From a virus: a stretch of 44,459 nt of DNA. Shown one piece after another: positions 1 to 44,459 of this stretch. Every line of letters begins with the position of its first letter. Positions within the stretch are counted from its first letter, which is position 1. Below the pieces are notes generated by a model. The model saw only the letters and a list, made by a program, of their open reading frames with translations, did no database searches and was not told the DNA's origin. The stretch spans positions 1 through 44,459 of IMG/VR virus record IMGVR_UViG_3300002461_000167. One strand, 5' to 3'. The translations under genes were made by a program, and so were the position numbers.

Positions 1-94
1 CGTTCGCCCGCTTGCCTCGGTCTTGAACTATGTCCTTTTCGCCAACGGCGCCAGCGGCTACGTTTGGGAAAATTTCATGGTCGACGGCGACCGC
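1..94. repeat. Terminal direct repeat: bases 1-94 are identical to 44366-44459. This is the overlap of a circular or circularly permuted genome with unit length 44365 bp.
   Basis: Both ends were read base by base: cgttcgcccgcttgcctcgg...gtcgacggcgaccgc occurs at both termini. The ORF running off the right end continues in frame into 1..880. Confidence 0.95.
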
Positions 95-880
95 CTGAAC
101 AATTTAAACGCATGTAACGTCGTCGTGCTCAATGGCGGCAACTACAATATCCGAAGCGTGCATTGCTATCGCGGCAAGGATGATGGCGCGGGCGGCTACG
201 GCGGCGGCTTCATCGTCACCGACACCAACGACTCACCCACCGGCACACGTTCCTACTTTGAGGACGTGCGCGGCATCGACTGCGATTCCGATGGCGTGCT
301 CGGGAACAAGATCAAATCGTTCGCTTTCGTTCGGCCGCGCGGGCGCCGCTGCAAATACGGCTTCCACCTTCAGAATTCGGCGGCGCCCACGCAAGTCAAC
401 ACCGTCACCGATGGCTACGTTAAAGACGCACTCGGCACGGGTTGCAGCATCGGCAACGTGGTGATCGAAGGGCGCTTGCTCGGCGCCAATGGTGACATTG
501 ACATTGTGTCGTACACCACGGCCGATTTGACCATTGACGGCGCGACGGGCATTGATGGTGCCGGCGCGGGCGTGTGCATCCAGGGCGACGGCATTGTGGC
601 GTCGAATATCCAAGCGCATCGCAACGCCGACACGGGCGCCCTGTTGAACATGCGCTATTCGTCTGTCACAAACGTGCGTGCCAAAGACAACGGCGCCTTT
701 GGCGTTGATGCCGGCTACTTCAGCGAGGGAGTCATTTCCGGCATTGTCGTGACAGGTACGAATGGCATCGGCCTGAACGGCGGCGGTGGCAAGGCGGCAT
801 TTTTCAAGCACGCTTTCCTCGGCGACAACGATATCAATGCATTCTTCGAAAAATACGCGAAGGCGACGATTTACACATAG
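1..880 (+). CDS. Tailspike / tail fibre protein, 3' part of a 459-codon gene. The 5' part is 43866..44365, so the gene spans the circular junction. Parallel beta-helix (pectate-lyase-like) type.
   Basis: The phase of ATG 43866 equals the phase of the 23..880 ORF after subtracting 44365. There is an AVGDGGNAYFKR motif near the N-terminus. Short G/N/V-rich strand repeats (NGGNYNIRSVHCY, GTGCSIGNVVIEG, GVCIQGDGIVASNIQ) are typical of beta-helix spikes. Confidence 0.65.
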   Translation, partial: VRPLASVLNYVLFANGASGYVWENFMVDGDRLNNLNACNVVVLNGGNYNIRSVHCYRGKDDGAGGYGGGFIVTDTNDSPTGTRSYFEDVRGIDCDSDGVLGNKIKSFAFVRPRGRRCKYGFHLQNSAAPTQVNTVTDGYVKDALGTGCSIGNVVIEGRLLGANGDIDIVSYTTADLTIDGATGIDGAGAGVCIQGDGIVASNIQAHRNADTGALLNMRYSSVTNVRAKDNGAFGVDAGYFSEGVISGIVVTGTNGIGLNGGGGKAAFFKHAFLGDNDINAFFEKYAKATIYT

Positions 881-921
881 AGGACTTCATAATTGACTGC
901 CTCGGCGGCAAGCAAGGGCTT

Positions 922-1959
922 GTGGTTGCCGGTGGGCTGCGCGGACGTGGCAAGAATATCCGCGTCAAAAACGTGTCGACGTATCCGCAGGCGTTCAACA
1001 TCCAGTCGCATCAATTCCCGCTAACCGGTTGCTCATGCGGGCCGTTGGATTTCTCAGACTCCACCGGCTTGGCCGCAGCGGCCACAAGCATGATCATACC
1101 GCCGACGCAAGACACCATCATCGTAACCGGCTCGGGCGTTGGCATTTCGCTGATGCTCACCCAGAACCAAGTTGATTTTGAAGGTCGCGTTGCGTTCGTC
1201 GATGTCACCAACCCCGGCGCGGGCTACACCTCCAACCCGACGCTGAATTTCTCGGCGGCGGCATCCGGTGCCGGCGCGGCGGGTACGTTGCTTTACACGC
1301 CTTCGGGGCTCGCCGCTTGCCCGCGCATGACGAACTTCGGCAACGGCGCATACGGCGAAACCACATTCGCGGTATCCGCGACCGGCGGCGGTGGTGCGGG
1401 CTTCGCGGCCACGGCTTACGTCGGGTTGCGCGCCCACGCCGATGGCCGGCGCATCATCCTGCAATTCCAGGGTGTCAACGTGCTTGTGCACGGAACGGGC
1501 AATATCAATTGTCCGGCCGGCGAGAACTACACCACCAAGGCCGGCGAAGCGGTGGAGCTTATCGGCATCGGTGGTACGTGGGTAGTCATCGGCCCACAGC
1601 AAAACGGGTCCGGCACGTACACGCCGACGCTCACCAACGGCGCCAACGTCGCGTCGTCGACGGCTGCAATTTGCCGCTTCAGCTACATTGGCCGCGTGGT
1701 GCACGTTTCCGGCACGGTCACGATTGACCCCACGGCCGCCGCTGGCACGCTAACGGTGCTCGGCATGACACTGCCGATTGCGTCCAACTTGGCGGCGGCT
1801 ACCGAGCTATCCGGCGTCTGTGCGGCCGTCAATGGTACGGTGGTCCATGCGGGCATTGTGCAGGGCGATGCCGCGAACAATCGGGCGGAAATCAATTTCT
1901 CGTCGCAAGGCACGCCCGCGCTTGTGTTCAACTTCAACTTCACTTATACAATCATCTGA
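922..1959 (+). CDS. Distal tail fibre / receptor-binding protein; start codon uncertain.
   Basis: 345-codon ORF directly after the spike gene. The sequence is G/A/T/N-rich and beta-type (TNPGAGYTSNPTLNFS...). The only in-frame start is GTG 922, with a weak AAGGG 3 nt upstream. The frame is already open from 709 (see finding). Confidence 0.5.
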   Translation: MVAGGLRGRGKNIRVKNVSTYPQAFNIQSHQFPLTGCSCGPLDFSDSTGLAAAATSMIIPPTQDTIIVTGSGVGISLMLTQNQVDFEGRVAFVDVTNPGAGYTSNPTLNFSAAASGAGAAGTLLYTPSGLAACPRMTNFGNGAYGETTFAVSATGGGGAGFAATAYVGLRAHADGRRIILQFQGVNVLVHGTGNINCPAGENYTTKAGEAVELIGIGGTWVVIGPQQNGSGTYTPTLTNGANVASSTAAICRFSYIGRVVHVSGTVTIDPTAAAGTLTVLGMTLPIASNLAAATELSGVCAAVNGTVVHAGIVQGDAANNRAEINFSSQGTPALVFNFNFTYTII

Positions 1960-2444
1960 TGAGCAAGAAACCCGCCAAGCCTGCGATCATCACCCACAGC
2001 CTGATTGTTCCCGAGCATGTAGAACGTGCTCGGGAAAGTTGGGCGGCCAAAGCGATCAAGGCGACGAAGGGAAACCAGACGCGCCTTGGTTGTATGGTCA
2101 TCCGCATCATTGGCCGCATCCCGGCTAACCCGCCGCGCTTCAGTCTCGAAACGGGCATGGTTATTCTGGACGAAGCCACGGGCAATAAGCTCGGGCTCAA
2201 TCGCGGCTACTGTGTCGCCGACTATCAGGCGCGGCCGGGCAAGCCCTTCTTGGCGACACCCATCGGCCACGTCAATGAAATCACCGAGAACTTCCGTGGA
2301 CTCGCGGACCATTTGAAATTGACAGACGCCGACCGGATCGCTATGTTCGATTGCCTGCGAAATTGGATTCAGCAGGACATGACCGCGACAAGCTCCACAG
2401 TCGTGGGCGAACAAGGGGAAACCGATGCTGCAACGAAACACTGA
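1959..2444 (+). CDS. Hypothetical protein (161 aa)
   Basis: The ATG overlaps the fibre stop (cTGATGa), which suggests translational coupling. Third codon positions are G/C-rich. No motif recognised. Confidence 0.55.
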   Translation: MSKKPAKPAIITHSLIVPEHVERARESWAAKAIKATKGNQTRLGCMVIRIIGRIPANPPRFSLETGMVILDEATGNKLGLNRGYCVADYQARPGKPFLATPIGHVNEITENFRGLADHLKLTDADRIAMFDCLRNWIQQDMTATSSTVVGEQGETDAATKH

Positions 2445-2772
2445 AAAGATCCTGGTGCCAGTCTCGGCGCAGGTGTTGAACGATCTGCGCGGGCTGCCGC
2501 CAATGGTCCAGATTATGACCGAGGCGCTACGGCCCAAGGGCGCCCGTGGGCACCACCCAGCGCACGGCTACCACTCGGTACGGGCTCAGGCCCCGCGCAA
2601 CCGCCAACCGGGCGTCTCGGCCCGTAGCAAGGCCAAGGAAAAGGCACGCATCCTTGCCGCCGCCAACTATCTCGCCGTCCAGCGGTGGGAACTTGCTTGG
2701 CGCCACGGCGAAGTCGCCGAGCATCAGCGCCCGGCCGGCATCCACGCGTCAAGCCGGAAGTATCTCCATTGA
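2425..2772 (+). CDS. Hypothetical basic protein (115 aa)
   Basis: AAGGGGAA Shine-Dalgarno sequence 4-5 nt upstream of ATG 2425. Third codon positions are G/C-rich throughout. Confidence 0.45.
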   Translation: MLQRNTEKILVPVSAQVLNDLRGLPPMVQIMTEALRPKGARGHHPAHGYHSVRAQAPRNRQPGVSARSKAKEKARILAAANYLAVQRWELAWRHGEVAEHQRPAGIHASSRKYLH

Positions 2773-3008
2773 ACGAAGCTGAAGCCGTATTCGCTTTCCA
2801 CTGTGCCAATGTGCGGGCACGGTGCCGCGAGCGTGACCGGGGATTCAAACCCCGCCGGGAACGCCCGAGCCGGGTGGATATGGACAGGCCGGTGCTGCGG
2901 ATGTATGCACCGGCCAAACCGCGCAAGCCCTTTGACCCCTTCCCGCCCGGCTACTACGGCAAGAAGCGGGTATTGACCGACCGCCCCACCGACCGCAAGC
3001 GGTGGCGC

Positions 3009-4913
3009 TCACCATGACTCGGTTGCCACGGGAAGCGCGAACATTGTAACGCCATTCTCGGTCGACACGCGCAACCCGAGTTCCCGCCGCGCTTTCGCCA
3101 ACACAGGTTCCTTGAAACCCTCGGCGAGCGCGGCGGCCATCACCTTATTCGCCGGCTGTGGGCCATCCTCCAACGTCTCGGTGAGGAAGCGCGCCGCGTC
3201 TTCCCGGTCGCGGTCGCCCGCCGATTGCTTCTTGGCCCCGTCCGATGCGCTCACGAGTTCGTTGGCGGTGATCTTGACCGAGTCATCGGTCCACTCGGCG
3301 AACGGCGCCACAAGCCCTTCCTTGACGAACTTGGTAGAGAACCGGAAGCGCAGCCCGTCGATGGGTGGCCCGATGTTGCCCTTCGACCGCACGAAGATCC
3401 GCGCTTTGGCTTCCTCGGGGTCTTCGCCGACCATGTAGATGGACCGCGCCAGCGCGCTGATGGCCACGCTATCGAGTAGGCGGGCGTTTGCGGTGCCGCC
3501 ACGGCCCTTCGATAGATGGGTGTTGCCTATGAGCGCAATCCGATGTTCGGCCGCCCAGCGCACCGCTGGTTCAAGTACGCCGCGCACCTCGGTGTTGCGC
3601 CACGTGTCGGTGCTGCCAAAGTACGAGCTGATGGGGTCCAGGATGACCATGCGCACGTCCCCGAGGCGCCGCATAAGCAACCCGAGCCGTTCCAAGTCGT
3701 CTTTGAGGTTGAACGTGCGCCGGCCGGTTTCTTCGTCCCGAACGCCGTCCACTATGATCAGCTTGTCCCGCTTGCCACCGGCGGCCATGAACCGAGGCAC
3801 TAGGACGTGCTCGGGGCTGTCTTCGCCCGACAGGTAGAGGACACTAGCCGGGCCGGCCGTTTTCGCCGTGTCCGGCCAAGGTTGGCCCGCCGTGACGCGT
3901 GCCGCGAGGTCTAGGAGCACCGTAGTCTTGCCCACGTCCCCGTGACCGGCGATCAGTGAGCACATGCCAAGGGGTATGCGGTGGTGCCACAGCCATTCGA
4001 CGGCGAGCGGTTCGATTTCCGACGCTCGCCGGAAGATGATGTCCAGCGGTAGCTTTAGAGCTACGTCCGCGAAAACGGTTTGGCCGGGCTGATGGGCTTT
4101 AGCTCCGGGTTCATTCTGTTGATAACGGGCCGCATTTGCGACGATAGTTTGCAATTCGTCTCTTTGCCATGGTGGATCACATTTTTCATTCCACGCTTCC
4201 GCCAAAGCCTCAATAGCCGCGTCTGGAGAGAGTCCCGCATCTAACACCTCACACGCTACGTTGTATGTTAAATTTTGGCCGCCTTCGCCAGCCACAGCAA
4301 TATGACCACGTTTCACGTACATTTGCAAGAGGTGGCGAACGCGTTTGATGTTGATTGGCAAGTCCAGCGCGGCGCCGGCCGAGCGCTTGACGGGCGCGGC
4401 ATCGGCGAGCTTCTTGGTGATCCATTCGGGGACCGGCACCGGCTCCAATTCATTGGCCAGTGTGTACGTGCCATGTTCCGTCACGCTCGGCGGCAACAAT
4501 GCATATGAACCCTTGCCGCGCGTGTCGATGTGCTCGCCAACACAGCGCTTGCGCTCGGGCGCCCATTGCGTAGTTGGCAGTTCGCCGATGAAATAAAGGT
4601 GCTCGCCGCCACGGGGCGTTGTGACAATCTTGGTGTCGGGCGTGTCGTGGCTCAACCCTAATTTAAACCACTCGTCTTTGCCGGCTTCGCCGTCGAGGTC
4701 GATGATGCCCCACCCCATGGAGTGCGGTGTAAATCCGATGTTCGCATCGGGGTTTTCATCCCACCATTCGTCGATTTGTGCTATGTCGGTGGTGGCTTCA
4801 TGGAAGCCCCGCGTACCGCTTAATGGCACCTTTGTCATTGGTTGACATGGGAAAACCGGGATTCCTTGGCGCGCATAGTTACGCGCTGCCTTGTGAAGCA
4901 CTGATCTTTGCAC
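3009..4913 (-). CDS. Bifunctional primase-polymerase (Prim-Pol N-terminal domain) fused to a RepA/DnaB-like P-loop ATPase (replicative primase/helicase).
   Basis: N-terminus GIPVFPC...K.P...GFHEATTD...IDEWW...ANIGF...GIIDLDGE is Prim-Pol-like. Walker A is GHGDVGKTT and Walker B-like is MVILDPISSY. The start is GTG at 4913, the only in-frame start upstream of the conserved N-terminus. Confidence 0.85.
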   Translation of the reverse strand: MQRSVLHKAARNYARQGIPVFPCQPMTKVPLSGTRGFHEATTDIAQIDEWWDENPDANIGFTPHSMGWGIIDLDGEAGKDEWFKLGLSHDTPDTKIVTTPRGGEHLYFIGELPTTQWAPERKRCVGEHIDTRGKGSYALLPPSVTEHGTYTLANELEPVPVPEWITKKLADAAPVKRSAGAALDLPINIKRVRHLLQMYVKRGHIAVAGEGGQNLTYNVACEVLDAGLSPDAAIEALAEAWNEKCDPPWQRDELQTIVANAARYQQNEPGAKAHQPGQTVFADVALKLPLDIIFRRASEIEPLAVEWLWHHRIPLGMCSLIAGHGDVGKTTVLLDLAARVTAGQPWPDTAKTAGPASVLYLSGEDSPEHVLVPRFMAAGGKRDKLIIVDGVRDEETGRRTFNLKDDLERLGLLMRRLGDVRMVILDPISSYFGSTDTWRNTEVRGVLEPAVRWAAEHRIALIGNTHLSKGRGGTANARLLDSVAISALARSIYMVGEDPEEAKARIFVRSKGNIGPPIDGLRFRFSTKFVKEGLVAPFAEWTDDSVKITANELVSASDGAKKQSAGDRDREDAARFLTETLEDGPQPANKVMAAALAEGFKEPVLAKARRELGLRVSTENGVTMFALPVATESW

Positions 4914-4978
4914 CGGGCACTCGATATGCTAAGGATTAGGGGCACAACTATTGGCCAACCGGGACGGAGAGTCAAGCC

Positions 4979-5212
4979 ATGGCAGAAGACCCCGCGACAA
5001 ACGAAGACATGTACGGCTTCGATCTTTGGCCCGATATCGCGCAGCGGCGCCGGGCTTACATCGTCGACATGGTGTTGGACTCTAACGCATGTGAAAGCCC
5101 CGAGCAAGCCTTGACATTGTGCGCGTGTCTTGATACGTGGATTGCCAACGGCTCGCCGAGCGTGCCGCCTATCGAGGCGGATGGCAATGTTTATCCACTG
5201 CACAAAAAGTGA
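4979..5212 (+). CDS. Hypothetical small acidic protein (77 aa)
   Basis: GGAGAG Shine-Dalgarno sequence upstream of ATG 4979. The stop overlaps the GTG start of the SNF2 gene (GTGA). Confidence 0.5.
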   Translation: MAEDPATNEDMYGFDLWPDIAQRRRAYIVDMVLDSNACESPEQALTLCACLDTWIANGSPSVPPIEADGNVYPLHKK

Positions 5213-6852
5213 TCCTCGATTACAACCCACACACCGACAGATATTTTGCGCGAGTGCCGCGAAGTCAAAGCGGACTCGTGCAAAAACTTATGCGCGAGCA
5301 CGGCTTCGATTTATCGTTGACGGCTTCCACCGCGAGTGATGCCGTGCTGTTCACGAATGAGCCGTGCGCGGCGGTGACATTCTTTGACCAAGGCACCGAG
5401 CGTGCCAAGGCGAACCTATCGGCGCTGAATACCGTCATCGAAGCATCGCGAGCGCCGACGAGCACGCGCAAAATTGACGTGCCGGCCGACAAAGAGCTGT
5501 GGCCTTTCCAGGTCGCGTCACTCGACTATGCATTGACGCACGCGCCGCACGGCTGCCTTATCGCGGACCAACCCGGCCTTGGCAAGACGCCGCAAGCCAT
5601 CGCGTTCGCCAATGAGATTCAAGCCCAGCGCGTTCTATGCATTGTCCCGGCGAACGTCCGGCTCCAATGGGCCGAGAAGATTTATGAGTGGTCGACGCTG
5701 CCGTGGCCGATCAAGATCCACACCGTGATGAATTCGCGCAATGGCGTCAATCCATATGCCAATTGGATTATCGTTTCGTATGAGCTTGCGGCCAACCCCG
5801 CGATTGCCTCGGTGCTGGCCGAGCTGGACTTTGACTTGCTCATTCTGGACGAAGCCCATTACCTGAAAACAATCCACGCGCGCCGCACGCGGGCTGTATT
5901 CGGTGGTGGCGAAGATCGCGAGTTCCCGCCGCTGATCCGTAGCTGCGAAGCCACGTTGGCGCTCACCGGCACGCCGTTGCCGAACCGGCCGCGCGAAGCC
6001 TACACCTTGGCGCGCGGGCTGTGCCACGATTCCATTGACTGGATGTCCGAAGATTCCTTTTCGGCTCGGTTCAACCCGTCCATGATGATTGACACCGCAT
6101 CGGGCAAGAAGCGCATCGACGAACGCTCGGGGCGCACGGCCGAGCTACAGAACCGGCTCCGTGGTAATTTCATGACACGCCATATGAAGCGCGAAGTCAT
6201 GACACAGCTTAAATATCCGATATACGATCTAATCTACATTGACGAGACGGCCGCCATTCGCGCCGCGCTGAAGGCTGAAAAGCTCGCCGACATAGACCCC
6301 GAGGAAATGGAAGGCGCCAACATGGCCATTGATGGCCAAGTGTCTATTATCCGGCGGATGATGGGCGAAGCGCTGGCACCGGGCGTGGCCGAGTACGTCA
6401 AGATGCTGCTAGAAGGCGGCGAAGAAAAGATAGTCGTGATGGGCTGGCACATATCCGCGCTGTCCATCATCGAAGCCAAGCTAGAGCAATACGGCGTGGT
6501 GCGCCTGGACGGACGCGTTGCCGGCGCAACTGCCAAGCGCGAGCGTGTAAATGAGTTCCGGCGCAATCCGGCTAAGCGGGTGTTCCTCGGGAACATGCTC
6601 GCGGCTGGCGTGGGCACCGATGGCCTGCAAGACGTGTGCAATCACGTAGTCATTTCCGAGGCATCATGGACGCCCGGCGACAATCAGCAAGCCATCGACC
6701 GCCTTGACCGTGGCGGCCAGAAGCACCAAGTGCAGGCGGACATATGCGTGGCGCGGGGTTCATTTGCCGAGCGTATTTGTGCGACCTTCCTACGCAAAGG
6801 AAAGGTAATTGACAAGGCGCTAGACGCCGTGCATAACATTGATGATTGGTGA
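5209..6852 (+). CDS. SNF2-family (DEAD/DEAH-box) helicase / DNA translocase
   Basis: Motif I DQPGLGKT, motif II LILDEAHYLK, motif III LTGTPLPN, motif VI QAIDRLDRGGQ. Start taken at GTG 5209, coupled to the upstream stop. The track ORF begins at 5137. Confidence 0.85.
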   Translation: MILDYNPHTDRYFARVPRSQSGLVQKLMREHGFDLSLTASTASDAVLFTNEPCAAVTFFDQGTERAKANLSALNTVIEASRAPTSTRKIDVPADKELWPFQVASLDYALTHAPHGCLIADQPGLGKTPQAIAFANEIQAQRVLCIVPANVRLQWAEKIYEWSTLPWPIKIHTVMNSRNGVNPYANWIIVSYELAANPAIASVLAELDFDLLILDEAHYLKTIHARRTRAVFGGGEDREFPPLIRSCEATLALTGTPLPNRPREAYTLARGLCHDSIDWMSEDSFSARFNPSMMIDTASGKKRIDERSGRTAELQNRLRGNFMTRHMKREVMTQLKYPIYDLIYIDETAAIRAALKAEKLADIDPEEMEGANMAIDGQVSIIRRMMGEALAPGVAEYVKMLLEGGEEKIVVMGWHISALSIIEAKLEQYGVVRLDGRVAGATAKRERVNEFRRNPAKRVFLGNMLAAGVGTDGLQDVCNHVVISEASWTPGDNQQAIDRLDRGGQKHQVQADICVARGSFAERICATFLRKGKVIDKALDAVHNIDDW

Positions 6853-7056
6853 AAGCCGATACTGTCCGGCGGCTAGGTTGGCCGACGCACGGGCCTGCAA
6901 AGAACATCCTGGCCGGGGTGAGAGTAGCAGGGAACCCGGAGAAGTGGGGTTATTCTAGACGAACCCTTCCGGGGCACCACCTCGGCGGACAGACTTGACA
7001 ATCACATCGGCCGGCGCTACGGCTACCACAACTGCAACAGGCACAGGAAAATTCAC

Positions 7057-7605
7057 ATGGGTTCGATTACAGGTGGCCGCGTCGTGTTCTCGCGCACGGT
7101 CAAAACCGGCGACTTCGAGAATATGAAAGCCGAAGTTGAACTGACATTCACGGCCGGCGACGAAGACAAATACGCCGAGCTTCTTGACTTGGCCAGCCGA
7201 CAGGCGAAGACCAAGGCGCACGAAATGCTCGGACTGTCCGCCGGCTCCGTGAAGGGGTCCAAGGCCACCGCTGCACCGGAAGCCGAGGAAGCGCCCGCCA
7301 AACCTGCCAAGAAGCCCGGCCGCCCGAAGGCTGCCAAGGCCGAGCCCGAGGAAGCGGACGAAGACGGCGTGTTGCCGGAAGACGAAGCCGAGGAAGCGGA
7401 AGCCGAACCGTCCGTGAGCGACGAAGTGCTGATTGCCAAGATCAGCGCGCACGCCAAGGCCACCGGCAAGAAGGCCGATATCAAGAAGCTCATTGGCGAG
7501 CATTCGAAGACCGGCCAAGCGGCGGGCATCGCCCCGGCGAAGCGCGAAGCATTCCTTGCCGCGCTGAAAAAGATCAAGAAGGGCGACGACGAAGACGGGT
7601 ATTGA
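7057..7605 (+). CDS. Hypothetical acidic/lysine-rich protein with an AT-hook-like segment (KKPGRPKAAK) and an acidic C-terminal tail ending DDEDGY.
   Basis: AGGAAA Shine-Dalgarno sequence 7 nt upstream. The GRP core flanked by K/P residues is at about 7300-7338. Low-complexity A/E/K/P linker. Confidence 0.6.
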   Translation: MGSITGGRVVFSRTVKTGDFENMKAEVELTFTAGDEDKYAELLDLASRQAKTKAHEMLGLSAGSVKGSKATAAPEAEEAPAKPAKKPGRPKAAKAEPEEADEDGVLPEDEAEEAEAEPSVSDEVLIAKISAHAKATGKKADIKKLIGEHSKTGQAAGIAPAKREAFLAALKKIKKGDDEDGY

Positions 7606-7707
7606 TCCCGCGCCTTTCTAGGTGTCCGGTCCCGTGCGGACTTAAGCGCACGGCGGAAGGGTGAGCTACGACGTTGCCCACCGACTACGGCTTTCATTCT
7701 AAGTAGG

Positions 7708-7716
7708 ATTTACACG
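7708..7716 (+). promoter_or_regulatory. Copy of the over-represented 9-mer ATTTACACG, ending 1 nt before the start codon of the HTH gene 7718..7999. Candidate operator or translation-control site.
   Basis: Sequence taggATTTACACGcATGgcc. It is the same word as the half-site of the palindromes at 39883-39898 and 40143-40158. Confidence 0.4.
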
Positions 7717-7717
7717 C

Positions 7718-7999
7718 ATGGCCAAGAAAGTAAAGAAGCCGGTGCGCCCCGGTTCGGTGAAGTTCACCGCCGAGAAGCGCACCAAGGCTATTGGACTGAT
7801 GAAAGCCGGCAATGAGATTCCGGCAATCGCCAAGGTGCTGAAGCTCCACCCACAGACGCTTTACCGGGCGTTCCCCGGCGGCGCTCGGGTTGTGCGCGGT
7901 GATGCACCCTACGCGAAGCGCAAGAAGGCCAAGAAGGTTGCGGCGCCCGTCCGCGCGCCCGCCAAGAAGCCCGCCGCCAAGAAGCGCGCAGCGTGGTGA
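7718..7999 (+). CDS. Helix-turn-helix DNA-binding protein with a lysine/alanine/proline-rich, histone-H1-like C-terminal tail.
   Basis: The HTH-like segment is EIPAIAKVLKLHPQTLYRAF. The tail is KRKKAKKVAAPVRAPAKKPAAKKRAAW. Confidence 0.6.
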   Translation: MAKKVKKPVRPGSVKFTAEKRTKAIGLMKAGNEIPAIAKVLKLHPQTLYRAFPGGARVVRGDAPYAKRKKAKKVAAPVRAPAKKPAAKKRAAW

Positions 8000-8003
8000 C
8001 GAG

Positions 8004-9152
8004 ATGACCGAACCGGTGCACAGCAAGCTCGGTGCCAGTGGTGCGTCCCGATGGATGGCGTGCCCCGGTTCGGTCGCTTTGACCGCTGCCTTGGGAAAGG
8101 GCGGCGACGACGAGTCCGAATTCGCCGCTGAAGGAACCGCCGCCCATGAAGTTGCCGCTGAATGTCTCCGCACTGTATCGGATGCATGGGAACACGTTGG
8201 ACGGACCTTCCATAACCATGTCCTCGATTATGACATGGCTGACCACGTGCAAACGTACATCAATGAATGCCGGCGCATATCTGTTGGCGCTGAAACGTGG
8301 ATTGAACACCGCATCACCTCCAATCTACATGCCGATTTGTTTGGCACGATGGACTTTGCCGCTCTAAGCGAATACAGCCTGAAGCTGCGGGACTTGAAGT
8401 TCGGCGCCGGGCTGACGGTCGAAGTGGAAGACAATGCACAGTTGAAGTATTACGCGTTCGGGATGCTACAGACCCCGGACCTATTCGACGGCGTGCGCTA
8501 TGTCGAGATTGGCATTGTGCAGCCGCGCAAGGATCATCCCAACGGCCCGGTGCGCGTGGTCACCCACACCGCCGAGGAAATCCACGAGTGGGGACACGGC
8601 GTTCTCATTCCGATGATGAAACGCACCGAGCGCGACCACACGTTGGACCCCGGCGAACATTGCCGCTTCTGTCCGGCGCGGTTCGTGTGCCCAGCGCTGC
8701 AAGGTATATTCCAGTACGCCAGCCAGACGCCGCCAACCTCGGTGCGCGAGCTGTCCGACACCATGCTTGGCCTTGCGTACCGCGCGACGGGGCCGGCCCG
8801 GATCTTTATCAACGCTATCGAGACGGAAGCGTTGTCGCGTTTAAATAACGGTAAGAAGGTGCCCGGCCTGAAGCTGGTAGACAAGCGCGCCGACCGGGTT
8901 TACCGTGACGGTGCAACCGACGTGCTGGTCAAGGCGTTCGGCAAGAAGGCATATACCGAGCCGGCCTTGCGCACGCCTGCGCAAATGGAAAAGCTCGGGC
9001 CGGAAGCCGTGGCACTGGTCAAGAAATGGGCGTACACGCCGAAGACGGGACAGACGGTCGCGAGCGACGAAGACCGCCGCGCCACCGTCACCCGCCAAAG
9101 CGGCAAAGAAGTGTGGAAGGGTGTAGTCAATGGTACAGACGACGAGTGGTGA
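8004..9152 (+). CDS. PD-(D/E)XK nuclease with a Cas4-like C-terminal cysteine cluster (recalled as DUF2800-type phage exonuclease).
   Basis: The N-terminus KLGASGASRWMACPGS matches my recollection of DUF2800. Cysteine cluster is CRFCPARFVCP. It sits next to an SSB-like gene and DNA polymerase, as in known phage replication modules. Start taken at ATG 8004. Confidence 0.7.
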   Translation: MTEPVHSKLGASGASRWMACPGSVALTAALGKGGDDESEFAAEGTAAHEVAAECLRTVSDAWEHVGRTFHNHVLDYDMADHVQTYINECRRISVGAETWIEHRITSNLHADLFGTMDFAALSEYSLKLRDLKFGAGLTVEVEDNAQLKYYAFGMLQTPDLFDGVRYVEIGIVQPRKDHPNGPVRVVTHTAEEIHEWGHGVLIPMMKRTERDHTLDPGEHCRFCPARFVCPALQGIFQYASQTPPTSVRELSDTMLGLAYRATGPARIFINAIETEALSRLNNGKKVPGLKLVDKRADRVYRDGATDVLVKAFGKKAYTEPALRTPAQMEKLGPEAVALVKKWAYTPKTGQTVASDEDRRATVTRQSGKEVWKGVVNGTDDEW

Positions 9153-9624
9153 TGATGGTTCCGATTGGCCGACACAGGCGCAGGTTCCGAACTTTTACGG
9201 CGCAGTTGGGCAAAATCAAGTTCGGTACACGCCGCCCTATGCTTTCTATCTCTACGATTCGCGCCAAGTCATCAAATCCATATCGCTCCACGAACTTGTT
9301 GTGGAATCGGCGGACGCTGTATTTAAGGCCGTGCTGGCAGCCTACGGCGAAGCGGAAATCGACCGGCTGCATTTAAATCGTTTCTTCGGAAGCCTGAACG
9401 TGCGCGCCATGCGCGGCGGGCGTTCCTACTCAATGCACAGTTGGGGTATCGCGCTGGACTTCGACGCGAACCGGAATCAACTGCGATGGGACCACACACG
9501 CGCCGCCTTTGCTCATGCTGATTATGAGAAGTGGTGGCAGTGTTGGGAAGCCGAGGGATGGACTTCCCTCGGTCGTGAACGGGATTACGACTGGATGCAT
9601 GTTCAGGCGGCGTATCTCGGTTAG
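9130..9624 (+). CDS. Peptidase M15 (VanY / L-alanyl-D-glutamate peptidase type) cell-wall hydrolase; probable endolysin.
   Basis: Zinc-ligand pattern SMHSWGIALDFD ... DYDWMHVQ (SxHxxGxAxD ... DxxH). Confidence 0.75.
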   Translation: MVQTTSGDDGSDWPTQAQVPNFYGAVGQNQVRYTPPYAFYLYDSRQVIKSISLHELVVESADAVFKAVLAAYGEAEIDRLHLNRFFGSLNVRAMRGGRSYSMHSWGIALDFDANRNQLRWDHTRAAFAHADYEKWWQCWEAEGWTSLGRERDYDWMHVQAAYLG

Positions 9625-9651
9625 AGCAACAGAGTGTAGAGAGATAGAGAC

Positions 9652-10317
9652 ATGGCGAACGAGCAAGAGAGATATGCGAGCACAGCGGCATTCCCGCTGA
9701 TCCGTCACGATCTGTTTAAGGCCAAGGCGTTCAAGCCGAAAGCCGGCGGCAAAGAGGGTGCGCCGAAGTTCCGCGCCACCTTCGTGATGGACCCTGCAAG
9801 CGATGACTTCAAGGCCATCGTGCGCACGGCAAAGAAGCTGGCCAAGGAAAAGTTCGGCGAACGGGGCGAAGATGATCCGCCGCTGAAGTGGCCCTGGACC
9901 AAAGTTGAGGTTGCCCAGCGCAAAGCCGAGAAGAACAAGCCGGGTTCCGGTGCGTTCCTCGATTGGGCAAAGGGCATGGTGCTAGTCGTCGCGTCAACCG
10001 GCGAAGACTACCCGCCCGAGCTTCTTGGCATCGAGAATGGCGATATCGTCACCTATGACGACGACGCCAAGAAGGCCAAGGCCAAGGGCAAATTCTACAA
10101 CGGCGTTGAATGCTTTTTCCAAGTCAATATCTCGGCGTTCGATGGCGGCAACGAAGGCGTGTGCTGCTATCTCGACAAGGTGTTGACGACAGGCAAGGGC
10201 ACGAAGCGCGGCGGTGCCGGCGGTGGCGCCTCGGGCAAAGAGGTGTTCAGCAAGTACGTCGGCAAGATCAGCGCCGAAGATCCCACGGACGGGATTGACG
10301 AAGACGAAGGTTACTGA
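9652..10317 (+). CDS. Single-stranded-DNA-binding protein (recalled as DUF2815 type) with an acidic tail ending DEDEGY.
   Basis: Position between the nuclease and the polymerase. FYNGVECFFQVNISAFDGGNEGVCCYLDKV resembles the DUF2815 C-terminal core. Gly-rich linker plus acidic aromatic terminus, like SSB tails. Confidence 0.6.
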   Translation: MANEQERYASTAAFPLIRHDLFKAKAFKPKAGGKEGAPKFRATFVMDPASDDFKAIVRTAKKLAKEKFGERGEDDPPLKWPWTKVEVAQRKAEKNKPGSGAFLDWAKGMVLVVASTGEDYPPELLGIENGDIVTYDDDAKKAKAKGKFYNGVECFFQVNISAFDGGNEGVCCYLDKVLTTGKGTKRGGAGGGASGKEVFSKYVGKISAEDPTDGIDEDEGY

Positions 10318-10361
10318 TAGGGTTGGTTTGTTCGATGCGTTCGGACATTCCTCCCTAGACT

Positions 10362-10400
10362 GGCGCCCCGCTTAACCCCTTGGGCGGGGCGCCCCCTTTT
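10362..10400 (+). terminator. Rho-independent terminator/attenuator downstream of the SSB gene.
   Basis: ggcgccccgc (10362-71) pairs with gcggggcgcc (10384-93). The stem can extend to about 14 bp around a CCCC loop and is followed by cccTTTTccc. Confidence 0.7.
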
Positions 10401-10413
10401 CCCGAGAGAACAC

Positions 10414-10743
10414 ATGCCGCGCGTTGCTATTCTGTTCGTCTCCATGTTCATTTACGCAATCATCTGCCTCATCATCGCGATGTTTGCCCCACACGCCCGA
10501 GCCCATAGCTGGTATCCCGTCGAGTGCTGTTTTAGCATGGACTGCGCCCCGGTCGACGTGACGCCCCGGCGCGACGGTGACCGCCTCCATGTCACCACCA
10601 AGCACGGCGAAGCCTGGACGGACGCCGAGACGAAAATTCACGAAGTGCCCGCCGCCCACGATGACGGCAAAGTTCATGCGTGCATCATCCAGCGCGACGG
10701 CAAGTCGAAAGTGCGCTGTGTATTCTTTCCGGGCGCGATGTGA
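10414..10743 (+). CDS. Small secreted cysteine-rich protein (signal peptide; HSWYPVECC motif)
   Basis: N-terminal hydrophobic segment VAILFVSMFIYAIICLIIAMFAPHARA followed by six Cys. GAGAG Shine-Dalgarno sequence upstream. Confidence 0.6.
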   Translation: MPRVAILFVSMFIYAIICLIIAMFAPHARAHSWYPVECCFSMDCAPVDVTPRRDGDRLHVTTKHGEAWTDAETKIHEVPAAHDDGKVHACIIQRDGKSKVRCVFFPGAM

Positions 10744-12698
10744 CGCGGCGCTACGTCCTAATCGACTTTGAGACACACAGCCTTGTGGATCTTCCCGAGG
10801 CTGGAGCGTGGCGCTACGCCGAAGACTGGTCAACCGTCATTCTGTGCCTCGGGTACGCCCTGCGCGGCGCCAACCGAGCCGAGCTATGGGTGCCGGGCGA
10901 CGACACATCCGAGTTGATGGCGCTCGCCGAAGACCCCGACGTTATTTTCATCGCCTTTAATGCCGGCTTCGAAAAAGCTATCTGGCGTCATCAAATGGTG
11001 CCGCTCGGGTTCCCGGACATCCCGAATAACCGTTGGCACGATATCCAAGCGGTGGCAGCCAAGAAGGGTTTGCCGTTGGACCTGGACACGTGCTTGCGTG
11101 TGCTCGGGCTACCGCCAAAGGATGCCGAAGGTTCGAAGCTCATTAAGCAAGTGAGCAATCAACGCGTGCCGCTCACCGCCGAGGTGCGGGAGAGAATTTA
11201 CACGTACTGCAAGACGGACATTGCGGTGGAGTGGGCGCTACACGAGCGCATCGGTTGGCTCACCAAAGAAGACCGCTTGTCGTGGCTGATCAATCAGGAC
11301 ATGAACGAACGCGGGTTGCGCCTCGACGCCAGCTATATCCGCGCCTGCCAAGTCATCGTCGATGGCGCCACGCCGGACCTACTCGCCCGGTTCCGGGCCA
11401 TCACCGGGTTGAAGCCGACACAGGCAATCAAGCTCAGAACGTGGTGTCACGAGAACGGCGCCCCGTTGCCGAACCTGTCCGCCGAGACGGTGGAGCCGGC
11501 CCTTGCCGATGGCGAGCTACCCGACAACGTGCATGAAGCCCTAGAGCTGCGGTCCCTTGTGGCGTCCGCCAGCGTCAAGAAGCTCGGGCGGATGCTCACG
11601 GTCATGCAAGAGGACGAACGGGCGCGTGGGGCCTGTCAGTGGCACGGCACGGTGCCGGGGCGCAGCGCGGGGCGGCTATTCCAGCCGTACAACTTCCCTC
11701 GGGGCACCACGAAGGTAGGCGGCGAGCCGCCCAAGCCGTGGGTGACGCGCGCCGCTATCGAGACGGGTGACCACGAGTTGGTGGGGCAACTAATCGGCCC
11801 GCCGGTCAAAACTGTCGTCTCGGGCCTGCGCCACTGCATCGTCGCCGAGCGCGGCAAGATCCTCGTGTCCGGGGACTATGCCGGTATCCAAGCGCGGGTG
11901 GTGCTCGCGCTCGCCGGCCAGCACGACAAGACCGAGGTGATGGCCGCCGGCCGTGACGTGTACATTGATATGGCCGAGACAATCTACAAGCGGAAGATCG
12001 ACAAGAAGCGCGACCCCTACGAACGGCAGATAGGAAAGTTCTCGGTGCTCGGTCTTGGCTTCGGCATGGGGCCACCGAAATTTAAACTGAAGTACGCCAA
12101 GAAAGATCCGCTCGACTTCTGCCAAACTGTGGTATCGGCTTACCGCAAAGAGTGGGCGCCCAAGGTGCCATTTCTGTGGTATGGGCTGGAGGATGCCGCC
12201 GCGCTCGCGGTGCACAATCCGGGCAAGTCCTACGAAGCGCACCACAAAACCCACGGCTTCAATATACACTATCAAATGGAAGACGTGTGGTTGACGTGCC
12301 GCTTGCCATCGGGCCGGAAGCTGTACTACTTTGGCGCTACGCCGGAATGGAGTAAAGTGCCTTGGGATGAAACCGAGGTGAAGCGTGCATTTAAATACCG
12401 GGCTGTGAAGTACGGCCACGTGCAAACCATCTTCCCGTTCGGCGGCTCACTGTGCGAAAACGTGGTGATGGGAATTGAAGTTGACATTCACCGCAAGGGT
12501 ATGCACAATCTACACAAGGCGCGGTGGCCGCTTGTGTTGGAGGTCTACGATGAAATCGTGGCCGAGATGCCAGACGGTGACCGCAAGCGCATGGAACACG
12601 AGTTCGAAGCGCTGATGTTAGATCAAGATCCGTGGGTGGCGGCAATGCGCATCCCGGTGGCGGTTGAATGTTGGTCCGGTGAGGAATACAGGAAATGA
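10740..12698 (+). CDS. Family A (Pol I-like) DNA polymerase with a 3'-5' exonuclease domain.
   Basis: Exo I LIDFETHS. Motif A-like SGDYAGIQARV, motif B-like RQIGKFSVLGLGFGMG, motif C-like VYDEIVAE. GTG 10740 overlaps the upstream stop (aTGTGA). Confidence 0.85.
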   Translation: MTRRYVLIDFETHSLVDLPEAGAWRYAEDWSTVILCLGYALRGANRAELWVPGDDTSELMALAEDPDVIFIAFNAGFEKAIWRHQMVPLGFPDIPNNRWHDIQAVAAKKGLPLDLDTCLRVLGLPPKDAEGSKLIKQVSNQRVPLTAEVRERIYTYCKTDIAVEWALHERIGWLTKEDRLSWLINQDMNERGLRLDASYIRACQVIVDGATPDLLARFRAITGLKPTQAIKLRTWCHENGAPLPNLSAETVEPALADGELPDNVHEALELRSLVASASVKKLGRMLTVMQEDERARGACQWHGTVPGRSAGRLFQPYNFPRGTTKVGGEPPKPWVTRAAIETGDHELVGQLIGPPVKTVVSGLRHCIVAERGKILVSGDYAGIQARVVLALAGQHDKTEVMAAGRDVYIDMAETIYKRKIDKKRDPYERQIGKFSVLGLGFGMGPPKFKLKYAKKDPLDFCQTVVSAYRKEWAPKVPFLWYGLEDAAALAVHNPGKSYEAHHKTHGFNIHYQMEDVWLTCRLPSGRKLYYFGATPEWSKVPWDETEVKRAFKYRAVKYGHVQTIFPFGGSLCENVVMGIEVDIHRKGMHNLHKARWPLVLEVYDEIVAEMPDGDRKRMEHEFEALMLDQDPWVAAMRIPVAVECWSGEEYRK

Positions 12699-13012
12699 AC
12701 AACGCATTTTCAATTCGAGATATAGCCGTGGGGGTCGGGGTCACACGGCAAGCGGCATGGAAAGCCGTCAATCGTGGGGACTATGGGCCTTCTGAGATAC
12801 GCGCGGGCGACCACTACATACCGGCGCGTCAAGTGGTGAAAGTTTTGGGCGGTGAAATCGCGGAACGCATGGCCGTCCAAAAGGTAAACCGAGCGCAGCT
12901 TGCACTTCGGGAAGCACAGGCACAACTAAAAAGTGCCAACGCGCTCTACGAAGAAATCGTAACACTGAGTGCAGCGCAGAACACAAAACGGGGTTGGTCG
13001 GACAATGAGTGA
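12695..13012 (+). CDS. Small HTH DNA-binding protein with a C-terminal coiled coil.
   Basis: ATGA overlap with the polymerase stop. IRDIAVGVGVTRQAAWKAVNRG is HTH-like. Confidence 0.6.
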   Translation: MNNAFSIRDIAVGVGVTRQAAWKAVNRGDYGPSEIRAGDHYIPARQVVKVLGGEIAERMAVQKVNRAQLALREAQAQLKSANALYEEIVTLSAAQNTKRGWSDNE

Positions 13013-13262
13013 CACCCAAAAACTCGGTAAGCTTGGCGAAGCCTTCGTAATGGCATCGGCCGATTGCGTATCACTAGCGGCGGAACTATACACCGCCACC
13101 AAGCGGGAAGACATGGCCCGTAGCGAACGCATCCGCGCGCTGAACGCCTTCAACGAAGCCAGCAAGAAGTTTGACGCGCTTGTCGTCGAAATTCGCAAGG
13201 CGGCGCCGCGTGACACGGATTGGAATAGCCCCAAGGGGCACCGGGTGGCAACCGATGAATGA
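13005..13262 (+). CDS. Hypothetical protein (85 aa)
   Basis: ATGA overlap with the upstream stop. Helical sequence with no recognised motif. Confidence 0.5.
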   Translation: MSDTQKLGKLGEAFVMASADCVSLAAELYTATKREDMARSERIRALNAFNEASKKFDALVVEIRKAAPRDTDWNSPKGHRVATDE

Positions 13263-13512
13263 CATCCCTTGGCTGCAAAACTGCGTCATGGCATTCGAGC
13301 GCGCGTGTCGGGCAGCCGGCGCCCGCCCGGATTTCACCGTGCGGCCGGACGAAGGGCTGCAATTTACATTGATTGACACCTTCAGGCGCGACCACCACTA
13401 TATCGTGACGTGGGATGAATTGGGGCTGGTCAAGTTGAACGGTTCCGAGTTCGGGGCGCAGATGTGCCACCGGATAATCAGCGGCGCGAAACTGCAAGGC
13501 AAGTTTGGCTGA
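13255..13512 (+). CDS. Hypothetical protein (85 aa)
   Basis: The ATG overlaps the upstream gene end. The stop overlaps the next ATG (cTGATGg). Confidence 0.5.
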   Translation: MNDIPWLQNCVMAFERACRAAGARPDFTVRPDEGLQFTLIDTFRRDHHYIVTWDELGLVKLNGSEFGAQMCHRIISGAKLQGKFG

Positions 13513-13829
13513 TGGTTCACAGTCGTAACAAAGGTAAGCGCGGCGAGCTGGAGCTTGCCGCGTTTCTGCGCGCCCACGGGTTCGAAGCCCGGCGCGGCCA
13601 GCAATTCAAGGGCGGGGGTGACAGTCCCGACGTGGTGTGCGATGATCTGCCTATGCACATCGAATGCAAGCGCGTCGAGGCTGGCAACATTTACACGTGG
13701 CTTGACCAAGCAACGCGCGATGCGCCCGCCGGCAAAACCCCGGTGGTGATGCACAAGAAGAACGGCCGGCCGTGGGTCGCCGTTCTCACCCTAGAAGACC
13801 TGTTAGAGTTGATTGGTGGAGGTTGGTAG
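13512..13829 (+). CDS. PD-(D/E)XK-fold endonuclease, Holliday-junction-resolvase-like.
   Basis: NKGKRGELELAAFL...SPDVVCDD...IECKR gives the D...E-x-K signature. Size about 105 aa. Confidence 0.6.
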   Translation: MVHSRNKGKRGELELAAFLRAHGFEARRGQQFKGGGDSPDVVCDDLPMHIECKRVEAGNIYTWLDQATRDAPAGKTPVVMHKKNGRPWVAVLTLEDLLELIGGGW

Positions 13830-13830
13830 C

Positions 13831-15063
13831 ATGTCGAATAAAGCGTCTCCGTTGTCGGAAGCTGAAATCATCGACCGGTTGAAGGTACTCAATGACACCG
13901 GAAGCGTGCGCGCGGCGGTAAAGGTGCTCGGCATCACGCGGTCGACCATGGACCACACCTTGACGGTGGCCAAGCGTATGGGGCTCACCGCCCTTTCCAA
14001 GCCGACCAATGAGACGGAACGGTGGAAGACCAAGGCGCTCACCGCACAGCGCGAGCTTCAATCTATCGAGCGCGACAATATCACCGCGAGCGAAGTCCGC
14101 CGTACCATCTATGGCCTGTCCGATGCAACGCCGGATGCGCCCGAGTGGATTGCCAAGCCGCCGAAGTCTGCCAAGTCGCCGGGCGTGCCCATGGCTATGT
14201 GGTCCGACTGGCACTATGGCGAACGTGTATTCAGCGATCAGACCGGCGGCGCCAATGAGTTCGACCGCAAGATTGCCAAGTCTCGTATCTCGCGGCTGGT
14301 CGACGCCACGATTGATCTGTGCTTCCATCACATGGTCAACCCGAAATACCCCGGCATCATCGTGTGCCTCGGCGGTGACATGATTTCCGGCGGCATCCAC
14401 GAAGAACTACGCGAGACGAACGATGGCCCTGTGCAAACCTCTTTGCTTGAAGTCCAAGAACAACTTATCATGGCGCTTACAGCCATGGCCGACAAGTTCG
14501 GGCGTGTATTCGTCCCGTGCGTGGTCGGGAACCACGGCCGCACGACACTCAAACCACGCGCCAAAAACAAGGTCTATGAAAGCTATGAGTGGAATCTATA
14601 CTGCCAACTTGAACGTCACTTTGCCGGAGACAAGCGGATACAGTTCGCTATCCCCGGCGAATCAGACGCACATTTCACTGTCCTTGGCCATAAATTCTGT
14701 CTCACCCACGGAGACTCACTTGGCGTTAAGGGCGGTGATGGAATTATTGGAGCGCTTGGGCCAATCGCCCGTGGAGCGATCAAAGTGGGCCGAAGCGCTG
14801 CGCACGCCGGGCGAGATTTCGATACACTCATCATGGGTCACTATCACACGTACATTCCAAGGGGCGAAGCCACGAACGTGATTGTCAACGGCGCGCTGAA
14901 GGGCTATGATGAATATGCACGGGTGATGCTGCGCGTACCGCCAAGCCGCCCGTCGCAAGCGCTGTGGTTCTGCCATCCCAAGTACGGTATCACCGCGCAG
15001 TGGCAAGTCTACCTCGACACGATGGCCGCCAAGGGCGGTGAATGGGTGAGCTGGAGCAAATGA
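13831..15063 (+). CDS. Calcineurin-like metallophosphoesterase with an N-terminal HTH-like domain.
   Basis: Motifs WSDWHYGE, GGDMISGG, VVGNHG, THGD and GHYH occur in canonical order. The N-terminus VKVLGITRSTMDHTL is HTH-like. Confidence 0.75.
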   Translation: MSNKASPLSEAEIIDRLKVLNDTGSVRAAVKVLGITRSTMDHTLTVAKRMGLTALSKPTNETERWKTKALTAQRELQSIERDNITASEVRRTIYGLSDATPDAPEWIAKPPKSAKSPGVPMAMWSDWHYGERVFSDQTGGANEFDRKIAKSRISRLVDATIDLCFHHMVNPKYPGIIVCLGGDMISGGIHEELRETNDGPVQTSLLEVQEQLIMALTAMADKFGRVFVPCVVGNHGRTTLKPRAKNKVYESYEWNLYCQLERHFAGDKRIQFAIPGESDAHFTVLGHKFCLTHGDSLGVKGGDGIIGALGPIARGAIKVGRSAAHAGRDFDTLIMGHYHTYIPRGEATNVIVNGALKGYDEYARVMLRVPPSRPSQALWFCHPKYGITAQWQVYLDTMAAKGGEWVSWSK

Positions 15064-15236
15064 CCCTTCTATTGCCCCGGATAGTAGCCGAAGAACTTGG
15101 TGTGAGACTCACCGAGTCGCGCCGCTATCCGGGGTTCTACGTGGTCCAGGTTGATTTGCGGCCGGTGAGCCACGGTGGCAAGGTCGACCAATGGGCACGA
15201 TTTAAACTAGAGGTCGCCAAGAAGGAAGATTGGTAA
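15042..15236 (+). CDS. Hypothetical small protein. An alternative ATG at 15060 is coupled to the upstream stop.
   Basis: ORF bridging the phosphoesterase and sulfotransferase genes. The start is ambiguous (15042 or 15060). Confidence 0.4.
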   Translation: MGELEQMTLLLPRIVAEELGVRLTESRRYPGFYVVQVDLRPVSHGGKVDQWARFKLEVAKKEDW

Positions 15237-15237
15237 C

Positions 15238-15918
15238 GTGATTATTCTGCCGAGCCTAAAGACGGTCGTTATTCTCATTCCGCGCACCGGTAGCGGTTCC
15301 CTGTATCGAGCCATCAAAGCCACGCACCCGGACGCCATGATGCTGTACCGGCACATGGAGGCGTATGGTTGCCCGCGTCCCTACCTGCGTTGGCAGCGCG
15401 TGGGTGTAGTGCGGCACCCGCTCATTCGCATGGTGAGCATGTACGATTACCTCAAAGACTACGGCGCCAGCGAAGCCACCGCGCACTTTGGCGTCGTGCG
15501 CGCCGCCGCGCTCCGTGAGAGTGTGAAGGTGCCGTTCAAAGAATGGTTCCTCAATAACAACGTCGTCTTCGGCCACCCGTGGGGCAACCGCGAGCCGGGC
15601 GAGTACCACCCAAAGCAAGCGGTGGAATTCGAAGTGCCCGAGAACCGCAAAAGCCAGTATGATTATTTGATCAGCGGCGTGGGCGAGCACGGCCTTGAAA
15701 TCTACAAGTTCGGCGAGTGGCAAATCCACGCCGATTTGACAAACCGTCTCAGGCTGCCGGCCGACACGTTCGATGGCCAGCGGAAGAACGCCAGCCGCGT
15801 GCGAACCGACCACTCGATTGAATCCCTACTCGGCGACCGCGAAATTCATGCCGCCCTGATGAAACATCACAGGTGGGATATGGACTACTTCGCCAAGCCG
15901 GACGGCACCACGCTCTAG
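15238..15918 (+). CDS. Sulfotransferase-family protein (PAPS-dependent, Sulfotransfer_2-like).
   Basis: 5'-PSB loop LIPRTGSGSL near the N-terminus (aa 13-22). 3'-PB motif VVRHPLIRMVSMYDY (aa 57-71). C-terminal RKNASR...HHRWDMDYF resembles the family end. GTG start. Confidence 0.65.
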   Translation: MIILPSLKTVVILIPRTGSGSLYRAIKATHPDAMMLYRHMEAYGCPRPYLRWQRVGVVRHPLIRMVSMYDYLKDYGASEATAHFGVVRAAALRESVKVPFKEWFLNNNVVFGHPWGNREPGEYHPKQAVEFEVPENRKSQYDYLISGVGEHGLEIYKFGEWQIHADLTNRLRLPADTFDGQRKNASRVRTDHSIESLLGDREIHAALMKHHRWDMDYFAKPDGTTL

Positions 15919-15955
15919 TTGCGAATGGTTCGCAACTGAATAATGGAGATACCGA

Positions 15956-16519
15956 ATGCGAGATGCGATCAATAAGCGAACCGGCAAGCCTATCCCGGAA
16001 GCCATCCTCAAAGCACGGGCGGACCAACAGGCGCAGATTCGCCCGGTGGAAGGACAGCGGGATTTCTATACCGGTGCCGTCCGCTTTGGGGAAGGCGTCC
16101 ACGGCGCCAAGTACAACCCGCCGGGCGACGTTGGCCCCGAGGCAATGGGTGGCGAAGCGCCGCGCGTCCTGAACCCCAAGGATGCCGCTGCACAGGGCAA
16201 GGTCCGTCTCGGGCTGCTACCGGCCGCCGGGATGATCCACGGGGCGCTGGCAGCCACGGACGGGGCGGACAAGTACGGTCCTTACAACTGGCGCACCGGC
16301 CCGGCCATCAGCTTCATGACCTACCTCGACGCACTGGAGCGCCATATCATGGCCCTGCGCGACGGCGAGACGTATGACATGAAGTCCGGCGTGCACCACC
16401 TCGGGCACGTCATCGCGGGCGCTGCCATCATCCTGGACGCCACCGCGCTCGGCCAGTGTGTGGATGACCGGCCATCAGTCGGGCCGGCCGCTTCGCTGCT
16501 GCACATGAATCAGCGTTAG
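15956..16519 (+). CDS. All-alpha NTP pyrophosphohydrolase-like protein (recalled as the DUF5664 / dATP-dGTP diphosphohydrolase MazZ N-terminal domain family).
   Basis: GADKYGPYNWRTG...YLDALERHIMALRDGETYDMKSGVHHLGHVIAGAAIILDA matches the remembered family pattern (KYG..NW ... RH..a...ge..D.eSGl.HLaH). GGAG Shine-Dalgarno sequence 8 nt upstream. Confidence 0.6.
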   Translation: MRDAINKRTGKPIPEAILKARADQQAQIRPVEGQRDFYTGAVRFGEGVHGAKYNPPGDVGPEAMGGEAPRVLNPKDAAAQGKVRLGLLPAAGMIHGALAATDGADKYGPYNWRTGPAISFMTYLDALERHIMALRDGETYDMKSGVHHLGHVIAGAAIILDATALGQCVDDRPSVGPAASLLHMNQR

Positions 16520-16809
16520 CGCGGGCCTACCGCCGGGCGCGCGTTGCGGTCGGTGCGGTTCGCACGAAGATCATCGCGGATGTCCTTCATAACGTCCGCG
16601 ATGCTTTCCAGTTTCGTTTCAAGCACTGTCAGACGAATAGACACCGGGGTGAGCGCGCGAACGCGTTCCTCGACTTCACTAAGCCGGGCCGATTGTGCCG
16701 ACATGTACCAGCCGGCCAAGAAGGTTTGCGCCACGATGGTCATAACGAGCGCCACCGGCACCCGCTTGTCCAACGTCCAATGCGCCATCGGCTGTGAAAC
16801 TTCGCTCAT
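16516..16809 (-). CDS. N-terminally membrane-anchored coiled-coil protein, last gene of the lysis cassette (role unclear: lysis regulator or antiholin-like).
   Basis: One TM segment (VPVALVMTIVAQTFLAGWYM) followed by a helical region. It overlaps the convergent MazZ-like gene by 4 nt. Confidence 0.5.
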   Translation of the reverse strand: MSEVSQPMAHWTLDKRVPVALVMTIVAQTFLAGWYMSAQSARLSEVEERVRALTPVSIRLTVLETKLESIADVMKDIRDDLRANRTDRNARPAVGPR

Positions 16810-16815
16810 TCCCCT

Positions 16816-17160
16816 TTAGTCCTTCAAGCTCGGGGCCTTCTTGCCTGCCAGCAAGCTATCCCGGTGGTTGATGTAACGCACGAGCGCCGCATGGCGTTGC
16901 TGGCACGTCCTGTATGCTTTGGCATCCTCACCGAGAACGCGGAACACTTCCCACTGTACGAGCTTCTCGCCTTGGATCTTCGCGAGGTCCGCACAGGTGA
17001 CCATCGCCCAAGCCGGCGCCTTGCCGACGAGTGGCGGGCCGACAGGCTTACCGGGGTCGCACGCGTTGCCCATTAAGCCAATTGATAGCATCGCGATCAA
17101 AGACGGGGGCGTCAGCACCCTTGGCAGCTTTGACCTTAGCGAGTGCAGCGGCGATTTCAT
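16816..17160 (-). CDS. Outer-membrane spanin (Rz1-like lipoprotein) candidate; its start lies inside the i-spanin gene.
   Basis: Signal-like N-terminus with basic residues, a hydrophobic core LIAMLSIGLMG and Cys in GNAC (non-canonical lipobox), followed by a proline-rich mature part (DPGKPVGPPLVGKAP). The start at 17160 is in another frame within 17048..17458. Confidence 0.5.
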   Translation of the reverse strand: MKSPLHSLRSKLPRVLTPPSLIAMLSIGLMGNACDPGKPVGPPLVGKAPAWAMVTCADLAKIQGEKLVQWEVFRVLGEDAKAYRTCQQRHAALVRYINHRDSLLAGKKAPSLKD

Positions 17161-17458
17161 CGTCCAGTTCCTTTAGCTTTGCTTGCCGGGCCGCAATATC
17201 GCGGTTGGCTTCCTCGGTCGTCACGCGTTCGACTTCGACTTGGCGCTTCCACTCACGTTCCTGTGCGGCTTCCCACTTCGCCCGTTCCTGAAGGACGCCA
17301 TGCCGGTGAATCTGAAAGCTCAATGCTAGGATCACTACCAGGGCTAAGCCCATACGGGCTAGAGGATTGTTCAGAAGGATAGCCACCACCAGGGCGGCCA
17401 CCATACCGGCGAGGGCCAGCCAACTGATTATATCGGCCGGGAGGAACCATGAAATCAT
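17048..17458 (-). CDS. Inner-membrane spanin (Rz-like) candidate: N-terminal TM segments plus a periplasmic coiled coil.
   Basis: Hydrophobic N-terminus followed by ERAKWEAAQEREWKRQVEVERVTTEEANRDIAARQAKLKELDDEIAAALAKVKAAK. GAGG is 8 nt upstream of ATG 17458. Confidence 0.55.
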   Translation of the reverse strand: MISWFLPADIISWLALAGMVAALVVAILLNNPLARMGLALVVILALSFQIHRHGVLQERAKWEAAQEREWKRQVEVERVTTEEANRDIAARQAKLKELDDEIAAALAKVKAAKGADAPVFDRDAINWLNGQRVRPR

Positions 17459-17666
17459 TGCGCTGCCTCACGAACGCGTCCATTCCGAACGCGGTCCCTA
17501 TGTAGAGCCACAGTGTCATTGTGGCGATGCTGTACGGGCCTTCCATCGCTTTGATGGTATTGGAGTCCAGATACCAGAATACACGCACGGTCAAGATGAC
17601 CCAAAAGATCATCGCGATCAGGGCCACTTCCCGTTTAAATGTCTTCCGACTTACCGGGGTGGCCAC
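17253..17666 (-). CDS. Holin-like two-TM membrane protein. Only about the first 70 codons (17666 to about 17455) look coding (see finding).
   Basis: TM1 VALIAMIFWVILTVRVFW and TM2 IATMTLWLYIGTAFGM. GTG start with AAGGCGGA upstream. No in-frame stop occurs until 17253, although third-position G/C bias is lost after about 17455. Confidence 0.4.
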   Translation of the reverse strand: MATPVSRKTFKREVALIAMIFWVILTVRVFWYLDSNTIKAMEGPYSIATMTLWLYIGTAFGMDAFVRQRNDFMVPPGRYNQLAGPRRYGGRPGGGYPSEQSSSPYGLSPGSDPSIELSDSPAWRPSGTGEVGSRTGT

Positions 17667-20600
17667 TCGGGTTCATCCGCCTTGGTTTCCAGCGACTTCT
17701 TGGCATATCGTAACTCAGAAGTGCCAGCCCGCGCAATGGCCTGTAGACCCCGGTACGTCTGGTCGATAAGCTGCCGTTTTTCCTCGGGTTTCATGGAAGG
17801 ATGCTTATATATCATCTGGATAAGCTGCTGTTGCTCACCCATCGCTTTTGCATACCCGTCCATCTTAACGAAGATAGCATCACCACCGATTGACCGTACA
17901 CGCGATGCCGCGTCTAGGTCGCCTTCCTTGGCTTTGGCCGTCCAGGTGGCCAGAAGCTTCTTGCCGCTGTTGTGCATTTCGTAGAAGTCCTGGATGACCT
18001 GCACATTGGCGCCGGGATTGCGGATGACGAACGACTTGACATAGGGGATGTCGGCCAGTGTCGCCGCCGGCTTGTTCTCTTGGTCCGGCAATACGCCCAC
18101 CTTGCGCAATGCGAAGTCCGCCGTTGCAAGCATGTCCATACCGAGCCGCCCGGTCCAGCCGCGAATGTAGTTTTCAATCATGATCGGCGACGTGACCGAC
18201 TGTGCCACCGATGATGTGGCCAAGTCGCGGCTATCCGCTGCCTCGGAACGAAGGAACGGTAAATTGCTCATCATCTTGCCGAGCGCCTTGGCAAGCTCAG
18301 TCGTGTAAATTGTGTATTGGTATTCCGGCAATTGCTTCGTCAACGGCTCGGGCACGATGTTCGTACCGGAGAACGTCGACTTATTCCGCACTTGGTCAAT
18401 CACCGGCACCGCCGCCGTTGGGTAGAAGTCGCCAACCACCGAGTTGCGCACCGACGCCAAGAAACCTTTGAAGGGTTCCGGGTTCTCTGCCTTGAACGCT
18501 TCCAACAGGCGTTCCGGTCCCGAGCCCATGACGACGCCGAGGCCAAAAGGTTTCGGGATGCGGAATAGTACGCCGTTGTTCTGATGCAGTTGCCCGTCAA
18601 TCAGCATGAACTGATCCTTATCCGAGCCGTCGCCCTGTGGTTCGCGCGTGGCCGGTTCCCACTTGTCGGTGGGCAAGATCCAAAACAAATCCTTTTCGTG
18701 CTGCGGTAGGGCGTTGTACCGACTGTCGGCTTGGTTGGATGCCCACAGCATGACGGACGGCAACGTGACAAGCGACATGGCCGTCACCGCGAATTCCACC
18801 GGGTTTTCTTTCATCAACCGCGCCATGACCGCCGCGTCCTGAACCCGCGAGTTCAGAAAGGCCGTTATCATGTTGAATGACCGCATCTTCGAACCAATGC
18901 GCGCCGTGTCGATTGCCGTCTCACGCGCCACCCAAGCCGCGTCAAGCGCATCACGTTTAAATTTATTCCCTTTAAGGAACACCTCGGTGTAATCCGCATC
19001 TATGATCATGGACGGATTCATTTCCTTCCACGCCTTCATTGCCTCGGTGGGCGTGGTTACGTCGCGCATCCGTAGGTACTGTTGGAACACCTCGGGGATG
19101 TCGTTGCCCTTGGGAAGCCCGGCGCGGACCAACACATCGTCGGCTAGGCCCTTCTGGTATTCGATCTGTGCCGGCGTCAAGGCCGGGCCGTCCGGGGCGT
19201 TGCGCAGCGCCGGAAGCCCTTTGGCATCGCGCGGCACGTCGGCGCCGTACCCGAGTTCTTTCATGCGCCGCATGTACGCGCCGAGCTTGTTTGCCTCCAT
19301 GACGATTTCCGTGGTCACCGCCAAGGGGTGGATCACGTACTTGCTCACGGCGTGAAACGGCGTCCCGAGTAGCTTGCCGCCCTTCATTAGAATGTGCATG
19401 TTCGGGTCGGCCACGATGTTCTGCGCGCGGGTCATCAACCCGGTTTGGCCGGTGAGTTCTTCTAGCGACTCCTGAAGGTAACGTCGGTTCATCGCCTGGA
19501 CGGTGGAGTGCCCGCCGCCGGCTTTAATCCAGTCGTCGAAATCCTTGGACTTCCCGAGCTTGCCGAGAATGCCATGGTACAACCCGCGCGCCGTGTCGGC
19601 CGGCGTGAGCTGGCCCACGCCTTTGTACGTCATGATGGCCGGGAAGATATCGCGGATGGTGTGCATTCCCCAAAAGACCGGGTTTTGCAGCGCGCCCTTG
19701 CGAAGCGCGTCGGCGAAGAAACCGAGGAACCGCGTGACGCCGTTGACGCCTTCCGCGTCCAGCCCCTTGAACGCCCGCGCGATGTCTTCCGGCACCGTGT
19801 GCAACTTCGGTATGCCGTTTTCAAACACGCGGATTTCATTCGGCGCCTCGGGCTTCGTCACCCAATGGTCAAGTATCTCGGTGACGAATTCCTTCGTGCG
19901 GTCGGCGCCGGCACGCGGGGCGCTGCCAACGTAATCGCTCGGCGGCAAGTGTTCATCAATGAACGTGGTGAGGTGTTGCCTGTCCTTCACGATCTGCGCT
20001 TCACGCGGCCCCGTGATCTTGCCGCCAAGCAAATCCAGTGCACGCCCCGGAACGCGCTTCAACTCGCCCGTCGAGATGCCGGCACCATTGAGCGCCGACA
20101 CGAGCTTGCGCGCCGTTTCGTTCTTCTCTGCCTGCGCGATGATGTACGCGGTATTGCGGATGGTGGTTTCCAGCGGGTCGATGACCATCCGGCCGGACCC
20201 TTCGATTTTCCAAAATGCGGTCTTCGGTTCAAGGCCGGAATTAGAAATCATGAAGCCGCTATCGGTCGGGTCCATGACGCGGTGGAACGGCATGTAATAC
20301 TTATTGGCGCGCATCATCGCCTCGTAGCCTTTGCGCGACAGCAAGCCGGCATCGCGAGCGTAGGCGGCGACACGGTTATTGTAGTCCACCAATTCTTTGA
20401 GTACCGGCCCGAATTCCTTTTCGTGCTTCGCGACAATCTCCGTAGCGTCCGCGACCTTGTAGCCCTTGAACGGTTCCTTCCCGCGCAAGTCGAGTTCGCG
20501 AGCGCGCACATAGGTGGCGAAGACGCGGAACCGGCGCAGCTTGTCCGGGTCGGTGACAGTCGGGGCAACCTTCGTGTAAATGTCCTTCAGGCTCGAACCG

Positions 20601-22402
20601 GTATCCTCCAGTGTGTGGAAGTTGAAGGTGCTACGGTTCATGAAGTGGTTGGCCTTGGCCGCCCACCCGGCGAACAACCGAGCGATGCGGTACGGGTCAT
20701 CGGCCGTCGCCAACCCGGCGTCCTTAAACGCCTTGTCGATTGGCCACAGGCGGTCAACCCGTTCCTCGTACCAAGTCGCCTTGGATGCCGCTACAACGTC
20801 CGGCTCACCGATCGAGATATGCTTCTCACCGCGCTGCCACGCTTCCTCGGGCTTGGGTGCCGGGCCGGGCAACGCCCTTCGACCGTCATCCGCCGCCCCA
20901 CCGGAGCCCGCTGGCGGCTCGGGCGGCTCTTTGCCTCCACCTCCACCGGCCGGGCCGTCATCGCCCGCCCTAGCCGGCGGCTTGCCCGTTACGGCCGGGG
21001 GTGGGTTGCCGCCGCCCGGTGCCGCTTCGTCGGCTAAGCGTTGCTCACGCAACCGGTTGGCCAGCCCTGCGCCCGCTGCCGAGTAGTCATCGGCCACGTA
21101 GGGGTTGGTTCTGATTTCAGTCTGCGCGAGCTTCAACAGGCGTTCGCCAATGCCTTGACGCTGCATTTCGGGAACGACAACGATGTGCTCCAGCTTGCCG
21201 GTGTCGTCCGCGTTTTTCACCCGAGCAACCTTGAACCATTGACCGGCCGCGTCTTCCCACGCCTTCACCTTCCACGGCTGCGACGGATCATCCGCCGGGC
21301 GCGGCCCGCGCACATCATCGCCCTTCACCCACACCGCAAGTTCGGATTCAAATTCTTTGGTGACCGTGGCTTTGATGCCGCCTTTCAATTCCCATTCGGC
21401 GACGGGCTTGCTAAATGCGTCGATGCCAAGAGCCGGATCTTTTTCGATGCCGGCGATGCCGCTTCGACCGGGGAACCCGACATGCTTCTGAATATACGCT
21501 TCGCCAAGTTCGATGTTCGGCTTGATAGGTATATTCGGCGGCGCGGTGGGCAACACCGGCTTGTCCGGGGTCGCACCCGTGTAAACGTCCGGCACGTCAT
21601 CGCCCGCCGATAGCATCGACTGGCGAATAGTCGGATCACGGTTGGCGTCGTCAATCACCTCGGCCGGGTGCCGGCCTTGTTCGTCGTAGAGCTGGCGGGT
21701 CTTCGTCGGCGCCTTCTCCACAATCGCTTGGCCATCCCCGAGCACCACGCCGGTTTGCTGGAAATCGGTTGGCTTGGCGAAGCCCGGCGCCACCGGCTGA
21801 TCGCCGCCGGAAGTCCACCCGCCACCACGGCCGGCGCGATAGAGCGCGGTCGCACCCGAGCCACCGAATAGGCCAGCGCCCGCAATTTCAATCATGCCGG
21901 TGATGTCATTGACGGCCGACTTCTTGGTGCCCGAGCCGAAGTCGCCCACGGTCGCGTCCAGGAAGGCGCCGACAGTCAAGCCCGTGAGATGCACGCCGAC
22001 GCGCACCGAGCGCAACAGGGCGTCCACCGCCGTAGCCGTGGGGCGCATCGTCACCTCATTGAAGGTGCGCAACGGTGACGGCATGTGCGAATTTTCAGGG
22101 TCAACGAATATGCCCTTACTGCGAAGCCACGTGTCGACCTCACCGCCAACGTCGATGCCGACCGGATCTTTCACCGTGTCGCCCCACGCATCCGACGCGG
22201 TGGACTTCACCTTGTCGAGAATAGCGCCGAAGGTCGAACCGGCTTCCGCGCGCTTGGCATACGCCTTCGACACGATAGCATCGTCCGCCGCTTCGAATTC
22301 GGGCGTGTAGCCGGCGGGCATAACCTGCGCGCCCTTCGGCACAGCCGGTTCCGGGCCGAAGTCCGGCGTATAATCCGGCGGCATAACTACGGGATCTGCC
22401 AT
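17651..22402 (-). CDS. Giant internal virion / DNA-ejection protein (1583 aa, in the T7 gp16 position). It carries an N-terminal region with a GNAT-like acetyltransferase module and a Gly/Pro-rich linker.
   Basis: It is the largest ORF and the last of three genes after the tail-tube genes, as in the T7-like order. The GNAT motif is LEHIVVVPEMQRQGIGERLLKLAQ at about aa 404-427. The linker is at aa 460-520. Confidence 0.7.
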   Translation of the reverse strand: MADPVVMPPDYTPDFGPEPAVPKGAQVMPAGYTPEFEAADDAIVSKAYAKRAEAGSTFGAILDKVKSTASDAWGDTVKDPVGIDVGGEVDTWLRSKGIFVDPENSHMPSPLRTFNEVTMRPTATAVDALLRSVRVGVHLTGLTVGAFLDATVGDFGSGTKKSAVNDITGMIEIAGAGLFGGSGATALYRAGRGGGWTSGGDQPVAPGFAKPTDFQQTGVVLGDGQAIVEKAPTKTRQLYDEQGRHPAEVIDDANRDPTIRQSMLSAGDDVPDVYTGATPDKPVLPTAPPNIPIKPNIELGEAYIQKHVGFPGRSGIAGIEKDPALGIDAFSKPVAEWELKGGIKATVTKEFESELAVWVKGDDVRGPRPADDPSQPWKVKAWEDAAGQWFKVARVKNADDTGKLEHIVVVPEMQRQGIGERLLKLAQTEIRTNPYVADDYSAAGAGLANRLREQRLADEAAPGGGNPPPAVTGKPPARAGDDGPAGGGGGKEPPEPPAGSGGAADDGRRALPGPAPKPEEAWQRGEKHISIGEPDVVAASKATWYEERVDRLWPIDKAFKDAGLATADDPYRIARLFAGWAAKANHFMNRSTFNFHTLEDTGSSLKDIYTKVAPTVTDPDKLRRFRVFATYVRARELDLRGKEPFKGYKVADATEIVAKHEKEFGPVLKELVDYNNRVAAYARDAGLLSRKGYEAMMRANKYYMPFHRVMDPTDSGFMISNSGLEPKTAFWKIEGSGRMVIDPLETTIRNTAYIIAQAEKNETARKLVSALNGAGISTGELKRVPGRALDLLGGKITGPREAQIVKDRQHLTTFIDEHLPPSDYVGSAPRAGADRTKEFVTEILDHWVTKPEAPNEIRVFENGIPKLHTVPEDIARAFKGLDAEGVNGVTRFLGFFADALRKGALQNPVFWGMHTIRDIFPAIMTYKGVGQLTPADTARGLYHGILGKLGKSKDFDDWIKAGGGHSTVQAMNRRYLQESLEELTGQTGLMTRAQNIVADPNMHILMKGGKLLGTPFHAVSKYVIHPLAVTTEIVMEANKLGAYMRRMKELGYGADVPRDAKGLPALRNAPDGPALTPAQIEYQKGLADDVLVRAGLPKGNDIPEVFQQYLRMRDVTTPTEAMKAWKEMNPSMIIDADYTEVFLKGNKFKRDALDAAWVARETAIDTARIGSKMRSFNMITAFLNSRVQDAAVMARLMKENPVEFAVTAMSLVTLPSVMLWASNQADSRYNALPQHEKDLFWILPTDKWEPATREPQGDGSDKDQFMLIDGQLHQNNGVLFRIPKPFGLGVVMGSGPERLLEAFKAENPEPFKGFLASVRNSVVGDFYPTAAVPVIDQVRNKSTFSGTNIVPEPLTKQLPEYQYTIYTTELAKALGKMMSNLPFLRSEAADSRDLATSSVAQSVTSPIMIENYIRGWTGRLGMDMLATADFALRKVGVLPDQENKPAATLADIPYVKSFVIRNPGANVQVIQDFYEMHNSGKKLLATWTAKAKEGDLDAASRVRSIGGDAIFVKMDGYAKAMGEQQQLIQMIYKHPSMKPEEKRQLIDQTYRGLQAIARAGTSELRYAKKSLETKADEPEWPPR

Positions 22403-22405
22403 GGG

Positions 22406-24040
22406 TTAGCGTCCTGTTGGTACGGGGTTCGGCGGGGCAACGGTCGTGCCGGGTACACGTACCCATCGCATGGATTGCGTGGCGGGGTCAAACTGCTGAT
22501 AGTTCCAATAGCCGCTACGGTCTTTGCGCGCGTTCGGAATCGGCGGCGGGTCCAGCTTGTCGGGCGTTGCCGCCGGCTTGCTCAGTGCCTTGGTGCGCGC
22601 GGTCAACTGCTGTTCAAGCGTCTGTGTGTACTGGCTCAGTGACGCCGGGCTGCCGAGGAAGTCCGGTTTCGCCGGGTTCACAAGGTCCAGTGGATTCTTG
22701 CCTTCCTTCTTGTACTGTTTAAATTTAGCCATGGCGTCATTGTAAAAGAAGTACGCGCGCTGTTCATCCTCGGGCGTGCTCACGCCAAAGCTGTTCGGCT
22801 TCGAAATGGACTTCTTGTAGGTGCGCAGGAATTCGTTAAACCGCGCTTGGGTGCCGTCGCCGTCCGGGTCATTTACACGGTCTTTGAGGAACTTCCAATC
22901 TTCCTTGCTGATTTCCTCACGGACGAACGCTTCATCCAACGGGCGCGTGTCGCTAATGCGCGTGGGGTCGCCTTCGTCCGCAATGATGCGTTCCATAAGC
23001 TTGGCCGTGTTTGCACGCGACACCACCGCCGCCGTGGCCGGCTTCATTTCGCGCATAAGCACGCGGCCAAGCATCCGCTTTGAATCGGGCGTCAACGTCT
23101 GGTCGTCGCGGATGCCCTTCAGCGTCACGCTCGGGTCGCCGGACAGGATTTTCAATTCCATGTCCATCTGCACTTCGTCGGACGCCTTCTTGGCGGCGCG
23201 GTCCTGCTGATGCTGCGCCCACTGGATGTCTTGGCGCCGCTCGCGAATGACAGACTTCGCTTCCTTCTCAAACTTCGTGATGTCATCGCCACTGACATAC
23301 CGGGAATACTTCGGGTCGCGGGCCATCCGCAAGCCGGCTTCCGGGTTCAATTCGATGGCCGCGTTGACCGCCGTTTGAACGATCTTCTCTAGGCCGCCTT
23401 GGGCTGCTGTAAATCGTGCCTTCTGCGCCTCGACGCCACGAAGGTTCGGGCTAGAGTCGGTGAGGCTTTCGACCTGCGCGCGGAACGACTCCATAACCGT
23501 ATCGAGCGAGCTTGGATCTTGCTTGACGGTCGACGAAAACGCATTGAGCGATTCGACAAGGTTCGTTTTCAGCGCGATGCCCGCGAGCGTGGACATGTCG
23601 GCCGTGGTCTTCGTGAACATGTGTTCACGCAAGGATTGCCCGCGCGCCTGGATGAAATTCCGGCCGCGCTCCGTGAGGAAGCCGCCGGTTAGCTTTTCAA
23701 GCGCCGGTTCCATAACTTCGGACGTGAAGCGCTGCGCAACGCCGGAATCGTTCGGGTCCGCCTTCTGCGCCGTGTCATCCCATGCCTTGGATAGATCGCG
23801 CTGGACTTCGGCATACGCCTTGCCGCCGGAACTGATTTCCTTGGCCGACACAATGTCATCCATGACACTGCCGACCATACGGATGGCACTGCTATATTCT
23901 TGCCCGAGCTGGCGCGTGGACGAAGCGGCGCGGTCATAGAAGCCACCAACCGTGCGCGCCTGTTGGGCGAGCGCATCGGTGGCCCGTTCGTTCGGCTGTA
24001 GCCCCATACGCTCGGGGCTATAGATGGCGATATTCGGCAT
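22406..24040 (-). CDS. Internal virion protein (544 aa, in the T7 gp15 position).
   Basis: Helical, Q/A/K-rich. Tightly packed (1-3 nt gaps) between the gp14-like and gp16-like genes. Confidence 0.55.
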   Translation of the reverse strand: MPNIAIYSPERMGLQPNERATDALAQQARTVGGFYDRAASSTRQLGQEYSSAIRMVGSVMDDIVSAKEISSGGKAYAEVQRDLSKAWDDTAQKADPNDSGVAQRFTSEVMEPALEKLTGGFLTERGRNFIQARGQSLREHMFTKTTADMSTLAGIALKTNLVESLNAFSSTVKQDPSSLDTVMESFRAQVESLTDSSPNLRGVEAQKARFTAAQGGLEKIVQTAVNAAIELNPEAGLRMARDPKYSRYVSGDDITKFEKEAKSVIRERRQDIQWAQHQQDRAAKKASDEVQMDMELKILSGDPSVTLKGIRDDQTLTPDSKRMLGRVLMREMKPATAAVVSRANTAKLMERIIADEGDPTRISDTRPLDEAFVREEISKEDWKFLKDRVNDPDGDGTQARFNEFLRTYKKSISKPNSFGVSTPEDEQRAYFFYNDAMAKFKQYKKEGKNPLDLVNPAKPDFLGSPASLSQYTQTLEQQLTARTKALSKPAATPDKLDPPPIPNARKDRSGYWNYQQFDPATQSMRWVRVPGTTVAPPNPVPTGR

Positions 24041-24041
24041 G

Positions 24042-24539
24042 TTACTTCATTGCCCCGATTGCGGCCGGTAGCAGTGCGCCACCGCCTTTGATGATACCGG
24101 CAATCAACCCGCCCTTGGCCGCTGCATCCGCCGCCTTGGCCGCGTACAGGGCCGCATCGCGCTGCGCCGCGTAGCTTTCGCCCTGGACTTGGTAGCCTTC
24201 CTCGTTAATTTTGCCTTGGTACTTCAGCACCGCCATTTCCATGGCGCCGTTCTCTTGGCTCATGCGCATAAGGTCGCCGGCCGAACCGGACTCGCCGAAC
24301 CCGCCCGCTGCCACGTCGGCTTCCGTCTGGCCAAAGGACATGAACTGTTTGCGCTGGAGTTGGTACGCCTGGATTTCCGTCGATGCCTTGACGTAATCGA
24401 CATTGCGGAAAGCGAATTCGCTCGCGCGGCCGTATGCCTTTGCCTGGAGCCGAAGACCCTTGGCGTTCATGCCGGCGGCTTTGGCGTTGAATAGCGATTC
24501 AACGGCCCCGGCGGCCATCTGTGCAGCTTGTCCGATCAT
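24042..24539 (-). CDS. Internal virion protein (165 aa, in the T7 gp14 position) with a glycine-zipper C-terminus.
   Basis: Position directly after the tube B-like gene. C-terminus is GGLIAGIIKGGGALLPAAIGAMK. Confidence 0.5.
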   Translation of the reverse strand: MIGQAAQMAAGAVESLFNAKAAGMNAKGLRLQAKAYGRASEFAFRNVDYVKASTEIQAYQLQRKQFMSFGQTEADVAAGGFGESGSAGDLMRMSQENGAMEMAVLKYQGKINEEGYQVQGESYAAQRDAALYAAKAADAAAKGGLIAGIIKGGGALLPAAIGAMK

Positions 24540-24545
24540 CGGCGT

Positions 24546-27500
24546 CTAATCCTGCGTTCGAAGGTACTGGCCCACGGCCATCAACGTGAGTGGGTAGGGC
24601 CGGCTGATCTGCCAGCACACCATGCTATCATAACTAAACGTGTCGTCCAAGGTGTCGCGGTGGATGCCGCTAAAGAAGTCCAGCACGCCTAGAGGCCGTT
24701 CGCCCTTCGTCACGAAGTTAGCCGGGCGCAGGTTGTCGAAATCTGTCCCGATTGACAGGCCCTTGGTGTACTCCACGAGCATGGCCACGCCGTGCGCGCG
24801 GCGCACCTTGCCGAGCGCGAACAAGCCGGCGCGGGTGCCCGTGTCTTGCTGCGACATGGGGCGCAAGCGCTGGCCTTGGGTCAAGAAGTTGAACCCGATA
24901 ACCACCTCGGGGTCTTCTATCTCGGGGTCCGGTGGGTCCAGGAAGGCTGCCGTGAACTTGCCGCCGCCTGTGCCGCCCGAGACGCCGTTGCCGTAGGGCA
25001 CGGTGACAGCGCCGTCCACCACCGTGTGGTCGCCGCAGTCCAGCCCGCCCGCGTACACGGTGACGACTTCGCCTTCCAAGTGGTCGAAGCCGTAGAAGAT
25101 CGCCGACGATACGCCCAACTCGCGCGAAGACGGATTGGCTGCATAGTCCAGCAACCACGGCAACGTGCGGTCGTGCGGTATCAACTGTTCCACGGCGTAC
25201 AAGTCATCGGCGCCGGCCGATATCAACGTCAATGCCTCGGTGTCCGATGCCGACAATGAACCCACAGCCATATCCGAGACGCGGCGCCCGGTGCCGTGTA
25301 AATGTCGATGCCAACCCATGACCTCGGGTTCACGCGCGACGGACAGCACGTTGCGCTTATAGGTGCAGCCGGCAATGGAACCGTCCGTGCGGCGAACCCA
25401 AATCAACGGCGTGGGTTCGGCCATGTAGACAATCTGTTCAACGCCAATCTTGGTGATGTCGCGCGCACGCTCGGATATGTTCGTGGTACTGAATACACTA
25501 GCGTTCACGTCGGCGAAGATTTCCCGCACCGAACCTTTGGAAAGATGCGTGAACACAACCGTGTGCTCGGTGCGCGCGGGTGGAATGTTCGCACAGGCCG
25601 CACGAGTACCCGGCGTGGCTTTGATGTTGGCCGGCGCAATGGCGCCAGCGGAGCCGGGCGCAATCAACCACTCGGCGGTCTTCGTGCCGCAAATGATGCC
25701 GCGCACGTCCGGTTCCATCCAATAGATGTCATTGACCTCGGTAGAATTGAGGACATACGAAATACCATTGGACGGGGCAACCGTACCGTCTTCCTCGGTG
25801 GGTGCAAAGTCGAAAATCTTATTCGACCGGCTGGCATCGAACCGGTTTTTGACGGCGCCCGCGAGCCACAATCGCCCTTCGTGGTACGTGCCACAGCGCG
25901 GCCAAGACGTGGAATCAGCGTACACGCCAAGGCGCCACTCGCGAATTGGGTCATTGTTCAGCAGCGGCTTGCCGATGATTTCCACATCAAAGCCGGCGCC
26001 GGCACCCGACGTGGCCGAGAACAAGCGCATTTCCGCAATGTACAGCTTGGTGGTAAAGAAAATGAAGGCGCTAGGGCTAGAGCGCACATCATTGACTTTG
26101 TACTGCACTTCCGCTTCAACCCATATGTGGTCGAACGCGGTTGTTTGGTCCGTTGACGTGATGCTGATTGGCGACGTGGGGAAGCCGAACGTGATTTCCT
26201 TGTCGGTGAGAAGCTGTGCGGCGAGATTGCCCGAGGCCCACGAGCGTGTAAATTCAACAGTGCCGAGCACCGTGCCATCCGAAGATGACGACGGCGCAGT
26301 GCCGACCTTGCCGCGCAGGTTCAAGCGCAGATTGCACGTGAACGGGTCAACGCTATTGCGTTCCCTATAGCCGCCATTCGCAAGCGTGAAAATGAACCCG
26401 TCATCAGACGGCGGGTACAGCGTCACCTGTTTGATAGTCTGCGGTGAGGCACCTGTGTAGTTGCGGCCGATGAATCGCTGCAAGTACGCCGAGGTGGAGA
26501 ACCGCGTCATAAAGGGGAACGTGAGCGAAGCGCCCGCCGAATCTGCCTTGGGCTGTGACAGGTTGCCATCAAAGGCCGCTGCCAAGCCGCCGTCTTCGGT
26601 GTAGTTGCCGATATCGGTGGCGCCCACAATGTCATTCGGAATGAGCGAGCCGAGGCCGGTGATGCGGCCCCACGTCCAGCGGTGGGCACCGTCGACCGAC
26701 AGAATCCAATTCTTGATATCGGCGCCCGGTTCGTCGCCCGTGGTCGCCTGAAGCGCAGCCCAATAGGTGCCCGCGAATTTCACGCGCGCTTTGGCGGCAT
26801 ACGCCGTGGCCACATCCCAATCCGCCGGCTCGGAATGCAGGCGAATAGAACGGCCAACGTCGGTGTCCTGTAGCCCGCTCGGGCCGAACAATTCCGACGC
26901 GTCCGCCACCACCCAATCCGCGGGGTTGGTATTGGGCTGATTGTTGACGTTTAAATCTACAAGACTGCGATAGCTCACGCTTGTGTATGTCGCATAGTCG
27001 CCGATGCTGTACGACTTGGCGGCATCCCATTCCGCGAAGTCGATGATGACCGAAACGATGCCCTGAAGGCCGGCGGTGTTGAGCTGCGAATTCTTTTCGA
27101 CAAGATCAAGGTACGGGCCGTCTTTGAGGATGATTGGATTGAACGTGAACAACGGCAAGCCGTCCGGGTCGGTCGGGTCATCAGCGGCGGTCACCACGTT
27201 GGGCCGCTGGCCGTTCAACAGGACCGATTCCTTTTCAGCCTGGACAGACTGCAAGGTGGACCATGCGCCAGCCGCGTAGGGCGTGGTGGTGCGTTGGACG
27301 CGGCGCACGGCTATGAGCGCCGGCACACCGACGCCGCTTAGAGATACCCCGGTGATAGAATCCACCGCCGTGAACGTGGCCGCCCCGGTCACGATGATGC
27401 GGAACACGCGGCGCTGAAGGGCCGGCGTGAGACTATCGAATTGCACTTCGTCATTGGTGGCCCAATTGTGGGCTACGTCGGTGGTGAATACGCCGGGATC

Positions 27501-27830
27501 GGCCGCTGAAATCAACAGGACGGTGCGCGCGTCTTTGGTGGGCATCAGCCCCGAGCCATCCCAATACCGCATATTGGAATCGGTGAATTCCAATAGCAGC
27601 GGCGCGCGGCCGGACAAACCGAAACGCTGCATCTTGGCCGGCAGACCTTGGTACGTGTAGCCACGGAACGCCGTACCGAACCGGCGCAGCCACGCGCCTT
27701 CATCGGTCGGGATGCCGTTTAAACTCACGTTCATTGCTGTGGCATACGCCGGCATGTCGAAACGGCCTTGACTGGCCTTCGACCACTCGCCGCCAGCAAA
27801 TGACCATTGCGCGTTGGATGCCAATGCCAT
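24546..27830 (-). CDS. Tail tubular protein B / nozzle-like protein (1094 aa) with inserted carbohydrate-binding-like modules.
   Basis: N-terminus WSFAGGEWSKASQGRFDMPAYATAMNVSLNGIPTDEGAWLRRFGT resembles podovirus nozzle proteins. Position after the tube A-like gene. Two CBM5/12-like repeats (aa 266-307 and 336-376) and an AAFDGN discoidin-like segment. Confidence 0.55.
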   Translation of the reverse strand: MALASNAQWSFAGGEWSKASQGRFDMPAYATAMNVSLNGIPTDEGAWLRRFGTAFRGYTYQGLPAKMQRFGLSGRAPLLLEFTDSNMRYWDGSGLMPTKDARTVLLISAADPGVFTTDVAHNWATNDEVQFDSLTPALQRRVFRIIVTGAATFTAVDSITGVSLSGVGVPALIAVRRVQRTTTPYAAGAWSTLQSVQAEKESVLLNGQRPNVVTAADDPTDPDGLPLFTFNPIILKDGPYLDLVEKNSQLNTAGLQGIVSVIIDFAEWDAAKSYSIGDYATYTSVSYRSLVDLNVNNQPNTNPADWVVADASELFGPSGLQDTDVGRSIRLHSEPADWDVATAYAAKARVKFAGTYWAALQATTGDEPGADIKNWILSVDGAHRWTWGRITGLGSLIPNDIVGATDIGNYTEDGGLAAAFDGNLSQPKADSAGASLTFPFMTRFSTSAYLQRFIGRNYTGASPQTIKQVTLYPPSDDGFIFTLANGGYRERNSVDPFTCNLRLNLRGKVGTAPSSSSDGTVLGTVEFTRSWASGNLAAQLLTDKEITFGFPTSPISITSTDQTTAFDHIWVEAEVQYKVNDVRSSPSAFIFFTTKLYIAEMRLFSATSGAGAGFDVEIIGKPLLNNDPIREWRLGVYADSTSWPRCGTYHEGRLWLAGAVKNRFDASRSNKIFDFAPTEEDGTVAPSNGISYVLNSTEVNDIYWMEPDVRGIICGTKTAEWLIAPGSAGAIAPANIKATPGTRAACANIPPARTEHTVVFTHLSKGSVREIFADVNASVFSTTNISERARDITKIGVEQIVYMAEPTPLIWVRRTDGSIAGCTYKRNVLSVAREPEVMGWHRHLHGTGRRVSDMAVGSLSASDTEALTLISAGADDLYAVEQLIPHDRTLPWLLDYAANPSSRELGVSSAIFYGFDHLEGEVVTVYAGGLDCGDHTVVDGAVTVPYGNGVSGGTGGGKFTAAFLDPPDPEIEDPEVVIGFNFLTQGQRLRPMSQQDTGTRAGLFALGKVRRAHGVAMLVEYTKGLSIGTDFDNLRPANFVTKGERPLGVLDFFSGIHRDTLDDTFSYDSMVCWQISRPYPLTLMAVGQYLRTQD

Positions 27831-27831
27831 G

Positions 27832-28950
27832 TCAGACCCTTATGGAAATGAAGTCATCTTCCGGCGCTTCGACCGGACCTTTTTCGATGCCGTTGACGGT
27901 ACGCGCATCCGATATGAATTGCGAATACTGCGCGGCGATACTCTGCACATCGGCGTTGGACTGCGACAGGCGCCCGGTGACTGCCAAGGCCAAACGTGCG
28001 GCCAAGCCTTCACAGAATAGATCATCGAACATCGTGACATTCTGGATGTCGGCCGCGAACCGGAACACGATGGCTTGCGGGCTGTACGATGTCAGATAGT
28101 CGCCTTCTAGGTTCCAATCGCGCGACTGGTAGTTGCTCGGGGCGCCAAGGGGCGAGCGCACGCCGGCCTTCGGCTCTTGGTCCGCAACGCGCACGTAGTT
28201 GGCCGGAAGCCGGAAGACGTGCCGGTTGTCGTGCGTGCTCGGGTACACAAGCCGCTTGTCGATAAGATCCGCGACAAGCTCCACCCACTTTTCCGAACCC
28301 GTGCCGCGCAGCGACGTGGTGCGCCATTCGCCCGGCGAGCCGGCCGGCGCGTTGTTCAGGTTGAAATCAACAATCGACTGGTAGACCACCGCCGCGACCA
28401 CCACAAGGTCTTCTTTGCGGTACTCCACCGTGGCGTCGTAGGCGTTCGGCGTGGCCGGGTTGTCTTCGTTGCCACCAATCAATGACTGGTAGACCTTGAA
28501 GGTTCCGTCGCCGGGTGTCGTGTAAATCACATCACCGGCATAGTACGCCTCACCGTCCACCCACTTGGGAATTGCCAAGGGGCCGGTGTACAATTCCCAA
28601 TAGTAGACGGTGCCGGGATTGTTGTTCAAGTTCTGTGCGCGAACCGAAATCCACATGATGCCTTGTTCGTCGCTCACGATGGCCCCTTGCGGGTAGATCG
28701 TAGAGCTTGACCACATGGCCGGCGCAATCTCGCGCGTCGTCTCGGTGATGGCACGGAGCACCGCCCACTTGATCGCGAAGCGCCAGACGTTGCGGCGCAG
28801 CTCGGCGCGGCGCACCTTGCCATACGCAAAGCCGCACTCGGTGGCTTGAACGCTATCTTCCTCGAAGCCAATGGTGGGATCTATGCGGCGCTCGCCACAG
28901 TGCTGAAGCGCGCGGTTCGCAATGTCGACGGGGTTACTATACTCGGCCAT
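27832..28950 (-). CDS. Tail tubular protein A / adaptor-like protein (T7 gp11-like N-terminus) carrying three CBM5/12-like repeats.
   Basis: N-terminus IANRALQHCGERRIDP...ATECGFAYGKVRRAELRRNVWRFAI follows the gp11 pattern (NDILASIGEPPV...RRIL...GWTFN). GAGGTG Shine-Dalgarno sequence. Repeats at aa 78-210. Confidence 0.55.
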   Translation of the reverse strand: MAEYSNPVDIANRALQHCGERRIDPTIGFEEDSVQATECGFAYGKVRRAELRRNVWRFAIKWAVLRAITETTREIAPAMWSSSTIYPQGAIVSDEQGIMWISVRAQNLNNNPGTVYYWELYTGPLAIPKWVDGEAYYAGDVIYTTPGDGTFKVYQSLIGGNEDNPATPNAYDATVEYRKEDLVVVAAVVYQSIVDFNLNNAPAGSPGEWRTTSLRGTGSEKWVELVADLIDKRLVYPSTHDNRHVFRLPANYVRVADQEPKAGVRSPLGAPSNYQSRDWNLEGDYLTSYSPQAIVFRFAADIQNVTMFDDLFCEGLAARLALAVTGRLSQSNADVQSIAAQYSQFISDARTVNGIEKGPVEAPEDDFISIRV

Positions 28951-28960
28951 GGGTCACCTC

Positions 28961-29647
28961 TTACTTGTAAATTCCAACATTGTCGATGTGCCCATTTGTG
29001 GTAGACGCCGTGCCGTTGTTGCTTGCACCGATAAGCAATGGGTCCACGTTGTTCGTGAAAAACGCGCCGGCATACGGAGCTGATGCCACGGCCACGCCGT
29101 TGAGATAGATGGTGATGACACCGGCCCGGCGCTCCACCCAAATATCGTAGAAAGCGCCGAGCACTACAACTAGCCCGTTCGCGCTCGAAAAATCAACCGT
29201 ATTCGCGATGCCGTCGACGGACGCAATAAACCGTATCGCCCCGAGCGTCGATAGAGACACCATCCAGGATTTGCGGTTTGACGCGGCTTCCCACAGCGAT
29301 AGCAATGCGGTGAACGTCGCCAGCGAAGCCGGGCGCGTCCGAACAATGAAGGTGAAATCTTCGTCCGCCGCAATGTTGAACTCGGGCGCGTTGGGCGCGC
29401 TCACAAAGTCGCCCGTGCCGTCCAGCAACAGGCTGGCCGTGCCCCGGTACTTGAAGGCGGTATCGAGCTGTGCGTTGGCCGCGAACGTGAGGACGCGCGC
29501 ATAAGGGCTAGTGTCCACGGCCGCCGTGGCACCGTCTACGCCGTCGAACGGCACGCGCAACAGGTAGCGATCAGCATAAGCCGACCGCACGCCCCGAGCA
29601 CCGCGCAGGTTCAATAGCTGCTGATTGTGCTTAAGCCGGTTTCTCAT
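28961..29647 (-). CDS. LamG / concanavalin-A-like lectin-fold structural protein.
   Basis: GTASLLLDGTGDFVSAPNAPEFNIAADEDFTFIV...LSLWEAASNRKSWMVSL...FYDIWVERRAGVITIYLNGV is the typical Laminin_G_3 pattern. Start at 29647 is supported by GGAG 6 nt upstream. Confidence 0.6.
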   Translation of the reverse strand: MRNRLKHNQQLLNLRGARGVRSAYADRYLLRVPFDGVDGATAAVDTSPYARVLTFAANAQLDTAFKYRGTASLLLDGTGDFVSAPNAPEFNIAADEDFTFIVRTRPASLATFTALLSLWEAASNRKSWMVSLSTLGAIRFIASVDGIANTVDFSSANGLVVVLGAFYDIWVERRAGVITIYLNGVAVASAPYAGAFFTNNVDPLLIGASNNGTASTTNGHIDNVGIYK

Positions 29648-29912
29648 AGGGTATCTCCGAATAGACGACACGCGCCGGGCGGCCATTGGCCGGACCGAGC
29701 GCCCGCGCGTACACGGTCGACCCCGTAGGGATGTAGACGGGATGCATCAATTCATGGGACAGGAAGTGCCCGATGTCCGCCGCGTCTTCGGTGCCCGTGG
29801 CAATCACCACGTACTCGACAGGCCAAGGGCTCACGCACTGAAGCCCGATGCCGATAGGCCCGGCAACCACGGCCGTGTATGCGGCGGTAACGTCAACGGC
29901 TGTGGTGGGCAT
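29631..29912 (-). CDS. Hypothetical structural-module protein (93 aa)
   Basis: AAGGAT Shine-Dalgarno sequence 8 nt upstream. Packed between structural genes. Confidence 0.5.
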   Translation of the reverse strand: MPTTAVDVTAAYTAVVAGPIGIGLQCVSPWPVEYVVIATGTEDAADIGHFLSHELMHPVYIPTGSTVYARALGPANGRPARVVYSEIPYEKPA

Positions 29913-29924
29913 GGGGCGCTATCC

Positions 29925-30140
29925 TTAGAGAATGGGCGGCTGCACTGCGATCACGTCGCGCTGCTGAAGCTGGCGAATGACCGCTTCAAGCGCGAGCATG
30001 ACGCCGAGGCGCGTGGCGGCCGAGTCATCGGCAATCCGCACTTCGACCATGCCGGCGCCGGGCGCCGACGTGCCCACCACGAAATCGTCCTTCTTGAAGC
30101 CGGACAGGCCCCGAGCGATGGAAATGGAAAGGGCTGCCAT
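29925..30140 (-). CDS. Hypothetical structural-module protein (71 aa)
   Basis: GGAGG Shine-Dalgarno sequence 7 nt upstream. Confidence 0.5.
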   Translation of the reverse strand: MAALSISIARGLSGFKKDDFVVGTSAPGAGMVEVRIADDSAATRLGVMLALEAVIRQLQQRDVIAVQPPIL

Positions 30141-30198
30141 AGGGGCGCCTCCAGCTTAGAGGAACGGGGTAGGGCGGCCCGAGAGCCGCCCCGCCGGG

Positions 30199-30732
30199 TT
30201 AGATGACGAACTGGCCGGCGAGCCGGATGCGGCCCGTGCCAGTGCCCACAGCCGTCGAAGGCATCATGGACACGTCAAAGAAGCCGCCCGGATCTTCGGT
30301 GAGGCCGGCGGCCTGCCAAAGCGGCAAGTCGTGCTCGGCGACCGTGTAGCCCGGCGACGTGGTGGCGATAAGCTCGACGCCCTGGATGGCAGCGGTATTG
30401 GCCAGCGCAGCCGTAAAGAAGTCGGCGTCGATGACCAGCCCGAGCTTGTCCAGCGGAGTGCCGTCGCCCTGATTGTCGCTGTAGTGCAGGCCGACGTTCC
30501 ACGCGGTGGACGCGCCGTTCGCCTCGGCCCAGATTTTCAGGCTCTTGACCTTGGCGTTCGACTTGACGCGAAGCACGCGATAGATGCTCGCGGTATCGCT
30601 CGCGGCGATGACAGTGACCACGCCATCGGCGTGACGAAGAACGCCACCCGCGCCGTCGCCCGAGTAGACCTGTCGATACGGCCGGGCATTCAACCCGGTA
30701 AGACCAGCGGACTTTACTAGATCAGTTGCCAT
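30199..30732 (-). CDS. Capsid decoration / cement-like protein candidate (177 aa).
   Basis: Immediately downstream of the major capsid gene. GAGGTA Shine-Dalgarno sequence. Beta-rich sequence. The call rests on position only. Confidence 0.4.
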   Translation of the reverse strand: MATDLVKSAGLTGLNARPYRQVYSGDGAGGVLRHADGVVTVIAASDTASIYRVLRVKSNAKVKSLKIWAEANGASTAWNVGLHYSDNQGDGTPLDKLGLVIDADFFTAALANTAAIQGVELIATTSPGYTVAEHDLPLWQAAGLTEDPGGFFDVSMMPSTAVGTGTGRIRLAGQFVI

Positions 30733-30749
30733 GGGGCTGTACCTCGGTG

Positions 30750-30786
30750 TGGATTTAAATTACCCGAGGCCGGTTAAAGCCTCGGG
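30750..30786 (-). terminator. Hairpin attenuator/terminator just downstream of the major capsid gene.
   Basis: On the minus strand, CCCGAGGC-tttaaccg-GCCTCGGG (plus coordinates 30763-30786) is followed by TAATTTAAAT. Confidence 0.5.
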
Positions 30787-30806
30787 CGGGTTTCAGTGGG
30801 GCGCCC

Positions 30807-31739
30807 TTACGGCGTGATTGCAACGCCCGTGGTGTCGGCGCACAGGATCTGAATCAGCTTGCCCGGCTCCATGCGGCACGCGCCGACGCTCGCCTGCGTG
30901 TAGATCTGCCACGGTTCGCCGGACAGGTCGTTGCGCTGCGATACGCGGTGCATCATGTCCTTCCACGTGCCGAGGTACATGCCCGAGCGAACCCAAGCGA
31001 GAACGCCGCGCACGTTGGCCGACACGATAGGAAGCCGCTCGATATACTGGATATCGAAGCCGAGGAACCGCGTGACCTTGCCGTCGACGAGGACGGGGCG
31101 GTCATTGAATTCACGGCTGACAACCTGCACCTGATTGAGAAGGTCCGACTCCTGCTGACTGCCGCACACGAGCACAGGCGGGTCCGCTTCAAGGTCGTTC
31201 TCGTAGTGGCGCAGGATGCGCTTCGTCTCGATAACCTTGGCGACGGTGAGGCCGGACGCCGAGGTGGAACCGAACGTGGACGCAACCTGGAACTTGGACG
31301 TGTCGAACGTCTCGGGCGTGAGCGCCGCGTTGTCCTGTCCAAGCTGATTGATCGCCGTCGCCTGATAGATGATTTCATCATCATAGTAGCGGCCGGTGGC
31401 GTAGGCGGCGTTGGTGATCATTTCCGACTGCGGATTGCCAACCTCGGTCTTGAGAAGATCGAAGGTGTCAATCAACTGGTTGATGTCGCCATCGCGCGGG
31501 AACACCCACCGACGTGAGAAGTCCGTGTCGGTACGGTTCTTCGGGGCGAAGCGGCCAGCGGGCGCGGCCATCTTGATCGGCCCCATGTAATTCACGGGGC
31601 TGGCCATCTTGCCGGTGTGCGTGCCGGAACGCACATACGGACGCAACTTGCTGCCCTTCTGCTGAAGGATGAGCTGCAAGTTCGTCGAGAACTGAAGGGT
31701 TTCGAGCTGATAAAGGCCCTGGCCGTCTGTAGCTGCCAT
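30807..31739 (-). CDS. Major capsid protein (HK97-fold inferred).
   Basis: 310 aa, located after the scaffold gene in the T7-like order. It has its own near-consensus promoter, a strong AAGGAG RBS and a downstream hairpin, consistent with a highly expressed late gene. Confidence 0.7.
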   Translation of the reverse strand: MAATDGQGLYQLETLQFSTNLQLILQQKGSKLRPYVRSGTHTGKMASPVNYMGPIKMAAPAGRFAPKNRTDTDFSRRWVFPRDGDINQLIDTFDLLKTEVGNPQSEMITNAAYATGRYYDDEIIYQATAINQLGQDNAALTPETFDTSKFQVASTFGSTSASGLTVAKVIETKRILRHYENDLEADPPVLVCGSQQESDLLNQVQVVSREFNDRPVLVDGKVTRFLGFDIQYIERLPIVSANVRGVLAWVRSGMYLGTWKDMMHRVSQRNDLSGEPWQIYTQASVGACRMEPGKLIQILCADTTGVAITP

Positions 31740-31829
31740 GGGGTGACTCCTTGTGGGGGTTCATCCTACGGCGTAATCCAGACTTACAACCACGCATACG
31801 CGGGCCAGTCACCGGGCACCATTTCCATA

Positions 31830-31858
31830 AGGATAGGGTGCCCGTGCAACCGTGTCAA
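31830..31858 (-). promoter_or_regulatory. Sigma70-type promoter for the major capsid gene: TTGACA-17 nt-TATCCT.
   Basis: The reverse complement of 31830-31858 reads TTGACAcggttgcacgggcacccTATCCT. An 8-bp inverted repeat CGGGCACC/GGTGCCCG (31813-31844) brackets the -10 element. Confidence 0.55.
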
Positions 31859-31866
31859 CCCCCCGT

Positions 31867-32142
31867 TTAAAACTCGTCTTTGGCTGCCTCGGCGGCGGCC
31901 AAATCAGCGGCCACAAGCTCGCGGCGGCGCTCGGCAATCTTGGGGTTCGCAAGATCCGAAGGCTGCACCGCGCCCGCAATGGGGAGTAGGCAGCAACCGG
32001 AACCCTCGCGCGTGTAAATGCAGCCCGTGCCGGCTTTGAGTTTGACGATGCCCGTACCCGGCGCCGGTTGTCCGGTGCGTGGGTGCTTCTGCATTTCCGT
32101 CTCGGTCCATTCCGGCGGCTTACAATCTTTGTGACAGGCCAT
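31867..32142 (-). CDS. Small cysteine-containing protein (91 aa) between the scaffold and capsid genes.
   Basis: ATG 32142 has GAGGAA 6 nt upstream. Sequence begins MACHKDCKPPEWTE...GTGCIYTREGSGCC. Confidence 0.5.
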   Translation of the reverse strand: MACHKDCKPPEWTETEMQKHPRTGQPAPGTGIVKLKAGTGCIYTREGSGCCLLPIAGAVQPSDLANPKIAERRRELVAADLAAAEAAKDEF

Positions 32143-32185
32143 GCGTGTTTCCTCGAATGAGTGATGGTGGATGCGGGGCGGCGAC

Positions 32186-33067
32186 TTAGCGGCGCGCAAT
32201 GATGGTATTGAGCGAATCCATTTCCTTGCGCTTGTCAGCATCGCCGCTAGTGTACGCTTTGACCCACGAAGCATCGGCCATCAACTCCGACTTGCGCGCC
32301 TGTGCCGCTTCGAATGTCATCGGGCCGGAACCGCCGCCGCCGTTCGGCACCGACAGGTACGGAGCTTCACCGATCTTCGCGCCGACCGTGCGAAACATCT
32401 CCATGACGCGAGCGTAGCCGATGACGCTTTCCAGCGCGGTGACTTCCGCGTCCGACACGCCGAGCCGGCGGGCGGCACCCTGCGCCTGAAGCATAAACAC
32501 CTCGGGCGCTTCCGCCCAATTGGCCTTCAGCGCTTCCTTTTCCGCCGTGAGCTTGGCGGTCTTGTCGGCGCGCTCGGCTTCGTCGCGACCGTCAAGGAAG
32601 TTGACCATCGCACGCCCGACGCCCACCGCTGCATCCTTGGTGAGCTTCAGTTGCGACGCCGTGGTGCGCAGAAGGCCGGCGAGCCCGTCCGCGATGGCCG
32701 CGTCATTCTTGTGCTTCACGGCGCTGAAGTCGTAGTCTTTGGCTTCCTTGGGAACGCCGAGCTTATCCCACACCGCCGACCAGCCGGCCGCGTCGTTCGC
32801 GTCCTTCGGCATCCGTAGCAATTGCTCGGGCGGAAGGCCGATCAGCTTCTTGGCGTGGTGGTGCGCCTTGATTACTTCGGCGGCGGCTTTAGCCGGGTCC
32901 AGATCCGCCCACCCATGCGTCTGAGCATGTCCAACAAGCTCCGGGTCAAGTCCGGTATGCCAAGGGGCATTTTGCCCGCCGCCACCACCAGCACCAGAAT
33001 CACTACCACCGCCGCCAGCACCATCGTTCGGACCTTCCCTGTAAATCATCGGCAACACTTTGAACAT
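32186..33067 (-). CDS. Scaffolding protein.
   Basis: Position between portal and capsid. Gly-rich N-terminus followed by long helical A/E/K-rich sequence. AGGGAG Shine-Dalgarno sequence. Confidence 0.6.
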   Translation of the reverse strand: MFKVLPMIYREGPNDGAGGGGSDSGAGGGGGQNAPWHTGLDPELVGHAQTHGWADLDPAKAAAEVIKAHHHAKKLIGLPPEQLLRMPKDANDAAGWSAVWDKLGVPKEAKDYDFSAVKHKNDAAIADGLAGLLRTTASQLKLTKDAAVGVGRAMVNFLDGRDEAERADKTAKLTAEKEALKANWAEAPEVFMLQAQGAARRLGVSDAEVTALESVIGYARVMEMFRTVGAKIGEAPYLSVPNGGGGSGPMTFEAAQARKSELMADASWVKAYTSGDADKRKEMDSLNTIIARR

Positions 33068-33355
33068 TTAACGCGACTCCCTGTCGTCCGCCGGCATCGC
33101 CGGATTGCCGCCCACTAGAGCATATAGTTCTTCGGTCGTCAAATTGAGGTGGTTGGTGATGCGCAAGAGAACTTCGCGCCGGCCTTCCAACACCGCGTGC
33201 TTGCGTGGGTCATCGTGATAGCACGACTCTTTGCCACGGCAGAATATGATAAGGTCGCGCATGACCTCTTGGCCGGCGGGCGTGCGGAAGCACAGGCCAT
33301 AATACCGGCGGCGATACCCGAGGAAGCCAAGGGTGCGGCGAACGATGTCATTCAT
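33068..33355 (-). CDS. Conserved small phage protein (95 aa), function unknown.
   Basis: ATG 33355 overlaps the upstream stop (ATGAATGA). Sequence LGFLGYRRRYYGLCFRTPAGQEVMRDLIIFC...AVLEGRREVLLRI. Confidence 0.5.
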   Translation of the reverse strand: MNDIVRRTLGFLGYRRRYYGLCFRTPAGQEVMRDLIIFCRGKESCYHDDPRKHAVLEGRREVLLRITNHLNLTTEELYALVGGNPAMPADDRESR

Positions 33356-33593
33356 GAACGTACCAATCCGACGCGAGCACGTCCGCGTTGCTGATGTGCC
33401 ATTCGCGGTATTCGCTGAACGGGTTGTCCGGCGGGCCGCTGGCCACAATGAGTGCACCGACTTCGGGCCGGTTCGGAAGACCGTGCGGAAGGATTGCCAC
33501 CCTTTCCGACTTATCCCAAGCGCGGCGGCCAACGTGCTTTGACTGCCACATGGCGAGAAGGGCGCCACCGAACCCGAAGTCCTTGCTGTACAT
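33348..33593 (-). CDS. DUF2829-like protein (the family that includes the Thoeris anti-defence protein Tad2).
   Basis: N-terminus FGGALLAMWQSKHVGRRAW and C-terminus EWHISNADVLASDWYV match the remembered DUF2829 pattern (F.eAl.alk.Gk.v.R.gW ... W..sq.DlLa.DW.i). Length 81 aa. Confidence 0.55.
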   Translation of the reverse strand: MYSKDFGFGGALLAMWQSKHVGRRAWDKSERVAILPHGLPNRPEVGALIVASGPPDNPFSEYREWHISNADVLASDWYVHE

Positions 33594-33600
33594 TTAAACG

Positions 33601-33978
33601 CTACCTTGGTTTTGCGAAGTTCCACAGGTGCAGCCGTTGCCGCTCCAGCACTTCGGATGCCGTCAAGTTCTCGGGCGCGGCGACCTTTTCCACGCCCATG
33701 CCGTACACCAACGCATCACGTGCAAGATCGGTCCCGACGAAGACCGGCGGATGGACCTTCCGGTTCATCATGTCGGCCATGGCCTTGAGCAATTCCGCGC
33801 GCCCGGTTGGCGGTTCGCGGGACGGTATCGGCGGCGACTCCCACGACTTGCGCGCGTCTTGGGCAAGCAAGATATCCTCGACTTCCTTTTGCAAGATCGT
33901 GCGAATCAGTCCTTTGTTTTCCTCGGCGTGGTTGAATACCGCGTCAAGGATGCGTGCAGCGCGATGGTGGACGTTCAT
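33601..33978 (-). CDS. Hypothetical protein (125 aa)
   Basis: AAGGGGAA Shine-Dalgarno sequence 5 nt upstream of ATG 33978. Confidence 0.55.
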   Translation of the reverse strand: MNVHHRAARILDAVFNHAEENKGLIRTILQKEVEDILLAQDARKSWESPPIPSREPPTGRAELLKAMADMMNRKVHPPVFVGTDLARDALVYGMGVEKVAAPENLTASEVLERQRLHLWNFAKPR

Positions 33979-34057
33979 GTTGATTCCCCTTGGTCAGAAA
34001 ATACCTGAAGTCCGACCAATATACGTCATCGCAATGAACATTGCAAGCGCTTCGCGT

Positions 34058-34297
34058 TCACTTAGCAATGAACGCGCGCACTCCTGCGTCTTTGCACTCC
34101 AGCAACTTCCGAAGCGCCACAGTGCGTTCCGCGTTGCGCGGTAGGTTGTCGACCATCCAGTGGGCCAATTCCGAGTATGGCCGCGAATAGTCCTGAATAG
34201 CTGCGGGAAGGTGTGAATAGTCGAACCATCGCAACATAGGTTCCACTTCGGACCCCGGCCTGTCCAAGCCGACGAATCTACCACGGTCATCGCTCAT
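34058..34297 (-). CDS. Hypothetical protein (79 aa)
   Basis: ATGA overlap with the portal stop. Confidence 0.5.
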   Translation of the reverse strand: MSDDRGRFVGLDRPGSEVEPMLRWFDYSHLPAAIQDYSRPYSELAHWMVDNLPRNAERTVALRKLLECKDAGVRAFIAK

Positions 34298-35979
34298 TGT
34301 CCCTCGCCTAGTTTAACGGCCCTATCCGTCTCGGCCTTGGCCATTGCAGCCTGTGCCGGCATCGCCTGTACCTGTGCAGCCGCCGCCTGTGCCTGCGCGC
34401 GATTCTTGCGCTTGGCCAAAATCTGATCTTCCGACGCCATCCAGCTTTCCGGTACAGACTGAATTTCAGCAATCTGCGGAATAGCTATATCAAAGTTGAA
34501 TGGATCAAGCAAGCTCGGGTCTTGCGAAATGTTCACAAGGCCACTCGCCATCTCCACAGTGCGCATGAAACCGCCAGCCTCTTGCGCGCGTGCGGCCTTG
34601 GCCAATGGGCTTGTGTACCGCACCTGATACGCGCCCTGTGCTTCGATCAGCTCGGGCGGCATCTCGGGCAACAATCCCTGTTGGCTAAGCAAGTCAAGCT
34701 CGCGGCCGATCATCGGGCCGAGGTATTCATTCGACTGATTGCCCATCGTGGGCGCCAGCAAGATGCCCTTTTCGTTGGTGCGCTCGATCACTTCCGTGGC
34801 CGTCATCGAAGGCGACTCGGTAAGGATCTGGAATAGCGTGACCAGGAACGCGTCATTGATAAGCGCGCGTTCCTCGGCCATCATCTCTTTGGTGATCTGG
34901 ATTTCACCCGTGGGCAACACGCCGACGAGTGGGTGACCCTGCGAAGACCAACCGCCCTTGTTCATGGAGCCGGGGCGCATGGACATGTCCACAATGCCAT
35001 CGTCTGCCGTGAGCAATACAGGGTCCGCCGCACGGTGCCCTTGCTTCAGGAACACCTTCTTTTCGGCATTCAAGGTTTTGAGCGCCGGCAACACGAACGT
35101 GGCCGGGCCGCGTCCATAGACTTCCTCGGCCGATTGCTCATAGCGCGAGCCGGCCAGCGGGAACGTGACGTAACCGCTTTCGTCAATCAACCGCTGGCAG
35201 TCCACCGAAATGTAATAGCTGGCGAACTGCATCGACCGTGAATCCCACCGCTCGGGGTCATGGTCGGGGCGCAGCTTCACGCGGTGGATGAATTCGAATA
35301 GCTGTGGGCTGTTGCGCGCGGCGGCTTCGCGCACCTTCTGCGGCAACTGTTCTTCTTTCCACATCGTCAAGGCTTGGCGCGCGACCATGCGCATGAAGCG
35401 TGTAAATCCAACCACGACGCCTTGGTGGTCTTCGTCAAGGTAGATCTGGCCAAGCGGTACATTCTTGTAGCGCAGCCCCGGCGCCCGAGCCGGCTTGTCG
35501 ACGAACATGCACCCGGTGCCGTAGGCGCCCAGGTGTTTGTACACGCCTTGGTTCTGGCCGGCGAAACCGGCAATCGGCGAGTACCGATATTTAAACAGGG
35601 CCTTGGTGGCGGCTTGGAACCACAGGCGCACGCGACGGATGCGCATAAGGTAGTCGTCGTCGGCGGTCAATTCGTGCCACTGCATATTGCGCGGCGTCAT
35701 CATGGAATCGGAAATGGCGCCAAACCGGCTAAGGCCGATCATGCCAGTAGAGTCGATTTGGTGCTCGGTCTTCTTTTCGCCGGGGTGGTTATAGCTGCCG
35801 TATGTAAACGTATTGCGCATGGCCGGCCAAATCAGCGCCGCCGTTTCATCCCACTGCGTTTCAAAGTTCGTGCGCCAACTGCGTTGCTCGGCGAACTCGG
35901 CGAGACACGTGGACACAATGACCTGATCGCGCATTGACTGTGGCGGGTCGGGCATGATGATCGGCGCGGCCATGTTCAT
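34294..35979 (-). CDS. Portal (head-to-tail connector) protein, T7 gp8-like.
   Basis: 561 aa, downstream of the terminase genes. The N-terminal pattern RSWRTNFETQWDETAALIWP...IDSTGMIGLSRFGAISDSMMTP is like podovirus connector proteins. GGAG Shine-Dalgarno sequence. Confidence 0.75.
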   Translation of the reverse strand: MNMAAPIIMPDPPQSMRDQVIVSTCLAEFAEQRSWRTNFETQWDETAALIWPAMRNTFTYGSYNHPGEKKTEHQIDSTGMIGLSRFGAISDSMMTPRNMQWHELTADDDYLMRIRRVRLWFQAATKALFKYRYSPIAGFAGQNQGVYKHLGAYGTGCMFVDKPARAPGLRYKNVPLGQIYLDEDHQGVVVGFTRFMRMVARQALTMWKEEQLPQKVREAAARNSPQLFEFIHRVKLRPDHDPERWDSRSMQFASYYISVDCQRLIDESGYVTFPLAGSRYEQSAEEVYGRGPATFVLPALKTLNAEKKVFLKQGHRAADPVLLTADDGIVDMSMRPGSMNKGGWSSQGHPLVGVLPTGEIQITKEMMAEERALINDAFLVTLFQILTESPSMTATEVIERTNEKGILLAPTMGNQSNEYLGPMIGRELDLLSQQGLLPEMPPELIEAQGAYQVRYTSPLAKAARAQEAGGFMRTVEMASGLVNISQDPSLLDPFNFDIAIPQIAEIQSVPESWMASEDQILAKRKNRAQAQAAAAQVQAMPAQAAMAKAETDRAVKLGEGQ

Positions 35980-36251
35980 TCGTAGTCTCCATCGTGTTCA
36001 TCGAGACGCGGGGCGCGCTCTATCCGTTTGCCGGCGTTGCAGTGCCACGGGTGGATGCCGGATGGTTGCGTGTAAACGATCTTGTCTTCATCGGTGCGTT
36101 TAAACGGCTCACAGACCTTGATCAGTTTTTGGTCGCGGCTGCATTCCTTGCACAAGCCGGGGCCGCCGCACCGCACCTTGACGCCATCGGGCCGCGCCCA
36201 CACGTGACCGTGGCCGGCGTTCGTGCCGTACCGCTGCAACCGGTTAGTCAT
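35976..36251 (-). CDS. Hypothetical Cys-rich small protein (91 aa)
   Basis: Overlapping start and stop with both neighbours. Contains CGGPGLCKEC...C...HC. Confidence 0.45.
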   Translation of the reverse strand: MTNRLQRYGTNAGHGHVWARPDGVKVRCGGPGLCKECSRDQKLIKVCEPFKRTDEDKIVYTQPSGIHPWHCNAGKRIERAPRLDEHDGDYE

Positions 36252-36483
36252 GCGGATCTATCCCCGCGCATTCGGCGTACAGGCGCCGCGCCTTTGCCCA
36301 CGCCGCGAGGAAGCGCTTATAGACTTCCCGGTCCACCGAGCCCGGCTTGGCGTTGCCGTGCGGGTCCAGTATGTCGGTGGCCGCTTCGAACGCCTCGGCG
36401 ACCGCGCGCAGCTCCATGGCTTGCGGGTGGCCTTCGTTCGCGAGCTGGCGCATGTTGTTGCCGAGTTGGGTGGCGCGTGCCAT
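36244..36483 (-). CDS. Hypothetical protein (79 aa)
   Basis: TAATG overlap with the upstream gene. Helical sequence. Confidence 0.45.
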   Translation of the reverse strand: MARATQLGNNMRQLANEGHPQAMELRAVAEAFEAATDILDPHGNAKPGSVDREVYKRFLAAWAKARRLYAECAGIDPHD

Positions 36484-36743
36484 TACCGGAACGCTCCGAA
36501 GATGCTATCGCCCAGACCGGACAGAAGTGCCATAGACGACGCGGACGTGGGCATTGGGTTGCTCGGGTCGCCCACGCCGGCCGGTGGCTTTTTCTTTTTC
36601 TTATCCACGGTCGTAGCGGTCAACTGGCTATTGCCAATCTCGCCGTCCGCGATGCCCGTAAGGCCGAGGTCCAGCCCCGCGCCGAAGCCGCTAGAGAAGT
36701 TCACCATGGGGATACGCTCCATACCACTGAAGGCGTGGAGCAT
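36483..36743 (-). CDS. Hypothetical Gly-rich protein (86 aa)
   Basis: ORF directly after terL. Low complexity with a KKKKK patch. The start is uncertain (three Met in the first 13 codons). Confidence 0.4.
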   Translation of the reverse strand: MLHAFSGMERIPMVNFSSGFGAGLDLGLTGIADGEIGNSQLTATTVDKKKKKPPAGVGDPSNPMPTSASSMALLSGLGDSIFGAFR

Positions 36744-36752
36744 AGCGCCCGG

Positions 36753-38303
36753 CTACCTTCCTGTAAAGGGGTCGAAGTCCACGCCATCCGCCATGCCCGC
36801 GCCCGGCCCCGAGCGCTGCTGTGCCTTTTTGGGGCCGAGGGTGACCGCCGCCGAGAACCTTTTCATCATCATGGCGTAGCGCACCGCTGATATTTCGTCG
36901 TCATTGATGGCAACGATTTTGCCTTCCGCGCGACGGTATCCGCGAATTTCCCCGAGCAACGTGGACAAGTGCGATGCGATTTTCATCCGCCCCGAGCCAA
37001 GGCGTTCGTGCATCTCCATGACGCTGGCTTCTAACGAATAGCCGCCGGTCGCGAATGTCGCGTGCTCAGATAGCATCCGCACACCTTCGGCCTTGTACTG
37101 TGTCGCCATCGGCTCACCGGACTTCGGATCACGCTTCGCGCCGTCATGCGGCCACGCCACCGGCACCTGTACGCCGAGACGCAATATAGGTGCCACGTGT
37201 TGCTTGATAATGGCGCCTTGCAAATCCTTCATCTGGTACGAGTGGTGGACGTGGAGCACATCGTTGTCCGGGTCATAGAGCAACAATGCACACCCGAACG
37301 GATGGTCAATGCCAAAGTCCAATCCCCAAATTTTGCGCCAGTGCAGCGGAATGTGCACGATGGCCGGTTCCGTGTATAGTTCTTCCGAGAACGGGAACAC
37401 CGCACCGCCACCCAAACCCGGCCGGCCATAGATACGCGCTTCGCGTTCGTGCGCCGGACAGTTGCGCTCCAGAATGGCCGCTTCCTCTTTGGAAATATGC
37501 AGCGCGTCCCGTAGCCCCATGTGGATGTGGATTCGCTCCGGTGTGTGTTCCTCCATGAACCGGTGCGTTAGCTGTGTCTTGCCCAAGATCGGGGTGTAGG
37601 TCGTGAATAGAATTCCACCTTCCGGGTTGGTCGGGTGCGCCGCCATACGGAATAGAAATTCCATGTAAACGTCAATTTCGCCTTCCTCGTCAGCCCACCC
37701 GAAGTCAAGCGCGTCACCCTGAAATTTCGCGCGGCCCTGTTCGAAGGACTTAAAGTTCAATGTCGAGATACCGCCCGACACGTGCCTTACCTGAATCATG
37801 TCGAAGGCATCGGCAATGCCGCGCTGGGTGCTCGGGCGCCCCACAAAGAGGTGCTTGGGGATTAGGCCAGTACCGAACCCCGTTGGCCCGTCATCAACGC
37901 CCGGCGTGCCGCACAGCTTCTTTTGCATAATGTCGCGCGTCACGAGACTGGTAAGGCCCGCCGCCCACCCGCGTGTCGCGCGCTTCCACCGCCGCCCGTT
38001 CCATCCCTCGGGATAGAGCCCCGTCAAATGGTAGGCCGTCTCGGCCGCGCCCGTGTCCGACTTGCCAACGCGGTTCGGCGCCATAAGGCAGCGCTCGCGG
38101 TACTTCGCACCGGCCGCAAAGAACTGCCATTGCTTCGGGTACGCCGACCAGTATTTGAGTTTATTGTACAGAAAATCATCATTGACGAACTTCATCAGCT
38201 CGGCAAGTTTGATCTTCTGTTCTGATGTTAATTTGTCTTCTTGCTCCAGTAGCAGCCCGAGCAATGCACGGCGTTCGACCGCATCCAGCTTACCATTCTT
38301 CAT
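36753..38303 (-). CDS. terL: Terminase large subunit.
   Basis: Walker A-like PNRVGKSDTG. Nuclease-domain region GLDFGIDHPFG. 516 aa. Overlaps the terS end by 14 nt. Confidence 0.8.
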   Translation of the reverse strand: MKNGKLDAVERRALLGLLLEQEDKLTSEQKIKLAELMKFVNDDFLYNKLKYWSAYPKQWQFFAAGAKYRERCLMAPNRVGKSDTGAAETAYHLTGLYPEGWNGRRWKRATRGWAAGLTSLVTRDIMQKKLCGTPGVDDGPTGFGTGLIPKHLFVGRPSTQRGIADAFDMIQVRHVSGGISTLNFKSFEQGRAKFQGDALDFGWADEEGEIDVYMEFLFRMAAHPTNPEGGILFTTYTPILGKTQLTHRFMEEHTPERIHIHMGLRDALHISKEEAAILERNCPAHEREARIYGRPGLGGGAVFPFSEELYTEPAIVHIPLHWRKIWGLDFGIDHPFGCALLLYDPDNDVLHVHHSYQMKDLQGAIIKQHVAPILRLGVQVPVAWPHDGAKRDPKSGEPMATQYKAEGVRMLSEHATFATGGYSLEASVMEMHERLGSGRMKIASHLSTLLGEIRGYRRAEGKIVAINDDEISAVRYAMMMKRFSAAVTLGPKKAQQRSGPGAGMADGVDFDPFTGR

Positions 38304-38844
38304 CTTCTATTACCTCGGTGGGAGTAATATCTATCGGCGCGGGTAGGGCCGCCTTTGGCGCGAAGTTGATGCCCAGCGCCGCCGCCATATTGAGCAATGC
38401 CGCGTCCACGTTCGCCGCATCGAGCTTGTGGACCACCTCCACCTTGGACTGTTGCACCGGTTGGAAGCCCCGGCGGTCAAGCACGAACTCCACCGCCTTG
38501 AAATGCTGTTTATGGCCGGGGTTCGTCAAAATCGGAAGAATGGCCGCAATCGCCGGCATCACGAGTCCGTCGAATTGGTACTTGGCCATGTCCGCGAGCG
38601 CTTCCCGGATCTGGACTTCGGCCAATCGGCGCGACGATTCCACGGCCACGGTGGTGTCGCCCGCATCGGGGTACGCCAGACGGTACGCGGCTCGGGCGTT
38701 CCCGCCGTTGTGAGCGTAGTACCAGCAAAAAGCCCGCTTCCTCGGGGTCAAAGCCTGCATTTTTGGCCCAAAACCCGCATAATCGGGGTCTTCTAGCAGT
38801 TGGGGCGGGCACGGTGGCACCGCGAAATTCTCTTTTTTGCTCAT
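38290..38844 (-). CDS. terS: Terminase small subunit.
   Basis: LTPRKRAFCWYYAHNGGNARAAYRLAYP matches the Terminase_2-type HTH region. ATG 38844 has GAGGTG 5 nt upstream. The track ORF extends to 38877. Confidence 0.7.
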   Translation of the reverse strand: MSKKENFAVPPCPPQLLEDPDYAGFGPKMQALTPRKRAFCWYYAHNGGNARAAYRLAYPDAGDTTVAVESSRRLAEVQIREALADMAKYQFDGLVMPAIAAILPILTNPGHKQHFKAVEFVLDRRGFQPVQQSKVEVVHKLDAANVDAALLNMAAALGINFAPKAALPAPIDITPTEVIEDEEW

Positions 38845-39405
38845 TTGGTCACCTCGGCCCCTAATGTAGCACGGCATTCCAGTTTTTTGGATCCAAATTT
38901 TTTGTGGTTTATCAAGGGGTTACCCGATGTATATTGTGTAAATTTTCCAAAACGCGCGAAAAAGCTCCTTTCATGGCAAATAATGGCGGGGCGCTCTCGG
39001 GCGGCCCCACCCCCGCCGGCACCCCGGTCTTTTACATCGTTCAGTTGTATATGCGGCATACTATATGCGGTGGATTCAATGAGGCCATGACACTAGATGT
39101 GGTATGCTTCCATTCGCATAACATACATTATGGAATGTGTATCGCACCACATGCTAATGCGAATGATTAGCAACTGGCACAGTGCAAGGTGTGCGTGTGG
39201 CCAGTTGCCTGGATAATCGAGGGCTATTGCCAGTTGGCTCGATACCGTGCTATCAACCCGCTATGCCGTGGTAATATTAGAGAATAGTCCCGGACTCTCT
39301 ATCATATCACGGTAGATATATGTTCTTATACAATATAATATATATATAGTAATATATTGTGTAAGACAGGCTAGTGTCTAATACTGACTTGGAAAGGATA
39401 AACTA
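38845..39405. promoter_or_regulatory. A/T-rich divergent control region between terS and the first early gene. Candidate origin, pac site or promoter hub with several repeat families.
   Basis: No convincing ORF. TATATGCGG occurs twice (39048, 39062). Inverted repeat CATTCGCAT/ATGCGAATG (39111-19 / 39157-65). GCCAGTTG occurs three times (39171-78 inverted, 39200-07, 39229-36). Inverted repeat ACAATATA/TATATTGT (39330-37 / 39353-60) flanks an (AT)n run. Confidence 0.6.
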
Positions 39406-39864
39406 ATGCAACGTACATCCGTCAATGCCACGGCTAAGCAAACTATCCTCGATATGATTGACGCATCACCCGAGGGCTATATCACTCGCAAGGCTGCCAG
39501 CGACAAGCTCAAATCAATGGGCATCGGCCAAGCCTATCAATTGAACAATGCCATCGTCCAGCTATCGCTATTCGCCAAGGGTGGCGCGCTGATGCGTGGC
39601 AAGCTAACCCCGCGCAAAGTGAATACACGTTGGGGGCGTGCGCCACGCTCACCTTATGCCGATGTCACATGGTTGGAAGATGTCATCGCAGAAGGTGCAA
39701 CGCTCGGGGCTATCGTCAAGCGTGCCAACGATGACCACGTGACCATTGCACGACTCGTTGCCGCGATGGCTGCCACGGGTGATGATTTCAAGCTGCTATT
39801 GGTCAATGATCCGACCAAAACCGCGCTACCTGGTAAACATCAGGATACGGACGAAACCTGGTAA
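39406..39864 (+). CDS. First early protein (152 aa), possibly winged-helix-like at the N-terminus.
   Basis: GGAAAGGA Shine-Dalgarno sequence 8 nt upstream. Lower G+C than the late genes. Confidence 0.6.
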   Translation: MQRTSVNATAKQTILDMIDASPEGYITRKAASDKLKSMGIGQAYQLNNAIVQLSLFAKGGALMRGKLTPRKVNTRWGRAPRSPYADVTWLEDVIAEGATLGAIVKRANDDHVTIARLVAAMAATGDDFKLLLVNDPTKTALPGKHQDTDETW

Positions 39865-39882
39865 CAATATATTCATGCCTCA

Positions 39883-39898
39883 CGTGTAGATTTACACG
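39883..39898. promoter_or_regulatory. 16-bp near-perfect palindrome CGTGTAGATTTACACG: two inverted ATTTACACG-type half-sites. Candidate operator.
   Basis: 7 of 8 symmetric base pairs. Lies in the 64-nt gap between early genes 1 and 2. Confidence 0.5.
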
Positions 39899-39928
39899 CA
39901 TCGACCATCAAACAAGGGAATACACACC

Positions 39929-40123
39929 ATGCGATATTCTTTCTTCTTGGCTTGTGCCATCATCACGGTGTCGGCACTCGTGCACGCGTCCAATATGGAA
40001 AATCAGCTAACCATCGCAGACCGTGCGTGCGTCGGTGCTATCATCCAGCTAGACATTGAGCACGAGGCACGAGCCAAAGCGATTGCGCGCGAGCTATACA
40101 AAAGGCTTGTGCCAACAATCTAG
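39929..40123 (+). CDS. Small secreted or membrane early protein (64 aa).
   Basis: AAGGGAA Shine-Dalgarno sequence. N-terminus MRYSFFLACAIITVSALVHA is signal-peptide-like. Confidence 0.55.
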   Translation: MRYSFFLACAIITVSALVHASNMENQLTIADRACVGAIIQLDIEHEARAKAIARELYKRLVPTI

Positions 40124-40142
40124 TTGCGAATCATTCGAGTCA

Positions 40143-40158
40143 CGTGTAAATCTACACT
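40143..40158. promoter_or_regulatory. Second palindrome of the same family, CGTGTAAATCTACACT, in the opposite polarity.
   Basis: 6 of 8 symmetric base pairs. Contains an exact CGTGTAAAT (= ATTTACACG on the minus strand). Lies in the gap between early genes 2 and 3. Confidence 0.45.
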
Positions 40159-40188
40159 GGTCAACGCAACCAAGGGGAAATGACTACC

Positions 40189-40410
40189 ATGTACAGCAAG
40201 CAAGTTATCATCGCGGAAAGCAAGGATTTCACGCTCACAAGCTTTGGCAATGGTGATGCCTATTCGCTGGCCAAGAATGGCCAAGAAGATGAATCGGTGT
40301 TTGTCCAGGGCGACGACGCGACTCAATTTCGTGAAGAATATGATGCGCTTTTTGAGCTGGACGGCAACGTGTCGGCTCTAGCGGCGATGTGGTGGAATTA
40401 CACGCCCTAG
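40189..40410 (+). CDS. Small highly acidic early protein (73 aa).
   Basis: AAGGGGAA is 9 nt upstream of ATG 40189. By my count there are 13 D/E and 4 K/R residues. Confidence 0.55.
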   Translation: MYSKQVIIAESKDFTLTSFGNGDAYSLAKNGQEDESVFVQGDDATQFREEYDALFELDGNVSALAAMWWNYTP

Positions 40411-40479
40411 TCCATTTGGCTGGCCATGCTCACCCGTGGCCAGCGACGTGCACTAGAGTCCAACCAAGGGGAAATGACT
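40408..40479 (+). repeat. Early intergenic cassette copy R1 (degenerate): stop codon, hairpin, TGCACTA box, AACCAAGGGGAAATGAC RBS.
   Basis: TAGTCCA... Stem CTGGCCA (40420-26) pairs with TGGCCAG (40437-43). TGCACTA at 40449-55. AACCAAGGGGAAATGACT precedes ATG 40480. Confidence 0.6.
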
Positions 40480-40896
40480 ATGAAGGTTCATTGCTACTCG
40501 ACTGAAGCCAAGGCCGAACGCGCGGCTGCCAAATTCCGCGATGCGTTCCCTAAGCGTCGATTTGCGGCCGTGCTCTATCCCGGCACCACGTTAGACCCGC
40601 AGTTCGGCTATGCCGTGTCAATGCAAGATGATGCCGGCCACCTCGCGTATTGTCCGCGTTTCAAATCGCCACCCAAAGCCGTGGCGCGAATCACTTGCTA
40701 CGATGTGGGCAAAGGTCTCATTGAGATTGCCAATACATCGCCACCGACTCGCGTGATGGCAGTTCGCATCGAGCGCAGCCGGCACAAGGCGCGCACTGAC
40801 TATTGGTTTCGGTTCAACGGTAAAGCTTATTGGGGCTTCCTTGGCCATGATGGTACGGCGTTTAGTGCCAAGCAAGTTCAAACGATACCGCGCTGA
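40480..40896 (+). CDS. Hypothetical early protein (138 aa)
   Basis: The second ATG of the conserved GGGGAAATGACTATG context lies 7 nt from the Shine-Dalgarno sequence. Confidence 0.6.
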   Translation: MKVHCYSTEAKAERAAAKFRDAFPKRRFAAVLYPGTTLDPQFGYAVSMQDDAGHLAYCPRFKSPPKAVARITCYDVGKGLIEIANTSPPTRVMAVRIERSRHKARTDYWFRFNGKAYWGFLGHDGTAFSAKQVQTIPR

Positions 40897-40970
40897 ATAG
40901 TCCAGCGCATTGGCCATGGTACGCCGTGGCCTTTGCCCTGCACTAGCAGGACAACCAAGGGGAAATGACA
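40894..40970 (+). repeat. Early intergenic cassette copy R2.
   Basis: TGAATAGTCCAGCGCATT. Stem GGCCATGG-TACG-CCGTGGCC at 40912-31. Then TTTGCCC, TGCACTA at 40939-45, and AACCAAGGGGAAATGACA. More than 90% identical to R3 and R4. Confidence 0.85.
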
Positions 40971-41225
40971 ATGTATCAAGCCATTCGCACTAAATACATC
41001 GGGCCGCGCAACGTGCGGGGCTCACGCGTCAAGGCCATCGCTGAAGCCGGGTCTGTCACCCTGGAATGGGATGATGGCTTGAACGATATCGAAAACCACA
41101 AGGCAGCCTGTCGCGCCATTCTCGTGAAGTTCGGTTGGCGTGGCCAGTACATGGGCGGCGCATTCGGTAGCGGCGAATATGTTTGGGTACATGCTGGCGA
41201 GTCGCGCTACAGCGTGATGATCTAA
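40971..41225 (+). CDS. Hypothetical early protein (84 aa)
   Basis: Conserved RBS context. Sequence YIGPRNVRGSRVKA...NHKAACRAILVKFGW; no function known to me. Confidence 0.6.
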   Translation: MYQAIRTKYIGPRNVRGSRVKAIAEAGSVTLEWDDGLNDIENHKAACRAILVKFGWRGQYMGGAFGSGEYVWVHAGESRYSVMI

Positions 41226-41237
41226 GGGGAAATGACA

Positions 41238-41471
41238 ATGAGCTTCGACCATAACCCCGACAAGAATCCCGACTGGTCACCAAAGATGGCCTATCGAGTC
41301 TATGCGTGCTGCAAATGCGGCACGGAACACAAAATGAGCACGAATCACACCGGCACGGTATGGAATGCACGCTGCAAAGGTTCATGCCGCACCATCCTCA
41401 ATCCACATACAGCGCGCGAAGTCGTGCTAGCGTACCACGGGCCGCACGAGTTCAAACACGACGCGGAATAG
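41238..41471 (+). CDS. Small Cys-rich (zinc-ribbon-like) early protein (77 aa).
   Basis: TAAGGGGAAATGACAATG context. Contains CCKCG...CKGSC. Confidence 0.55.
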   Translation: MSFDHNPDKNPDWSPKMAYRVYACCKCGTEHKMSTNHTGTVWNARCKGSCRTILNPHTAREVVLAYHGPHEFKHDAE

Positions 41472-41543
41472 TCTAGCGCATTGGCCATGGTACGCCGTGG
41501 CCTTTGCCCTGCACTATCGCAGGTAACCAAGGGGAATGAACAC
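41466..41543 (+). repeat. Early intergenic cassette copy R3.
   Basis: GAATAGTCTAGCGCATT. Hairpin at 41483-41502. TGCACTA at 41510-16. Then AACCAAGGGGAATGAACAC. Identical to R4 apart from a 2-nt indel before the ATG. Confidence 0.9.
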
Positions 41544-41819
41544 ATGGCTAAGCTTTCAACAGTCGACAGTTCACGCGGCGCACCGATGGGGCGTACCAGT
41601 GTTCCGCGCACGCCAACCGAGCGAGTCCACTTGCGCCGCATCCGAATCAATTCGGGCGGCTATGACTCGGGCGGCGCCTATTGGGGAGTCGGGCAAGCGT
41701 TGTGGCACGCGTGCGAATACAAGCCCGATGGCTTGGACATTTTCTTCCGCGCCAAAGATCGCACGGCCGCTAAGGCTCACGTTCTCGCGCGGTATCTGTC
41801 CGCCAAGTTCTACCGCTAA
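41544..41819 (+). CDS. Hypothetical early protein (91 aa)
   Basis: ATG 41544 lies after the cassette RBS. Sequence RGAPMGRTS...INSGGYDSGGAYWGVGQALW. Confidence 0.6.
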   Translation: MAKLSTVDSSRGAPMGRTSVPRTPTERVHLRRIRINSGGYDSGGAYWGVGQALWHACEYKPDGLDIFFRAKDRTAAKAHVLARYLSAKFYR

Positions 41820-41835
41820 CAAGGGAGTCGGTGCA

Positions 41836-42036
41836 ATGTCTCGTCTCGTGTTTAGATTGGCTGTGGTTTGCGAGGGTGACGCGTTCAAACCGGCGGCCGT
41901 GCCGGAAATCGTGAGCATCCTGCGAACGCTGGCCGAACGTATCGAAGCCGGTCACCTCACTCACGAGGCTAAGCCGGTGCGTGATATCACGGGCCAAATT
42001 GTCGGCTCGGTTCAATGTATGCCCGAGACTGAATAG
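41836..42036 (+). CDS. Hypothetical early protein (66 aa)
   Basis: AAGGGAG Shine-Dalgarno sequence 8 nt upstream of ATG 41836. In the track it is hidden inside a longer ORF (41536..42036) whose upstream part looks non-coding. Confidence 0.5.
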   Translation: MSRLVFRLAVVCEGDAFKPAAVPEIVSILRTLAERIEAGHLTHEAKPVRDITGQIVGSVQCMPETE

Positions 42037-42106
42037 TCTAGCGCATTGGCCATGGTACGCCGTGGCCTTTGCCCTGCACTATCGCAGGTAACCAAGGGGA
42101 ATGAAC
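42031..42106 (+). repeat. Early intergenic cassette copy R4.
   Basis: GAATAGTCTAGCGCATT. Hairpin at 42048-67. TGCACTA at 42075-81. Then AACCAAGGGGAATGAAC. Confidence 0.9.
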
Positions 42107-42820
42107 ATGGAAACGATTTACAGCATGGGCGCGAGTGCAAGCGCTAAGGCAGCGGCAAAGGCCAAAGCCGACAAGTACGTGACGACAAAGGGCGCCAAGC
42201 CCACAACAGCCAAGAAGGCACTGCCAGCGGCCGTCAAGGGTGACAAGCCGGTTTATGACGGCAATCGCGAGAAGTGGCTTCAGGCAGCCACGGCGGCCGT
42301 TGACAAGTGGTTTTTTGATTTGGGCTATCCGCTGCCTGCAACGCGCGTCTCGGTCGGCTTCACTTCCAAGGGTGCACGGTCAAACCGCATCGGCGAATGT
42401 TGGGATGGCAAAATGAGTGCCGATGGCAGCTACCAGATTTTTATTCACCCGCAAGAATCCGATAGCTTGAAGGTTTTCGGCATCCTCGTGCACGAGTTGA
42501 TTCACGCGGCCGTCGGGCTGAAGGCCAAACACGGCCGCAAGTTCGGCGACGTTGGACGCGCGCTAGGCTTTGAAGGCAAGGCCGCGCAAATGCACAAGGG
42601 CGCCGCGTTTGAAGAGGCAGCCAAGCCGATACTCGCCAAGCTTGGCCCGATACCGCACGCGCGGCTGAAGCCGGGTGAAAGCACGACAGGCAAAAAGCAA
42701 CCGACTCGCATGATCAAATGCGAATGCCCGAAGTGCGGCTATCTTGCGCGTACAACTCCCAAGTGGATCGAGGCCGGCGGCAAGCCGATTTGCCCGGTCC
42801 ATATGATCAGGATGAAATGA
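42107..42820 (+). CDS. SprT-like zinc metalloprotease with a C-terminal zinc ribbon.
   Basis: HELIHAAVG (HExxH) preceded by IFIHPQESD. C-terminus is CECPKCGY...ICPVH. K/A-rich N-terminus. Confidence 0.65.
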   Translation: METIYSMGASASAKAAAKAKADKYVTTKGAKPTTAKKALPAAVKGDKPVYDGNREKWLQAATAAVDKWFFDLGYPLPATRVSVGFTSKGARSNRIGECWDGKMSADGSYQIFIHPQESDSLKVFGILVHELIHAAVGLKAKHGRKFGDVGRALGFEGKAAQMHKGAAFEEAAKPILAKLGPIPHARLKPGESTTGKKQPTRMIKCECPKCGYLARTTPKWIEAGGKPICPVHMIRMK

Positions 42821-42954
42821 ACACTCCCACGGCGCGTTTGTTCACGGAAAATATACACATCGGGTTTAAGGTGGCCGTTAGGTGGAGAACCCACTTGACG
42901 GCCATTTGCTTGGCGTGTATTCCTAACGCGGCCAACAATCGAAGGGGTACGGCA

Positions 42955-43164
42955 ATGAGCGATTGGGAACTTTGGAAGGATATTTTCGCCGAGTGGGGCA
43001 TGGTGCTTTTGCGTGTGATACGGTGGGCGTGCGCAACCTTTGCCGTCCTCACCCTGCTGTGGCTCGAATTGGAATTCTGGCCAGTGTCGGGCGTGCTCAC
43101 GGTTGGCGTGGTCGTCACGTGGTTCATTCTGTGGTCGCACAACCGGGTACGCAATAAGGATTAG
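42955..43164 (+). CDS. Small two-TM membrane protein (69 aa).
   Basis: GAAGGGG Shine-Dalgarno sequence 7 nt upstream. Hydrophobic segments WACATFAVLTLLWL and GVLTVGVVVTWFILW. Confidence 0.5.
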   Translation: MSDWELWKDIFAEWGMVLLRVIRWACATFAVLTLLWLELEFWPVSGVLTVGVVVTWFILWSHNRVRNKD

Positions 43165-43234
43165 TTCATGCCATTGGCGCTCGCGGGCGCTAACGGCCTG
43201 CACTAATGCAGGGCAACCCAAAGGGGAAAGTATC
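43162..43234 (+). repeat. Early intergenic cassette copy R5 (degenerate).
   Basis: TAGTTCATGCCATTGG... CCTGCACTAATGCAGG hairpin with TGCACTA at 43199-205. Then AACCCAAAGGGGAAAG before ATG 43235. Confidence 0.55.
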
Positions 43235-43444
43235 ATGAAGGAATTTTTCATTGCTGCAACCATCGCGGTGGCCGTCGTGCTTGCCGCTATGTGGGCCACC
43301 GCGCAGGCGGCGAGCGCCGGCACCATCCACACCGATGATCGCGTGTACGACTCGCGGCTCGCCAAGCGCACCAATGGCTACGGCAACCCGCCCGCCGAGC
43401 GCATCCAAATCCTCGTGCCGCCCTTCATGATGATTGCGGCCTAA
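43235..43444 (+). CDS. Small secreted protein (69 aa, signal peptide).
   Basis: N-terminus MKEFFIAATIAVAVVLAAMWATAQA followed by a polar mature part. Confidence 0.55.
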   Translation: MKEFFIAATIAVAVVLAAMWATAQAASAGTIHTDDRVYDSRLAKRTNGYGNPPAERIQILVPPFMMIAA

Positions 43445-43447
43445 GCC

Positions 43448-43711
43448 ATGACATTCGGACTCGGCGTTGCGCTCGGTTGGATCTTGGGAATCATCAGCGG
43501 CCTGTGGGCAATCCACGGAATACGACAGGACTTGCTAGATGCCCTTGCCAAACTGCGCGCCGCCGAGGCTGATTTGCATGGCATGTCTCGGGGACGGGTG
43601 GACCTGGACGGAACTTTCGCACCCGGTGATCACAACATGCGGGTTGAAAATTGTGTTTGTGTGGATGGCGTGTACCACGTGCGCGGGGTCGGGCCGGCTG
43701 GAGGTGTATGA
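43448..43711 (+). CDS. Small N-terminally membrane-anchored protein (87 aa).
   Basis: TM segment FGLGVALGWILGIISGLWAI. The start lies 3 nt after the upstream stop. Confidence 0.5.
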   Translation: MTFGLGVALGWILGIISGLWAIHGIRQDLLDALAKLRAAEADLHGMSRGRVDLDGTFAPGDHNMRVENCVCVDGVYHVRGVGPAGGV

Positions 43712-43797
43712 TGGCTGAAGCTTTTTATTGGGCCGGCCTTGGCGCTGTAGCGCTCGGGCTGCTATGGCTGCACTACCGATTTAAACCCGCCAAGTAG
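43708..43797 (+). CDS. Very small single-TM peptide (29 aa); not in the supplied ORF track.
   Basis: GGAGG is 4 nt upstream of ATGATG at 43708. Peptide is MMAEAFYWAGLGAVALGLLWLHYRFKPAK. Overlaps the upstream stop (ATGA). Confidence 0.4.
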   Translation: MMAEAFYWAGLGAVALGLLWLHYRFKPAK

Positions 43798-43801
43798 GCC
43801 G

Positions 43802-43830
43802 TTGACCCTGCAACCTTGAACGGCTATACT
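43802..43830 (+). promoter_or_regulatory. Near-consensus sigma70-type promoter upstream of the tailspike gene: TTGACC-17 nt-TATACT.
   Basis: Sequence read directly: TTGACCctgcaaccttgaacggcTATACT, 36 nt upstream of ATG 43866. Confidence 0.6.
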
Positions 43831-43865
43831 CCGCCGCTGCAACCCAGCGCGTGGAGTTTCCGCCT

Positions 43866-44459
43866 ATGGCCGTTCCCTATTTCCCGCAGACCTTGCCCGC
43901 AAACACCTTGGTTGGCCGTCTCGGGTCTAACGGCCCAACTGAAGCCATCCCCATTGCCAGTCTATTCGGCGACTTCGGCACCACCGAAATGTACGCCACG
44001 CGCGCCGCGTTCCAAGCTACCACGGTGGCGCCGCTTGTCACGTTCGTCTATCTCGCCGGCTACGCGGCCGTAGGCGATGGCGGCAACGCCTACTTCAAGC
44101 GCGTGGTTGCGGAACCCGTGCACGCGGGCAAGGTCCAGTCGGCGGACGGCGCATGGTTCGAATTGGTGCCGGGCGAATGTGTGAAGCCCGAGCAATTCGG
44201 TGCCTTCCCTGCAAGCGCTGATTGTTCGGCGCTCATGCTCGCCGCGACTGTCGCCGCTGTGGCGCTCGGTACATGGCTGGAGCTTCCCGAGCGCACATAC
44301 CGCGCCGCGTTCATTCCGCCGACCAATTCGAAAATTCGTGGCCAACACAATTTCCGGTCGAAGATCGTTCGCCCGCTTGCCTCGGTCTTGAACTATGTCC
44401 TTTTCGCCAACGGCGCCAGCGGCTACGTTTGGGAAAATTTCATGGTCGACGGCGACCGC
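43866..44459 (+). CDS. Tailspike gene, 5' part. It runs off the window end and continues at 1..880.
   Basis: ATG 43866 with GGAG upstream. No stop before the window end. Sequence MAVPYFPQTLPANTLVGRLG...YLAGYAAVGDGGNAYFKR. The last 94 nt duplicate bases 1-94. Confidence 0.65.
   Translation, partial: MAVPYFPQTLPANTLVGRLGSNGPTEAIPIASLFGDFGTTEMYATRAAFQATTVAPLVTFVYLAGYAAVGDGGNAYFKRVVAEPVHAGKVQSADGAWFELVPGECVKPEQFGAFPASADCSALMLAATVAAVALGTWLELPERTYRAAFIPPTNSKIRGQHNFRSKIVRPLASVLNYVLFANGASGYVWENFMVDGDR
44366..44459. repeat. Right copy of the terminal direct repeat (identical to 1-94).
   Basis: Exact 94/94 identity by eye. Confidence 0.95.

Follow-up and report, generated by a model that had tools for sequence, protein, structure and literature searches.

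The window, by which we mean the whole 44,459-nucleotide stretch analysed here, was assembled as a circle: its two ends overlap by 94 nt, so the true length is 44365 bp. A sequence-only reading of it had located 14 exact copies of the word ATTTACACG and six one-mismatch relatives, and every coordinate, strand and reading frame that it gave for them proved correct. We find that ATTTACACG belongs to a broader motif, R-TTTA-M-AC-(G), of which it is the most frequent form; G is preferred at position 9 and T is avoided before R. R-TTTA-M-AC has 35 matches at 33 places in the window (2.99 expected). A second word that the earlier reading overlooked, ATTTAAAC, has 12 copies where 0.62 are expected. 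The nine bases originally described therefore stand as the main form, but the motif is wider than they are. The sites, with the genes and control elements that bear on them, are as follows.

102..109, + strand: ATTTAAAC
869..876, + strand: ATTTACAC(a), motif match
3009-4913: prim-pol/helicase gene
4661..4668, + strand: ATTTAAAC
4727..4734, − strand: ATTTACAC(c), in the prim-pol gene; inverted L089 site 14 nt away
6544..6552, − strand: ATTTACACG, antisense (R-V-N) in SNF2 helicase gene; exactly conserved in L089
7708..7716, + strand: ATTTACACG, non-coding, between Shine-Dalgarno AGGA and ATG of the HTH gene; reads ATTTAAACG in L092
7718..7999, + strand: gene for a three-helix HTH protein of 93 aa with basic tails; second candidate reader
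8839..8846, − strand: ATTTAAAC
9371..9378, no strand: ATTTAAAT, possible member; other copies at 12389 and 30753
11196..11204, + strand: ATTTACACG, I-Y-T in PolA gene; exactly conserved in L089
12080..12087, + strand: ATTTAAAC
13689..13697, + strand: ATTTACACG, I-Y-T in PDDEXK_15 gene
15200..15207, + strand: ATTTAAAC, intergenic
17633..17640, − strand: ATTTAAAC
18302..18310, − strand: ATTTACACG, I-Y-T in gene for 1583-aa LPD38 protein; L089 site 119 nt away
18955..18962, − strand: ATTTAAAC
20573..20581, − strand: ATTTACACG, I-Y-T in 1583-aa protein gene
21579..21586, − strand: GTTTACAC(g)
22717..22724, − strand: ATTTAAAC
22871..22879, + strand: ATTTACACG, antisense (R-V-N) in 544-aa gene; L089 site 36 nt away
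25295..25303, − strand: ATTTACACG, L-H frame in 1094-aa gene
26245..26253, − strand: ATTTACACG, F-T-R frame in 1094-aa gene
26949..26956, − strand: ATTTAAAC
27717..27724, no strand: GTTTAAAC, palindromic member
28519..28527, − strand: ATTTACACG, I-Y-T in 372-aa gene
32011..32019, − strand: ATTTACACG, I-Y-T in small gene upstream of capsid gene; Logan contig L005 ends exactly here
33592..33599, + strand: ATTTAAAC, at gene junction
35399..35407, − strand: ATTTACACG, F-T-R frame in portal gene
35589..35596, + strand: ATTTAAAC
36070..36077, − strand: GTTTACAC(g), upstream of portal gene; TTTACAC at the matching place in L087 and L088
36098..36105, no strand: GTTTAAAC, palindromic member
38936..38943, − strand: ATTTACAC(a), ~90 nt upstream of TerS; L087 has ATTTACACG ~55 nt upstream of its own TerS
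39884..39898, + strand: early intergenic palindrome GTGTA-GATT-TACAC(G), containing ATTTACACG at 39890-39898
40124..40152, + strand: candidate sigma-70-like promoter TTGCGA-N17-TAAATC, −10 hexamer inside the second palindrome
40143..40157, − strand: second early intergenic palindrome (mirror image), containing ATTTACACG at 40143-40151
42101..42820, + strand: early gene for a SprT-like zinc metalloprotease (HELIHA; C-terminal CxxC...CP zinc ribbon; basic AKP-rich N-terminal tail)
43779..43786, + strand: ATTTAAAC, intergenic

ATTTACACG is by far the top 9-mer of the window (log10 P about −18). Its 14 copies, split 5:9 between the strands, compare with an expectation of 0.30 from dinucleotide-preserving shuffles, none of which reached 14 in 100 runs, and of 0.33 from an order-3 Markov model, in agreement with the chance expectation of ~0.3 first proposed. 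ATTTAAAT has 3 copies against 0.27 expected. One-mismatch variants inside the core TTTA-AC show no enrichment, so that specificity is all-or-none. Codon-aware nulls also fall far short of the counts, which bears out the view that the word is neither a protein motif nor a product of chance. Synonymous-codon shuffling within genes (400 shuffles) gave at most 8 copies of ATTTACACG and a mean of 4.4, a figure that includes 3 intergenic copies left unshuffled; codon permutation within genes gave 0.47 ATTTAMAC where 22 are observed. The proteome contains eight I-Y-T tripeptides; six of them use ATT-TAC-ACG, which codon usage predicts for 9% each. The word recurs about once per 1.3 kb, at ~33 dispersed places, and the 17 ATTTACAC sites are spaced more evenly than random (CV 0.50, P = 0.002).

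Comparison with relatives, which the earlier reading had proposed as a check, points the same way. In a 95%-identical relative, the 192 site positions hold a single change, whereas the flanks differ at 5.0% (P = 5.5e-4); the word is thus under purifying selection. That sole change is the permitted C to A; together with a second site, placed by coordinate offset, it makes up the variant-for-variant swaps. L092:8383 (ATTTAAAC, − strand) maps to 9371..9378 through the offset of a nearby matched site (L092 7851 = window 8839). Because the counts lie far above codon-aware nulls, the I-Y-T codon choice is skewed to the word and the sites are conserved relative to their flanks, ATTTACACG is a real signal maintained by selection at the DNA level.

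Relatives whose proteins are 64–70% identical carry the same word, again strongly over-represented; its sites fall in about the same locations but are often displaced or turned round. The excess of the motif recurs in independent lineages. L089 has 17 ATTTACAC (0.49 expected), and of eight window sites five are matched by one in L089 no more than 50 nt away (null 0.55, P = 1e-4), several of them inverted. L087 has 9 TTTACAC (0.67 expected) and L056 has 11 GTTTACAC. The palindrome GTTTAAAC occurs at 8 places in L097 and 6 in L033 (~0.2 expected each) and more weakly in L030 (3 places, ~0.3 expected); CTTTAAAG occurs 21 times in L022, and the palindrome CGTGTACACG has 5 copies in 6.6 kb of L007. 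No word was found in L178 and L180, which are close relatives with the same prim-pol family.

The sites had been thought to favor the sense, and possibly leading, strand. Within window genes ATTTAMAC is indeed 17:5 sense to antisense (77%), but 72% sense is already expected from the codon-permutation null: of the antisense frames, one contains a stop codon (GTG-TAA) and another needs Cys-Lys. In L089 the balance is the other way, 6 copies of the word being sense and 11 antisense, and positionally matched sites are often inverted. The sense-strand bias therefore matches the expectation from coding constraint; the polarity claim is not supported, and the Chi/KOPS-like, leading-strand and RNA-level readings are weakened with it. 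The word is independent of orientation, and it is best explained as an 8-bp element read on duplex DNA either way round, with two 4-bp halves, N-T-K-T / A-M-A-N'. In the window phage these would read ATTT+ACAC or ATTT+AAAC, mostly then G. Of the functions first offered, a binding, modification or nick site still seems the right class for ATTTACACG.

The two early intergenic copies are special in being 14-bp palindromes, GTGTA-N4-TACAC, present nowhere else in the window. Thus, the statement that nothing beyond nine bases is conserved holds for the solitary sites but not for these two. The palindrome at 39884..39898 lies within a block conserved in L003, though its flanks are ~77% identical. 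The candidate promoter at 40124..40152 was read by eye and was not reported by a consensus scan; L003 keeps both hexamers (TTGCAA/TAAATC) while the spacer has diverged.

What might read the word? When the 54 window genes were compared with relatives by tblastn, the only gene common to the window and the word-bearing syntenic loci was the SprT-like gene 42101-42820, whose only hits were L022, L033, L056 and L007. Among ~28 syntenic loci without it (a hand count from the table, requiring at least 5 kb upstream of TerL), only L030 has the word, weakly. The association gives a Fisher P of ~9e-4 for a gene picked post hoc among ~50, and in the word-bearing L089, L087 and L097 the compared sequence stops short of the expected gene place. 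All five homologues match Pfam SprT-like, with an invariant H-E-x-x-H and a CxxC...C zinc ribbon. By hand count, 46 loci among the 80 best IMG/VR relatives of the protein have at least 6 RTTTAMAC matches and 4 further loci have 7–28 CTTTAAAG; at least 50 of the 80 lie in loci dense in GTTTAAAC or CTTTAAAG, each locus using a single type, whereas SprT-minus relatives mostly have 0–1. Shuffle tests gave 47 observed versus 3.4 expected in L362, 35 versus 2.8 in L319, 18 versus 1.75 in L308 and 28 versus 0.54 in L315. One zinc-ribbon residue tracks word type: K-H or K-Q in 4 of 4 CTTTAAAG-type proteins, which represent about two independent lineages only, and W (12) or N (1) in the 13 others. A word site often lies at the SprT-like gene's own start (L302) or stop (L033); in the window none adjoins 42101-42820.

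The link between word and gene is correlative, and it is not universal. The cultured Arthrobacter phage DrSierra, whose homologue is 44% identical, does not fit: TTTAAA is absent from 14.6 kb of it, and only TTTACA hexamers occur, at promoter-like places. Dinoroseobacter phage R5C has just 3 TTTAAA (0.22 expected), and a repeat search found no obvious word in L340, L364 and L311. A different gene that accompanies the SprT-like gene could also be responsible. Our best guess is nonetheless that the SprT-like protein is the most likely reader. It was missing from the original list of candidate DNA-binding proteins, from which 7718-7999 stays as second candidate. That the words are binding or activation sites of the protease is a tentative reading, quite possibly wrong, and we infer word binding, an active protease and its cleavage targets alike. 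In such a mechanism, the zinc ribbon and basic tail would dock the protease on the words, which would concentrate and possibly activate it along the phage's own chromosome. Its substrates there could be proteins bound to the DNA, for example regulators or host proteins of defence or silencing, and the two inverted copies over the early promoter may add a regulatory role. Together, word and protease suggest, though they do not prove, that a phage may tag its own DNA in a manner not described before.

The protein resembles SprT/Spartan (SPRTN), Wss1 and ArdC, the anti-restriction metalloprotease of conjugative plasmids, in combining an HExxH domain with a zinc-binding DNA-binding module and a basic region, and in being carried by mobile elements and expressed early. 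These enzymes are known to recognise DNA structure (single-stranded DNA or junctions) and are not known to recognise a sequence, and we know of no genome-wide cognate site set described for them. SprT-like and ArdC-like peptidases have been noted in phages (PMC7824862).

It is useful to contrast the protease reading with recognition by a phage nickase, as in the localized single-strand interruptions of virion DNA in Pseudomonas phage tf and the LUZ24-, T5- and phiKMV-like phages, which we consider unlikely here. The signature is like that of tf (podophage of ~46 kb, convergent arms), where all 14 nicks fall within TACTRTGMC (PMC3517423) and where the same type of scan finds 11 of the nick word TACTGTGAC against 0.24 expected. 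The nick words of these phages are likewise short, exact, phage-specific and dispersed in coding DNA, 30- to 50-fold over-represented, and found at similar positions in relatives with a one-base change between them (PMC3517423); the all-or-none specificity and the abutting of some sites on start codons are also shared. Anecdotally, the end of one Logan contig coincides exactly with a word and that of another lies 21 nt past one. However, the described nick sites all lie on one strand, whereas here both strands are used (5:9 for the 9-mer) and orientation is free, with inversions between relatives. The sister words GTTTAAAC, CTTTAAAG and CGTGTACACG are perfect palindromes, at which nicks on both strands would break the duplex. 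A nickase would also leave the promoter palindromes and the protease-gene link unexplained, and no site-specific nuclease was identified.

The 93-aa HTH protein, which is clade-specific, is probably not the reader either, although it could bind the early palindromes as an operator-type regulator and, at solitary sites, serve a genome-wide role, regulatory or architectural. In its AlphaFold model, basic tails at both termini flank an HTH core of three helices (pLDDT block means ~84), an arrangement that would plausibly suit a monomer on a 9-bp asymmetric site; the model superposes on a Hin-type DNA-binding domain at 1.1 A, a match that is not significant. We found the protein in three lineages only, those of the window, L092 and L089, all with ATTTACAC; in each, a word site adjoins or overlaps the start codon of its gene (in L089 an inverted copy). 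Two palindromic copies lie in the early control region, one over the −10 hexamer. A parallel exists in the stoperators and operators of Cluster A mycobacteriophages, where an L5 gp71-type monomeric repressor has more than 20 asymmetric sites genome-wide, some at the early promoter (PMC9283540), and a monomeric HTH reader is plausible here. Stoperators, however, are 13-bp sites in short intergenic gaps of temperate phages, in one orientation only (PMC9283540), whereas these are 8–9 bp, mostly intragenic and not conserved in orientation, in a phage where no integrase was found. RTTTAMAC is also over-represented without a detectable HTH homologue in L097, L033, L030, L056 and many IMG/VR loci, and the start-codon site is one of many regionally conserved sites.

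We give very little weight to initiation by the phage prim-pol/helicase, for which a 60% GC genome would have to carry an AT-rich 8-mer at the intervals of Okazaki fragments. No primase known to us requires 8 exact bases. The spacing (~1.3–2.6 kb, more even than random for the 17 ATTTACAC), the purine start, the presence of a prim-pol in all lineages and the precedent of NrS-1 prim-pol, which can use an 8-nt template word (PMC8718748), would suit it. Yet L178 and L180 share the prim-pol family and lack the word, prim-pol similarity fails to separate word-bearing from word-free lineages, and matched-site inversion speaks against a strand-specific role.

It is similarly improbable that the phage has copied a word of its host, such as a Chi-like or uptake signal or another signal used genome-wide. 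Related phages do use variants 1–2 positions apart, as with Chi among host species, and both orientations would protect a circularly permuted linear genome. Chi (including in Chi-rich lambdoid phages, PMC12315714) and KOPS are likewise 8-mers over-represented along genomes, but they are polar and host-defined, whereas polarity here is codon-explained and not conserved, and several forms are palindromic. HIP1-type highly iterated palindromes (PMC4390886) and DNA uptake sequences are also octamers, some palindromic, at ~1 per kb; they are host-genome properties tied to methyltransferases or competence, whereas this word is phage-lineage-specific and its main form in the window is non-palindromic. 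An AT-rich 8-mer is unlikely to be an abundant host word at ~60% GC, and the same family occurs in loci that differ widely in composition (L362 appears AT-rich). Searching 185,579 species for pairs of copies no more than 31 nt apart gave only local tandem arrays among the matches listed.

Finally, an RNA-level sense-strand signal (a processing or protein-binding site) or a promoter element is largely refuted: no partner, −10-like or other, stands at a fixed offset within 45 bp among 75 sites, which are therefore not promoters, and the sense bias, 19:5 in window genes with two GTTTACAC sites added, is that expected from coding constraint and is reversed in L089, with matched sites inverting between relatives.

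The word ATTTACACG is real, under selection and not ordinary, and the sequence-only reading was right to class it as a recognition word. All 14 exact copies in the window lie at the coordinates and on the strands originally reported, and the one-mismatch relatives and reading frames given with them were also correct. The chance expectation is as low as had been claimed, at 0.30 copies from dinucleotide-preserving shuffles, none of which reached 14 in 100 trials, and 0.33 from an order-3 Markov model; ATTTACACG is by far the most over-represented 9-mer of the window. Codon-aware null models, proposed in that reading as a check, do not explain the counts. Shuffling synonymous codons within each gene gave a mean of 4.4 copies, a figure that includes three intergenic copies left unshuffled, and a maximum of 8 in 400 shuffles. 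Permuting codons within genes gave 0.47 in-gene matches to ATTTAMAC, whereas 22 are observed. Thus, chance and codon usage are ruled out as causes of the excess. The view that the word is not a protein motif stands as well, since copies occur in three reading frames, antisense and between genes, and since the proteome has eight I-Y-T tripeptides and six of them are written ATT-TAC-ACG, where codon usage predicts 9% each.

A second word, ATTTAAAC, is present in 12 copies against 0.62 expected. Position-by-position counts show that a second base (A) is tolerated at position 6 only, that the core TTTA-AC is all-or-none, that positions 1 and 9 are preferences, and that T is avoided immediately before the motif. 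These counts define the motif R-TTTA-M-AC-(G), which matches the window 35 times at 33 places (2.99 expected), 26 of these places being inside genes. A further variant, ATTTAAAT, may also be a member (3 copies; 0.27 expected). The variants are interchangeable, because homologous places carry different permitted forms in a close relative: ATTTAAACG stands there where the window has ATTTACACG, and its ATTTAAAC at L092:8383 corresponds, by the offset of a nearby matched site, to ATTTAAAT at 9371 of the window. The spacing of 17 ATTTACAC copies is more even than random (CV 0.50, P = 0.002), and that in L089, a more distant lineage, is not; a regular 1150/2300-bp period of the word was seen by eye only. 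A literature search for the word returned primers only.

Conservation in relatives had been the other proposed check, and sites do change less than their surroundings. A relative about 95% identical to the window (L003, L092) keeps every site, with one change in 192 site positions, a permitted C to A, whereas 5.0% of positions differ in flanks of 60 nt (P = 5.5e-4). More distant lineages carry words of the same kind.

Words in relatives of the window, with loci that hold a homologue of the SprT-like gene at 42101-42820 marked as such
L089 (PolA 64% identical), ATTTACAC, 17 copies, 0.49 expected
L087 (TerL 70% identical), TTTACAC, 9 copies, 0.67 expected
L097, GTTTAAAC at 8 places, about 0.2 expected
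L033, GTTTAAAC at 6 places, about 0.2 expected; SprT-like homologue
L056, GTTTACAC, 11 copies; SprT-like homologue
L022, CTTTAAAG, 21 copies; SprT-like homologue
L007, palindrome CGTGTACACG, 5 copies in 6.6 kb; SprT-like homologue
L030, GTTTAAAC, weaker, 3 places, about 0.3 expected

The nearest outgroups (L178, L180) have zero copies of the word. Between the window and L089, two of seven coding sites occupy exactly the same place, and a counterpart lies no more than 50 nt away for 5 of 8 sites (null 0.55, P = 1e-4) and no more than 150 nt away for 10 of 15, often on the opposite strand. Thus, approximate place matters and orientation does not. Motif sites also tend to occupy module boundaries. 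In BLAST comparisons of the window with its close relative, three ends of alignable blocks (about 15236, 38911 and 40179) lie within 25-36 nt of motif copies at 15200, 38936 and 40151. Three relatives around PolA (L094, L133 and L161) have other, unrelated dispersed 8-mers in excess: TCCAGGTC in 11 dispersed copies, of which 9 share a strand over both arms as in phage tf, GTGACAGG in 13 copies (0.6 expected), and GCAGCTGC at 8 places. Apparent dispersed words in L025, L042, L044 and L049 are really in-gene tandem repeat arrays.

The sequence-only reading had also seen a preference for the sense strand, which would be the leading strand if replication starts in the A/T-rich region. In-gene motif copies in the window are 19 sense to 5 antisense, and 17 to 5 (77% sense) for ATTTAMAC alone, but permuting codons yields 72% sense by itself, since a copy in antisense frame 1 would bring in the stop codon of GTG-TAA and one in another frame would demand Cys-Lys. 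L089 shows the opposite tilt, 6 sense to 11 antisense, and matched sites are often inverted. The sense-strand bias reflects a cost of coding rather than a function of the word, and the main support for the Chi/KOPS-like, leading-strand and RNA-level readings is therefore gone. Chi and KOPS have polarity relative to replication or DNA ends, whereas the word here has none beyond the coding bias.

The further claim that nothing is conserved beyond the nine bases holds in part. Across 75 sites in four genomes, there is no further conserved position and no partner element within 45 bp. Promoters built of a box plus a -10 element, of which the T4 MotA box plus -10 and the T4 late TATAAATA were the models, are therefore ruled out, as no offset up to 45 bp from the sites carries information above background. 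However, two copies in early intergenic DNA each form a 14-bp palindrome, GTGTA-N4-TACAC, one the mirror image of the other, and no other place in the window has such a palindrome. One of the two overlaps a promoter, TTGCGA-N17-TAAATC, at its -10 hexamer. This promoter was read by eye and is absent from the consensus scan output; its hexamers are kept in a relative in which the spacer has diverged. Such overlap suggests an added regulatory role. A DnaA box (TTWTNCACA) was also rejected: ATTTACACG agrees with it at seven of nine positions, but ATTTAAAC, which is used as much, lacks the conserved C6, and the sites are spread out instead of clustering at an origin. Two other elements lie in the early region.

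Early-region elements of the window
39270-39400, between TerS and the first early gene, an AT-rich stretch containing TA repeats
40888-40971, 41459-41542 and 42024-42107, an 84-nt intergenic repeat before several early genes, with related pieces at 40167, 40461 and 41219

The AT-rich stretch holds the sole sigma-70-like consensus matches of the scanned region 38700-40700, three of four facing TerS, and could be a divergent control region or an origin. Inside the 84-nt repeat are two inverted repeats rich in GC, GGCCA..TGGCC and CCTGC..GCAGG, and a strong Shine-Dalgarno block, ACCAAGGGGAA(A)TG, closes it. The repeat may serve as a module for processing, as a terminator or as a promoter, and several Logan contigs are broken off inside it.

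Two genes of the window were considered as readers of the word.

Candidate readers
42101-42820, early gene, 239 aa, PHROG 6361, SprT-like zinc metalloprotease
7718-7999, 93-aa protein, three-helix HTH core (pLDDT block means about 84) with basic tails

That the words are sites of the 93-aa HTH regulator is improbable. A word site abuts the start codon of its gene in all three lineages that have it, which would fit a regulator, but the word is also abundant in lineages without the gene. Searches of IMG/VR, JGI metagenomes and a 5.8-billion-protein set found the protein in three lineages only, and Foldseek gave no significant match to the HTH model. Core proteins (prim-pol, SNF2, DUF2800, SSB, PolA, TerS, TerL, portal and capsid) were rejected, as their similarity does not split word-bearing from word-free lineages, and gene-family enrichment around PolA and TerL returned clade-specific small genes only.

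The SprT-like gene is the stronger candidate. Among about 180 related loci, homologues occur only in L022, L033, L056 and L007, all of which carry words. By comparison, only L030, weakly, has the word among some 28 syntenic loci that reach at least 5 kb upstream of TerL and lack the gene. This association has a Fisher P of about 9e-4, from a hand count and post hoc among about 50 genes; the sequence analysed for L089, L087 and L097 stops short of the gene's expected place. The protein has a basic, AKP-rich N-terminal tail, an invariant HExxH and a C-terminal CxxC...CP zinc ribbon. HELIHA is invariant in a 5-member alignment, and H-E-x-x-H in one of 17 members. All five members match Pfam SprT-like (PF10263; best E 8.1e-7), the window protein alone giving an E of 0.018, below the Pfam cut-off. 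A sequence search found no relative of solved structure.

A wider survey extends the association. The five-protein alignment retrieved 229 IMG/VR relatives on contigs of 30-100 kb. Among the best 80 of these loci, by hand count, 46 have at least six RTTTAMAC matches, mostly GTTTAAAC, and 4 others, with 0-1 RTTTAMAC, carry 7-28 copies of CTTTAAAG. SprT-minus relatives have mostly 0-1 RTTTAMAC.

Word counts in surveyed loci against shuffles
L362, 47 against 3.4
L319, 35 against 2.8
L308, 18 against 1.75
L315, 28 against 0.54

Each locus uses one word type, and the SprT-like gene often has a site directly upstream (L302) or at its stop codon (L033). One place in the zinc ribbon reads K-H or K-Q in all four proteins of the CTTTAAAG type, which represent about two independent lineages; of the 13 other proteins, 12 have W there and one has N. 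We infer that all the words fit two inverted 4-bp halves A-M-A-N, written N-T-K-T / A-M-A-N', as in GTTT+AAAC, CTTT+AAAG, GTGT+ACAC, GTTT+ACAC, ATTT+ACAC and ATTT+AAAC. In the AT-richer, SprT-like-positive stretch L362:6800-11450, GTTTAAAC recurs every 150-400 bp, either in the loop of a GC-rich hairpin with a run of T or A after it, a terminator-like arrangement, or at the start of a gene, as ATG-TTT-AAA-C or some codons further on.

The SprT-like family comprises 3173 clusters at 50% identity (E up to 0.001), and 164 cultured-phage records hold a homologue, among them Arthrobacter, Microbacterium, Bordetella, Pseudomonas and E. coli phages. Arthrobacter phage DrSierra (L382, 28000-42622; homologue 44% identical) has zero TTTAAA in 14.6 kb. 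Its TTTACA/TGTAAA hexamers (9 against 1.23 expected) stand mostly 30-40 nt upstream of gene starts, that of the SprT-like gene included, and look like -35 elements, not the 8-bp word. Dinoroseobacter phage vB_DshS-R5C (L383) has 3 TTTAAA against 0.22 expected. GenBank calls its homologue (7983-8570) 'transcription elongation protein SprT', a name inherited from E. coli SprT. In three IMG/VR SprT-like loci, the repeat tool found no obvious word.

Enzymes of the SprT/Spartan type are metalloproteases that depend on DNA and combine a zinc-binding DNA module with a basic region, and ArdC of conjugative plasmids is a related anti-restriction DNA-binding metalloprotease. Phage SprT-like peptidases have been proposed to act on host proteins (PMC7824862). 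The best-supported reading, to which we give somewhat less than an even chance on a correlative link drawn from sequence comparison, is that the words are docking or activation sites of the SprT-like protease. Tethered along the phage chromosome, the protease could clear DNA-bound host proteins. More tentatively, the phages may possess a widespread and so far undescribed system in which the zinc ribbon of an early, DNA-dependent SprT-like metalloprotease reads a two-half-site 8-bp word (GTTTAAAC, CTTTAAAG, ATTTAMAC, GTTTACAC or GTGTACAC). Scattered words would then mark the phage's own DNA as landing or activation pads, marking would aim proteolysis at host defence, silencing or repair proteins on that DNA, and word and protein specificity would co-evolve lineage by lineage.

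It is useful to contrast docking of the protease with known dispersed words. Nick sites (tf, T5, phiKMV) share a short, strongly over-represented and dispersed consensus with the words described here. Indeed, the statistical signature in Pseudomonas phage tf, run as a control, is the same (11 against 0.24 expected; 14 against 0.3 in the window). However, in the nick systems described, all sites lie on one strand, whereas ATTTACACG has 5 copies on the plus and 9 on the minus strand, and the L089 word has 7 and 10; the sister words are moreover palindromes. Nickase sites of the tf kind are thus unlikely. The 3' end of L005, a Logan contig from a close relative, is exactly ATTTACACG, at the copy matching window 32011, and that of L002 lies 21 nt past the copy matching 35399; either could be a coverage break at the sites, or chance. 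These two contig ends are the sole hints of a physical nick, which would leave a 3'-OH and a 5'-P in virion DNA. Cluster A stoperators resemble the motif in being many asymmetric sites with operators at an early promoter (here 33 places, two in the early control region, one of these over a -10 hexamer). However, they occupy short intergenic spaces and are oriented with transcription, whereas most places here are inside genes and orientation follows the coding null. Stoperators also go with a gp71-type immunity repressor of a temperate phage; no integrase or repressor family match was found in the proteins scanned here. Initiation sites of the prim-pol and a word of the host are both very improbable. 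In a two-copy pattern scan of genome contigs, aimed at the host, the matches listed were tandem arrays only.

To our knowledge, recognition words that are dispersed and specific to a phage have been described in few forms (nick sites, stoperators and Chi), with no purpose yet established for nick sites. The present work adds a family of words, from uncultivated phages, on which selection can be measured, and it is the first to connect that family with a concrete and widespread gene; literature searches found no earlier account of this link. If the link is true, it would give a function to the common phage 'SprT-like protease', represent sequence-directed proteolysis on DNA, and provide a genomic signature for such systems, namely one 8-mer at 10-50 times expectation.

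The window comes from an activated-carbon metagenome. Positions 1-94 are identical to 44366-44459, and the assembly is therefore circular and complete, with a true length of 44365 bp; the ORF 43851..44459 and its continuation at 95..880 together make up a single gene of about 464 aa. The genome (about 44 kb) is podovirus-like, with two convergent arms, and no close cultured relative was found. One arm encodes replication proteins (prim-pol/helicase, SNF2 helicase, DUF2800 nuclease, Enc34-type SSB and PolA), and the other TerS, TerL, a T7-type portal, a capsid gene and large tail or ejected proteins. The structure model of the first early protein (152 aa, 39406-39864) has a pLDDT of 42 and is unusable. 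A MazZ-like dATP/dGTP diphosphohydrolase domain (PF18909) occurs at 15956-16519, L092:14494-14835 and L180:14385-14753. It adjoins DUF1937/DUF4406 genes in relatives, with no PurZ detected, and suggests nucleotide-pool manipulation or a DNA modification pathway. Small Bbp19-like and, weakly, Tad2-like proteins lie within the structural module (33068-33593), and a 1583-aa protein (17651-22402) carries an LPD38 polyvalent-protein domain.

Follow-up and report, generated by a model that had tools for sequence, protein, structure and literature searches.

An uncultured 44-kb phage carries a run of small early genes that are set apart by five copies of a structured cassette, which raises the question of what a single sequence might be doing between genes that have nothing else in common. 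The genome is podovirus-like and encodes T7-like replication genes, and its proteins include a gp2.5-like annealing protein and exonucleases. Among the phage proteins scanned no phage RNA polymerase was found. The genes that flank the cassettes are mostly ORFans, and gene-to-gene comparison bore out the earlier view that they are unrelated to one another. Throughout, the window refers to the whole 44,459-nt stretch of DNA that was analysed; all five cassettes lie on its + strand.

Five copies of a portable cassette

All five copies of the original prediction were recovered in their places: R1 (40406..40482), R2 (40894..40973), R3 (41466..41546), R4 (42031..42109) and the diverged R5 (43160..43237). 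As had been claimed, R2-R4 exceed 90% identity (91-100% among themselves), R1 and R5 are diverged, and the spacing of R2-R3-R4 is 571 and 565 nt. Specifically, R3 (41466-41542) and R4 (42031-42107) are 100% identical over 77 nt, R2 shares 91-92% identity with both, and R1 is 81% identical to R2 across 64 nt. A covariance model that was trained on R1-R4 only, with R5 left out, scored its four members at 66.2, 80.3, 81.2 and 81.2 bits, respectively, and also retrieved R5 (23.4 bits, E=1.9e-5); it did not find a sixth copy in the window.

As a portable unit, the cassette fills the interval between the upstream gene's stop codon and the downstream gene's start codon, both included. A long imperfect RNA hairpin, the base of which includes that stop codon, comes first, and a uniform ribosome-binding region made up of AACCAAGGGGAA, a spacer and the ATG follows. 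These building blocks are strongly overrepresented in the window. For example, GGCCATGGTACGCCGTGGCC occurs three times where no occurrence is expected, CTGCACTA six times against 0.58 expected, and AACCAAGGGGAA, with two or fewer mismatches allowed, ten times against 2.25 expected. Four of the six CTGCACTA occurrences are within R2-R5 and two are outside the cassettes, at 30482 (- strand) and 43768; in the position where R2-R5 have CTGCACTA, R1 carries GTGCACTA.

No homologue of the cassette was found in any public collection searched. Rfam 15 gave no match to the whole window at gathering scores, and at E<=1 the sole match within 39200-44459 was a weak and unrelated one at 44062-44104. A search of bacterial genomes also gave no match, using a pattern that included the SD sequence, so that a bare host palindrome would be missed.

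The long hairpin and its competing fold

The original prediction had placed two small hairpins in each cassette, one of 8 bp and the other around a TGCACTA box. The 8-bp stem and the box are both present, but they are not separate elements, since both fall within one long, imperfect hairpin of 48-52 nt and 19-20 bp, at the base of which N-UAGU (usually containing the upstream stop codon) pairs with ACUA-N'. This hairpin spans 40407-40456 in R1, 40897-40946 in R2, 41468-41517 in R3, 42033-42082 in R4 and 43160-43207 in R5. In R2-R4 its upper stem consists of 8 bp, is G+C-rich, and is closed by a UACG loop and followed by UUUGCC, while in R5 the succession is 6 bp, a 1x1 mismatch, 2 bp, a 1x1 mismatch, 3 bp, a 1x1 mismatch and 8 bp, with a CGCG loop. 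The second small hairpin can be folded in R2-R5 (at 40937-40950, 41508-41523, 42073-42088 and 43197-43212, respectively), but it is missing from R1 and is incompatible with the long hairpin, with whose basal stem it competes.

The claim that each cassette starts at the upstream stop codon holds with one adjustment. The stop is a TAG within the stem in R1 (40408-40410, ending a 73-aa gene), R3 (41469-41471, ending a 77-aa gene), R4 (42034-42036, ending a 66-aa gene) and R5 (43162-43164, ending a 69-aa gene), whereas the 138-aa gene before R2 ends in frame at the TGA (40894-40896) of TGAATAG. Downstream, the SD sequence is located at 40462-40473 in R1 (AACCAAGGGGAA), at 40953-40964 in R2, at 41525-41536 in R3 and at 42090-42101 in R4, and takes the form AAAGGGGAA in R5; the real ATGs are at 40480, 40971, 41544, 42107 and 43235. 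The conserved ATGAC-N-ATG had been read as a double start. Its first ATG belongs to the conserved spacer and only the second is the real start, and in R3 the two are mutually out of frame.

Folding predictions agree that the hairpin is stable, as a single long structure rather than as two small ones. It is the minimum-free-energy fold of each 48-52-nt core, with z-scores of -3.4 to -6.0 (-28.8 kcal/mol and z -5.96 for R1, -27.5 and -4.66 for R2, -26.7 and -5.19 for R3, and -22.2 and -3.41 for R5). In local context it remains the minimum-free-energy structure in R1, R3, R4 and R5, and in R2 it lies 2.4 kcal/mol above that structure. When longer context is included, the two-hairpin alternative becomes nearly isoenergetic with the long hairpin in R2-R4. 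In these three copies the two folds are only 0.6-2.4 kcal/mol apart.

Comparison of the copies further supports the long hairpin. Within the alignment 94.7% of cells pair and 7 of the 19 pairs have changed on both sides, values that were reached in 0-1 of 500 shuffles, and slid controls paired at only 27-39%. The outermost pair, for example, is C-G in R1, A-U in R3 and R4, and U-A in R5. These covariation statistics rest on few events because the copies reduce to three independent sequence types (R1, R2-4 and R5). Conservation is unevenly distributed along the stem: in the diverged copies the basal helix (UAGU-C-NA / UG-C-ACUA, with a conserved pyrimidine.C mismatch) is 86-93% identical, and the upper part is only 53-56% identical with its pairing kept. 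The structure is also strand-specific. Owing to G.U pairs the + strand is 0.6-3.8 kcal/mol more stable than the - strand, and its model score is higher by about 50 bits for R1-R4 and by about 10 bits for R5.

Gain or loss of a two-gene block by recombination between cassettes

Recombination between two cassette copies has added a two-gene block to, or removed it from, natural variants of this phage. The block is a 571-bp module (40946..41516, + strand) containing an 84-aa gene (40971-41225) and a 77-aa gene (41238-41471). It is present here and missing from a short form that occurs in four other assemblies of the same metagenome project, whose raw reads are under PRJNA301005. These four (L087, L094, L095 and L102), each from a separate sequencing run, represent a near-identical phage (98.7-99.8% identity), and in each of them the 138-aa gene is joined to one chimeric cassette with the 5′ part of R2 and the 3′ part of R3. 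Three of the contigs (L087, L094 and L095) reach beyond the chimeric cassette, and there it leads to a 91-aa gene. The crossover lies within a shared stretch, where 40904-40945 is identical to 41475-41516. In addition, a fifth assembly, a 39,990-nt contig, ends at ...CTGCACTA, which is the exact point where long and short forms diverge. The k127 contig names would imply that every 127-mer across the junction is present in the reads.

The stem of the chimeric cassette (82 bits, -28.5 kcal/mol) is better than that of R2, in which the outermost pair is an A.G mismatch. This mismatch is what might be expected if a 5′ half of the A...U type had been joined to a 3′ half of the C...G type. Because the long form is known from one assembly only, the order of the long and short forms can only be inferred.

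Together, the chimeric cassettes of the short forms and the break in the fifth contig directly support one of the roles first suggested for these repeats, that of recombination or shuffling boundaries like the promoter-early stem-loop (PeSL) cassettes of T4-type phages (Arbiol et al. 2010, PMC2839356; Comeau et al. 2014, PMC4122927). At the DNA level the cassettes act as PeSL-like recombination linkers. By sequence they also appear much like PeSLs: they contain a stable stem-loop (z -3.4 to -6.0), end in an SD sequence, and adjoin small ORFan genes in a variable region, in which indels of one or a few ORFs distinguish close relatives and leave one chimeric motif at each junction. Indeed, the 571-bp indel of the four assemblies, at whose branch point the fifth breaks, has the topology of ORF192 in RB49 versus phi1 (PMC2839356). 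There are also differences. PeSLs carry a strong sigma-70-like early promoter with -35, -10 and an AT-rich upstream region (PMC2839356), whereas our scan found neither a sigma-70 promoter nor an AT-rich upstream part in the cassettes. The PeSL stem is a short GGGG/CCCC one, and that of the G+C-rich cassette is a long helix of 19-20 bp including the stop codon. PeSLs also reside in T4-like myoviruses rather than in a 44-kb podovirus-like genome. A further property of PeSLs is the formation of excised mini-circles during infection (PMC2839356; PMC4122927).

Proposed role of the hairpin in early mRNA and its alternatives

With slightly better than even confidence, we propose that the cassette combines this function as a recombination linker in DNA with a second one as a processing or stabilising hairpin in RNA. 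For the RNA function, helix geometry and strand bias suggest that, within a polycistronic early mRNA, the hairpin may serve as a site of RNase III-type processing or as a stabilising element. A comparable arrangement is found in the early region of T7, which contains the RNase III sites R0.3, R0.5, R1, R1.1 and R1.3. Sites of this type carry no antideterminant base pairs in the proximal and distal boxes that surround the point of cleavage. Like those sites, the cassettes are mutually similar hairpins of about two helical turns, broken by internal mismatches and repeated between early genes, within what we infer to be a polycistronic transcript of the host polymerase. They have no sequence similarity to the T7 sites, which contain a larger asymmetric internal loop; moreover, the stem here incorporates a stop codon and has a sequence-invariant basal helix, no T7-type RNA polymerase was found in the phage, and the cassette is a putative cleavage site. 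RNase III substrates comprise two helical turns in which internal loops restrict cleavage and leave protective 3′ hairpins (PMC1540722; PMC6212723), so that the upstream mRNA ends in such a hairpin (PMC1540722). The long hairpin has 19-20 bp, 22-23 stacked positions, and 1x1 and 2x2 mismatches, in line with the quasi-continuous helix required, in which internal loops or mismatches are frequent (PMC1540722). Its G.U pairs favour the + strand, presumably the transcribed one. RNase III processing as in T7, a role that had been suggested for these repeats, is therefore plausible for a covarying, strand-specific helix of two turns, which qualifies as a predicted substrate.

According to this proposal, the 50-80 bp of cassette sequence shared between copies would act as a homology patch, and recombination between cassettes, probably performed by the T7-like annealing and exonuclease proteins of the phage itself, would add or remove gene blocks while leaving neighbouring genes unharmed. 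Promoters in the AT-rich region near 39.3 kb would drive transcription of the early genes into a single polycistronic message; a sequence scan found no promoter or canonical terminator between these genes. With about two helical turns and internal mismatches, the hairpin could be cut by host RNase III or otherwise block 3′ exonucleases. The long message would thereby break up into stable mRNAs of one or two genes, each with a protective hairpin at its end and an exposed, uniform ribosome-binding site at its start.

REP/BIME, ERIC and the Correia elements of Neisseria are small palindromic repeats of bacterial operons that fold in mRNA, alter its stability or processing, and are hot spots of rearrangement. 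The cassettes resemble them as short imperfect palindromes in transcribed intergenic spacers. However, these elements are present in tens to hundreds of copies per bacterial chromosome, some with dedicated transposases, whereas the cassettes amount to five copies in one phage operon, in a single orientation and each fused to a ribosome-binding region.

One feature does not follow from RNase III processing: the near-invariant UAGU...CUGCACUA is left unexplained because RNase III needs no sequence-conserved basal helix, and the stop codon accounts for only three of the near-invariant positions. It is conceivable, if unlikely, that the cassette is a translation-sensing RNA switch. The upstream stop codon lies in the invariant basal helix, so a terminating ribosome would have to melt that helix, and melting would free CCUGCACUA to pair with GCAGG as the alternative hairpin. 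A phage- or host-encoded protein devoted to this task, such as a recombination factor or a sequence-specific endoribonuclease, might read the invariant basal helix and could in this way couple the end of translation in one gene to processing, decay or initiation at the following gene. The switch would also account for a base conserved in sequence under a top conserved in shape only.

A similarly low probability attaches to the suggestion that the cassettes are leaky intrinsic terminators with re-initiation signals, which would partly stop host RNA polymerase and create a descending gradient of early expression. The G+C-rich upper stem and UACG loop of R2-R4 with the UUU behind them give this suggestion weak support, as do the PeSL stem-loops of T4-type phages, which terminate transcription (PMC2839356). 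However, the U-rich tract of an intrinsic terminator is lacking: the tail of R2-R4 has 4 T in 10 nt with one run of 3, in R1 and R5 no more than 2 of the 10 nt past the upper stem are T, with no run, and past the long stem there are 0-1 T in every copy. Likewise, a terminator scan of the + strand flagged no cassette, the conserved and covarying lower stem would be without purpose, and four terminators in series would nearly silence the conserved SprT-like gene that they precede. In contrast, the strongest candidate in this region for a genuine intrinsic terminator is a separate, near-perfect 17-bp hairpin located after the SprT-like gene (42868..42913, + strand) and followed by UUUGCUUGG.

The repeats might also be functionless, undecayed left-overs of a recent tandem duplication or gene conversion, as the adjacency of R2-R4, their 92-100% identity and the absence of the cassette from all other collections searched would allow. 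We regard this as quite improbable: R1 and R5 have drifted down to 53-56% identity in the upper stem with pairing kept through changes on both sides, and they retain the basal helix and the SD sequence. The genes between copies are unrelated, and therefore no gene-plus-spacer unit was duplicated. At the same early-region position, L023, a related phage, carries a structured repeat of a different sort.

More doubtful still is a site-specific recombination site like integron attC, whose folded single strand would be recognised by a dedicated recombinase. In shape the two are alike: each promoterless gene cassette, consisting of an ORF or ORF pair, has directly at its 3′ end an imperfect palindrome of about 50 nt, in which a sequence-conserved base carries a variable centre. 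The gene cassettes are also gained and lost as units, and the indel is bounded exactly by two copies, with one chimeric site remaining. But the base reads UAGUC/CACUA instead of the RYYYAAC/GTTRRRY core sites, the mismatches are all symmetric with no extrahelical bases, and no integrase or other recombinase family was found in a non-exhaustive protein scan. Furthermore, the G.U pairs favour structure in the transcribed + strand as RNA, and at least about 42 nt of perfect identity suffices for ordinary homologous recombination by T7-like machinery.

Least probable is that the TGCACTA box is a promoter element from which each cassette starts a new transcript. PeSLs, the closest known analogue, do contain promoters (PMC2839356), and a sigma-54-type version could be read from the cassettes. 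In sigma-54 promoters GG at -24 and GC at -12 keep a fixed distance within the TGGCAC-N5-TTGCA (or TTGCW) consensus; TGGCC-N7-CTGCA in R2-R4 has the 12 nt between GG and GC, and TGGC-N8-TGCA is correctly spaced in R1-R4, with intervening bases that differ between R1 and R2. But in R5 the GG/GC spacing is 14 nt, agreement with the consensus is poor beyond GG and GC, the scan found no sigma-70 -35/-10 pair in any cassette, the candidate -10 (CACTAT/G/A) has by eye neither the conserved T at -7 nor a -35 partner, and neither an activator nor a phage RNA polymerase was found among the proteins scanned. Both motifs are already explained by structure, since TGGCC forms the 3′ arm of the upper stem and CUGCACUA, like the box, forms the 3′ side of the basal stem, which pairs with the stop-codon region and has a covarying outer pair.

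The translation-initiation half of the cassette also occurs by itself. One such half (CAACCAAGGGGAAATGACTACCATG) is positioned upstream of the 73-aa gene at 40167..40191 (+ strand), where it lacks the long hairpin, and a second (GATCTAAGGGGAAATGACAATG) is found within the module, between the 84-aa and 77-aa genes at 41219..41240 (+ strand).

Five cassettes with a common RNA architecture

The five intergenic cassettes that the original prediction placed between the small early genes are all present where it put them, each on the + strand (R1, 40406-40482; R2, 40894-40973; R3, 41466-41546; R4, 42031-42109; R5, 43160-43237). R3 matches R4 exactly over 77 nt (100%), R2 is 91-92% identical to both, and R1 shares 81% identity with R2 over 64 nt. 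A covariance model built from R1-R4 alone recovered R5 at E=1.9e-5 and found no further copy in the window. The upper hairpin sequence occurs three times in the window versus 0 expected, and CTGCACTA six times versus 0.58 expected, with four of the six within R2-R5; R1 carries GTGCACTA. The flanking genes, predicted to be unrelated, proved so when compared with one another, and most are without an annotated family, the exception being the SprT-like protein after R4. Tandem duplication of gene-plus-spacer units was rejected, as the genes of two units are unrelated. Genes in the rest of the genome overlap or are almost contiguous, and the ~70-nt spacers are therefore a special feature of the cassette operon.

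The 3′ half of the cassette is a common translation-initiation region, in which AACCAAGGGGAA is followed by AATGAC-N-ATG or TGAAC-ATG and the second ATG lies 8-9 nt past the Shine-Dalgarno (SD) sequence. The double-start context proposed for this region is present, but the first ATG is too near the SD and the second is the start; indeed, the two are out of frame in R3, and the second is the start in the gene calls of the ENA contigs. Copies of the initiation region that lack the hairpin occur at 40167-40191 and 41219-40. These two share one initiation subtype with R1 and R2, while R3 and R4 share another, which makes R2 a mosaic with an R3/R4-like 5′ half and an R1-like 3′ half.

Each cassette core was folded alone, with z-scores taken against shuffles, and one architecture emerged in all five copies. 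The upper hairpin and the TGCACTA box had been described as parts of separate hairpins; both are present, but folding assigns them to one long hairpin. Its basal stem (4-6 bp) pairs N-UAGU with ACUA-N′, its middle stems (1-3 bp each) are separated by single mismatches, a 2x2 UU/UU internal loop is present in R2-R4, and its upper stem (8-10 bp) closes a loop of 4-6 nt. Altogether 19-20 bp extend across 22-23 stacked positions, or about two helical turns, with energies of -22.2 to -28.8 kcal/mol and z-scores of -3.4 to -6.0. From this shared fold, the TGCACTA box is the 3′ strand of the lower stem. The strand that pairs with it contains TAG, and in R1, R3, R4 and R5 this TAG is the in-frame stop; in R2 the stop is a TGA four bases upstream of the stem TAG.

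In the cassette alignment 94.7% of cells are paired and 7 of 19 pairs are changed on both sides. The observed pairing values were reached by 0-1 of 500 shuffles, and pairing fell to 27-39% in a control with the partner columns slid. The outermost pair, for example, is C-G in R1, A-U in R3/R4 and U-A in R5. In the basal helix the sequence hardly varies (12-13 of 14 positions invariant), and the upper part keeps its pairing at 53-56% identity. G.U pairs (U22.G31 in all copies, U8.G45 in R3/R4) would become A.C mismatches on the opposite strand, the + strand fold is 0.6-3.8 kcal/mol more stable than that of the other strand, and the model score favors the + strand by ~50 bits for R1-R4 and ~10 bits for R5. 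These strand preferences point to a structure formed by the coding-strand RNA rather than to a DNA cruciform. The proposed second hairpin (CCUGC-loop-GCAGG) was found in R2-R5 but is missing from R1, and it shows no covariation. Because it uses basal-stem bases it is mutually exclusive with the long hairpin, and in R2-R4 the two folds lie 0.6-2.4 kcal/mol apart in a context-dependent manner.

Cassettes as recombination boundaries

Five ENA assemblies from an activated-carbon metagenome (PRJNA301005) contain near-identical contigs, and in four of them a chimeric R2/R3 junction supports the proposal that the cassettes are boundaries for recombination or shuffling. The longest is L087 (ERZ922818; 8,844 nt, 99.7% to the window), which lacks the 84-aa and 77-aa genes and has the order 138-aa gene, single cassette, 91-aa gene. 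Its cassette is chimeric, with a 5′ part from R2 (TAGTCC) and a 3′ part from R3 (ACTATCGCAGGTAACC...). The same junction is found in L094 (ERZ922816; 2,731 nt, 98.7-99.2%) and L095 (ERZ922821; 858 nt, 99.6%), and at the end of L102 (ERZ922815; 887 nt, 99.4%). In the fifth assembly, ERZ922817, the 4,757-nt end of a 39,990-nt contig (L100) is 99.9% identical to the window and stops exactly at ...CTGCACTA, the last base common to the long form seen in the window and the short form without the module; the next contig (L097) restarts inside the 91-aa gene. Since an assembler breaks contigs in this way when both forms are present, the ERZ922817 sample seems to hold both. The k127 contig names would imply that each junction 127-mer occurs in the reads. 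As a separate observation, at ~825-835 of L102 (window 40894-40896) TTA replaces the TGA stop of the 138-aa gene; this variant, which could be a sequencing error, would extend the 138-aa protein through the whole cassette to a TGA in GGGGAATGA.

What separates the two forms is exactly one unit of 571 bp (40946-41516), running from cassette to cassette, and the crossover maps within 40904-40945, a segment identical to 41475-41516. In the chimeric cassette the outer pair is a perfect A-U, and this cassette has the top score of all copies (82 bits, -28.5 kcal/mol). In the long form the outer pair of R2 is an A.G mismatch, the expected product of joining an A...U-type 5′ half to a C...G-type 3′ half. 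This sequence signature suggests that the long form may have arisen by insertion of the module from a donor with the same cassette family. In T7, a gp2.5-type annealing protein and exonucleases are the machinery that recombines short homologies, and the gp2.5-like annealing protein and exonucleases of this phage presumably carry out cassette recombination. At the DNA level, in these assemblies, the cassettes act as homology linkers through which whole gene blocks are gained or lost cleanly, and the data set catches such module gain or loss in a natural population. The idea of mobile regulatory cassettes driving modular shuffling, familiar from T4-type myoviruses, thereby also covers an uncultured podovirus-like lineage unrelated to them, whose linker is promoter-less and joins a long RNA hairpin to a uniform ribosome-binding site.

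Candidate roles in the early message

At the RNA level, we infer that the hairpin is a putative processing or stabilising element of the early message. RNase III sites are placed between the early genes of T7, and the predicted hairpins of the window are alike in position and geometry. Both hairpin length and interrupted-helix geometry match bacterial RNase III substrates, for which a span of two helical turns is the chief determinant and in which internal loops limit cleavage so that a protective 3′ hairpin remains (PMC1540722; PMC6212723). The early genes would be read as one host-made polycistronic message, in which each cassette hairpin would be cut by RNase III or would merely block 3′ exonucleases, yielding stable mRNA units with exposed, uniform ribosome-binding sites. 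Such processing does not explain why the basal helix is invariant in sequence outside the stop codon, or why an alternative hairpin is nearly isoenergetic, and both points could accommodate a translation-coupled switch or a protein dedicated to binding the cassette. If the hairpins are processing sites, a virus lacking its own RNA polymerase could use them to divide its host-made early message into stable units, and synthetic operons might make use of the cassette as a small, portable "stop codon, insulator, start codon" part.

In genome-evolution behavior the cassettes resemble the promoter-early stem-loop cassettes (PeSLs) of T4-type phages, for which block gain and loss by linkers has been described (PMC2839356). 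PeSLs, however, are defined by a promoter, and a promoter scan found no sigma-70-like site in any cassette, contrary to the suggestion that the TGCACTA box might be a promoter element; the best cassette -10 candidate is without a conserved final T. Because this test failed, we do not file the cassettes as PeSLs. Nor do the cassettes resemble canonical terminators, with no U-run after either stem in R1 and R5 and UUU at most in R2-R4. A much better terminator candidate is the 17-bp near-perfect hairpin followed by UUUGCUUGG at 42868-42913, 3′ of the SprT-like gene and upstream of R5, and its predicted fold probably marks the true end of the first early transcription unit. Promoters for a phage RNA polymerase were rejected, as no RNA polymerase family was seen among the scanned proteins and Pfam gave no match for the 828-aa gene that follows the early region. 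A sigma-54-like TGGC-N8-TGCA occurs in R1-R4 but not R5, and both halves are already explained as stem strands. Having failed the respective tests, the cassettes are classed neither as intrinsic terminators nor as attC sites, and a tRNA or Rfam identity was dismissed, with no Rfam match to the cassette and no tRNA in the window.

Distribution and genome context

BLASTN, pattern scans and the covariance model found no homologue of the cassette in the collections searched; the original prediction had proposed such searches in related phages and hosts. When the cassette alone was compared by BLASTN with cultured phages and plasmids, the matches were all short (E ~2-3) and lay in unrelated coding genes. 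Isolated matches only, either coding or without a second copy, came from exact-pattern scans of IMG/VR with CCGTGGCCNNNGNCNTGCACTA and with TGCACTA-N3-12-AACCAAGGGGAA. The same outcome was obtained in JGI metagenomes and GTDB genomes with TAGTNNA-N28-40-TGCACTA-N3-12-AACCAAGGGG. The GTDB scan, a single one over one genome per species, used this SD-containing pattern and would have missed an SD-less host REP-like palindrome. Over 87 fetched loci (0.99 Mb), 80 of them from TerL relatives with 36-53% identical terminase, the sole match of the covariance model was the near-identical L087. A terminator-like hairpin with TTTGGCATGCACTAT after the tRNA cluster of an unrelated phage (L002, L005) was treated as chance.

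The closest homologues of the SprT-like protein are 57% identical or less and those of the 84-aa protein ~69% or less over most of its length, and their gene arrays are tightly packed, with no cassette-like spacers. MW202898, the closest deposited relative by portal protein, differs in its early region. A terminase relative at 48% identity (L023) has its own 76-nt multi-hairpin repeat on the - strand, with two copies 309 nt apart (7773-7848 and 8082-8157; 96% identical), one after each of the first two early genes and both beginning at a TAG stop. This repeat has no sequence similarity to the window cassette, and such a different structured repeat after early genes leads us to propose that structured repeated spacers may be a habit of the lineage, with fast-changing sequence. 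Separately, CCTTTGCC[A/C]TGCACTAT recurs in L023 (~7690-7710, - strand), where it spans the SD and start of a 148-aa gene (SD-to-start region), in L002 (7986-8007) and in the window (41499-41516). A close variant, CCTTTGGCATGCACTAT, follows the terminator-like hairpin in L002 and L005. The recurrence may be coincidental or may be left over from common ancestry.

Window bases 1-94 are identical to 44366-44459 (94 nt), which identifies a circular assembly of ~44,365 bp, and the gene starting at 43867 runs on across the end junction. The proteins have exact look-up matches on a 44,459-nt contig of NCBI WGS set LNFM01. By portal protein the nearest cultured relatives are Ralstonia phages RpY1, DU_RP_II and C22 (44% identity); at the DNA level, BLASTN matched the region to none of the cultured phages. 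The genome encodes a primase-helicase, a helicase, a family-A DNA polymerase, exonucleases and the gp2.5-like annealing protein, as well as tail, portal and terminase proteins and a T7-lysozyme-like amidase, and no integrase was found among the proteins scanned. The amidase (15956-16519), whose PHROG family is annotated 'endolysin; inhibits RNA polymerase', is present despite the lack of a T7-type RNA polymerase, and another endolysin-like gene is located at 9130-9624.

The best sigma-70-like promoter of the region (43802-43830; TTGACC-17-TATACT, 10/12 matches) immediately precedes the functionally unassigned 828-aa gene. At 857/858, inside this gene, the window lacks 28 nt (AGGCATCGCCGCCATACGGTTCGCCGGT) present in two other assemblies (L087 5393-5420; L097 3638-3665), and the window version of the gene reads as two ORFs, 43867 to 880 and 922-1959; the indel reflects either a genuine frameshift variant or a mistake in assembly. 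The other L100/L097 contig break in ERZ922817 is also inside this gene.

Structural genes occupy the - strand from 38.9 to 17.6 kb, and small genes the + strand from 39.4 kb past the window end into the replication genes; by this layout the small + strand genes would be early. Both blocks diverge from an AT-rich segment at 38.9-39.4 kb with promoter-like sites. Within this divergent control region, between the terminase and early operons, a very AT-rich near-palindrome, ATACAATATAATATATATAGTAATATAT (39328-39357), is overlapped by several - strand promoter-like matches and may be a promoter cluster or an origin. A second intergenic motif, CGTGTAGATTTACAC, occupies the first spacer of the early operon (39884-39898), with its exact reverse complement in the second (40143-40157), and L023 carries a related motif, CACGTGTAGA, in its control region. 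As RNA, CGTGTAGATTTACAC forms a weak 5-6-bp hairpin (z ~0), and its two copies in opposite orientation suggest a putative protein-binding site at the DNA level.
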